The position numbers and the translations under genes were made by a program. Below the pieces are notes generated by a model. It was not told where the DNA came from and searched no databases. It saw nothing but the letters and a program-made list of their open reading frames with translations. From contig JAWBOR010000002.1 in assembly GCA_038826015.1 (NCBI GenBank), positions 1 through 39,691 of the forward strand: a DNA stretch of 39,691 nt. Direction: 5' to 3'. Below are positions 1-39,691 of the stretch, piece after piece; positions within the stretch are counted from its first letter, which is position 1; the number at the start of each line of letters is the position of its first letter. Source of the stretch: Candidatus Bathyarchaeia archaeon. Lineage in GTDB: Archaea; Thermoproteota; Bathyarchaeia; Bathyarchaeales; DTEX01.

Positions 1-17
1 GCATATAATTGATTTAG

Positions 18-93
18 TAGCGGGGGGTAGATTTGAACTACCGATCTCTGGGTTATGAGCCCAGCGGGTTAAACCTGGCTACCCCACCCCGCT
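18..93 (-). tRNA. Initiator tRNA-Met (CAT), no intron, CCA not encoded
   Basis: The reverse complement AGCGGGGTGGGGTAGCCAGGTTTAACCCGCTGGGCTCATAACCCAGAGATCGGTAGTTCAAATCTACCCCCCGCTA folds as a cloverleaf with anticodon CAT at 57-55. It has the archaeal initiator hallmarks: A1:U72, three consecutive G:C pairs in the anticodon stem and a purine11:pyrimidine24 pair. The T-loop region reads GTTCAAATC. Confidence 0.96.
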
Positions 94-193
94 TTCTTTT
101 AGATAAATTGAATCATCTGCTGGCGATTATTAGATGTAAAATTTGCTTAAAAAAGTTTACTGAAAGAATAAAATTGTTAATTTAGGACTTGAC

Positions 194-334
194 TCACTCA
201 ATTTTTGACCAAAATGGTCGTTTTCTCATTCTTCTTTCGTCATGAATTTTACATTTGCAAATTAGAATGCCATAAACATTTAGGCCTTGATACTTACATC
301 CGCAGAGTAACATAGTAATCTCATCATTTTCCAT
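194..334 (-). CDS. Possible small Cys/His-rich protein (46 aa, CxC...CxCxxH)
   Basis: ATG at 334 gives MENDEITMLLCGCKYQGLNVYGILICKCKIHDERRMRKRPFWSKIE. The paired CxC motifs plus His are suggestive of metal binding. No family recognised. Confidence 0.25.
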   Translation of the reverse strand: MENDEITMLLCGCKYQGLNVYGILICKCKIHDERRMRKRPFWSKIE

Positions 335-430
335 TCTCCTTTTTTTTAAAGTATGGACTCCTGCTGAGTGGAGCACCAACAGCTATTGGCACTTCATAAA
401 AAATAAATATTATATCAAGTATATGTACAC

Positions 431-979
431 ATGTCAAAAATGGGGAAAGCAACATTTACACCAGTATACATTTCTGTTGCTTGGGCTTTAATGATTACCT
501 ACCAACTATTTACTCAAACAGCTGTCCTCACTTTTATAGCATTTCTTAATACTTTTTGGCCCTCAACAATAAGTGCTTGGCTTTTATCCAAAGTGGATAC
601 AATAATCTTTATTCATGCTTTCGCATGGATCTTCGTCCTGTCATCAGTAATTCCTTCAATCCTTCTCGGAAAAGAAACAAGTGTGCTTATTCAGTTTTTT
701 GTCTGTTTGATCTTGACGGTTTTTTCCTTTTGGATAAAAGATGTTCTGCTTCTTACTACAGAAGGGCACTCTATCGAGGCATTGTTTAGTATGTCTATGT
801 TATTTCAAAATCCACTATTCGCCAGTTTATATTTGTTGGCGCCATATCTTTTTATGCTTTTACTCGACATTCGATCGAGGAGATTAAGAAATCGCGAGAC
901 AGAAGAGCTGATACAAAAAGTGGATATTAATCATTCTAAAAATACCAATACGAAACGTGGGAACAATACCGGAATATAA
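431..979 (+). CDS. Hypothetical integral membrane protein (about 4 TM segments)
   Basis: 182 aa with four long hydrophobic stretches and a charged C-terminal tail. An AT-rich TATA-like tract lies about 20-30 nt upstream and an oligo-T tract lies downstream (about 1010-1021). Confidence 0.75.
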   Translation: MSKMGKATFTPVYISVAWALMITYQLFTQTAVLTFIAFLNTFWPSTISAWLLSKVDTIIFIHAFAWIFVLSSVIPSILLGKETSVLIQFFVCLILTVFSFWIKDVLLLTTEGHSIEALFSMSMLFQNPLFASLYLLAPYLFMLLLDIRSRRLRNRETEELIQKVDINHSKNTNTKRGNNTGI

Positions 980-1054
980 AGTATGTAGGACAGCATCAAC
1001 TTATAGGCAGTTTCTTTTTTTAACAACGGCTTCTATGCATCGGCATAAAAACCT

Positions 1055-1258
1055 CCATGGGAAAACTTTGAAGAGGTATCTTTGGCTTTGCGTTTCACTC
1101 TTTCGCTTCCAATCACAGCTGCAGTAAGCCCAAGCCATGCTGAGCTTCTATAGTGGGCATGCGATGCAGCTGAGCAATTTAAGCCGTTATCGGAGAAGGA
1201 GGCTAAGCAGGTAGCTGAGAGAAGTGAAGGTCTTGAACCGATCTTTCCTATGAAGTAA
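1055..1258 (+). pseudogene. Aldo/keto reductase C-terminal remnant
   Basis: Manual translation gives PWENFEEVSLALRFTLSLPITAAVSPSHAELL*WACDAAEQFKPLSEKEAKQVAERSEGLEPIFPMK*. The 'LALRFTLS.P.TA' and 'FKPLS..E' segments resemble AKR C-termini. There is an internal TAG at 1151-1153, an upstream in-frame TAA at 1046-1048, and no N-terminal barrel. Confidence 0.65.
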
Positions 1259-1277
1259 ACGGATAAGCATAATATCT

Positions 1278-1946
1278 TTATTCCGTTTTCAGTATGTCGG
1301 GTTTGTCGCTCGCTATGCCGTCTACGCCTTTCTTTGCATATTCCAACGCTTCTTCACGCGTGTTTATCGTCCAGACGATTATCCTCAAGCCGTTTTCATG
1401 CGCCTTCTGCACATTAGCCGTATGAACAAAACGGTACAGCGGAAGCAGATAATTTGCTTTCAATTCTAAAGCTGCTTTTATCGGATTTTTGTGTTGAACA
1501 TAGATTAAGCCAGTTTCGACTTCGTTGTTGACTTCTTTAACCCTTCTCAGAGATTCTTCATGAAAGGAAACGATTATTACGTTTTTCTCTAACTTCTTCT
1601 TCTTGATCAGATTTAGCACTTTATCTTCGTAGCCTACTTCTTTTAGTTCTATAATAATCTTCACTTTTTTGTCTAAAAAATCAAGGGCTTCTTCCAAAGT
1701 AGGTATTTTTTCGCCCTTTTCTGTATCAAGCTGTTTTATTTCTCTTAATGTGAGCATGTTGACTAAGCCTTTTCCGTTTGTGGTTTTATCGACTTCCGCA
1801 TCGTGAATAACAACTAATTCGTTATCTTTAGTTCTTCTAACATCCAACTCCACAGCATCAACGCCGAGATCTATAGCTTTCTGGAAGCTCCGCAACGTAT
1901 TCTCGGGTTCATAGGCTCTCGCCCCTCTATGCCCAACTTTCAACAT
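1278..1946 (-). CDS. Glycerophosphodiester phosphodiesterase (GDPD, UgpQ-like)
   Basis: Motifs VGHRGA, PENTL, VELDV, VVIHD, IELK, WTIN and DGIASD. Confidence 0.95.
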   Translation of the reverse strand: MLKVGHRGARAYEPENTLRSFQKAIDLGVDAVELDVRRTKDNELVVIHDAEVDKTTNGKGLVNMLTLREIKQLDTEKGEKIPTLEEALDFLDKKVKIIIELKEVGYEDKVLNLIKKKKLEKNVIIVSFHEESLRRVKEVNNEVETGLIYVQHKNPIKAALELKANYLLPLYRFVHTANVQKAHENGLRIIVWTINTREEALEYAKKGVDGIASDKPDILKTE

Positions 1947-1965
1947 GTTTTCTAGCTACTAAATC

Positions 1966-1988
1966 TGAAACATATATATATAAATTCG
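1966..1988. promoter_or_regulatory. Shared bidirectional TATA element between divergent GDPD and trmO
   Basis: TGAAACATATATATATAAATTCG: an (AT)n tract at 1972-1984 flanked on each strand by a GAA-type BRE-like purine run, about 25-35 nt from both start codons in a 62-bp spacer. Confidence 0.5.
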
Positions 1989-2008
1989 GGCACATGCCAG
2001 AGATCTGA

Positions 2009-2497
2009 GTGATGAAATTGTCAATGATTGAAAAAATTGAGTTAAAACCTATAGGTTTCGTCAAAACGAAGGCTGTTGGAAACAAAGTTAAGGATAGAAG
2101 TGACGTTTCTGAGATAGTTCTCTACGAAGAACTTACAAAAGCCTTAGAGGGCATCGAAGACTTTTCGCATTTATTCATAATATTTTGGATGCACAAAATC
2201 CCAGATAGCGAACGAAGGATACTGAAGGTTCATCCCAGGGGCAGGGTTGACATGCCTCTTCTCGGGGTTTTTGCGACGCGGACGCCGAACCGTCCGAATC
2301 CCATAGGGTTAACATTAGTTGAACTCCTGAAAGTAAAGGGCAACATCTTGACTGTTCGCAGACTTGACGCCTTCGACGGCACACCAGTCTTAGACATAAA
2401 ACCCTTCGATCCATGGGATACGATTCAAAACGCTAAGGTTCCAGAATGGTGGATAAAATTAGAAGAAGAAAAAACAAGACACGAAACTGCCATATGA
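2009..2497 (+). CDS. trmO: tRNA (t6A37)-N6-methyltransferase TrmO/TsaA family (YaeB/AF0241-like)
   Basis: Motifs LKPIG, FSHL..IFWMH, GVFATRTPNRPNPIGLT and LDAFDGTPVLDIKP. The true start may be 2012 or 2024. Confidence 0.9.
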   Translation: MMKLSMIEKIELKPIGFVKTKAVGNKVKDRSDVSEIVLYEELTKALEGIEDFSHLFIIFWMHKIPDSERRILKVHPRGRVDMPLLGVFATRTPNRPNPIGLTLVELLKVKGNILTVRRLDAFDGTPVLDIKPFDPWDTIQNAKVPEWWIKLEEEKTRHETAI

Positions 2498-2514
2498 AGT
2501 TTTCAATAATATTC

Positions 2515-4008
2515 TTATGTTAAGTATTCTAGACGGTATTTCTCATAGAGTTCGTTCTTCAGTTTTTTCAGTTTTTCACTGATTTTTACTGGATAAACCG
2601 CGCTATTTCTGAGTTTCTTGTATTTTTCTGGAAGCATGGAAAGTTGCTTCCTGGAATATTCTCTGATATCTTTCGGCTCTGGAAAATCGTAGACGAACTC
2701 GCCTTTCAATATGATCGGAATCAATAAAGATTGAGCGTCATCTATCTTCTCGTCCCAAAGGGTTATTATATCCTCAAAATATTTTCCATTCTTAAATCGT
2801 CTCCAGGTCTGTTTTCTTCCAGGCAAAGTTGCCTTTTCTTCGCTGCTTGTAAACTTCATTGACGGGACAGGCCTACCAAATTCATCTGTTGTTTCAGCCA
2901 ATTTATAAATACCGTCAAGAGCCGAGATGCCGCCTTCTCTTGTAAGCGAATTATAGTTTGCACCAGTGATCAGTTTAGTTCCAACACCGAACCCATCTAT
3001 CGGCGCCCCTTTCGCTAACATATCAGCTATCACAAACTCGTCAAGGCGGTCACTGGCGAAAATCTTTGCATTTTTTAAACCAGCTTCGTCAAGGATCTCT
3101 CTTGATTTTTTGCTCAATTCAACTGGGTCACCGCTGTCTAATCGGATTCCTGCCAATTCATACCCTTTCTCTTTCAGTTCGCGTCCAATTTTGACAGAAT
3201 TTTTTATGCCTTCAATTGTCTCATAAGTATCAGTGAGGGTAATTGTGTTATGGGGGAAACTTTCTGCGTATTCTCTAAAAGCGAGGGATTCAGAATCTTT
3301 GAATGTTCCTTTGCCTCTGTAACGCTCTTCAATGAATTTATGAGGCATAGTGCCTACATAAGGGATACCCCACATCAAAGAGGCAATAACTAAAGAAGTT
3401 GCGCTTGCTCCACCAATGTAAGCTGCCCTAGCACCTAAAACAGCTGCGTCTCTGCCATGAGCACGCCTAGCACCAAAATCGATGACCGGTCTAGATAAAT
3501 CTGAAGAAAAAACAATCTTGCGACCCAGCGCCGCATACACAATCCTTGAAGTTTTTGTAGCTATTAAGCTTTCAAAATTCATCACATTAAGCAAATACGT
3601 CTCGAAGATTTGCACGTCAATAGAAGGACCAGTTACGTTAATTACAGGTTCATTTGGGAAAACAGGTGTTCCCTCTGGAATTGCATAAACATCTCCTTTA
3701 AACTCGAAGTTTTCAAGATATTCAAGAAATGATTCATCTAAATCCTTGCCAGAAGTTTTCCTAAGCCATTCACGATGCTTTTTACTTAAGCCCCTGTTCA
3801 ATATCTCGATATAGCTGGCAAACTGTTCAAGCCCTGCAACAAGAATGTAGGAACCCAAATACTTAGGGATGTCTCGGAAAAAATAGGTTTCAGTTATCAC
3901 TTGGTTTACTCCATGGTCAAGATTACATTTTCCAGATGTCAGCTCATAATAATCAACAAACAGAAACAAGTCTTCTTCTTTCAAAAGACCAGATATCGGT
4001 CTTCTCAT
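2515..4008 (-). CDS. pncB: Nicotinate phosphoribosyltransferase
   Basis: Motifs DYYELT, DFGARRAHG, GTMPH (phospho-His site), DTY, GIRLDSGD, FGVGT and ALDGIYKL, TLPGRKQ. Start placed at ATG 4008, which follows an AGGTG RBS. The ORF track extends it to 4044. Confidence 0.92.
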   Translation of the reverse strand: MRRPISGLLKEEDLFLFVDYYELTSGKCNLDHGVNQVITETYFFRDIPKYLGSYILVAGLEQFASYIEILNRGLSKKHREWLRKTSGKDLDESFLEYLENFEFKGDVYAIPEGTPVFPNEPVINVTGPSIDVQIFETYLLNVMNFESLIATKTSRIVYAALGRKIVFSSDLSRPVIDFGARRAHGRDAAVLGARAAYIGGASATSLVIASLMWGIPYVGTMPHKFIEERYRGKGTFKDSESLAFREYAESFPHNTITLTDTYETIEGIKNSVKIGRELKEKGYELAGIRLDSGDPVELSKKSREILDEAGLKNAKIFASDRLDEFVIADMLAKGAPIDGFGVGTKLITGANYNSLTREGGISALDGIYKLAETTDEFGRPVPSMKFTSSEEKATLPGRKQTWRRFKNGKYFEDIITLWDEKIDDAQSLLIPIILKGEFVYDFPEPKDIREYSRKQLSMLPEKYKKLRNSAVYPVKISEKLKKLKNELYEKYRLEYLT

Positions 4009-4017
4009 AGTCACACA

Positions 4018-4038
4018 CCTTTTTTTTTTAAAAAAAGG
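4018..4038 (-). terminator. Oligo-T terminator after pdxA, possibly overlapping the pncB TATA box
   Basis: The minus strand reads TGA-ATCC-TTTTTTT-AAAAAAAAAA-GGTG. T7 directly follows the pdxA stop, and TTTTAAAA lies about 20-25 nt upstream of the pncB ATG. Confidence 0.4.
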
Positions 4039-4040
4039 AT

Positions 4041-5075
4041 TCATTGCTTAAGGATTTTCGTCTTCGCCATCTGTGCTGCGAATTTGACAGCCTCGATCAT
4101 GCTTTGTGGATCAGCAGTTCCTTTCCAAGCCTTTCCGAACGCCGTTCCATGGTCGACTGAACTGCGTATTATAGGGAGCCCAATCGTTACGTTTATGCCA
4201 CTTATTGAAGTCCATTCGCCTTTATTCTCATCCCATTTCAAACCCAGCAACTTTATGGGTATGTGTCCTTGATCGTGATACATTGCGATAACGGCGTCAA
4301 AAGCATCCCCTCTTGCCCTAACGAAAACTGTATCAGGAGGTAACGGTCCCACAGCGTTAATTCCTTCTTTTTTCGCTTCCTCAACCGCTGGTGCAATCTC
4401 CTTGATTTCTTCAAAGCCGAAAAGTCCACCTTCTCCTCCGTGAGGGTTTAATCCAGCTACAGCGATCCTAGGTTTCTTTATACCCATGTCATATAAAGCC
4501 TTATTCGTGAGCCTTATTACTTTAAGAACCCGTTCTTTTTTTATCATTTTGCAAGCTTCTCTTAAAGATAAATGTGTTGTGACATGGACAACCCTGAAGG
4601 AATCCACCATAAGCATCATAGCATAATCCTTCGTACGGGTTAGATGCGCCAAAAGTTCAGTGTGCCCTGCATAATTGTATCCGGCCTTGTTCATCGCTTC
4701 TTTATTGATAGGCGCGGTTGCAATGGCATGAATCTCATTTCTCAATGCCAAATCAACAGCTTTCTCAATGTATTGAAAAGCTGCTTTACCAGCCATTGAG
4801 TCGATTTTGCCAGGTTTAAGTGCTTCCAGGTCTACGTTATCTAGGTCAACAACATCTATCGTGCCAAACTCGAATTTTGCCCCTTCTATTTTAAGTATAG
4901 GATTGCCCTTCAGAGTCACGTTAACAATTTTCGCGGCCAGTTCAATAACCTTCGAGTCACCTATAACAACAGGACGACAAATTTCATAGATTTCTTTCAA
5001 TGATAGTGTTTTCACAATTATTTCAGGACCGATGCCTGCAGCGTCGCCCATCGTTATTCCAACAATTGGCTTCAT
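4041..5075 (-). CDS. pdxA: 4-hydroxythreonine-4-phosphate dehydrogenase family (PdxA/PdxA2)
   Basis: Motifs ITMGDAAGIGPEI, TAPINKE, GHTE, VTTH, GLNPH.GE.GLFG.EE, PPDTVF, MYHDQGHIP.K and N.T.GLP.IR.SVDHGTAF. Metal-binding His residues are intact. The ATGA start overlaps the kinase stop. Confidence 0.93.
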   Translation of the reverse strand: MKPIVGITMGDAAGIGPEIIVKTLSLKEIYEICRPVVIGDSKVIELAAKIVNVTLKGNPILKIEGAKFEFGTIDVVDLDNVDLEALKPGKIDSMAGKAAFQYIEKAVDLALRNEIHAIATAPINKEAMNKAGYNYAGHTELLAHLTRTKDYAMMLMVDSFRVVHVTTHLSLREACKMIKKERVLKVIRLTNKALYDMGIKKPRIAVAGLNPHGGEGGLFGFEEIKEIAPAVEEAKKEGINAVGPLPPDTVFVRARGDAFDAVIAMYHDQGHIPIKLLGLKWDENKGEWTSISGINVTIGLPIIRSSVDHGTAFGKAWKGTADPQSMIEAVKFAAQMAKTKILKQ

Positions 5076-6364
5076 TTAATCTCACCGTCCTTCAAATATT
5101 TCATAATCTTCACGAGCGCATATTTATCACCGAACCCGCCGGCTTTGGTAACGACCCGTAATCCTTCATGGTTGCCCCCTAATATTCTACCTAATGGGAC
5201 ACCTGGTAAAATCTCTTTTTCAATTCTGAACCCTTCGGCACCTAGGACTTTCATTGTTCGTGCAGCTGTATCACCGCCTATGAGAATTAAGCCAATAAAC
5301 CTATAATTTTCAATAATCTTTTGGAAACATTCGCTTAGAATTGAAAGAAGTCTATCTCGAATTTCTAATTTGCTCATCCCGCGTTTTTTACTAATCATCT
5401 GAATTTCTGAAACAAGGCTTTTTGATCTAGCTAATCTTATTATGATGTCTTTGCCCTCTACAATAGCCTTTTCTGCTTCGCGCTTAAGATTATCAATTGC
5501 GATATCCCATTTTTCTTTACTCAAAAAGATCCCAAAGATATCTGGCTCAAGCACATTTACACATAACTCTTTTTCCGCGGTTCTTATCTGATTTAACGTA
5601 ACATTGTTCACGCTCCCAGAAACAACAAGCAAACTTGAACCACGTAGTCTCGAAATCAATAAGCGCGAAACCTCTGTTGCCAAGCCCGCAGAACCACAGG
5701 GCAAAATGTTGCAGGCTGCTGAAACTTTTGCGATTGCAGCTAAATCTTCTTGAGTTTCCGCATCACTTACGATTATTTCTTTTCCGGCTTCAATTAGTTT
5801 CTGAATTTCCTTTGTTAATGATTCAAAGTCGCTTCTAACCTTTGACAAGCTTAATTCACCTATCTTTCTTCGAGTTTGATGTTTGATTAAGGTTGCAACA
5901 TGTGATTCTTTTACGGGATTCAATGGGTCTTGGGCAAAGTCAGTTTTTTCTAAGGGCGTATTGTTAACTAATAGGTATCCGTTTATGACTGTTCTGCCTA
6001 ATGCGGGAAAAGATGGCGCCACAAGAATTGCCTTCGCATCCATTTCATCCAGAACCGCGTCGATTTCTGCTCCAATATTTCCTCTAAGAGTCGAATCAAT
6101 CTTTTTATAAACTAATCTGGCACCAGTTTTATTCAAAGCTTTTATAGCTTCTCTTGTCTTCTTATAGGCTATATCAGGAACAACATTCCTACTCTCAGTA
6201 TCTAATACGAGTACATCAAAATCACTTTTTGATTTGTCTAGACGAACTTCAATCGTAAGAATCAATGTTTCCAATCCTAACTTCTTAAACTGAACACCGA
6301 CGTCGCAAGCCCCAGTGAAATCATCAGCAATCACATAGAACAAAGAGGTTTTCTTCCACATCAC
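5072..6364 (-). CDS. DUF1537 four-carbon acid-sugar kinase (DtnK/DenK/YgbK family)
   Basis: Family motifs IADDFTGACD, DTESR, YKKIDSTLRGN, PSFP..GR, GSAGLA, VSGS, GGDTA and VVTKAGGFG. The start overlaps the aroC stop (GTGATG). Confidence 0.92.
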   Translation of the reverse strand: MMWKKTSLFYVIADDFTGACDVGVQFKKLGLETLILTIEVRLDKSKSDFDVLVLDTESRNVVPDIAYKKTREAIKALNKTGARLVYKKIDSTLRGNIGAEIDAVLDEMDAKAILVAPSFPALGRTVINGYLLVNNTPLEKTDFAQDPLNPVKESHVATLIKHQTRRKIGELSLSKVRSDFESLTKEIQKLIEAGKEIIVSDAETQEDLAAIAKVSAACNILPCGSAGLATEVSRLLISRLRGSSLLVVSGSVNNVTLNQIRTAEKELCVNVLEPDIFGIFLSKEKWDIAIDNLKREAEKAIVEGKDIIIRLARSKSLVSEIQMISKKRGMSKLEIRDRLLSILSECFQKIIENYRFIGLILIGGDTAARTMKVLGAEGFRIEKEILPGVPLGRILGGNHEGLRVVTKAGGFGDKYALVKIMKYLKDGEIK

Positions 6365-7470
6365 AGTTTTCTCTTAACAACTTTTGGCATTTTTCCACAT
6401 CTAATTGCATGGTCAGCCAAGGCAAAAGCCAAGCATGATTCTACTACTGGCACAGCTCTAGGGACGATGCATGGATCATGTCTGCCTGTGAGTTCGATTT
6501 CTGTTTCCTCCATTCGGCTTAGGTCAACAGTTTTCTGCCGCTTAGAGATAGAAGACGTCGGCTTAAATGCGACTCTCACAATAATCGGCATACCAGTTGA
6601 GATTCCGCCCAAAATTCCACCAGCGTTATTTGATAACGTAATGACCTCTCCGTTTTTCAAAAAGTATGAGTCATTATTCTCTGACCCTTTCATGGAAGCC
6701 GTTTTAAAGCCAGCTCCGAATTCAACGCCCTTAACGGCTGGAATGTTAAACAACATTTTGGCAATCTCAGAGTCTAAGGAATCAAATATGGGTTCGCCTA
6801 AACCAGCCGGAACGTTTAAAACGATCCCCTCAACTATTCCACCAAGGCTATCTCTCTCTTTTGCCGTTTTAAGTATCTCTTTTTCCATGAGAGCCGCTGT
6901 CTCTGGAACCGCGCACCGGACGGGGTTCAGATAAACGTTTCTACGAATCTCTTCGTATGGGACCTCTCTAAAAACCTTCACATTTCCAATCTGTACAGTG
7001 TGGGCTAATACTTCAACCCCTATTAAACCTAAAAGCTTCTTTGCGATTGCGCCAGCCATAACGTAGGCTGCCGTAACACGGCCTGAAAACCTGCCTCCAC
7101 CTCGATAATCATTGTATCCACCATATTTAACGTAAGCTGGATAGTCTGCATGACCTGGGCGGGGTTTGTCCTTGATTATTTCATAGGGTTTCGAGTCAAC
7201 ATCATAGTTTTTAATAGTCATGCATATAGGTGCGCCCGTGGTGTAACCATTATACACTCCTGAAAGAATCTCGACACGGTCTAGCTCTTTTCTCTTCGTA
7301 CTCGCAGATGTGAAGCCAGGTCTCCGTTTGTTCAATTCTATTTGGACATCGTCTTCAGTTAATCGCAAGCCTGGTGGACATCCATCTATGATTGCTCCTA
7401 TGCAAGAACCGTGGCTTTCGCCGAAACATGTGAACACTAAGGCTTTTCCTATGGAGTTACCGTTCAACAA
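6361..7470 (-). CDS. aroC: Chorismate synthase
   Basis: Motifs FGESHG, RRPG, PRPGHAD, GGGRFSGRVTA, DSLGG, NNAGGILGGISTG, FKPTSSI and GRHDPC. Confidence 0.97.
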   Translation of the reverse strand: MLNGNSIGKALVFTCFGESHGSCIGAIIDGCPPGLRLTEDDVQIELNKRRPGFTSASTKRKELDRVEILSGVYNGYTTGAPICMTIKNYDVDSKPYEIIKDKPRPGHADYPAYVKYGGYNDYRGGGRFSGRVTAAYVMAGAIAKKLLGLIGVEVLAHTVQIGNVKVFREVPYEEIRRNVYLNPVRCAVPETAALMEKEILKTAKERDSLGGIVEGIVLNVPAGLGEPIFDSLDSEIAKMLFNIPAVKGVEFGAGFKTASMKGSENNDSYFLKNGEVITLSNNAGGILGGISTGMPIIVRVAFKPTSSISKRQKTVDLSRMEETEIELTGRHDPCIVPRAVPVVESCLAFALADHAIRCGKMPKVVKRKL

Positions 7471-8761
7471 TATTCCCCCCTAAGGAGCAAATATCATTAA
7501 CAAAATCTGGATAAGACTTATTTATGCATTCAATCCCGTGAACAACTGCATTCCCCGCAGCAGCCAAAGCAGCGACTGTGCACGCCATAGCAATTCTGTG
7601 ATCTCCATGAGAATCAATGTCTGTCCCATGAAGCTTTCTCCCACCTGTAACCTCCAGGTTATCGTTAAATGCGTTAATTATGGCTCCCATCTTAGTTAAC
7701 TCACTGATCAGGGCGTCTATCCGGTCTGATTCCTTGAAACGTAACCGCTTTACTCCCCGAATCACAGATTTTCCCTTTGCTAAACATGCCAATACCACGC
7801 ATATTGGAACTAAATCTGGGTAATCGTGCATATCAATGTTTATAGGGCTCAAACAGTTCTCCACACCTTGAACTTCAATGTGGTTCCTGCCTGTTTTTAT
7901 TTGAACGCCCATTTTTTCAAGTACGTTAACAATTATGCGGTCGCCTTGAAGCGTATCTTCTTTGAGATTTTCCACTTTCAGATGCGAGTTGGTAATTGCT
8001 GCGGCAGCTAAGAGAAAAGCTGCAGAAGAATAGTCGCCTTCTATAAGGTGATTAAATGGAGTATATCGCTGTTTACAAGACACGTGAAACTGCTTGTAAT
8101 CATGGTTAATCTCGATATTTACTCCATGTTTTCGGAGAATATCAACCGTGATTTCTACATAGGGCTTAGATTCCAAAGAAGTGGACAGAACGATGTCTGT
8201 GTCATTTCGAGCCATAGGGGTAGCCAACAATAAACCTGAAACAAACTGGGAGCTCACATCTCCCTGGATTGAAGCTTTCCCTCCTTTTATTCCTCCGCCA
8301 AAGACAACAACGGGCGGATACCCATCCATTCTAGTGGAGTAGCAACGGACGCCGAGCTGCCTCAAAGCATTCAATAGAGGGCCCATAGGCCTTTTACGAA
8401 GGCTCTCCCCGCCTGTTAACACTGAAACCCCGTCAGCTAAGGCGCAGATCGGTGTAAAAAACCGCATCGTTGAGCCTGAGTTTCGACAGTTGATAACATC
8501 TTCAGGCGTAAGAGGCTTAGATACACCATGAACCTTGAATATGTTGTTTTCAGTTTTTTCGATATTTGCGCCTATCATACGACAAGCATCAACCGTAGCC
8601 AAAGTATCATCAGAAATAAGAGCCTCTCTTATCACGGAAAGCCCCTCTGAAAGTGAAGATGCGATGAAAGCTCGATGAGTTTGAGCCTTTGAAGGAGGAG
8701 CCTTAACAGTTCCAGTCAGATTGCTTTTTTCTTTCACAATAAGATCAGTCAAATTTATCAC
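7457..8761 (-). CDS. aroA: EPSP synthase
   Basis: Motifs PPSKAQTHRA, NSGSTMRF, SLRKRPM, SSQFVSGLL, ESKPYV, GDYSSA, LRFKESDRI, DHRIAM and KSYP.F. Confidence 0.97.
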   Translation of the reverse strand: MINLTDLIVKEKSNLTGTVKAPPSKAQTHRAFIASSLSEGLSVIREALISDDTLATVDACRMIGANIEKTENNIFKVHGVSKPLTPEDVINCRNSGSTMRFFTPICALADGVSVLTGGESLRKRPMGPLLNALRQLGVRCYSTRMDGYPPVVVFGGGIKGGKASIQGDVSSQFVSGLLLATPMARNDTDIVLSTSLESKPYVEITVDILRKHGVNIEINHDYKQFHVSCKQRYTPFNHLIEGDYSSAAFLLAAAAITNSHLKVENLKEDTLQGDRIIVNVLEKMGVQIKTGRNHIEVQGVENCLSPINIDMHDYPDLVPICVVLACLAKGKSVIRGVKRLRFKESDRIDALISELTKMGAIINAFNDNLEVTGGRKLHGTDIDSHGDHRIAMACTVAALAAAGNAVVHGIECINKSYPDFVNDICSLGGNIVER

Positions 8762-9627
8762 GACAGAACATGTGCCTTTTCGCTGTTAATCTTTGCTTCG
8801 ATCACTTCACCACTATACTTCTTCCAAGCGTCTTTGACACTTTCAACTTTGTCTTGAGGAACAATAGCAGCAACGGATGGACCTTTGCCTGATAAACCTG
8901 CAGCGATCGCACCAGCAGCCAAAGCATCTACGGCTATTTTGTCGTCATAACCAAGAACTGCTGAGTAAACAAAACCATTAAGAGTCATTGCTGGCCAATA
9001 TTCGCCTAGACACGCCAATTTATGAAGCAACTTTATTTCGTTAGCTATTAGTTTCATCCCTTCAATGTTGGACTCCGCCGTATAAGCCTTTATTGGAGGC
9101 ACATAAATCAGAACTGGATACTTATCCTTCACGAAAAATTGTTTCAAAATTTTTCTTTCGTAGTTATCAGTGATTACGATGTTTCCAAAATAGGAAGCAC
9201 AAGCGTCATCGAAGGCGCCAGTAATCGTGATACCTGCCTCGATAGCCGCATCAACCCCAAGATTCACAGCGGCGAAGTCGTCAACATCCACCCCTAAAGC
9301 ATCAAAAACTGCAAGCGCAACTGCGTTAGCCGCGGCACTACTGCTTTTTAATCCACGGGCTATCGGAATATTTGATCTGGTTTCTACAAATGCGCCATAT
9401 TCATCTTCGAGATGGAAATATCTCAGAACGCGGCTGACTACTTTTTCAATTAAACTCGTATTCTCTTCTGGATCTGATAAAATCCGACCTTCAATCCGTC
9501 TTGGCTCATTGGTCAATTTGACTGAAGCTTCAGTTTTCAAATCTATGCCTAAGGCTGCGCCTAAGCCGCAAGAAATAGCGTTAATAACCGTTATAGCGCC
9601 ATATGCGATGGCTTTCCCATGATACAT
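8758..9627 (-). CDS. aroK: Archaeal (GHMP-family) shikimate kinase
   Basis: Motifs GAITVINAI..GLGAA, IPIARGLKSSSA, ITGAFDDA.AS.FG and GLSGKGPS. Located in the aro operon. Confidence 0.95.
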   Translation of the reverse strand: MYHGKAIAYGAITVINAISCGLGAALGIDLKTEASVKLTNEPRRIEGRILSDPEENTSLIEKVVSRVLRYFHLEDEYGAFVETRSNIPIARGLKSSSAAANAVALAVFDALGVDVDDFAAVNLGVDAAIEAGITITGAFDDACASYFGNIVITDNYERKILKQFFVKDKYPVLIYVPPIKAYTAESNIEGMKLIANEIKLLHKLACLGEYWPAMTLNGFVYSAVLGYDDKIAVDALAAGAIAAGLSGKGPSVAAIVPQDKVESVKDAWKKYSGEVIEAKINSEKAHVLS

Positions 9628-9631
9628 TCGT

Positions 9632-10504
9632 TCATTTCTCCTTTTTCGCTTTCAATTTTGCCATGGCTGCTTTCATCATAACTTCGACTGGCGCTTTTTT
9701 TCCAGTCCATATTTCGAAAGAAGATGCGCCTTGATGAATAAGCATGTCTAAACCGTTGATGGTTTTCGCTCCCACTTTTTTCGCGTCTTTAAGCAATCTG
9801 GTTTCAAAAGGATCATAAACTAAATCGAAAACGACCATACTAGGACGCAAAAGGATCGGATTAATCGGCGTCTCGTTTTCTCTAGGATGCATTCCTATAG
9901 AAGTAGCATTGATAACTATGTCAGCGTCTTCCAACTCCGTTTTTAGATTGGTTTCTTTTAAGCTTCTCGCTTTCACCTTTACGCTTTTTCCTAAAAGGCT
10001 TGATAGATCCTTAACAAGGTTTTCGGCCTTTTCTACTGTTCTATTTAGGACCACAAGTTCTTTAGATTCCTTCGCTATATTAAAAGAGACTGCTCTAGAT
10101 GCGCCTCCTGCGCCTAATATTACAATTTTCTTGTTTGATGGGCTCACTTTGTTGTATTTTAGAGCATTTAATGCGCCGATTCCATCTGTGGAATAACCGA
10201 TTAGTGTTCCCTCTTTATTCAGCACCGTATTAACTGAGCCAATGTTTTTTGCTGTTTCATCTATCTGATCAAGATATTGAATCACGTTCATCTTGTGAGG
10301 CATGGTTACATTTAATCCATGCATATTCAAACTTCGCATACCTGAAACTGCCTTTTCAAGGTTCTCTTTCTTAACATTGAATGCAACGTAAACATAGTTC
10401 AAATTAAGATACTGAAAAGCTGCATTCTGAATAGAAGGACTCAGAGAATGCGCCACAGGATCCCCAATCAACGCGCAAACCTTTGTTGTTGCTGAAATGT
10501 TCAT
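9632..10504 (-). CDS. aroE: Shikimate dehydrogenase
   Basis: Motifs GDPVAHSLSP, GLNVTMPHK, GSVNTV, TDG, GAGGA.RA, NRT, INATSIGM, D.VY.P and GL.MLI.QG. Confidence 0.96.
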   Translation of the reverse strand: MNISATTKVCALIGDPVAHSLSPSIQNAAFQYLNLNYVYVAFNVKKENLEKAVSGMRSLNMHGLNVTMPHKMNVIQYLDQIDETAKNIGSVNTVLNKEGTLIGYSTDGIGALNALKYNKVSPSNKKIVILGAGGASRAVSFNIAKESKELVVLNRTVEKAENLVKDLSSLLGKSVKVKARSLKETNLKTELEDADIVINATSIGMHPRENETPINPILLRPSMVVFDLVYDPFETRLLKDAKKVGAKTINGLDMLIHQGASSFEIWTGKKAPVEVMMKAAMAKLKAKKEK

Positions 10505-11202
10505 TCAATGACACCCAATTTTCGGTAAATCTTTTTCAGTTCGGTTATGGAAATTTGGTCAGGAGCGGTTTCTAATCCGCTCTTTAACGAAGCGAAAGTG
10601 AAGTAGGAACCGAAAAAAGGCGATAAAATCCTGGATAATACACCATCTCTACCCATTGCAAAACAGACAATTTTAGTTATCTCACTCATCTTTTTCGTGA
10701 AAAGCAAGCATTGAATGCTGTCCTCAACACTGTTGGCAGTTGTTACCAGTTTACAGATTTCAGCTCCCGTTTTACGTTGTTCTTTGACGATTTTCTCCAT
10801 CTGGGATAATGCAGGGGTGCCGTTGAAATCGTGGAAAGACAAGATCGGCTTAGCACCATAATTCCTCACACTGTGAACTATCGCATTCAAATCTCTCGTA
10901 GTTAACTCCAAATCTACATATTGAAACCCTAGTTCGGCAGACTTAATCAATGTTTTAACCCTCAAATCTTCGTTTTGAAGGCACTTTCCTCCCTGCTCGT
11001 ATTGTCTATTGGTAGCGATGAGTGGAAGAGAAGATTGCTCAACCACTCCTTCAAATCTATTCATGCTGCTCAAATCATTTATGCCCATATAGTCAAAACG
11101 GATCTCAATTAAATCTGCCCCCACATTTTCAGCTCTTCGAATCATTGGTATAATGTCAGAAAACGTTTTGATAGGCAAAGGAACGCAAATTCTTGGCCTC
11201 AT
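10501..11202 (-). CDS. aroD: Type I 3-dehydroquinate dehydratase
   Basis: Motifs EIRFD, IATNR..EQGG, YVDLEL, SFHDF..TP, ICKL (Schiff-base Lys), FAMG..G..SR and APDQ. Confidence 0.93.
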   Translation of the reverse strand: MRPRICVPLPIKTFSDIIPMIRRAENVGADLIEIRFDYMGINDLSSMNRFEGVVEQSSLPLIATNRQYEQGGKCLQNEDLRVKTLIKSAELGFQYVDLELTTRDLNAIVHSVRNYGAKPILSFHDFNGTPALSQMEKIVKEQRKTGAEICKLVTTANSVEDSIQCLLFTKKMSEITKIVCFAMGRDGVLSRILSPFFGSYFTFASLKSGLETAPDQISITELKKIYRKLGVIE

Positions 11203-12293
11203 CTTTCAATCACTTTCTCTTCTTTGACAAGTGTGCCGAAATGTCTGCCTCCTTCCTTTAAATGTAAAAGAACTTTATCGCCCGCTGTTAAATCCTTCAT
11301 AGATTTACTTCCATTCTCAGTCACAATTCTGATTGTTTCCGCATTTTGAACTATAGTCTTAAACTTTTTTCCCTCACATTCCGCTTCAATAAGTGTGAGT
11401 GGTCTCCACTCTATCTTAACCCTACAAATATTTGTTGTTCTATTCTTTCCATAGCGATCAACAATGAGAACTTCGTCTCCAGCCTTTAACTCTGAAAGGT
11501 ATCGTGTTTTACCGCTTGGTGCAAGAACATAAAGCGCAATAGAACCTGCATTCACACGGAAGGGACGAGGAGCAACAAACGGTGTCTCATGAACTTCAGC
11601 TTCTATAAGGAAGAGACCTGAGGATTGGCATCCGACAAGTATGCCTTCGCCTTCTCTCATTATGTCACATGTATCTATGCATACCCGTGCACCCGCATTG
11701 ATAGGCTTTATCTCGGTAACTTTAGCTGGGAGAAGCCTGATCGTTTCTGAAGATTCCAATTCAGGCCTCCTTGTCTTAATGGCCTGCATGGTTTTGTAAA
11801 TCTTCATTATCTCATAGACATCTGAAAGATCTGCGACGATTCCATCCACACCAATTTCTAAAGTTTCAAGAGCTATTTTCGCTTCTTGGACATTGGAAAC
11901 AAAGGCTAGAAGTTTGCTTTTTCCATGAATCGACGCTATAAGATTTTCTAGAGGTATGATCTTCCAATCTGGGCACATAGCTACAACATAATCAGTTCCA
12001 GCTTCGGCCCAAGTTACTATTTTCTTTTCATCACCCTTTGATTTAACAGTTACAATAACAGAAGTTTTTTTCCCTCTTTTCTTAAATTTCGGAATTTCTC
12101 TAATCTCTTTCAGAAGAACGATATCTCCATCCTCAGTGGAGCATACAATGTTCTTACTACCAGATTTTCTAGCTAATAGCGCGTCCTCTACCTCAGTTAA
12201 ATGCGCTGTACAGATTTCCGCCGTCTTCTGGATCAGTGCCTCTTTTTCCAGTTTTGGTAAGGCTGGATGAACTTTTATCCAGAGTTCTCTCAA
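11199..12293 (-). CDS. aroB': 3-dehydroquinate synthase II (archaeal AroB', MJ1249-type)
   Basis: Motifs DWKIIPLENLIA, LE.GVDG, RVCIDTC, GEGILVG, RPFRVNAG, TRYLSEL, RVKIE.RPL, QNAETIR and GRHFG. TTG start. Confidence 0.95.
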   Translation of the reverse strand: MRELWIKVHPALPKLEKEALIQKTAEICTAHLTEVEDALLARKSGSKNIVCSTEDGDIVLLKEIREIPKFKKRGKKTSVIVTVKSKGDEKKIVTWAEAGTDYVVAMCPDWKIIPLENLIASIHGKSKLLAFVSNVQEAKIALETLEIGVDGIVADLSDVYEIMKIYKTMQAIKTRRPELESSETIRLLPAKVTEIKPINAGARVCIDTCDIMREGEGILVGCQSSGLFLIEAEVHETPFVAPRPFRVNAGSIALYVLAPSGKTRYLSELKAGDEVLIVDRYGKNRTTNICRVKIEWRPLTLIEAECEGKKFKTIVQNAETIRIVTENGSKSMKDLTAGDKVLLHLKEGGRHFGTLVKEEKVIER

Positions 12294-12411
12294 ATTTTAT
12301 CTTCCTCTTGCGCTCTAATTATTTTTCTTTTCATTTTGGTTTTCATCGTTTCCCCTATTAGACAAAATTTTCCTCGTTTAAATTTGTTTATGTTGATAAA
12401 AGCTAAGATTT

Positions 12412-12426
12412 TTATGAAGTTCGTGT
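12412..12426. promoter_or_regulatory. Degenerate copy of the LysM-type palindrome in the aroB'/aroA' divergent promoter region
   Basis: TTATGAAGTTCGTGT matches TTACGAAATTCGTAA at 11/15 positions and abuts a TATA-like TTTATTATAA. Confidence 0.3.
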
Positions 12427-12465
12427 TTATTATAAGAATGTAATATCAGAAAGTGGTGAATAAAT

Positions 12466-13266
12466 TTGACAGAAATCGGAAAGAGAATCAGAATCGACCG
12501 CATAATGGACAGAAATACAAAGAGGACAGTGATTATCCCTTTGGATCACGGTTTAACCGTTGGTCCCATTCAAGGGCTTCAAGATATGAGGGACATTGTT
12601 AATCAAGCTGCAGAAGGTGGAGCAAACGCAGTTCTGGAGCATAAAGGAATAATAAAGGCTGGTTACAGAGGCTACGGCAGAGACATTGGGTTAATACTAC
12701 ATCTTTCAGGTAGTACTGTGTTGGGGCCAGATCCAAATAATAAAGTGTTAGTAGCCGATGTCATTGAAGCAATAAAATTGGGCGCAGATGCGGTTTCAAT
12801 TCACATAAATGTTGGGTCTAACACCGAGCCTGAACAACTGAAGATCTTGGGAGAAACAGCAAAAATATGTGAAGAGTGGGGTATGCCATTAGTAGCGATG
12901 ATGTACCCACGAGGAGAGAAGATAAAAAACGAATACGATGTAGACGTCGTTAAGCATGCTGCTCGTGTAGGCGCTGAGCTGGGTGCAGACATCGTCAAGA
13001 CTAATTATACTGGAAGCGAAGAAACATTCAGAGAAGTTGTGAAAGGTTGTCCAGTTCCAGTAGTCATGGCTGGCGGTCCTAAGACAAGGACAGATGAAGA
13101 GTTCTGCCAAATGGTCTACGATTCAATATGCGCAGGCGGATCTGGAGCTGCCGCAGGAAGAAACGTTTTTCAACATAAGCATCCAGCTAAAATGGTTAGG
13201 GTTTTATGTGGAATCGTCCATGAAGGCTTAGACGCTAAGACAGCCTTGTCGAAGTATATGAAATAA
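12466..13266 (+). CDS. aroA': 2-amino-3,7-dideoxy-D-threo-hept-6-ulosonate (ADH) synthase (AroA', MJ0400-type class I aldolase/transaldolase)
   Basis: Motifs [55 protein letters not shown] and GRNVFQH. Divergent from aroB', with RBS GGTGA and a TTG start. Confidence 0.92.
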
Positions 13267-13534
13267 AGAGAAAAGTTTAAATAAAATGTGTTAGACCCTA
13301 TTTTTCGAGTGGTGTGTGCAGTGAGGGATTGCGTTCATAAGAGGCGATTGTTTTCATTCTTAGGTTATCAGACTTCCTAAAATTATCAACGCAAATTTCC
13401 TATTTTGCCGGCTCTTTTTTCTCTGACCCTCTAGCAATTTTGTTTTTATTAGAAAAATTCAAAGGTTTTTTGGAAGTTAAATACCATGCTTTTTTCATAT
13501 TTGCAGTGTAAATCTTGCAGAGTTAAGGTGTTGA

Positions 13535-14524
13535 ATGATGGAAAAAGTTAGATTTGCGATACCGAAGGGACACCTGGCTGAGGCAACATTCAGAACCCTA
13601 GAACGCGCAGGATACGTAATCTCTGGAGGAGAACGTACTTATCGCCCAACGATAAATGATCCCAAAATAGAGTTGAAAATTCTTAGACCACAGGAAATAC
13701 CGATATTTGTCAGCGAAGGATTGCAAGATGTGGGCATAACTGGTCTTGATTGGCTACGTGAAAGCTGCGCTGATGTAAAGTTCCTTTTAGACCTTGAATA
13801 TTCTAAGGTTCAGCTCGTTTTAGCTGTGCCCAAATCATGGTCATCAATAAATTCTCTTTCCGATCTTTTAGAGGTTTTTTCACGTGAGGAAAAAATTATC
13901 AGAGTCTCAACTGAATATCTTAACCTTTCATCTGAATTTTTGAAGAGTAGCCCTGTTTACTCTAGGCTCTATGGCGACAAGGAGCCGCTTATGATTACTC
14001 CATGGTGGAAAAAAGGTGAAAACGAGAAGGTTGCTCTCTACTTGTCGTTTGGAGCCACTGAAGCTAAGCCTCCTGAAAACGCTGATGCTATAATTGAAGT
14101 GATTGAGACCGGGACCTCACTTGAGCAGAACGACTTGAAAGTAATTGAAACATTTATGGAGTCAACAGCCGTACTCATTGCCAACAAGAAATCCTTGAAA
14201 AACCCTGCGAAACAAGAGAAAATCTTTGACATATTAACACTTTTAAAAGGAGTTGTGGATGGAAGAAAAAAACTTCACATATTTGTAAATGTTCATCGAG
14301 ACAACCTATCAGAACTCCTGAAAAACCTACCTGCATTAAAAAGGCCAACAATTGCATCGCTTTCAGATGAAAACTGGTATTCAGTTAACACAGTGATTGA
14401 AAAAGACCGTTTCTTGGAGGTTCTGCCAACGTTAAGAAGACTAGCGCAAGGGTTAGTCGTGTATGAACCTAGACAGGTTTTGCCACTTGACGAGATAGAT
14501 GAGGAGATGAAGAGAACTGAATAA
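13535..14524 (+). CDS. hisG: ATP phosphoribosyltransferase (long form)
   Basis: Motifs AIPKG.L, RPQEIP, D.GITG.D, TEY, SFGATEAK.P and ETGTSL..N.L, plus a C-terminal regulatory domain (LPALKRPTI). Confidence 0.95.
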   Translation: MMEKVRFAIPKGHLAEATFRTLERAGYVISGGERTYRPTINDPKIELKILRPQEIPIFVSEGLQDVGITGLDWLRESCADVKFLLDLEYSKVQLVLAVPKSWSSINSLSDLLEVFSREEKIIRVSTEYLNLSSEFLKSSPVYSRLYGDKEPLMITPWWKKGENEKVALYLSFGATEAKPPENADAIIEVIETGTSLEQNDLKVIETFMESTAVLIANKKSLKNPAKQEKIFDILTLLKGVVDGRKKLHIFVNVHRDNLSELLKNLPALKRPTIASLSDENWYSVNTVIEKDRFLEVLPTLRRLAQGLVVYEPRQVLPLDEIDEEMKRTE

Positions 14525-14540
14525 AAATATTCTCAAAATT

Positions 14541-15821
14541 TTGAGGGTTTCAGATATTTCTAAAGACGTTTTGGAAAAGAGATGGCCGAGAGCTAAAAAG
14601 ATTGATTTAGGCATCGCTGCATCAGTAAAACCGATTATTGATGAAGTTAGAAAACGAGGAGACGAGGCCCTTTTTGAATTTACTATGAAATTTGACTGCG
14701 TAAAATTGACTTCGAAAGGTTTATGCGTAAGCCGAGAAGAGATTGAAAGAGCTTACAAGAAAGTTGACGAAGAACAAATATCTGCAGTAAAGTTTGCGAA
14801 AAACCGTGTTGAAACATTAGAAAAAGATCTATTGGCACGAATTATTTACGAATATGAATACGAAGGTATAAGAATTCGCAGAGACATCCGTCCGTTTCAA
14901 AGCGTAGGCTGCTATGTTCCGGGAGGAGGAGCTGCTTATCCAAGCACTTTGATTATGACGGTTGTTCCTGCGAAAGTTGCCGGCGTTCCAAGAATTGTTG
15001 TTTGCTCTCCGCCCAAAAAGGGTGGCGAAATTAATCCTTTAACGCTTGTAGCTGCAGATGTCTCTGGAGTTGACGAAATCTATAGGGTTGGTGGCGCCCA
15101 AGCAGTTGCAGCCTTGGCTTATGGAACTGAAACAATTAAACCGGTTGAGAAGATAGTTGGGCCAGGCAACATTTTCGTTCAAACAGCCAAAATGCTTGTG
15201 TCACAAGACGTACCTATAGACTTAGTAGCAGGACCAAGTGAGATACTTATTCTTGCTGATGAATCAGCCAATCCACGTACTGTTGCTTTAGATATGATTT
15301 CTCAAGCAGAACACGGAGTTGATAGCGTCCTGATTCTGGTAACTACATCCACAAAGTTTGCAAGAAACACCATTAAAGAGCTCGAGAGAATACTCATGTC
15401 CGTACCAAACAAAGAAACAGTAGCTCAGACATTGTTAAGAAATGGTTTAGTGTTAAAAAGCAACAATGTGGAAGAAGCAGTCGCATTTATCAACGAGTTC
15501 GCACCTGAACATCTCGAAATAAGAACGGAAAACGCCAAAGACATAGCTCAAAAGATAACTTCGGCAGGGCTAATTCTGCTTGGTGAATATACGCCGGTAT
15601 CTGCAAGCGACTATTGCCTAGGAACAAATCATGTTCTTCCAACAGGTGGATTTAGCCGAATTTTTTCGGGTCTTTCAGTTCTAGACTTCATTAAACGAGT
15701 CAATGTTGTTGAATGCTCAAAGGAAGGTCTCTTAATGATTAAGAACAGTATTAGAACTCTTGCTGAAAGCGAAGGTTTAATGAATCATACATTGGCTGCG
15801 GAAGGGAGGTTTCAAGAATGA
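14541..15821 (+). CDS. hisD: Histidinol dehydrogenase
   Basis: Motifs GCYVPGG.AAYPST, GGAQAVAALAYG, GPGN, AGPSE, SQAEH, APEHL and DY..GTNHVLPT. Confidence 0.97.
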   Translation: MRVSDISKDVLEKRWPRAKKIDLGIAASVKPIIDEVRKRGDEALFEFTMKFDCVKLTSKGLCVSREEIERAYKKVDEEQISAVKFAKNRVETLEKDLLARIIYEYEYEGIRIRRDIRPFQSVGCYVPGGGAAYPSTLIMTVVPAKVAGVPRIVVCSPPKKGGEINPLTLVAADVSGVDEIYRVGGAQAVAALAYGTETIKPVEKIVGPGNIFVQTAKMLVSQDVPIDLVAGPSEILILADESANPRTVALDMISQAEHGVDSVLILVTTSTKFARNTIKELERILMSVPNKETVAQTLLRNGLVLKSNNVEEAVAFINEFAPEHLEIRTENAKDIAQKITSAGLILLGEYTPVSASDYCLGTNHVLPTGGFSRIFSGLSVLDFIKRVNVVECSKEGLLMIKNSIRTLAESEGLMNHTLAAEGRFQE

Positions 15822-16942
15822 GCGGCCGCAGAAAGGCGCTCAGACAATTTTTGATCGATGCTCAGAAATTGGGGTTTTACGATGTTGGAGAAACAATTGA
15901 AGGCTTAGCGCGTAAATTAAATAAGCCTTCTTCAGAAATCTTGAAACTTAACTCTAACGAAAACTTTTTTGTTCCACTAGATTTCATTCGAAACATATTA
16001 AGAGAAGTCATAGAAGAAATCGACCCTCGGATTTATCCAAGAGATGAAACTGTAGAGCTGAAGCAAGCCATAAGTAGATATCTAGATGTTTCAACAAAAG
16101 AAATTGTGATAGGCCCAGGTAGCGACCCATTTATCGATTTGGTGTCTAGAATGTTTCTCACCAAAGACGATGAGGCAATTTCAATTACACCAACTTTTTC
16201 CATATATGAAAGATGTGTAAAGATTCAAGGTGCAAAATACAAAGCTGTTCCTCTTAAAGATGATTTCTCTCTTGATACGAAGAGAATCCTGGCTTCCGTC
16301 ACTCCTAGGGCAAAGATAATTTTTCTGTGTTCTCCGAATAACCCAACTGCTAACCTTTTTAACCGCGAAGATTTTCTGTGTTTAACTGAAGGTTTTGACG
16401 GTATTGTTGCCGTAGACGAAGCTTATGCAGATTTTTCTAGAGGTTCTGTTGTAAACCTTGCCGAGAAAGCTGAAAACTTAATTGTTTTTAGAACCTTCTC
16501 TAAGGTTTTCGGTTTAGCCGGTTTAAGGATTGGTTACGCGATTGCGAATCAGGATCTTGCAACGGTTATAGATGAAAGGTTTCAGTTGCCCTATAATGTT
16601 TCTCTAGTTACGTTAAAGGCGTCCGTGAAAATGCTGGAGAAGATTCATGTCATAAAAGATGCTACTGAAAAACTGAAAATTGAGCGGGAAAAACTCATAA
16701 AAAGACTTAACCAAATAGACGGCGTCCACGCGTTTGATTCTGAAACAAATTTTGTTCTCTTTCAAACTGAGAAAAGCTCAGACATAGTGTACGAAGAGCT
16801 TTTACAAAAAGGCATAATCGTAAGGAACATAGGTCGCGTCTTGAATTTGCAGAATTGTTTAAGGGTTACAGTGGCTCCGTCTCATATGATGGAGAAGTTT
16901 CTTATTGAATTAGATGAGGTTTTGAATAAGAATGTTGACTAA
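15818..16942 (+). CDS. hisC: Histidinol-phosphate aminotransferase
   Basis: Motifs KLNSNEN, CSPNNPT, DEAY and RTFSK.FGLAGLRIGY (PLP Lys). Position in the his operon supports the call. Confidence 0.95.
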   Translation: MSGRRKALRQFLIDAQKLGFYDVGETIEGLARKLNKPSSEILKLNSNENFFVPLDFIRNILREVIEEIDPRIYPRDETVELKQAISRYLDVSTKEIVIGPGSDPFIDLVSRMFLTKDDEAISITPTFSIYERCVKIQGAKYKAVPLKDDFSLDTKRILASVTPRAKIIFLCSPNNPTANLFNREDFLCLTEGFDGIVAVDEAYADFSRGSVVNLAEKAENLIVFRTFSKVFGLAGLRIGYAIANQDLATVIDERFQLPYNVSLVTLKASVKMLEKIHVIKDATEKLKIEREKLIKRLNQIDGVHAFDSETNFVLFQTEKSSDIVYEELLQKGIIVRNIGRVLNLQNCLRVTVAPSHMMEKFLIELDEVLNKNVD

Positions 16943-18137
16943 AGAATATGTGACGATAAACCTAAACGGTGAAGTGGCTTACGTTAAAGTGAATAGTCTA
17001 AACCAACTAAAAGAAGTGGACGCCATCGTCTTTGATTGTGACGGCGTACTTGTAGACATAAAAGACTCATACAACAAAGCCATCTCAAAAACAGTCACCT
17101 ACATAATCGAAGGTCTAACCGAATGTTCTGTTCCCGATAACCTAATCTCAGAAGAGATATTATTTCTTTTCAGGAAAAGTGGCGGTTTCAACAATGATTG
17201 GGACATCGTTTATGGAATTCTAATGTTCATTTTATGTAATCTACCAAAAAAAATTCGAGACAGACTTGAAAAACTCATAGAGAAAGCAATGTGGCAATCT
17301 GACATCTTTAAACGTTTTATTTTAGTTAAAGAAGCCGCTAAAAAAGAATTTAAGCCTAATGAATTAGATGAGCAAATCTTTAGAGAGCTTGTTGAACAAT
17401 TAAAGGAGTTCACGGGCTTTCTCGATTCCACTGGCGCAGAATCAGTTGACAAAAAATTAGTAGAAACTTCAGACAATGTTAAGTTCTTTAATGCTTTGAA
17501 ATGTTTCCTTTACGATCCGCCGGAGGTTGGTAAAAGCATTATTGCAACTTTATTTGAGGAGTTCTTCGAAGGTTCAAATTTATTCAAAGAAACATACGGT
17601 TTCGAACCCAAGTTCTATAAGGGTTTAGGCCTGATTGAAAATGAGAAAAACATCATAAGTCCTGAGACTTTAGATCGGTTAGTGTCGATTTTGGGCAAAC
17701 CTAACCTTGGAATAGCTTCGGGAAGCCGGTTCAAACCCGCAGAATACATTTTAGTAAATCTCCTAGTTCGTTTCAAGCGTGACGCCTTAATATTTCTTGA
17801 TTGCATACAAAAAGCGCAAAAAGAATATTTGAATGAAGGTTTGAAGGTTAATCTTGGGAAGCCGAATCCTTTCTCGCTTTTTAAATCCGCTGAAGCACTT
17901 AACTCTCTTAAATTTATTTTGTATGTTGGAGACTCTGCGGAAGACGCTATGATGGTTACTGAAGCTCGGAAGACTGATCCTCGTTTTCTGTTCGCTGGAG
18001 TTTATCGCTTTTCGAGTCTAGACGAAGCGCTTTTAGATAGTTTTCTCAAATATGGATGTGACTTGGTTTTGCCCTCAGTTAATGAGTTACCCTCTGCCCT
18101 AGAAGCAATAAGGAGAATGAAAAATGAGAATAGCTGA
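16932..18137 (+). CDS. HAD-superfamily phosphatase with very large cap; candidate histidinol-phosphate phosphatase
   Basis: HAD motifs FDCDGVL (I), ASG (II), KPNP (III) and VGDSAED (IV). The DSY..AI and GGFNNDWD segments resemble the TIGR01548-type HAD family. It overlaps both hisC and hisB. Confidence 0.8.
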   Translation: MLTKEYVTINLNGEVAYVKVNSLNQLKEVDAIVFDCDGVLVDIKDSYNKAISKTVTYIIEGLTECSVPDNLISEEILFLFRKSGGFNNDWDIVYGILMFILCNLPKKIRDRLEKLIEKAMWQSDIFKRFILVKEAAKKEFKPNELDEQIFRELVEQLKEFTGFLDSTGAESVDKKLVETSDNVKFFNALKCFLYDPPEVGKSIIATLFEEFFEGSNLFKETYGFEPKFYKGLGLIENEKNIISPETLDRLVSILGKPNLGIASGSRFKPAEYILVNLLVRFKRDALIFLDCIQKAQKEYLNEGLKVNLGKPNPFSLFKSAEALNSLKFILYVGDSAEDAMMVTEARKTDPRFLFAGVYRFSSLDEALLDSFLKYGCDLVLPSVNELPSALEAIRRMKNENS

Positions 18138-18699
18138 AGTCACTAGAAAAACGAGCGAGACCGACATTTATGTGAAGGTGAACCTTGATGGTTCAGGTTT
18201 TTTCGAATCTAAAACAGGAGTCGCCTTTCTAGATCATATGCTCAAATCTTTATCCACTCACAGCTTAATCGATATAACAGTAAAAGCATCAGGCGATTTG
18301 AGTCATCATACAGTTGAAGATGTAGCAATCTGTCTTGGTGAAGCTTTACGCAAATCTTTAGGCGACGTGAAAAACATAAAAAGATTCGGATACGCTATTG
18401 TCCCAATGGATTGTTCTTTAGCTTTTGTTGCAATCGACCTTGCCAATAGACCTTATGCGAAAATTGACTTAAAACTCAAGGGCAAAAAAATTGAGGATTT
18501 GCCCTGTGAGGATGTGTACCACTTTTTAGAATCATTAGCCACATCTCTGAGAGCCAACGTGCACATTAACACTCAATACGGGTCAAATGATCACCACAAG
18601 GTAGAGGCAGCGTTTAAGGCTTTAGCGCTTTCTTTAAGGCAAGCAGTCTCGATCGATGTTGAAAGAAGAGGAATTCCAAGCTCGAAAGGAGTTATATAA
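18124..18699 (+). CDS. hisB: Imidazoleglycerol-phosphate dehydratase (monofunctional)
   Basis: Motifs R.T.ET, FLDHML, HHTVEDVAI, PMD and NDHHKVEA.FKA. No N-terminal phosphatase domain. Confidence 0.97.
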   Translation: MRIAEVTRKTSETDIYVKVNLDGSGFFESKTGVAFLDHMLKSLSTHSLIDITVKASGDLSHHTVEDVAICLGEALRKSLGDVKNIKRFGYAIVPMDCSLAFVAIDLANRPYAKIDLKLKGKKIEDLPCEDVYHFLESLATSLRANVHINTQYGSNDHHKVEAAFKALALSLRQAVSIDVERRGIPSSKGVI

Positions 18700-18701
18700 A
18701 A

Positions 18702-19307
18702 ATGTTGAAAGTAACCATAATCGACTGCGGCATCGGCAACCTCTTCAGTATAGAATGCGCTCTAAAAAAGATTGGATTAGACGCAAAAATCTCTTCGACA
18801 GCTAAAGGTCTTCAAAACGTAGATGCCATTGTTCTTCCAGGCGTCGGCAACTTCAGAGCAGGATCAGATAATCTCCGATTACTAAAACCTGAAATAGTCA
18901 AAATTGTAGAGGATGGTGTGCCTCTATTCGGGATATGTCTCGGTATGCAGCTACTTTTTGAAGAAAGCGAAGAGAGCCCTGGAAGAGGATTAGGCATTTT
19001 TAGTGGCAAGGTTGTGAAATTACCCAAACATATTAAGAGTCCACATATGGGTTGGAACACTCTTAAAATCACTAAACCCACTGTTCTGTTGGATGGCATC
19101 GATGAAAAAGATCATTTTTACTTTGTGCATAGCTACTACCCAAATCCCGCTGTTGCAAATGTTGTAGCTGCAGTGACAGATTACTCTATAACCTTCGCTT
19201 CAGTCGTGGCTAAGAAAAACGTTTTCGGCGTACAATTTCATCCAGAAAAATCTGGTAAACCAGGAGAGAGAGTGCTCAGAAACTTCGTGCGCATCGTTAA
19301 AAAATAG
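18702..19307 (+). CDS. hisH: IGP synthase glutaminase subunit
   Basis: Motifs GNL.S, LPGVG, GICLGMQ, PHMGWN, FYFVHSY and QFHPEKS. Confidence 0.97.
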   Translation: MLKVTIIDCGIGNLFSIECALKKIGLDAKISSTAKGLQNVDAIVLPGVGNFRAGSDNLRLLKPEIVKIVEDGVPLFGICLGMQLLFEESEESPGRGLGIFSGKVVKLPKHIKSPHMGWNTLKITKPTVLLDGIDEKDHFYFVHSYYPNPAVANVVAAVTDYSITFASVVAKKNVFGVQFHPEKSGKPGERVLRNFVRIVKK

Positions 19308-19321
19308 GAAGCGAACAATTC

Positions 19322-20044
19322 ATGGAAGTGATCCCAGCCGTAGATATAATGAAAGGCAAAGTTGTCCGGCTTCTTAAAGGGGATCCGAAATTCGCCAAAT
19401 CATATGAGCAATTAGGAGACCCCGTGACTCTGGCCAAAAGATGGGAGACTGAAGGCGCACGGATAATTCACGTTGTTGATTTGGACGCAGCTCTTGAACT
19501 GGGAAGCAACATTGACATAGTCATGAAAGTAATTAACTCAGTTAGAGTTCCGATTCAAGTTGGCGGCGGAATCAGAAGCCTTGATATGGCCCGGCGAATG
19601 CTTAACATGGGCGCTGCTAGAATAATTCTTGGTTCTCTCGCATTTGAAGAGCCGTTCACCGTTAAAGCTCTTTTCGACAAGTTCGGAGAAGATAGGATCA
19701 TAATAGCTTTAGACAATATTAATGGAGTAGTTATGGTGCACGGATGGAAAACTCCTGCAGAAATAACAGTCGATGCAGCCGCGGCAAAATTTTTAAAATC
19801 AGGCATTAATCTTTTTTTGGTGACTTCCATAGCACGCGATGGAGCTATGGCGGGTCCTGACTTTGAAACTTTGGCTAAAATATGTCGTTTAGGTGTAAAA
19901 GTGATCGCGGCCGGTGGCATAAGAAGCCTTGTGGATCTTATGGCTTTAAAACGTCTAGGCGTTTATGGGGTTATTGTTGGTAAAGCCCTTTACGAAGGCT
20001 TATTCACTTTAAGTGAAGCCTTAAGAACAGTTGAAGAAAAATGA
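19322..20044 (+). CDS. hisA: ProFAR isomerase
   Basis: Motifs IPAVDI..GKVVRL..G, HVVDLD.A, QVGGGIR, T.I.RDG...GPD and GKALYEG. Confidence 0.96.
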
Positions 20045-20871
20045 ATATAGGAGAAGACTGGATTATGGTTTTGACGAAAAGGATAATTCCATGCCTCGAT
20101 GTTGATCACGGCAAAGTCGTCAAGGGAATACATTTTGTGAATTTGAGACGAGCTGGCGACCCTGTTGAACTTGGTAAACGGTACAGCGATGAAGGCGCAG
20201 ATGAGCTTGTCTTCCTTGACATAACGGCTTCGCCTGAGAAGAGGGATATACTCAAAGACGTTGTGAGATCCGTGGCATCTGAGATAAGTATCCCATTCAC
20301 AGTGGGAGGCGGAATCCGAAGCATCGAGGACGCCCGCATGGTTTTATGCAACGGCGCCGATAAAGTATCAGTTAATACAGCTGCTGTTGAGAATCCCCCG
20401 CTGATTACGGAGATAGCTGAGACTTTCGGGTGTCAGTGTGCAGTGGTAGCCATCGATGCTAAGAGAAGATATGAAGCTTTCCCAGACAGAGTTACAGTTC
20501 AAACAGCTGAGGGACCATGCTGGTTCGAAGTTTACACTTATGGCGGTAGAAAACCAACAAGCATCGATGCGCTTAAGTGGGCTGTGGAAGCAGCTGAACG
20601 AGGCGCCGGAGAGATTCTTCTCACATCTATGGATAGAGACGGAACAGAAGATGGATATGATATTGAGTTGACCAGAAGCATTGTTGAAAGAGTCAATATT
20701 CCAGTAATCGCAAGTGGCGGAGCAGGAAAACCTGAACATTTCCTTGAAGCCTTCACTGTTGGAAAAGCCGATGCTGCTTTAGCTGCCTCGGTCTTCCACT
20801 ATGACAAGTATCCGATTCCCGTGGTGAAACATTTCTTGGCTGAAAAAGGAGTGCCCATAAGACTTTGTTGA
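20041..20871 (+). CDS. hisF: IGP synthase cyclase subunit
   Basis: Motifs [48 protein letters not shown] and IASGGAG. Alternative start at ATG 20065. Confidence 0.97.
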
Positions 20872-21239
20872 CCAGAAAGTTGCTTAATATTGATGATCTG
20901 GATTTCAGCAAAGGCGATGGTTTAATCCCAGCCATCGCGCAGGATTCAGAATCTTTGAAGGTGTTAACTTTGGCTTATGTAAATAGGGAAGCTCTAGAGA
21001 AGACGATTGAAACCGGATACGCCCATTATTTTAGGCGTTCCTTCGGCAGAGTCATGAAGAAAGGTGAAACCTCTGGAAATGTACAGGAAGTTGAAGATAT
21101 CCTAATAGACTGTGATCACGATGCGATCTTATTCCTCGTTAAACAGACAGGGCCAGCATGCCACCTAGGTAAAGAAACATGCTTCCATAACAAAGTAAAA
21201 TACAGAAATCCAAAAGTTGAGAGAAAAACTATCACGTAA
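20865..21239 (+). CDS. hisI: Phosphoribosyl-AMP cyclohydrolase (stand-alone, no HisE domain)
   Basis: Motifs [22 protein letters not shown] and ACH.G..TCF. The protein ends without a MazG-like HisE domain. Confidence 0.95.
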
Positions 21240-21526
21240 AATACTATCTCAGGAATCTCCATATGCCTCGCTCCTATAAGAAGCGCTGGCACCGCCCGCC
21301 TAGAAGAAAGATGCCGTTTGCAAACTTTGATGTAAACCCGTCAACGTTAATAGGCTACTTTCATATAGATAAGTCTCCCGCCCAGAGCCAAACCCCACAT
21401 AACGTGACCAAACTCATGAATGAGATCCATGAAAAGTCCCATAGGAATGAACAAAATTAATGGAAAGATGATTTGTGTATTGGAGAACTTGCCAATCTTG
21501 AGAAGTAGAATTCTCTTCATAATCAT
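21200..21526 (-). pseudogene. Degraded M50-type membrane metallopeptidase (HExGH)
   Basis: ATG 21526 gives MIMKRILLLKIGKFSNTQIIFPLILFIPMGLFMDLIHEFGHVMWGLALGGRLIYMKVAY* (stop 21349-21347, HEFGH at 21418-21404). Further hydrophobic fragments continue in shifted frames: NVDGFTSKFANGIF... and [27 protein letters not shown]. Confidence 0.6.
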
Positions 21527-21551
21527 CTAAACAAACAAGCAAGTTTTTGAT

Positions 21552-22841
21552 TTATATAATCCAAGGCGGATACTTTTGTCCTTTTAAAAGCGTTTCAAAG
21601 TTTTCTTTTTCTCTGATTTGGGCGTAATCACCGTTTTTGACAAGGATTTCGGCGCATCTCGGCCTAGAATTGTACTGGGAGCTCATTGCGAAGCCGTAGG
21701 CTCCAGCGTTTAATATGGCCAAGAGGTCGCCTTCACGGATTTGGGGCAACGGTCTATCCCGAGCTAAGAGGTCGCCTGATTCGCATATGGGGCCCGCAAT
21801 GTCGTAGACTTCTTCTTCGGGTTCGTTAAGCCTGTTCGCCACAACGATAGGATGATATGAGCCGTACATAGATGGCCTAATCAAAGTGTTGAAACCCGCG
21901 TCAACACCGACAAACTTCTTGAAAGGCGTAATCTTCACCGTGTTTACAGCTGTTAAGAGAATCCCAGCATCGCAAACTATGAATCTGCCTGGCTCAACAC
22001 AGAAGAAAGGCTCCCCCAAATCATATTCTTTTATTCTTTTTTTATAAAGCCCAAGAACATTTTCCGCAAACGAATCCAAATTCAGAGCCTCATCTTCTGG
22101 TTTGTAGGGCACTCCTAAACCTCCGCCGAAGTCAATGAATTCAAAGTCTAAACCTAACTTATCATGGATTAAACGAGCTATTTCCAGAAGCTTTTCCGCA
22201 GCTAGAACAAAAGGTTCAACTGTGAGTATACCTGAACCTATATGCATATGAATACCGAATCTTTTCACGTCAGCATCCTGAGCTAACCTATAAGCCTCTA
22301 ACACATCTTTCTCCCATATCCCAAACTTTGAACTCCTCCCAGCTGTAATCACATGTTCATGGTGACCAGCTCCAACCTCTGGGTTTACCCTAATTGAAAG
22401 AAGGTTCGGCACATGAAATCGCAGTAGCCTTTTCAGCTGTGAGAGCGAATCCACATTGATAGCCACATTGAAGTCCATGATATATTTCATCTCCTCATTG
22501 CGCACACTTGTGCCCGTAAAAAGAATTTTCTCGGATGGAAAACCGACTTTAAGCGCTAAAAAGACTTCACCTGGGCTCACAGCATCAAGATAAGAACCTT
22601 CATTGAGTAGAATTTTCAAGATTGAAAGGTTTGTATTAGCTTTTGCCGAGTAATAGATTCTGATTTTCCCATAATGCTTAGATAAAGCTCTGTGCAAACG
22701 GCGATAGTTTTCTCTAATCCTTCGCTCGCTCATAACGTAAATGGGCGTGTCAAACTCCTTTGCGAGTTTCAGAGATGAAACACCATCTATGTAAAGAACC
22801 CCATCTCTGTTTTCTAAAATTTCCTCTATTAGTTTTGGCAT
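21552..22841 (-). CDS. lysA: Diaminopimelate decarboxylase
   Basis: Motifs YSAKAN (PLP Lys), DAVSPGE, RVNP, SKFG, HMHIGS, DFGGG, EPGR, IRP.MY, GPICESGD and GAYG..MSS.YNSRP. Confidence 0.96.
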   Translation of the reverse strand: MPKLIEEILENRDGVLYIDGVSSLKLAKEFDTPIYVMSERRIRENYRRLHRALSKHYGKIRIYYSAKANTNLSILKILLNEGSYLDAVSPGEVFLALKVGFPSEKILFTGTSVRNEEMKYIMDFNVAINVDSLSQLKRLLRFHVPNLLSIRVNPEVGAGHHEHVITAGRSSKFGIWEKDVLEAYRLAQDADVKRFGIHMHIGSGILTVEPFVLAAEKLLEIARLIHDKLGLDFEFIDFGGGLGVPYKPEDEALNLDSFAENVLGLYKKRIKEYDLGEPFFCVEPGRFIVCDAGILLTAVNTVKITPFKKFVGVDAGFNTLIRPSMYGSYHPIVVANRLNEPEEEVYDIAGPICESGDLLARDRPLPQIREGDLLAILNAGAYGFAMSSQYNSRPRCAEILVKNGDYAQIREKENFETLLKGQKYPPWII

Positions 22842-22885
22842 AATGATACCTACTTTTTTATGTGAGGCAAAAGTAACTTATTAGA

Positions 22886-23944
22886 TTAGAGGATCCCCTT
22901 AGTAACCATTAGCTCAGCGCTTAGAATGCCAGCTCCAGCTGCGCCTCTCACTGTGTTATGTCCTAGACAAAGGTATTTAACAGTCATGATCGGGTCAGAT
23001 CGAATTCGCCCAACAACTACACTCATTCCGTTTCCAGCATCTCTATCAAACCGCGGCTGGGGTCTGTCAGGCTCTTCCCTGACAATTATAGGTTTTTCAG
23101 GCGCTGTGGGCAGCTTAAATTTCTGCGGTTCGCCTCTGAAATTTCTAAATGCTTCTTTGATTTCTTCCACGCTTGGTTTGGATTCTAATTCAACGAAAAC
23201 TGCTTCAAGATGCCCATCTTTAACGTTTACACGGTTGCAACTAGCACTTATAGAAATGTCTGCAGGCTTAACATGTGTACCATCGAATGTACCTAGTATC
23301 TTTCTTGTTTCACTTTCCATCTTCTCCTCTTCCTTCGAGATGTAGGGAATAACATTGTCGATAATATCGAGTGAGGATACTCCGGGATAGCCAGCACCAC
23401 TTAAAGCCTGCATAGTTGTAACAATCACCCTTTTAAGCCCAAAAGCCATAAGAGGTTTTAACGTCATAGCCATTTGAATAGTTGAGCAATTAGGATCAGT
23501 TGAAATAAACCCTTTCCAGCCTCGCTTCTTTCTCTGGATCGGGATAAGTTCTAATTGTTCTGAGTTCACTTCGGGTATCAGAAGCGGGACATCCTCTTCC
23601 ATTCTATGCGCTGCAGCTTTGCTTAGCACAGGGTATTCTGCTGCAAACTCTGTTTCCACTGGACCCGCTAGGTCGCCTGGCAAAGTTGAAAAGACAAAGT
23701 CCACGTCTTCGGTTTCTTTCACGCTTTTTAAATCTGTATTTACGACGTTCATGTCGCCGATTTCTGAAGGCATTTCGGTTTCCATTCGCCACACACAGGC
23801 ATTCTTGTATTTCTTGCCAGCTGAACGTTCCGATGCGGCGAGCACAGAGGTTTCGAACCATGGATGACCTTCGAGTAGTTGGATGAACCTTTGTCCAACA
23901 GCTCCTGTCGCACCCAATATAGCTACTTTACGTTTCAAGTACAT
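22886..23944 (-). CDS. asd: Aspartate-semialdehyde dehydrogenase (archaeal type)
   Basis: Motifs [44 protein letters not shown] and HNTVRGAAG. Confidence 0.96.
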
Positions 23945-25106
23945 CCCTCACAACTTTAACAGCATCTTCAAGTTTGGATTCGTCAATGAATATGTTTATT
24001 GTAGCCTTACTAGTTGTGATTTCTATTATATTTATGTTTCTGGAAGCCAGAACGCCTGAAATCTTCGCTATCCAGCCAGGTGAATCAATAAAGACCGGAT
24101 GAGTCACCTCAATATGGCCGACATTGTTTCGGAAACTTAACGCCTTGGATATGTTGAGCCCATGCAGTCTGTTTACAAGCTCGTTTGGATTCTCAGCAGA
24201 TGTGAAGACGGTGAGTGATCCTTTACCTGTGCTAATTCCAAATATTGGATTGTTGCCAAGTGAGGCGAAAAGTTTGTTCATATTCTCAGAATTAATGTTA
24301 GCAACTAGGCTGATTGCAAGAATCCCCTTTTTCTCGTTAATCTCAAATGAGTTAGGATCGAAGTCTCCAACGATTTCTGTCCCATGCGAATTAAGATTGC
24401 TTGAGAAGCTAACAATTCTCAGCTTCTGCTCAGGCAGTTTGTATTTTAAAGCTTCAGCCTTAACTATTTTTGCTCCCCCATGCGCCAGAGCAAACATCTC
24501 GTGAATATTCAACTTCTCCAGAGGCTTAGCATCCGGCACAACTTTGGGATCAGCAGACATCACACCTTCTGTCTCCTTTACGAGAATTACTTCGTTGGCT
24601 TTAAGACAGTTGGCGAGAATCATAGCAGTTGTGTCGCTTCCTCCTCGACCTAGAGTAGTTATGTTCCCTTCGCTGTCACGTCCAAGGAAACCGCATACAA
24701 CCACTATTTTTTTGCCTAAAAGAGGTTCAATGTATCTGTTAACTCGTTCACATGTCTTCTCCATGTCGGGTTTGGCATCTTTAAAATTAGAATCTGTTAT
24801 AATAGGCCATTCGTTATGGTTCGGCTCTAAATATATAGCCTCTGCACCTATTGATCTTAAAGCTGAACAGAAAATACGGGCGCTGGTTCGTTCACCCATG
24901 GAAACGATTTCCGCATAATCTTGGTCGCTTAAGCCGCCTATCTGAGACATAATTTTGACCAGGTTATTTGTAGTGTCGGCTATAGCTGAAACAACCACAA
25001 CAACTTCTTCATAGCCAGAGCCCAGAACCATCTCGGCTGCCTTTTTTATTTTTTCTCCAGAAGAGAGATCGGCTCCACCGAACTTAATGACAACCCTTTT
25101 ATTCAT
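23928..25106 (-). CDS. lysC: Aspartate kinase with C-terminal ACT domain
   Basis: Motifs [36 protein letters not shown] and GVMSADP. ACT-like DSPG.IAKI...LA..NINI. Confidence 0.95.
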
Positions 25107-25131
25107 TGAATTTCCAAACCTCTAAGTTACA

Positions 25132-25926
25132 TTAGCTCAGCACATTATCCATGGTGTAAATTCCAGGCTTTGTTTGCTTAAGAATCCATTCAGCGGCTAA
25201 CAAAGCGCCTTGAGCGAAGACGTTCCTTGAGAAGGCTACATGTTCTATACGGATCATCTCATGGGGACCCGCAACTATTAGATCATGCACACCAGGAACG
25301 CCGCCGGCCCTAATCGATAGAATTTCGAGTTCGCTTGGTTTTCGAGCATTTAAACCCTCCCTTCCATAGACAACCGTGGAATAACCCCTGTTAGCCGATA
25401 TAAGTTCGCCCAGTTTTTTAGCTGTTCCACTCGGAGCATCTTTTTTTCCTGTGTGGTGGATTTCGGTTATGCTGAAGTCGTAGTCGCGTGGAAAAAGGTT
25501 TAATGTCTTCGTCAATTTGAACAATATGTTTACTCCGATGGCGTAATTAGGCGAAAAGACTGCAGGCACCTTACTTGCGACTGCCTCCTTTAATTTCTTC
25601 ATCTGCTCATCTGTTAAACCGGTTGTTCCCATGATTATTCTCTTTCCTAAACTGGCTACGACTGGAAGATTTGCAACCTCTGCTTCAGGCGTTGTGAAAC
25701 TAAGGTAGACGTCAGCTTCTTTGACAGCTGCTTTTAATTGTGACGATTCGACTATTTCTACATTGGAGTCGCATATTCCAGCCTCTTGCAGAGTCTTTCC
25801 AACGTTTGGGTCCTCCTTAGCTGCAACGGCTCCAACCACATTGAAACCTCGGGCTAATGCTTCTTTAATTAGGACGCTGCCCATCCTGCCAGTTGCGCCA
25901 GCCACGCAAATCTTAATCATAAGCAA
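25132..25926 (-). CDS. dapB: 4-hydroxy-tetrahydrodipicolinate reductase
   Basis: Motifs GATGRMG, FT.PE, GTTG, SPN.AIGVN, EIHH..KKDAPSGTA, R.G..PG.H and H.AFSR..FA.GA. Confidence 0.96.
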   Translation of the reverse strand: MLMIKICVAGATGRMGSVLIKEALARGFNVVGAVAAKEDPNVGKTLQEAGICDSNVEIVESSQLKAAVKEADVYLSFTTPEAEVANLPVVASLGKRIIMGTTGLTDEQMKKLKEAVASKVPAVFSPNYAIGVNILFKLTKTLNLFPRDYDFSITEIHHTGKKDAPSGTAKKLGELISANRGYSTVVYGREGLNARKPSELEILSIRAGGVPGVHDLIVAGPHEMIRIEHVAFSRNVFAQGALLAAEWILKQTKPGIYTMDNVLS

Positions 25927-26950
25927 GTCCTTTCCAGTTCTTCTCGTTGTAGAGTCTTTTATTGAGATTTACATCAAAGAATTTTTCTATTGGCTCTAGC
26001 ACCTCAGGTGTTTTTTCGTATACTGTTCTAGCTACGTTGAGGACCACTCCTAACCCTTTTCTGGTCATTTTACCCAAGGGCCGTCTACAAGGGCCTGCCG
26101 GCATACCTAAGATATTCATTAAGACCTTATATGGAAGCGGGTTCCTTGCTTTACATGACGTAAGCCCGAACGGTGTCTCTTCTTCAGTTTTCACCGTTAC
26201 CATCGAGAACAACGGCTTAAGCGCCTCACCGAGTTTTTTAGCTTCATCCATTTTTCCTTTAAGAATTGCTTGAACAAACCTTTGAGTCGCACCTGGCGCG
26301 ACATTGGAAGTTACCGAAATCACTCCAGAAGCTGCAATTTCTGGAATCGTCATCATTTCATAGGTTTTGTCGTCGTCGCCGGAAAGTATATCAAAGTCTT
26401 CCCCGCAAAGTTTTCTTGTTAATTTCATGTTTTCAATGTTTCCAGTTGCTTCTTTAACTGACCTCACATTCTTAAATTGGGAGTGAAGAATTGCAAGGTC
26501 TTGAGGCAAAAGCTGCGTTCCAGTTCTGCCTGGAATTACATATGGAATCAGTTGGACATCTGGGAATTCCAAGGCTATGGGTTCAATGTATTCTTTCCTT
26601 ATTTCCAGTGAACTTGGACCATTATAATAAGGGTCAACAAGCAGAACACATTTCACGCCAAGGTCTGATACTTCCCGCGTTGCTTCAATGGATTCTTCTG
26701 TAGAGTTACTTCCAGTTCCGCCAATAGTGAGGCATTTTCCATCAGCATATTCGTGAACTTTCTCGATGACTTTTATGTGTTCTTCCCAGTTTAAAGTAGG
26801 GCTTTCACCGGTTGTTCCAACCGCTAGAATTCCGCTAATTCCCTCTTTCACTTGAAATTCTACGAGACTTTTTAAACCTTCATAATCAACAGCGTATTTT
26901 TTAGTCATAGGGGTTATTATCGCCGTATAACATCCTTCAAATTTGCGCAT
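25913..26950 (-). CDS. dapA: 4-hydroxy-tetrahydrodipicolinate synthase (extended variant)
   Basis: Motifs TAIITP, GTTGESPTL, GTGSNST, PYYN, Y.IPGRTG, VKEATG (Schiff-base Lys) and SGDD. Start placed at ATG 26950 after RBS AAGGTGA. The ORF track uses GTG 26962. Confidence 0.94.
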   Translation of the reverse strand: MRKFEGCYTAIITPMTKKYAVDYEGLKSLVEFQVKEGISGILAVGTTGESPTLNWEEHIKVIEKVHEYADGKCLTIGGTGSNSTEESIEATREVSDLGVKCVLLVDPYYNGPSSLEIRKEYIEPIALEFPDVQLIPYVIPGRTGTQLLPQDLAILHSQFKNVRSVKEATGNIENMKLTRKLCGEDFDILSGDDDKTYEMMTIPEIAASGVISVTSNVAPGATQRFVQAILKGKMDEAKKLGEALKPLFSMVTVKTEEETPFGLTSCKARNPLPYKVLMNILGMPAGPCRRPLGKMTRKGLGVVLNVARTVYEKTPEVLEPIEKFFDVNLNKRLYNEKNWKGLAYD

Positions 26951-26993
26951 CTGAGATTTCACCTTATCATTGAAAAGGTGTTTTATATGAGTG

Positions 26994-27010
26994 TATTTAT
27001 CTTTTTCGTT
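26994..27010 (-). promoter_or_regulatory. BRE/TATA promoter of the dapA-dapB-lysC-asd-lysA operon
   Basis: The minus strand reads AACGAAAAAG-ATAAATA, at a suitable distance upstream of the RBS and ATG. Confidence 0.6.
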
Positions 27011-27016
27011 TTCTTG

Positions 27017-27031
27017 TTACGAAATTCGTAA
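27017..27031. promoter_or_regulatory. Perfect 15-bp palindrome, putative Lrp/LysM binding site
   Basis: TTACGAA-A-TTCGTAA, immediately upstream of the dapA BRE. Confidence 0.7.
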
Positions 27032-27070
27032 TTATTGACTCTGCGTAAAAATAGATATAAACTCCTTTCA

Positions 27071-27138
27071 TTTAACAAAAATTTTGAGCCGACATTTATT
27101 TGTTAAACGATTAAAGATGTTGAGTTGGTCATCTTTAA
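27071..27138. repeat. Two adjacent 9-bp inverted repeats downstream of pdxJ (possible terminator or RNA hairpins)
   Basis: TTTAACAAA (27071-79) pairs with TTTGTTAAA (27099-107). TTAAAGATG (27111-19) pairs with CATCTTTAA (27130-38). Confidence 0.45.
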
Positions 27139-27161
27139 ACGTATTGATTTTAGATGTATGC

Positions 27162-27884
27162 TCAGCGAAGTACAGACAGAATTTCTTTGACCGCTTGTTC
27201 AAGTCCAATAAAGACCGCGCGTGCTATTATGCTATGACCTATACTTACTTCACTAAGATTAGGAAGCTTAACGATGCGATGGAGATTCCGGAATGTTAAG
27301 CTATGTCCAGCACGTAGTTCCAATTCCAATTCGCCTGCGAGTTCTGCTGCTTTAAACAAACGCATAAACTCGAATTCTTCATTGGCACTAGAAAAAGTCG
27401 CGGCGTATGCACCAGTGTATAATTCCACTATATTGGCACCTACTTCCTTAGCTGCCTTTATTTGCTCCGCGTCTGGTTCGACGAATAAGCTAACTCTCAT
27501 ATTTCCACTGCGAAGTTGTTCGATGGCAGCACGTATACGCTCTTTTCGTCCAATAACATCTAGTCCTCCCTCGGTTGTTGTTTCTTCTGGCCTCTCAGGA
27601 ACTAGTGTGCACATATCTGGCTTCACATCCAACGCGATTTGCAACATCTCTTCAGTGATCGCCATCTCAAGATTCAAGTTTCTTTTTACTATTTGTCGAA
27701 ACAAGCGTAAATCTTGCTCTTGAATATGCCGGCGATCTAGCCTCAGATGAACAGTTATTCCATGGGCTCCTGCTTGTAAACATGTAATTGCGGCAGCTAT
27801 GAGATCTGGTTCCCAGAAAGGAGGCCCACGTGCTTGACGAAGAGTTGCAATATGATCGATATTAACGCTCAATTTAATCGTCAT
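27162..27884 (-). CDS. pdxJ: Pyridoxine 5'-phosphate synthase
   Basis: Collinear with E. coli PdxJ over its full length: VNIDHIATLR.AR, GITVHLR.DRRHI, NLEMA.TEEM, LVPE...E.TTEGGLDV, VSLF, AGH.L and IGH.II.RA. Confidence 0.96.
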   Translation of the reverse strand: MTIKLSVNIDHIATLRQARGPPFWEPDLIAAAITCLQAGAHGITVHLRLDRRHIQEQDLRLFRQIVKRNLNLEMAITEEMLQIALDVKPDMCTLVPERPEETTTEGGLDVIGRKERIRAAIEQLRSGNMRVSLFVEPDAEQIKAAKEVGANIVELYTGAYAATFSSANEEFEFMRLFKAAELAGELELELRAGHSLTFRNLHRIVKLPNLSEVSIGHSIIARAVFIGLEQAVKEILSVLR

Positions 27885-28049
27885 CTTTCGACACCAGCGT
27901 TAAAAAAGAGCGATTTTAGTTATAGTAGTGACTTACATATAATTTGTCATATTTTCTATCTTTCTTTGCACTTCTGGCATAACCAATCATAACACACAGT
28001 CTATTTCCAACTTTTATTAATTCTAAAAGATAAAAACTTATTTACGTTA

Positions 28050-28064
28050 TTACGTTTTTCGCAA
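28050..28064. promoter_or_regulatory. Second LysM-type site upstream of the regulator gene (probable autoregulation)
   Basis: TTACG-TTTTT-CGCAA has the same 15-bp architecture as 27017-27031. It lies just upstream of TTATTTAT, which is about 30 nt before the ATG. Confidence 0.5.
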
Positions 28065-28099
28065 AAATTATTTATTTTTATGTAAAGATAATCACGTCC

Positions 28100-28492
28100 A
28101 TGGATGATATTGATTTAAAAATTCTGAAGATTCTGAAAGAAGATGCTAGAACGAAATATGTTGATATTGCGAAGTCCGTTGGCTTAACCGAGGGAGCTGT
28201 CAGAAGAAGAGTAAAAAGACTCATGCACAATGAAACAATTAAGAGATTTACCATTGAGACAACAGCTGAATTCGAAGGCATTGTTCTCATTGAGACTGAG
28301 ACAACAAGAACAAAAGATGTAACTATGAAAATTAGGAAAATTGCGACCCGTGTCTTCGAAGTTTCTGGAGATTATGATATAGCCGCGTTAATTCAAGCCT
28401 ATACAATTGAAGAATTGAACAGCAAAATCGATGAAATAAGAAAGCTGCATGGAGTTCAAAACACGAGAACCTTAATAAAACTTAAGGATTAA
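28100..28492 (+). CDS. Lrp/AsnC-family regulator, LysM-like
   Basis: N-terminal HTH (DDIDLKILKILKEDART.Y..IAK.VGLTEGAVRRRV..L....IKRFTI) and RAM domain (VFEVSGDYDI...IDEIR...GV..T.T). Resembles crenarchaeal LysM. Confidence 0.9.
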   Translation: MDDIDLKILKILKEDARTKYVDIAKSVGLTEGAVRRRVKRLMHNETIKRFTIETTAEFEGIVLIETETTRTKDVTMKIRKIATRVFEVSGDYDIAALIQAYTIEELNSKIDEIRKLHGVQNTRTLIKLKD

Positions 28493-28500
28493 GAATAAAA

Positions 28501-29361
28501 TTAAAGGGATTTTAAAGCCTTGTAAATTTTGTCGTAAGCCTCAGCGAAGTCTTTATCCTTAGATAGTGAATTTTGTACATTCAGATAGAATTTTATGAAG
28601 TTTTCAGAGTCTTTTCTGTCTATATATCCCTTCAGAATTTCAGCCTTCGACATGAATTTCTCTAAGTATCGACTTGTGTACTTGTTTTTTATCTGAATCG
28701 AAGCATACAACAAAGAATTCTCTGTCATCACACCTTCGCTTAATATTGACTGTAAAGTAAAGGTTGTGCCTCCAAGCTTCTTTATAATGTCCATCTTTTC
28801 CTCACTTATCACGGAAGCAAAAACTATATTCACGAAATGGCATAAAGAAAGCGTTAATGCCATCACTCTATCATGTTCTTCAGCGTCTACAACTATTATT
28901 TCAGCATCTGGAAACAAATTCTTCGTCATTTTTACTTCTAGAACGGGTTCAGCTACAGGAATCACAGCGATTTTTTCGTTCTTAAAATTTTCAGCACCTG
29001 GACCGAAGAGGGGGTGAACACAGAGTGTCTTCACCTTTCGTTTAGCTACTTCTTTTAATACAGAAATTGCTTGAGACTTAAGTGAAGAAATCTCCATGAC
29101 TGTGGAAGACTCTTTTAGTTTCACAGCTATTTCATTCAAAACTTTTGGTACAGTTTCCAATGGTGTAGAAATTATAGATAGATCTGCATCGCTTACCGCT
29201 TCTCCATTGTCTTCAGCAAGTTTAGCTCCTGTTTTCCCAGCGACGAGCTTCGCCTGTTTTCTGTTGATGTCTGAAAATATTACTTCATGCCCCATGCCGA
29301 GAAAATATTTCACAAACATGCTTCCCATCTTTCCAGCTCCGCCAACAATCGCCACTTTCAA
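28501..29361 (-). CDS. tyrA: Prephenate/arogenate dehydrogenase
   Basis: Motifs VAIVGGAGKMG, EISSLK, HPLFGP, EEHD..MA.TL.L.H and GTTF. Confidence 0.92.
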   Translation of the reverse strand: MKVAIVGGAGKMGSMFVKYFLGMGHEVIFSDINRKQAKLVAGKTGAKLAEDNGEAVSDADLSIISTPLETVPKVLNEIAVKLKESSTVMEISSLKSQAISVLKEVAKRKVKTLCVHPLFGPGAENFKNEKIAVIPVAEPVLEVKMTKNLFPDAEIIVVDAEEHDRVMALTLSLCHFVNIVFASVISEEKMDIIKKLGGTTFTLQSILSEGVMTENSLLYASIQIKNKYTSRYLEKFMSKAEILKGYIDRKDSENFIKFYLNVQNSLSKDKDFAEAYDKIYKALKSL

Positions 29362-29382
29362 AATTTCATGGCCTCCAAAGCC

Positions 29383-29715
29383 CTATTTTTGAGATTTTAA
29401 TCTGATTAAATCTCTTTGAACTCGTTTTGACTCGTCAAGAATTAACTCCAAAAGCTTAAGACAGAAGCTTTCATCCATGCCATATCGACGGCACACTTCA
29501 AAGGATTTGTTTTTCAATTCTTCCTCAACTTTCAAGTTTTCTATAGGTATATTCTCTTGATATTTTATTCTAGCTATTTCTTTAGCCAGCAGAAGCCTTT
29601 TCCCGCATAAATGGATGATCCTTAAAGTTATCCTGTTGATCTTTTTTCTCAACTCTTCCAAATCCTTTTTTTCAGCCAAAGCAAACCCGTCCTCATCGAA
29701 AATTTGAACAGTCAA
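29383..29715 (-). CDS. Chorismate mutase (AroQ class, stand-alone)
   Basis: LEELRKKI, KR..LAKEIA.IK, PI....EE and ESK..Q match AroQ catalytic Arg, Arg, Lys, Glu, Ser and Gln. Directly upstream of tyrA. Confidence 0.85.
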   Translation of the reverse strand: MTVQIFDEDGFALAEKKDLEELRKKINRITLRIIHLCGKRLLLAKEIARIKYQENIPIENLKVEEELKNKSFEVCRRYGMDESFCLKLLELILDESKRVQRDLIRLKSQK

Positions 29716-29773
29716 AATTCTATAAGTTGCCTCAATTTATAAACGTAAAATTTCAGATGAATGCGTCAAAAAT

Positions 29774-30448
29774 TTATTCAATTTTTGATTCGTTTTTAAC
29801 AAGGTCGATTATGTCTTTTATGTTATCGATAATTTGACAGTTATATTTGAATGACGGCCCAGAATTCTGTCTTCGATTTCTTAGAAGGACAAATTTAAGC
29901 CCGGCTGCTCTTGCACATTCTGCATCCAACCAATGGTCGCCGAGAAGCAAAGATTCTTTAACGGATGTATCTAATAATCTCAAAAGAAAAAGAGCATGTT
30001 CAGGGTTTGGTTTTGGTTCACTTACGTCGTCTCTAGCTGCAATAGCGTCTACATATTTGTCTATTCCAAACTTTGCAAGTATTGTTTCAGCATACCTTCG
30101 ACAGCTATTCGTTATAATTCCAATCTTCAGATTTTTTTCTTTCAAAGTTTTCAGAGTTTTTGGGACACCGGTTATCAATGTAGCTTCATCTAAGGATTCT
30201 AGCTCAATCCGGTTCATTATGTCGGTAACTTTGGCAAGGATTCTTTGAATTTCTTCTTCCGAAAAGTTTTTTGTATGTAAATTGTTCACCGCAATTTTTA
30301 TGATCTCAAAGTTCAGCATACTGTCATTCAGTAATTTAGGCGCAACCCCTATTTTCTGCAGAAACCCGATAATCTCCGACTTCATCTTCTTGAAATCAAT
30401 TTTTGAATCGATCAATGTGCCATCAAGATCAAAGATAACAGCCCTCAA
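29774..30448 (-). CDS. HAD-superfamily phosphatase (subfamily IA, Gph-like)
   Basis: Motifs IFDLDGTL, ITNS, KPNP and GD...D. Confidence 0.9.
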   Translation of the reverse strand: MRAVIFDLDGTLIDSKIDFKKMKSEIIGFLQKIGVAPKLLNDSMLNFEIIKIAVNNLHTKNFSEEEIQRILAKVTDIMNRIELESLDEATLITGVPKTLKTLKEKNLKIGIITNSCRRYAETILAKFGIDKYVDAIAARDDVSEPKPNPEHALFLLRLLDTSVKESLLLGDHWLDAECARAAGLKFVLLRNRRQNSGPSFKYNCQIIDNIKDIIDLVKNESKIE

Positions 30449-30697
30449 AGAAAACTCAACCCGAACGCGCTTTTCTATGTGAAAACCCGAAAATATAAAA
30501 GTTTAGTACACACGCATTAATTAATCCCATATCCAGTTGTCTCCCTACCTGAGATGCATTTTCTATGACTTGAGCACTTGTTTCATAAATCCCCATTTGA
30601 ACCGTTTGCTTCGTGTTTTATATATCCCTCAATAAGAAAACATTTAAGAGATGAGAAGTGTAATAGATTTTTCGTAACGAGCTAGGAAAGCGAACAA

Positions 30698-30982
30698 ATG
30701 AGCGAAGATAAAATTATTGCGTTTATCAAAAGCATTGCAGAGGCTTTGAGAACAGGAAGAGAAGAATATTTAAGAGCTTACAAAGAAGCACTGATTAAAT
30801 CTTCGAACACAAGAACGGACACAGAGATCATGGAACAAAAGAGAGACATCTCAGATGATTATTTACTGATCGAAACCGCAAAGAAAATAGGCATCGACAC
30901 AGAAGGCAAAACCAAAGAAGAAATTTCAAGAGCAATTATTGAAAAGTTCCAAGTGCAAGGTAGCTCAAACAAAACAGTTTGA
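30698..30982 (+). CDS. Hypothetical protein (94 aa) with helix-extension-helix-like C-terminus
   Basis: Typical codon composition and a purine-rich RBS. The C-terminal LLIETAKKIGIDTEGKTKEEISRAI resembles small HeH/SAP/Rho-N-like modules. Confidence 0.65.
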   Translation: MSEDKIIAFIKSIAEALRTGREEYLRAYKEALIKSSNTRTDTEIMEQKRDISDDYLLIETAKKIGIDTEGKTKEEISRAIIEKFQVQGSSNKTV

Positions 30983-31153
30983 TTTATCGGTTATCTCCAT
31001 TGGATAATAGACAAATTTTGAATATGTTTTTAGTATGTGTATAAAAGTTTAGAAATGGAAAAGTTCGAGTTTCATGAAAACTGATAGATTCTCTGATCGC
31101 TAACAGTTAGCCAATAGATGACTTGAGAAAAAGATGAAGAATGATTTTGCAAC

Positions 31154-31852
31154 TTAAGACTGATATTGAGCCAAAATCATAGCGTGATCTTTGTCGTAAG
31201 GTTCAAGATTGATAACCTCCGATATCTCGAATCCATTTTCTTCGAGAACACGGGTTTCCTGATCATAAATTTCTGATGGTTTTTTGGTAACATCTATGCT
31301 CCGAGATTTTATCGCCAGCATTATCCATCCGCCTTTTTTAAGAAAGACCCTCGCATTGTTCACGAGAATCCGTGCTTGTTCAGGTTGTGCAATGTCACAG
31401 TATATGTCATCAACTTTGTTGACAAACGCCACATATTTCTCTGGAAATCTTGCATCAGCCAAGATAGGCGACATATTCAAGCGGAACCTGCAGACATTGT
31501 CTATGAGTTCCCTTATGGAACGAGGTGCAAACTCTACACAGAACACATGGCCTTCTTCTTTTACGATATCAGAAATATGACTTGCAGTTGTCCCAGAAGC
31601 TGCTCCTAAATACAAGACTTTGTGACCGGGCTTAATTGGGAGATGCCTTAATCCTTTAAATATTGCACCTGCCAGCTTGCTTCTGTAAGGGTCCCAAAGT
31701 CTATATTCTGAGTCTCCGTGTTTAATTAATCGTTCACCATAAACGTTTCTGCCGGGCGCCAAGTTTTCAGTTGCAATTTTCTGTGTTCCATCTTCCAGCT
31801 TAACATGATAAACGCCTTCAAAACTTATGTGGGGTTCAATCTTTACGTCCAT
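31154..31852 (-). CDS. flpA: Fibrillarin-like rRNA/tRNA 2'-O-methyltransferase
   Basis: Motifs VYGERL, EYR.WDP.RSKL, VLYLGAASGTT.SH.SD, VEF.PR, PILADAR, D.AQP.Q, KSRSID and LEPYDKDH. Confidence 0.97.
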   Translation of the reverse strand: MDVKIEPHISFEGVYHVKLEDGTQKIATENLAPGRNVYGERLIKHGDSEYRLWDPYRSKLAGAIFKGLRHLPIKPGHKVLYLGAASGTTASHISDIVKEEGHVFCVEFAPRSIRELIDNVCRFRLNMSPILADARFPEKYVAFVNKVDDIYCDIAQPEQARILVNNARVFLKKGGWIMLAIKSRSIDVTKKPSEIYDQETRVLEENGFEISEVINLEPYDKDHAMILAQYQS

Positions 31853-33077
31853 GTTTCCTCCTTCTCTTTAATTCCTGAAATTCTTTGAATTTTTTCTTCG
31901 ATCTTTTTTCTGAAGGTTTTGGTTTAGACTCGGGATACTTTTTCTCAATCTCTTCAATTCTTTTTTGAAGGTCTTCCTTTAATTTATCACCCACATAATT
32001 GCCGCTGAAGGCATCGGTTCGCACAGCTATTGTGAGCTTGCCTGCAAGAGCCCGCGCGATTTTCCCTCTAAGCCAACGTTTAGCTTCACGAATGAGAATA
32101 TGCTGGAAGATTATTCCATGTTTAGGCGGTCGAGCGCCAGTTGTAAGTGATCTGAAAAGGGCTTTTTCAGCGCCTAATACTTGTATTGTGCTGGCAGGCA
32201 TCTTCGCTAGGTTATTTAATCCTCCAGCGATCCCTATTAATCTCGCTCCTAAGGCTGATCCAATTAGGGCACGGATATTCGGAGCAACTTCCGCCATTAG
32301 GTCATCAACATACTTCTCAAGTTTATCCCTAGTTTCATACAGCTGCAATGTATCTATACACATTGCTTGAATCTGCTCAATATCAGATTCGTGAAGACTA
32401 GCACCCATTGATGCCTTTGCAATATTAGCAACCTGCGAAGCCTTATTCTTAGGTAAACCTGCCTTCTCAAGGTTTTCCGTGGTGAAATTCTCTCTTTCGC
32501 CTAGGTCTCGTAGAAGCCTCGCGTAAGTTTCATGTTTCTCTATGAGACGGTCTAACTCTGGGAAATGCAACCCATACCATTCGCGTATCCTTCCCATAAA
32601 AAGGTTTAATGTTTTATCCACATCATCTACTGCTTGAATCGCCTGCACAATCAAGAGGTCTCTTTTTTCCGTTGCCTTCCTGACCTTTATTCTAGAGAGC
32701 TCCATTGAAACATTGTGAATCCAATATGTCATCTCTGAAGGCTCTTTGACAAAACCCGTTTCGACAGCGATTTTCCCAAGGTTTTCACGCGCCTCTTCGC
32801 TAATTTTTGAGGACGTCGCGACTTCCACATCTATGCCTAACTCTTCTTTGACCTTTTGCGACAGACTGGGGCTCTCAAATACAAAGGAAGAGTAACCTTT
32901 CTTTCTTAATTTCTTGATTAATGCGATGATTTCGGGAACAACTTTGCCCGATTCGGTTTCCATAAGTTTTTCAGCTGTCTTAACAGCATCTTTTTGGAAA
33001 AGTTCCTTTTCTATGAGGTTGCCGTCTTCTCTGAAAGCTAATATTCCTATCATAGAGACGATGATTGTTGCCTTCAA
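31836..33077 (-). CDS. nop5: C/D box sRNP scaffold Nop5 (Nop56/58)
   Basis: Motifs RIREWYGLHFPEL, SMG, APN...L.G..LGARLI..AG, LAKMPASTIQVLGAEKALFR, PPKHGIIFQ and RGKIAR.LA.K, plus a basic tail. Confidence 0.97.
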   Translation of the reverse strand: MKATIIVSMIGILAFREDGNLIEKELFQKDAVKTAEKLMETESGKVVPEIIALIKKLRKKGYSSFVFESPSLSQKVKEELGIDVEVATSSKISEEARENLGKIAVETGFVKEPSEMTYWIHNVSMELSRIKVRKATEKRDLLIVQAIQAVDDVDKTLNLFMGRIREWYGLHFPELDRLIEKHETYARLLRDLGERENFTTENLEKAGLPKNKASQVANIAKASMGASLHESDIEQIQAMCIDTLQLYETRDKLEKYVDDLMAEVAPNIRALIGSALGARLIGIAGGLNNLAKMPASTIQVLGAEKALFRSLTTGARPPKHGIIFQHILIREAKRWLRGKIARALAGKLTIAVRTDAFSGNYVGDKLKEDLQKRIEEIEKKYPESKPKPSEKRSKKKFKEFQELKRRRKHGRKD

Positions 33078-33201
33078 AACCTTTCACCACAACTTCCTAC
33101 CTTTAATCTTCCACCTGACAAAATAACCTTTTCCATTCAACACTATTTCTTAATAGGCGATAAATCTTAAAGGTTAATATAGCGAAACAGATGAAAACCT
33201 T

Positions 33202-34131
33202 TTGATAACCATGCGTGAATCAGATAGGCTTAGAATCCAAATAAGCAGGTTAAATCTTCGCAATCCAACAATGCTTGCATCTGGGATACTAGGATTATCA
33301 GCTAAAATTATGAGGGAAGTGGCCAACGCTGGAGCCGGGGCAATCGTAACAAAATCGATCGGGCTGAAACCCCGAGAAGGATACCCGAATCCAACCGTGA
33401 TCCAGATTGAATGCGGTTTTCTCAACGCTGTTGGACTTGCAAACCCTGGCATCCACAAATTCGCTGAGGAAATTCGCGAGATGAATGACCTAGGGGTTCC
33501 TTTGATCGTAAGCATCTATGGTTTTTCCCCTGAAGAATACGTCGAAGTTGCTGGAATAGCAATTGAATCCGGTGCGGATGCTGTTGAGTTGAACCTTTCC
33601 TGTCCGCATGTTAAGGGCGCGGGAGCCGAGATAGGGCAAGACTCTGAGTTGGCAATGAAGGTTGTGGGTAAAGTGAAAGAAAGGGTGAATAGACCAGTCT
33701 TTGTTAAGTTGTCGCCAAACGTTACGGATATAACAGAGTTGGCTAAAGCCGCTGTTTCCGCGGGAGCTGATGCCATCACAGCTGTCAACACTTTTAGGGC
33801 AATGTCCATAGACATCGAGACACATAGACCTATACTGGCAAACAAAATAGGAGGGTTATCAGGCGCGGCGGTTAAACCGATAGCTGTCAGATGCGTCTAT
33901 GAGATTTATGAGGCTGTTGATGTGCCTGTAATCGGCTGTGGCGGAATTAAAACGTGGAGAGACGCTGTGGAGTTTATGTTGGCCGGTGCCTCCGCTGTTC
34001 AGATTGGCTCAGCCATAGCTATTGAAGATTTAGTCATTTTCAAGTCCGTTGCTGAAGGGATAGCCTCATATCTTGAAAAGAAAGGATTTGGAAACGTGAA
34101 GGAAATTGTCGGACTGGCTCATGAATGTTAA
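33202..34131 (+). CDS. pyrD: Dihydroorotate dehydrogenase B, catalytic subunit
   Basis: Motifs NPTMLASG, VTKS, G.PNP, NAVGL.NPG, ELNLSCPH, KLSPNV, NT, GGLSG...KP and GASAVQIG. Alternative start at ATG 33211. Confidence 0.96.
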   Translation: MITMRESDRLRIQISRLNLRNPTMLASGILGLSAKIMREVANAGAGAIVTKSIGLKPREGYPNPTVIQIECGFLNAVGLANPGIHKFAEEIREMNDLGVPLIVSIYGFSPEEYVEVAGIAIESGADAVELNLSCPHVKGAGAEIGQDSELAMKVVGKVKERVNRPVFVKLSPNVTDITELAKAAVSAGADAITAVNTFRAMSIDIETHRPILANKIGGLSGAAVKPIAVRCVYEIYEAVDVPVIGCGGIKTWRDAVEFMLAGASAVQIGSAIAIEDLVIFKSVAEGIASYLEKKGFGNVKEIVGLAHEC

Positions 34132-34933
34132 CCGAATGAGAACTGTGAAGATCCAAAGCGTTAAAACTGAAAACATTCGAGTTAAAACTTTCTTTTTTGA
34201 AGACGAGTTATGCTCCTCAGCTGAACCTGGGCAATTCGTTATGGTTTGGATACCGGGCGTAGATGAGATCCCCTTAAGCCTTTCTTCAATAGGCGGAGAC
34301 GGTTTTTCTTCAATAACTGTAGCTGAAGTGGGAGAAGCAACTAGGGCATTGAACAAGATGGCTGTGGGCGACGTTATCGGGATCAGAGGTCCTTTCGGTA
34401 ACCATTTCAAGATAGTCGGCAGAGAAGCCCTAGTTATCGGCGGAGGCACAGGTATGGCTCCACTTATAGGTTTGATAAGAAAGCTTCTAGCTGGAGAAGT
34501 GAAGACAACGGTTGTTGATGGAGCTGAAACTCGAAGCGAACTTCTATTTTTAGAACAATTAACAAATCTATCGGCTAAGCTTGGCCTAAAGGCTATTTTC
34601 ACAACTGAAGATGGCAGTTCCGGAATTAAAGGTGTCGCAACAGAGGCTGTTGAAAAGCTTCTTTCGTCCAGAAAGTTTGATATGGTATACGCTTGTGGCC
34701 CTGAAAAGATGATCAGTAAAGTTTATTTTTTGGCTAAAAAATATGGAGTTTCGCTTCAGACATGTCTGGAACGTCTTATGCGTTGTGCGGTCGGAATCTG
34801 CGGTAGCTGCGTTATAGGAAAATACCGAGTCTGCAAAGATGGGCCAGTCTTCGATCAGACGCAGTTAGTGAACCTTGAAGATGAGCTAGGTAAATTTAAA
34901 TATGGTTTTAGCGGCGAAAAGGTGTCTATCTAA
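34121..34933 (+). CDS. pyrK: Dihydroorotate dehydrogenase electron-transfer subunit
   Basis: Motifs PGQFVMVWIPG.DEIPLS, GIRGPFG, GGG.G.APL, ACGPE.M and ER.M.C..G.CGSC......VC.DGPVF ([2Fe-2S]). ATG 34121 overlaps the pyrD end. Confidence 0.95.
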   Translation: MNVNRMRTVKIQSVKTENIRVKTFFFEDELCSSAEPGQFVMVWIPGVDEIPLSLSSIGGDGFSSITVAEVGEATRALNKMAVGDVIGIRGPFGNHFKIVGREALVIGGGTGMAPLIGLIRKLLAGEVKTTVVDGAETRSELLFLEQLTNLSAKLGLKAIFTTEDGSSGIKGVATEAVEKLLSSRKFDMVYACGPEKMISKVYFLAKKYGVSLQTCLERLMRCAVGICGSCVIGKYRVCKDGPVFDQTQLVNLEDELGKFKYGFSGEKVSI

Positions 34934-34954
34934 AAGTAGAGGTGATTTAACAGG

Positions 34955-35431
34955 GTGACCATGATTAACGAAAATAGCTTGGAAGAATTTCTTAGAAGAA
35001 ATGGGATTTGGCATAGGTTCATCATTAAGCCAGAAACAATTCATACAGCTGACGCTGCGAAAGTTGCTGGAATCGAACTTTCAAGGTTGACGAAGAATTT
35101 GGTTTCAGTAACCGACTTAGGCGAATTTGTGATGCTTATTGTGCCAGGTGACCGGAAGGTGGATTTGGAAGCTGCTGCTAAGGTGCTTAACGTTCGCCAT
35201 CTTCGTCTTGTTTCTTTTGATAAAGCTGAAAGCATAAGTGGTTATCCTCCGGGTGGAACGCCTTCGATTGGACACAAAAATGAGATGAAATATGTAATCG
35301 ATAAATCTCTTATTAGTCATGAAACAATTTACTGCGGTGGAGGAGCCCGAGACAGACTTCTGGAACTGAAAACATCAGACGTCATAAAAATCAACAAGGC
35401 AATAGTTGCTGACATCTCGCGAATCATCTAA
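34955..35431 (+). CDS. YbaK/ProX-family aminoacyl-tRNA deacylase
   Basis: Motifs T..DAA, LTK.L, PGDRKVD, SGY.PGG.P..G and IYCGGG. Confidence 0.9.
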   Translation: MTMINENSLEEFLRRNGIWHRFIIKPETIHTADAAKVAGIELSRLTKNLVSVTDLGEFVMLIVPGDRKVDLEAAAKVLNVRHLRLVSFDKAESISGYPPGGTPSIGHKNEMKYVIDKSLISHETIYCGGGARDRLLELKTSDVIKINKAIVADISRII

Positions 35432-35462
35432 ATATAAATTATTTCTATTATTGAGGGAAGAA

Positions 35463-36509
35463 ATGAAAAATATGAAGGCTGTTGTCAAGTATGCTCGTGG
35501 CGTAGGAAATGTCGAACTCAGAGATGTGCCTGAGCCCTTTCCTGGACCAGATGAGGTGAAGATTGAGGTTAAGGCTGCGGGGATCTGCGGTTCAGACCTT
35601 CACATTTACAATGAAGACATAAGACTTTTGATAAAGCCGCCTGTTGTCATGGGACATGAATTCAGCGGAGTAGTCACCGAGGTCGGTTCCTCAGTGTCTA
35701 GGTGGAAGCCGGGTGACAGGGTTACCAGCGAGACGTCTCGTGAAACTTGCGGCGAATGCATTTCTTGCCGAACAGGAAACTATAATGTCTGCGCCGATAA
35801 ACATTTAATTGGTTATTGGTTCAATGGAGCTTTTGCCAAATACATCGTTGTTCCCAGTCGTCTTGTGCATGAGCTTCCTGATAACGTCAGTTTTCTATCT
35901 GGTGCCCTTTGTGAGCCTTTGGCTTGCTGTGTTAACGGTGTTCTTGATAAAACTGTTATCTTGCCTAGAGATGTTGTGGTTATAGCTGGACCTGGAACCA
36001 TCGGTCTGTTGAGTCTTCAGCTTGCCAAATCTGTGGGAGCTTACGTGGTTTTATGTGGCACTAGAATAGATGAGGAGAGGCTGAAGCTCGGACAGAAGCT
36101 AGGAGCAGATATCATAGTCAATGTTCAAGAAGAAGACCCTTGGAAAGTTGTCTCTGGACTGACGAATGGCGAGGGAGCCGATGTATTCCTAGAATGCTCT
36201 GGTTCAGCTGCAGCTGTCCGTATGGGTCTTCAATTAACCCGTCGAGGCGGATATTACGCACAGATTGGTTTGACAGGTCATGCTTTTGAATTGGATTTTG
36301 ACACAATAGCTTACAAGGAGCTTACTGTGAGAGGCAGCTTAGGGCAGAGATGGATTTTTTGGAGGCGAAGCTTAAGGTTGTTATCCACAGGACAAGTTAA
36401 GACCGAGCCTTTAATCTCTGATGTTCTGCCGCTTTCGCAATGGGAAATGGGCTTCAAAAAAATGAAGAACAAAGAAGGCTTAAAAATAATTCTTGAACCT
36501 GAGGAATAG
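35463..36509 (+). CDS. Zn-dependent MDR dehydrogenase (sorbitol/threonine dehydrogenase-like)
   Basis: Motifs GICGSDLH, GHEFSG, structural Zn site CGECISCRTG..NVC, EP.AC and GPGTIG. Start at ATG 35463 or 35472 after GAGGG, not 35406. Confidence 0.92.
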   Translation: MKNMKAVVKYARGVGNVELRDVPEPFPGPDEVKIEVKAAGICGSDLHIYNEDIRLLIKPPVVMGHEFSGVVTEVGSSVSRWKPGDRVTSETSRETCGECISCRTGNYNVCADKHLIGYWFNGAFAKYIVVPSRLVHELPDNVSFLSGALCEPLACCVNGVLDKTVILPRDVVVIAGPGTIGLLSLQLAKSVGAYVVLCGTRIDEERLKLGQKLGADIIVNVQEEDPWKVVSGLTNGEGADVFLECSGSAAAVRMGLQLTRRGGYYAQIGLTGHAFELDFDTIAYKELTVRGSLGQRWIFWRRSLRLLSTGQVKTEPLISDVLPLSQWEMGFKKMKNKEGLKIILEPEE

Positions 36510-36566
36510 TTTAACTTTGGTTGGGGTCTTGCGACATAAACGGATAAGGTTCTTTTTCTTTGCTGA

Positions 36567-36603
36567 TTTGTGTAACAAAGTTTTTCACGTTTTGTGTAAC
36601 AAA
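36567..36603. repeat. Tandem exact 13-bp palindromic repeat (operator-like)
   Basis: TTTGTGTAACAAA occurs at 36567-36579 and 36591-36603 (24-bp period). Each copy has the form TTTGT-N3-ACAAA. Confidence 0.65.
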
Positions 36604-36905
36604 CGACAAAATAACTGAAATGATTTAACCGGTTGAACAAGCATTTCGAGTCACATCTCAGATTCCAATAATATAACGGAGAAAAAACATACTGTTGACA
36701 CTTTGATTTGTGAAGGGACTCTTTTGTTCTTCTAAGTTTCTTCGAGGTGAAAGAGAATATGATTCCCAGACTTCCTAATGTTAGTTGTTGTTTTGTGTGA
36801 TATCTCTCTATATCTCTATCTATGTCAAAGCAGATAAGAGCGAGAAAAAGTCTAATTTTTAAGTCCTCTACTTTTCATATCTTCCAGTTTAATTGTTCTC
36901 TCTTT

Positions 36906-37319
36906 TTATCTCCTTAAGATAATGAAGAAGACTATGCTTAGAATCGTGAGGATAATTCCGAGCAAGAGCAGCCAAAAGAAGTTTTGCCCCGCACCGAACA
37001 CTATTGGAATAGGACCAATAATGAGGAAACCCGAGGAAATTAGCCCATAGGCCGAGGCGGCAATTATTAATACAATCACACCCGCAAAGATCAAGAAAAA
37101 GCCTAAGAGAAATATTTTCATAAAAGGTAAATGAAAAGGCAAGTTTTCTTCTTCTCTTCGAGTAATTACAATGTTTTTCCTATAACATTCAGGGCAAAGC
37201 CATGTATCCGGCTTTAGGCATATCTCGCATACATCGCGACCACATTCTTGGCAAATATATTTTGCTTTTGTTTGGCCGCAGATTTCGCATATTTTGCTTC
37301 CCATGGATCTGCCCTCCAT
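36906..37319 (-). CDS. Zn-finger (4x CxxC) fused to DUF131 membrane domain
   Basis: CEIC, CQEC, CEIC and CPEC motifs are followed by hydrophobic helices with the DUF131-type signature IIGPIPIVFG. Confidence 0.85.
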   Translation of the reverse strand: MEGRSMGSKICEICGQTKAKYICQECGRDVCEICLKPDTWLCPECYRKNIVITRREEENLPFHLPFMKIFLLGFFLIFAGVIVLIIAASAYGLISSGFLIIGPIPIVFGAGQNFFWLLLLGIILTILSIVFFIILRR

Positions 37320-37321
37320 TT

Positions 37322-37582
37322 TTAGAATATGCGGCTGAAAAACGTTAAGATCATAACGAGGATCATAAGCACTATGGCCAATGTCAGAAGTGTCTTAACT
37401 GTTTCCTTATCTGTGCCAAATACTATTGGAATAGGCCCAATCATTACCATGGCTCCGCCTCTGGTTTTTCCGCGAGCGTTAATTCCTTTAAAGAATAATA
37501 GAAGAATGGCAAGTAAAGCCACTGCGAATCCAGAAAAGATTAATATGAAGCCTAACGCAAAAAGAAACGATTGATCAAACAT
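37322..37582 (-). CDS. DUF131 (TIGR00304-type) small membrane protein
   Basis: MFDQSFLFALGFILIFSG...RGGAMVMIGPIPIVFGTDKE. Start is ATG 37582. The longer ORF-track call overlaps RPA antisense. Confidence 0.85.
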   Translation of the reverse strand: MFDQSFLFALGFILIFSGFAVALLAILLLFFKGINARGKTRGGAMVMIGPIPIVFGTDKETVKTLLTLAIVLMILVMILTFFSRIF

Positions 37583-37664
37583 TTTTCTGCATCCAAAATA
37601 TAATAGGTGAAACCGTCTCAAATAAATTTTAGTACCATAATATTTCTTGTTCAAGAGAAGCTGA

Positions 37665-38540
37665 GTGTCGAAAATGGTGTCATTTGAGGACATAGTCCAG
37701 CAAATTCTTTCAGCTCGAAAAGACTTAACACTTGAAGCAATATTAAAGATGGTTGAGTCCAAAGAAAAAAGCGCCCAAGGCTTCTTAACGCGAGAAACAG
37801 CAGCCCGCGCTGTTGCTTTAGATCTTGGGGTTGATGTTCCTAAAGTTTTTTTTAGGCATGAAATAATGATAAAGGATTTAGTTTCTGGTCTGAACAACGT
37901 CACGATCACGGGGCGAATTATTCGCGTCTACCCTATCCAAAGGTTTGTTCGCCCAGATGAAACAGAAGGCATGCTGAGACGATTAATCATAGCCGACAAA
38001 ACTGGAGAAATAAAAGTCGTCCTTTGGGGTGACAAAGCAAATTTCCCAAATATAGAGAGCTCAGTCGATCAGATAGCGAGATTCTCGCATGGATATATAC
38101 GTCGAGGATTCGATGGAAAATTAGAATTGAACATAGGTTCAAAGGGTGATATCAGTCTCAGCCCATATGATGTTTCTGAGGAGAATTACCCGCCTTTAAC
38201 TTATTATACTCAAAGAATCGGCGAGATAACGGGAAAAGAAAAAAGCATCAATGTAATCGGATTTGTAGAAGAAGTTTATCCTGTGGTTACTTTCAAACGA
38301 CAAGACGGCGGCGAAGGAAAAGTAAGGCGTTTCAGACTAAAAGACAATAGTGGCAGAGTAACAGTTGTTCTATGGGACAGAAAAGTAGACGAATTATCCA
38401 AGATAGAGAACGGAAAATACATAATAATTTTCGAAGCAAAGATTCATAAACGCCCCGACGAAAATTTTGAAATTCACATAGGAAATTCTACAGATATCGC
38501 AACCATAAACAAATGCCCGTCAGGATTCAAGTTTCACTAA
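37665..38540 (+). CDS. rpa: Replication protein A / SSB (two OB folds)
   Basis: An N-terminal helical domain (GFLT.E.A...VA..LGV) is followed by two OB folds (F.R.D..EG.....IADKTG.I.VVLW and F.R.DG.EGKV....L.D.SG...VVLW). Alternative start at ATG 37674. Confidence 0.9.
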   Translation: MSKMVSFEDIVQQILSARKDLTLEAILKMVESKEKSAQGFLTRETAARAVALDLGVDVPKVFFRHEIMIKDLVSGLNNVTITGRIIRVYPIQRFVRPDETEGMLRRLIIADKTGEIKVVLWGDKANFPNIESSVDQIARFSHGYIRRGFDGKLELNIGSKGDISLSPYDVSEENYPPLTYYTQRIGEITGKEKSINVIGFVEEVYPVVTFKRQDGGEGKVRRFRLKDNSGRVTVVLWDRKVDELSKIENGKYIIIFEAKIHKRPDENFEIHIGNSTDIATINKCPSGFKFH

Positions 38541-38647
38541 GCCCTCACAAAAAATGAACGGGCTTATTCCTTGACTTTAAACAAGGTGATTTAACAAATC
38601 AACTATAAAACACGCGGTAAAAGATTTCATTCTATGTCTGACGGCCT

Positions 38648-38938
38648 CTATTCTCTTTTAACGAGCGTTATTTCTATTGTCGAAACATTGGATTTAGTTT
38701 CGTCGTCTTTCTGTATCTCCTGTGTTCCAATCTCAATCTTCTCGATATCCATGTCTTTAATGAAGGAGCGGCGCAAAAGCTCCACGGTATCCACTGCTCT
38801 ACTAATTGCATTTCCTCTAGCCTTCACCACAACCTTCTTTGCACCAGAGTTAAAGTTGGTCAAACAAGCGGTTACATAACTCATCACTGGTTTACGTCCG
38901 ACCATCACCGCGTTTTCTCTGGCTTCACCCTCAGCCAT
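38648..38938 (-). CDS. albA: Chromatin/RNA-binding protein Alba
   Basis: Motifs V.VG.KPVM.YV.A, KARG.AISRAVD.VE, I.IGT and NVSTIEI. RBS GGAGG. Confidence 0.96.
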   Translation of the reverse strand: MAEGEARENAVMVGRKPVMSYVTACLTNFNSGAKKVVVKARGNAISRAVDTVELLRRSFIKDMDIEKIEIGTQEIQKDDETKSNVSTIEITLVKRE

Positions 38939-38993
38939 ACAACTAGCCTCCTTTTTTAATATATTTCTATTTTCTTATATGTTTTATCTCGAG

Positions 38994-39691
38994 TTAAATC
39001 AAAAGAAGAAGGGCAGCTAAAAATATTCCTAACACTGAAAAAATAAGAATGGAATTCCATCTAGCTTTTCTAGCAACTTTGTCAGTCAAGAGGCTTAAAT
39101 TATCAATCTGTTGTTCACCTATAACTTTAACGTTGGGAACAATTTCCTTTTGCCACGCAACTTCTGAAGGCTCCATAGTCTTTAAGGCTTCAACTGTAGC
39201 TTTTTTGACATCTTCAATTAAACTTTCATGGTCAATTTTCTCTCCCAGGGGATAGTATCCTCGCTCAGTTATTACCACAGCGTTAACTACATGGGTATCC
39301 GTCGTTAATATTTCTCCATTGTTTATACCCAACTCTTGAAGGCTTAAAAGAATCTTTTCACGTAGATTGGAAACCATATTGTTTCCATCAATGGTCACAT
39401 AGGCTGTTCTTTGCTCGCTGACTTTAACTACTATGACGGTAATACCGCCGGGTCCCATACCATCCTCGATTCCGAAACCTTTAGGAACAATCTTTGCTGC
39501 TCCCACCTCGAAACGTGAACTTTTGCATTCTACGGCTTTCTCTAACACCTTTGTCACAGCTTTTTTTACAGGCGCAATAACTTTCTCTGGGTCGAAGGGT
39601 CCGTCAATACTGTTGTGAGCGTCAACGGTCACTGTGCAGCTAAATCCTATTTTTTTTGTTTCTTTGGTAATAATATCGTTTAATTCAAGAG
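38994..39691 (-). CDS. DUF2070-family membrane protein, C-terminal part (5' end outside window)
   Basis: Motifs VDAHN, G.GPGG, IDGNNM and TTDTH, plus a C-terminal TM helix. The frame stays open to the window edge. Confidence 0.8.
   Translation of the reverse strand, partial: LELNDIITKETKKIGFSCTVTVDAHNSIDGPFDPEKVIAPVKKAVTKVLEKAVECKSSRFEVGAAKIVPKGFGIEDGMGPGGITVIVVKVSEQRTAYVTIDGNNMVSNLREKILLSLQELGINNGEILTTDTHVVNAVVITERGYYPLGEKIDHESLIEDVKKATVEALKTMEPSEVAWQKEIVPNVKVIGEQQIDNLSLLTDKVARKARWNSILIFSVLGIFLAALLLLI

What the first reader, a model, noticed from the sequence alone, without database searches (positions are those of the whole stretch)
4041..27884. Bacterial-type DXP-dependent vitamin B6 module (DUF1537 kinase + PdxA + PdxJ) inside an archaeal amino-acid biosynthesis cluster
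Seen: an intact pdxJ (27162-27884), pdxA (4041-5075) and a DUF1537 kinase (5072-6364) lie within about 23 kb in a clearly archaeal context. Known: archaea normally make PLP with PdxS/PdxT (Pdx1/Pdx2). PdxA/PdxJ is the DXP-dependent route of Proteobacteria and other bacteria, and most archaea have no DXP synthase because they use the mevalonate pathway. DUF1537 kinases paired with PdxA2 can phosphorylate 4-hydroxy-L-threonine, and PdxA oxidises 4-phosphohydroxythreonine to 3-amino-2-oxopropyl phosphate, the PdxJ substrate. Inference: the three genes form a short route (4HT -> 4PHT -> aminoacetone-P + DXP -> PNP) that bypasses Epd/PdxB/SerC. No dxs, pdxH, pdxB or pdxS/T is in the window, so the DXP source and the PNP-to-PLP step may be non-canonical.
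Basis: partly seen in the sequence, partly recalled or inferred. Interest (0 to 1): 0.88.

Follow-up and report, generated by a model that had tools for sequence, protein, structure and literature searches.

The report
Archaeal pdxJ without a DXP synthase
A hot-spring archaeon carries an intact bacterial-type vitamin B6 gene (pdxJ) and lacks the usual archaeal B6 genes, but the three genes proposed as one module have separate histories, and no known source was found for one of pdxJ's two substrates.

Summary
pdxJ, a PdxA2-type pdxA and a DUF1537 kinase are intact at the stated coordinates on an authentic Bathyarchaeial contig. The 91%-complete genome shows no PdxS/PdxT, Dxs, Dxr, PdxH or PdxK-type kinase.

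The "three-gene module" reading is only partly supported.
- **Kinase:** it is the resident last gene of this family's archaeal shikimate operon. It is conserved next to aroC in 12 relatives that have no pdxJ.
- **pdxA:** it belongs to a separate "type A" clade that also occurs in 5 pdxJ-less relatives.
- **pdxJ:** it is a single-gene insertion into the conserved dapA|lrp gap, 22 kb away.

pdxJ is very rare in the class: 4 of 401 sampled genomes, plus one more. The five copies form one clade, keep the catalytic motifs, and never co-occur with PdxS. None of the five genomes has Dxs. The two that lack pdxA carry a threonine-dehydrogenase-like gene beside pdxJ.

The most likely reading is that pdxJ and PdxA2 make pyridoxine phosphate, with deoxyxylulose phosphate (DXP) coming from an unknown Dxs-independent source. 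The kinase's role is uncertain. I rate this a new variant of a known pathway, of moderate to high interest, resting on MAG data only.

The parts
27162..27884 (-). pdxJ, pyridoxine 5'-phosphate synthase. A single-gene insertion between dapA and the divergent lrp.
   Evidence: PF03740 312.5 bits and NF003625 315 > 190. Full-length match to E. coli PdxJ (1m5w/1ho1), 248 bits. The dapA|lrp backbone is conserved in 12 of 12 fetched relatives, none of which has pdxJ there.
4041..5075 (-). pdxA of the PdxA2 subfamily ('type A'). Overlaps the kinase stop and the NAPRTase start by 4 nt each.
   Evidence: PF04166 372.6 bits. PDB matches: 2hi1 'PdxA 2' 309 bits and 6e85 D-threonate-4-P dehydrogenase 303 bits, against E. 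coli PdxA 1ps6 at 178 bits. Sits in the type-A clade, SH-aLRT 100.
5072..6364 (-). DUF1537 (SBD_N + NBD_C) kinase. The resident terminal gene of the family's shikimate operon.
   Evidence: aroC-DUF1537 adjacency in 12 same-family relatives. Clade of 11 aroC-adjacent rows, support 95/99.
6361..12293 (-). Archaeal shikimate operon: DHQS-II, aroD, aroE, GHMP aroK, aroA, aroC. Runs into the kinase, pdxA and NAPRTase with 4-nt overlaps.
12466..13266 (+). ADH synthase (DhnA-type aldolase), divergent from the aro operon.
   Evidence: NF005556 402.6 > 241 and TIGR01949 370 > 299.
2515..4044 (-). Nicotinate phosphoribosyltransferase, appended after pdxA. No similar gene was found in the fetched stretches around relatives' aro-linked kinases.
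   Evidence: NF009131 432 > 330. No window-NAPRT hit in the relatives' DUF1537 or pdxA loci.
21552..26962 (-). dapA-dapB-ask-asd-lysA operon, directly downstream of pdxJ after a 199-nt AT-rich gap.
   Evidence: DapA orthologs at 68-80% identity in 33 of 36 same-family genomes.
28100..28492 (+). Lrp/AsnC regulator, divergent from pdxJ. Part of the conserved lrp-tyrA-CM-HAD block.
35406..36509 (+). Threonine-dehydrogenase-like Zn-dehydrogenase. A possible alternative maker of the amino-ketone substrate. Not the closest homolog of the pdxJ-adjacent ones in G054 and G144.
   Evidence: NF003808 269 bits, below the 380 cut-off. 30% identical to G054's copy and 35% to G144's.

Best explanation
pdxJ here is a working PNP synthase gene. 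It belongs to a small, old Bathyarchaeial pdxJ clade and was inserted on its own into the dapA|lrp gap of this lineage. The genome shows no PdxS/PdxT.

The PdxA2-type dehydrogenase, appended together with NAPRTase to the end of the shikimate operon, most likely oxidises 4-phosphohydroxythreonine to 3-amino-2-oxopropyl phosphate (APP). PdxJ then condenses APP with DXP to give PNP.

DXP must come from a Dxs-independent source that has not been identified. Candidates present in the genome are XylB-class kinases acting on free deoxyxylulose, DhnA-type aldolases related to ADH synthase, and fused PDH-E1-like enzymes. The PNP-to-PLP oxidation is also unassigned.

The DUF1537 kinase is the resident shikimate-operon kinase, not part of a transferred module. 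It may supply 4-phosphohydroxythreonine, as may ThrB, but its conserved role lies elsewhere.

Shown: gene identities, absences in this MAG, distribution, synteny and the trees. Inferred: every enzymatic step.
For: Integrity of pdxJ:
- It aligns full-length with E. coli PdxJ at 248 bits. The recalled active-site positions are kept, apart from one Gly to Ser change.
- Those positions are invariant in the 4 archaeal copies aligned.

Origin and distribution of pdxJ:
- The five archaeal PdxJs form one group (SH-aLRT 91; 0 of 500 label shuffles as low). They are 61-76% identical to one another and at most 58% identical to any bacterial sequence compared.
- The best of 1.84 billion representatives is 54% identical.
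- None of the 5 pdxJ holders has PdxS.

Authenticity of the contig:
- Both flanks are syntenic with 12 of 12 fetched relatives.
- GC and GC3 of pdxJ and pdxA lie within 1.3 sd of the contig's genes.
- Logan contigs from 3 runs tile the junctions with no joints.

Supply of APP:
- 3 of 5 holders have type-A pdxA.
- The 2 holders without pdxA both have a Tdh-like gene in the pdxJ cluster.
- Passages of PMC9997740 state that PdxA2 catalyses the PdxA reaction. Passages of PMC7954711 state that DUF1537 members and ThrB phosphorylate 4HT.

Possible DXP sources:
- G000 has XylB-class kinases at 549 and 382 bits (cut-off 380) and a second ADH-synthase-like aldolase.
- G054 has a XylB and a DhnA-type aldolase next to pdxJ.
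- Passages of PMC3424233 show that mutant PDH E1 and RibB can supply DXP in dxs-defective E. coli. Its reference list cites XylB phosphorylating deoxyxylulose.
Against: - No Dxs over the cut-off in any of the 5 pdxJ holders. G054 and G144 lack even transketolase- or PDH-E1-like matches of note. No known DXP route is therefore present.
- No PdxH or PNPOx-like protein.
- Type-A pdxA occurs in 5 relatives without pdxJ. Its neighbours there are sugar dehydrogenases and aldolases, which points to acid-sugar catabolism.
- The window's pdxA scores below the equivalog cut-offs for both PdxA (416 < 470) and D-threonate-4-P dehydrogenase (360 < 583).
- XylB does not discriminate: 4 of 4 holders against 27 of 57 non-holders.
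- The genome is 91% complete and highly fragmented. The lack of any ThiD/PdxK-like hit, when all 60 relatives have one, warns that genes may simply be unassembled.
- There is no expression or biochemical evidence.
Confidence: 0.45

Rival explanations
1. The kinase and the PdxA2-type enzyme serve another pathway: four-carbon acid-sugar catabolism (threonate or erythronate to DHAP), or a precursor or side-product step tied to the archaeal shikimate pathway. On this reading pdxJ is functionally unrelated to them and gets its amino-ketone elsewhere, for example from a Tdh-like enzyme or ThrB.
For: - The kinase is the terminal gene of the shikimate operon in 12 pdxJ-less relatives and sits inside that clade.
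- Its best family match is D-threonate kinase, as it is for the pdxA-linked and aro-linked kinases of relatives.
- pdxA is closest to the solved D-threonate-4-P dehydrogenase / PdxA2 structures.
- Type-A pdxA in pdxJ-less genomes sits by GFO/IDH/MocA oxidoreductases (G032), or by DHDPS-family and class-II aldolases (G033).
Against: - Only in G000 is a type-A pdxA fused onto the aro-type kinase with a 4-nt overlap, and G000 also gained pdxJ.
- 3 of 5 pdxJ holders have type-A pdxA. In the 61-genome set that is 3 of 4 holders against 5 of 57 non-holders.
- G039's pair is preceded by an aminotransferase and an alanine dehydrogenase, a context suggesting an amino-acid substrate.
- No acid-sugar dehydrogenase or transporter lies beside the pair in the window.
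Confidence: 0.3
2. pdxJ is idle or does something else. With no DXP synthase the cell cannot feed it, and the organism is a B6 auxotroph like most of its class.
For: - No Dxs in any of the 5 holders and no Dxr in G000. No PdxH.
- 363 of 401 sampled class members have neither PdxS nor PdxJ over the cut-off, so life without a known de novo route is the norm in this class.
Against: - The five archaeal copies are intact, with no stops.
- In the 4 aligned, the catalytic positions are invariant at 62-74% identity to the window's PdxJ, which argues for purifying selection on the enzyme.
- Neighbours recur that fit substrate supply: a Tdh-like gene in 2 of 5 loci, plus XylB and an aldolase in one.
- No salvage kinase was found in G000.
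Confidence: 0.2
3. Artefact: pdxJ is bacterial contamination or a chimeric join in the contig.
For: - The genome is a fragmented MAG with 2.97% contamination.
- No single Logan contig spans dapA-pdxJ-lrp.
Against: - Both flanks match the family backbone in 12 of 12 relatives, and DapA is 68-80% identical to its family orthologs.
- Base composition is unremarkable.
- The closest PdxJs are other Bathyarchaeial copies (75% to G055), and none of the bacterial sequences compared exceeds 54% identity to the window's PdxJ.
- Overlapping Logan contigs from 3 runs in 2 studies tile both junctions without any joint.
Confidence: 0.03

Closest known systems
DXP-dependent PLP pathway of E. coli (Epd, PdxB, SerC, PdxA, PdxJ, PdxH, Dxs)
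   Same: PdxJ is a clear family member with the catalytic motifs kept. A PdxA-family dehydrogenase is present.
   Different: - The host is an archaeon. [quoted passage not shown]
- No Dxs, Dxr or PdxH was found.
- pdxA is of the PdxA2 type.
- Epd, PdxB and SerC were not tested.
DUF1537 kinase + PdxA2 pairs of bacteria (D-threonate / D-erythronate catabolism; 4-hydroxythreonine recycling)
   Same: Adjacent, translationally coupled kinase and PdxA2-type dehydrogenase. The best family and structure matches are to D-threonate kinase and D-threonate-4-P dehydrogenase.
   Different: - Both proteins score below the equivalog cut-offs.
- The kinase belongs to a clade embedded in archaeal shikimate operons.
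- The pdxA partner comes from a different clade whose usual kinase partner is a different DUF1537 lineage.
Archaeal ADH-synthase / DHQS-II (DKFP) shikimate operon
   Same: ADH synthase, DHQS-II, aroD, aroE, GHMP aroK, aroA and aroC are all present in the usual order.
   Different: - This family adds a DUF1537 kinase as the last gene.
- G000 further adds pdxA and NAPRTase, and lacks the operon-linked aspartate kinase of its relatives.
PdxS/PdxT (DXP-independent PLP synthase), the usual archaeal route
   Same: It would supply the same end product, vitamin B6 (PLP).
   Different: - Not found in G000 or in any of the 5 pdxJ holders.
- Found in only 34 of 401 sampled class members.

Membership tests
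PdxJ (PNP synthase) | Score above the curated family cut-offs over the full length | tested here: met
   PF03740 312.5 > 24.5; NF003625 315 > 190; TIGR00559 277.5 > 192.75.
PdxJ (PNP synthase) | Catalytic and phosphate-binding residues of E. coli PdxJ (list recalled from memory, not from a call) | tested here: met
   In the alignment to 1m5w, Asn9, Asp11, His12, Arg20, His45, Arg47, His52, Glu72, Thr102/103, Glu153, His193, Gly215 and His216 are conserved. Gly194 is Ser. The same positions are invariant in the 4 archaeal copies aligned.
PdxJ (PNP synthase) | Condenses DXP with 3-amino-2-oxopropyl phosphate | not testable with these tools
   Needs an enzyme assay or complementation.
Complete DXP-dependent PLP pathway | DXP synthase present | tested here: not met
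   TIGR00204: none over the cut-off in G000. The hits are a split transketolase and two fused PDH-E1 alpha-beta ORFs. None over the cut-off in the other four pdxJ holders either.
Complete DXP-dependent PLP pathway | PNP oxidase PdxH present | tested here: not met
   TIGR00558 none. PF01243 none.
Complete DXP-dependent PLP pathway | Epd / PdxB or PdxR / SerC upstream branch | not tested
   Only a 62%-identical homolog of a relative's FAD-linked oxidase was seen, on C46. Its function is unknown.
PdxA2 / D-threonate-4-phosphate dehydrogenase | Closer to PdxA2 than to canonical PdxA | tested here: met
   2hi1 309 bits and 6e85 303 bits, against E. coli PdxA 1ps6 at 178 bits.
PdxA2 / D-threonate-4-phosphate dehydrogenase | Reaches the NCBIfam equivalog cut-off | tested here: not met
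   NF002891 359.8 < 583. The PdxA equivalog NF002992 is also missed, 415.9 < 470. The broader TIGR00557 passes, 365 > 290.
DUF1537 acid-sugar kinase | SBD_N plus NBD_C two-domain architecture | tested here: met
   235.8 and 106.4 bits.
DUF1537 acid-sugar kinase | Assignable substrate class (DtnK, OtnK or OiaK equivalog) | tested here: not met
   DtnK 335 < 450; OtnK 179 < 350; OiaK 85 < 700.
PdxS/PdxT PLP synthase | Genes present in the genome | tested here: not met
   PF01680 none. PF01174 hits only HisH, at window 18753-19298. The genome is 90.9% complete.

The most novel reading that the evidence does not exclude
A handful of Bathyarchaeia run a PdxJ-based vitamin B6 pathway in which neither substrate comes from the textbook enzymes.
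- DXP comes from a Dxs-independent route. One candidate is a DhnA/ADH-synthase-type aldolase that builds 1-deoxyxylulose, followed by a XylB-class kinase, as the G054 pdxJ cluster suggests.
- The amino-ketone phosphate comes from interchangeable dehydrogenases: PdxA2-type in some genomes, Tdh-like (in G144 with an aminotransferase beside it) in others.

This would be the first archaeal DXP-dependent B6 route and a new natural source of DXP.
Probability: 0.4. Interest if true: 0.8.

Novelty: new variant of a known kind. Interest (0 to 1): 0.64.

Why it matters
The current survey literature holds that archaea make B6 only through PdxS/PdxT, and that DXP comes from Dxs. Here a conserved, intact PdxJ clade sits in archaea that show no PdxS/T and no Dxs. 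If PdxJ is active, these cells must make DXP some other way.

That makes an open question directly testable with a few cloned genes: are there natural Dxs-independent routes to DXP, and what replaces PdxA and PdxH in anaerobes?

The survey also shows that about nine in ten sampled Bathyarchaeia have neither known de novo B6 route. This bears on vitamin dependencies in sediment and hot-spring communities. Separately, a DUF1537 kinase embedded in an archaeal shikimate operon is an unexplained, conserved association that deserves study.

Tried and rejected
- **RuBisCO-like-protein (MTA-shunt type) route to DXP.** RuBisCO_large was found in only 2 of 5 pdxJ holders, so it is not a consistent partner.
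- **XylB as a discriminating partner.** Over the cut-off in 4 of 4 holders but also in 27 of 57 non-holders. It is permissive only.
- **ThDP enzymes as the general DXP source.** G000 has a split transketolase and two fused PDH-E1 ORFs, and G040's 614-aa hit is a plain transketolase at 843 bits. G054 has no dxs-model match and G144 only two hits at about 20 bits, so this cannot be the shared solution.
- **Shared orthologs of the G054/G144 pdxJ neighbours in G000.** The best matches are only 30-42% identical, so there are no clear orthologs. The Tdh-like genes of G054 and G144 are only 37% identical to each other.
- **Compositional sign of recent transfer.** None.
- **Bacterial donor.** Not identifiable. 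The nearest named branch, a Verrucomicrobiota MAG, is weakly placed, and the named sample is biased by the motif scan.
- **Read laying.** No single Logan contig spans dapA-pdxJ-lrp. Only overlapping pieces do, and the best holder may be the source sample. One run filed as metatranscriptomic is flagged 'probably DNA', so no expression claim is made.
- **Tools and papers not available.** The Zhang et al. 2016 DUF1537 paper is not held, so what 4XFM and 4XFR are could not be checked. Thiaville 2016 was seen only as cited in PMC9997740 and PMC7954711. Supplementary tables of PMC9997740, which may list archaeal PdxA or PdxJ hits, could not be seen.
- **Literature searches.** No paper holds both 'pdxJ' and 'Bathyarchae*'. 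Searches gave nothing on archaeal pdxJ or on DUF1537 in archaeal shikimate operons.

Full report
**1. Observation**

- pdxJ (27162-27884, minus strand) scores 312.5 bits on PF03740 and passes several NCBIfam PdxJ equivalogs.
- pdxA (4041-5075, minus) scores 372.6 bits on PF04166 and passes TIGR00557 (365 > 290).
- The 430-aa ORF at 5072-6364 has both DUF1537 domains, SBD_N and NBD_C. Its best named match is D-threonate kinase at 335 bits, below the 450 cut-off.

The surroundings are archaeal and biosynthetic:
- a shikimate operon with DHQS-II, a GHMP shikimate kinase and a divergent ADH synthase;
- a his operon;
- a dapA-dapB-ask-asd-lysA operon;
- tyrA and chorismate mutase;
- fibrillarin.

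The window is all of contig C2 of a 2.08-Mb MAG in 246 contigs, 90.9% complete with 2.97% contamination.

**2. The rest of the genome**

Six-frame family searches of the whole MAG gave the following.
- PdxS: none.
- PdxT model: only HisH.
- PdxH: none. PNPOx-like: none.
- PdxK/ThiD-type kinase: none.
- Dxr: none.
- pdxJ and pdxA: one copy each.

The dxs model found nothing over its cut-off. Its hits are a split transketolase on C137 and two fused PDH-E1 alpha-beta ORFs on C25 and C117. The caveat is that 9% of marker genes are missing. G000 is also the only one of 61 genomes with no ThiD-like hit at all, which hints that some genes are simply unassembled.

**3. Is pdxJ authentic?**

- DapA has orthologs at 68-80% identity in 33 of 36 same-family genomes.
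- In all 12 relatives whose dapA region I fetched, the order lysA-asd-ask-dapB-dapA | lrp-tyrA-CM is conserved, with the HAD gene following in the 9 stretches where it was detected. Only G000 has pdxJ in the dapA|lrp gap.
- That gap varies from about 35 to 5,400 bp in the others, and 5 of them hold other ORFs there.
- GC and GC3 of pdxJ and pdxA lie within 1.3 sd of the contig's genes.
- Logan contigs from three hot-spring runs in two studies tile dapA, the gap, pdxJ, the next gap and lrp with overlaps and no joints. No single contig spans everything, and the best holder may be the source sample.

A chimera or contaminant is very unlikely.

**4. Does pdxJ look functional, and where does it come from?**

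It aligns end to end with E. coli PdxJ at 248 bits. The active-site residues as I recall them from the structural literature are kept, except that Gly194 is Ser. The same positions are invariant in the four archaeal copies aligned.

pdxJ is rare in relatives and in the class:

| Sample | pdxJ over cut-off |
|---|---|
| Other genomes of the same family | 0 of 36 |
| Same order, other families | 3 of 24 (G040, G054, G055) |
| Even sample of the class (includes G000) | 4 of 401 (G000, G040, G054, G144) |

The nearest named record is a 'Candidatus Bathyarchaeia' MAG contig at 63%. Bacteria follow at 49-53%. Among 1.84 billion representatives the best is 54% identical.

I built a quick tree of 88 rows: the 5 archaeal copies, 12 named bacteria, and 71 of the top 80 representatives, keeping those of 228-265 aa. 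The five archaeal PdxJs form one group (SH-aLRT 91). G000 is sister to G055 (99). No donor can be identified.

This is an old, small archaeal clade, not a fresh bacterial import. [quoted passage not shown] No held paper mentions pdxJ together with Bathyarchae*.

**5. The three genes are not one module**

*Kinase.* In 12 same-family genomes (G002, G003, G006, G007, G011, G015, G018, G019, G024, G025, G027, G032) a DUF1537 kinase 44-61% identical to the window's follows aroC as the last gene of the shikimate operon. None of the 12 has pdxA beside it and none has pdxJ. These are 12 of the 14 family members that have any DUF1537. In a careful ML tree the window's kinase sits in a clade of 11 aroC-adjacent rows (support 95/99). 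The pdxA-adjacent kinases of G033, G039, G040 and G050 lie outside it. Rows with fewer than 250 aligned residues were left out, among them G002 and G006.

*pdxA.* It splits into two clades, each with SH-aLRT 100 in a quick tree.
- Type A has 8 rows: G000, G030, G032, G033, G039, G040, G050 and G055.
- Type B has 14 rows.
The rest score in the type-B range but were not fetched.
- Type B is the family-wide form: PdxA of any type is in 33 of 36 family genomes. Where I looked, it sits after a bona fide homoserine kinase ThrB (326 > 194 bits) and before a PIN_9 protein.
- G000 has only type A. By solved structures type A is PdxA2-like: 2hi1 309 bits and 6e85 303 bits, against E. coli PdxA at 178 bits.

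G000 therefore joins an aro-type kinase to a type-A pdxA whose usual partner is a different DUF1537 lineage. It adds NAPRTase behind it, all with 4-nt overlaps. pdxJ arrived separately, 22 kb away.

**6. Co-occurrence across the pdxJ holders**

| Genome | pdxA | DUF1537 | Genes near pdxJ |
|---|---|---|---|
| G000 | type A | yes (aro-type) | dapA operon downstream; lrp divergent |
| G040 | type A (and type B) | yes | convergent radical-SAM gene |
| G055 | type A | yes | PALP-PadR fusion upstream; unknown 234-aa ORF downstream |
| G054 | none | yes | Tdh-like Zn-dehydrogenase, DhnA/DeoC-type aldolase (42% to ADH synthase), XylB (420 > 380 bits) |
| G144 | none | not tested | class-III aminotransferase and Tdh-like gene in an overlapping operon; radical-SAM gene |

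- The Tdh-like neighbours score 233 bits (G054) and 229 bits (G144) on TIGR00692, below its cut-off.
- A radical-SAM gene 54% identical between G040 and G144 lies next to pdxJ in G040 and at the end of the pdxJ cluster in G144.
- Conversely, 5 genomes have type-A pdxA but no pdxJ: G030, G032, G033, G039 and G050. Three of them are 93-99% complete.
- In those genomes the neighbours are sugar dehydrogenases (G032), DHDPS-family and class-II aldolases (G033), an FAD-linked oxidase (G050), or an aminotransferase plus alanine dehydrogenase (G039).
- None of the five pdxJ holders has PdxS or Dxs over the cut-off.

**7. Most likely mechanism**

Intact, conserved PdxJ enzymes in genomes without PdxS argue that PdxJ makes PNP in these cells.

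For the amino-ketone phosphate, G000 most plausibly uses its PdxA2-type enzyme. PdxA2 is reported to catalyse the PdxA reaction (PMC9997740 passages). DUF1537 members and ThrB are reported to phosphorylate 4-hydroxythreonine (PMC7954711 passages). G000 has both the kinase and a ThrB on C15. The Tdh-like neighbours in the pdxA-less holders fit the same need by a different enzyme.

DXP is the unsolved part.
- G000 has XylB-class kinases (549 and 382 bits, cut-off 380), a second ADH-synthase-like aldolase on C69, and the two PDH-E1-like ORFs.
- Mutant PDH E1 and RibB can supply DXP in dxs-defective E. coli. The reference list of that paper cites XylB phosphorylating deoxyxylulose and PDH forming 1-deoxyketoses (PMC3424233 passages).
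- My own chemical inference, untested: an ADH-synthase-type transfer of the hydroxyacetone unit onto glycolaldehyde or its phosphate would give 1-deoxy-D-threo-pentulose or its 5-phosphate, which is DXP. Transamination of hydroxypyruvaldehyde phosphate, the ADH-synthase by-product, would give PdxJ's other substrate.
- None of these candidates is shared by all five holders. XylB is too common to discriminate: 31 of 61 genomes overall, 4 of 4 holders against 27 of 57 others.

The PNP-to-PLP step has no candidate.

**8. Verdict**

- The 'module' is three independently placed genes.
- The kinase's conserved job is tied to the shikimate operon or to acid sugars rather than to pdxJ.
- The interesting core is a conserved archaeal PdxJ clade with no known DXP source, alongside variable suppliers of the amino-ketone.

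I put 0.45 on the PdxJ plus PdxA2 B6 reading, 0.30 on the kinase-PdxA2 pair serving another pathway, 0.20 on pdxJ being idle, and 0.03 on an artefact. All evidence is from MAGs and sequence comparison. Nothing here shows activity or expression.

Noticed in passing
window 5072-6364; relatives' loci L054-L057, L059, L061, L063-L068: A DUF1537 kinase is the conserved last gene of the archaeal (ADH synthase / DHQS-II) shikimate operon in 12 same-family genomes. No paper found links DUF1537 to archaeal shikimate operons. What it phosphorylates there is unknown; a DKFP-related precursor is one untested idea.
   Followed up: partly
L037 7546-9926 (G008); L048 6898-9310 (G024): The family-wide 'type B' pdxA sits in a thrB (homoserine kinase) - pdxA - PIN_9 arrangement in genomes with no pdxJ and mostly no pdxS. 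What a PdxA does there is unexplained. G000 lacks this pdxA, and its thrB (C15) and PIN gene (C11) are unlinked.
   Followed up: partly
class-level sample of 401 genomes: PdxS is over the cut-off in 34 of 401 genomes and PdxJ in 4 of 401, with no overlap. About 363 of 401 sampled Bathyarchaeia therefore show neither known de novo B6 route. Among genomes at least 90% complete the counts are PdxS 25 of 220 and PdxJ 4 of 220.
   Followed up: no
window 26963-28099 and relatives L159-L170: The dapA|lrp intergenic gap is a variable insertion spot. It is 35-400 bp in 7 relatives. In 5 others it is 1.3-5.4 kb and holds ORFs of about 390-425 aa, plus an 894-aa ORF in G019. G003's ORF has no NCBIfam match.
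   Followed up: partly
G000 whole genome: There is no PF08543 (ThiD/PdxK) match at all, although all 60 relatives have one and most carry a strong ThiD-type ORF of about 460 aa. This is either a loss or an assembly gap.
   Followed up: no
G000 C25:5759-7735 and C117:3769-5775: Two fused pyruvate/acetoin-dehydrogenase E1 alpha-beta ORFs of 658 and 668 aa. Their partner subunits and role were not examined.
   Followed up: no
window 11199-13266 versus relatives L054-L057: Relatives carry a second, operon-linked aspartate kinase (NF005159 382 > 379 bits) upstream of DHQS-II. G000's aro operon lacks it, and ADH synthase is directly divergent from DHQS-II.
   Followed up: no
L054 6029-7381 and equivalents; G000 C126:2120-3466: An SHMT-like gene (PF00464, only 183 bits) lies convergent, directly after the aro-linked DUF1537, in 9 of 12 relatives' loci. 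In G002 it is 3.5 kb away. It was not found in G006 or G025, whose loci end at a contig end. G000's 80%-identical ortholog is on another contig.
   Followed up: partly
window 16932-18137: A 401-aa HAD-family ORF sits inside the his operon between hisC and hisB, with weak HAD-IA matches only. It may be the missing histidinol-phosphate phosphatase.
   Followed up: no
window 4041-5075: The window's PdxA has an 11-residue insertion relative to both PdxA2-type structures it was aligned with. Whether all type-A copies share it was not checked.
   Followed up: no
G000 C69:3889-6205: A second ADH-synthase-like DhnA aldolase (232 bits, just under the 241 cut-off) lies next to a sulfoquinovose-isomerase-like ORF (178 bits, far below its 700 cut-off).
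   Followed up: no
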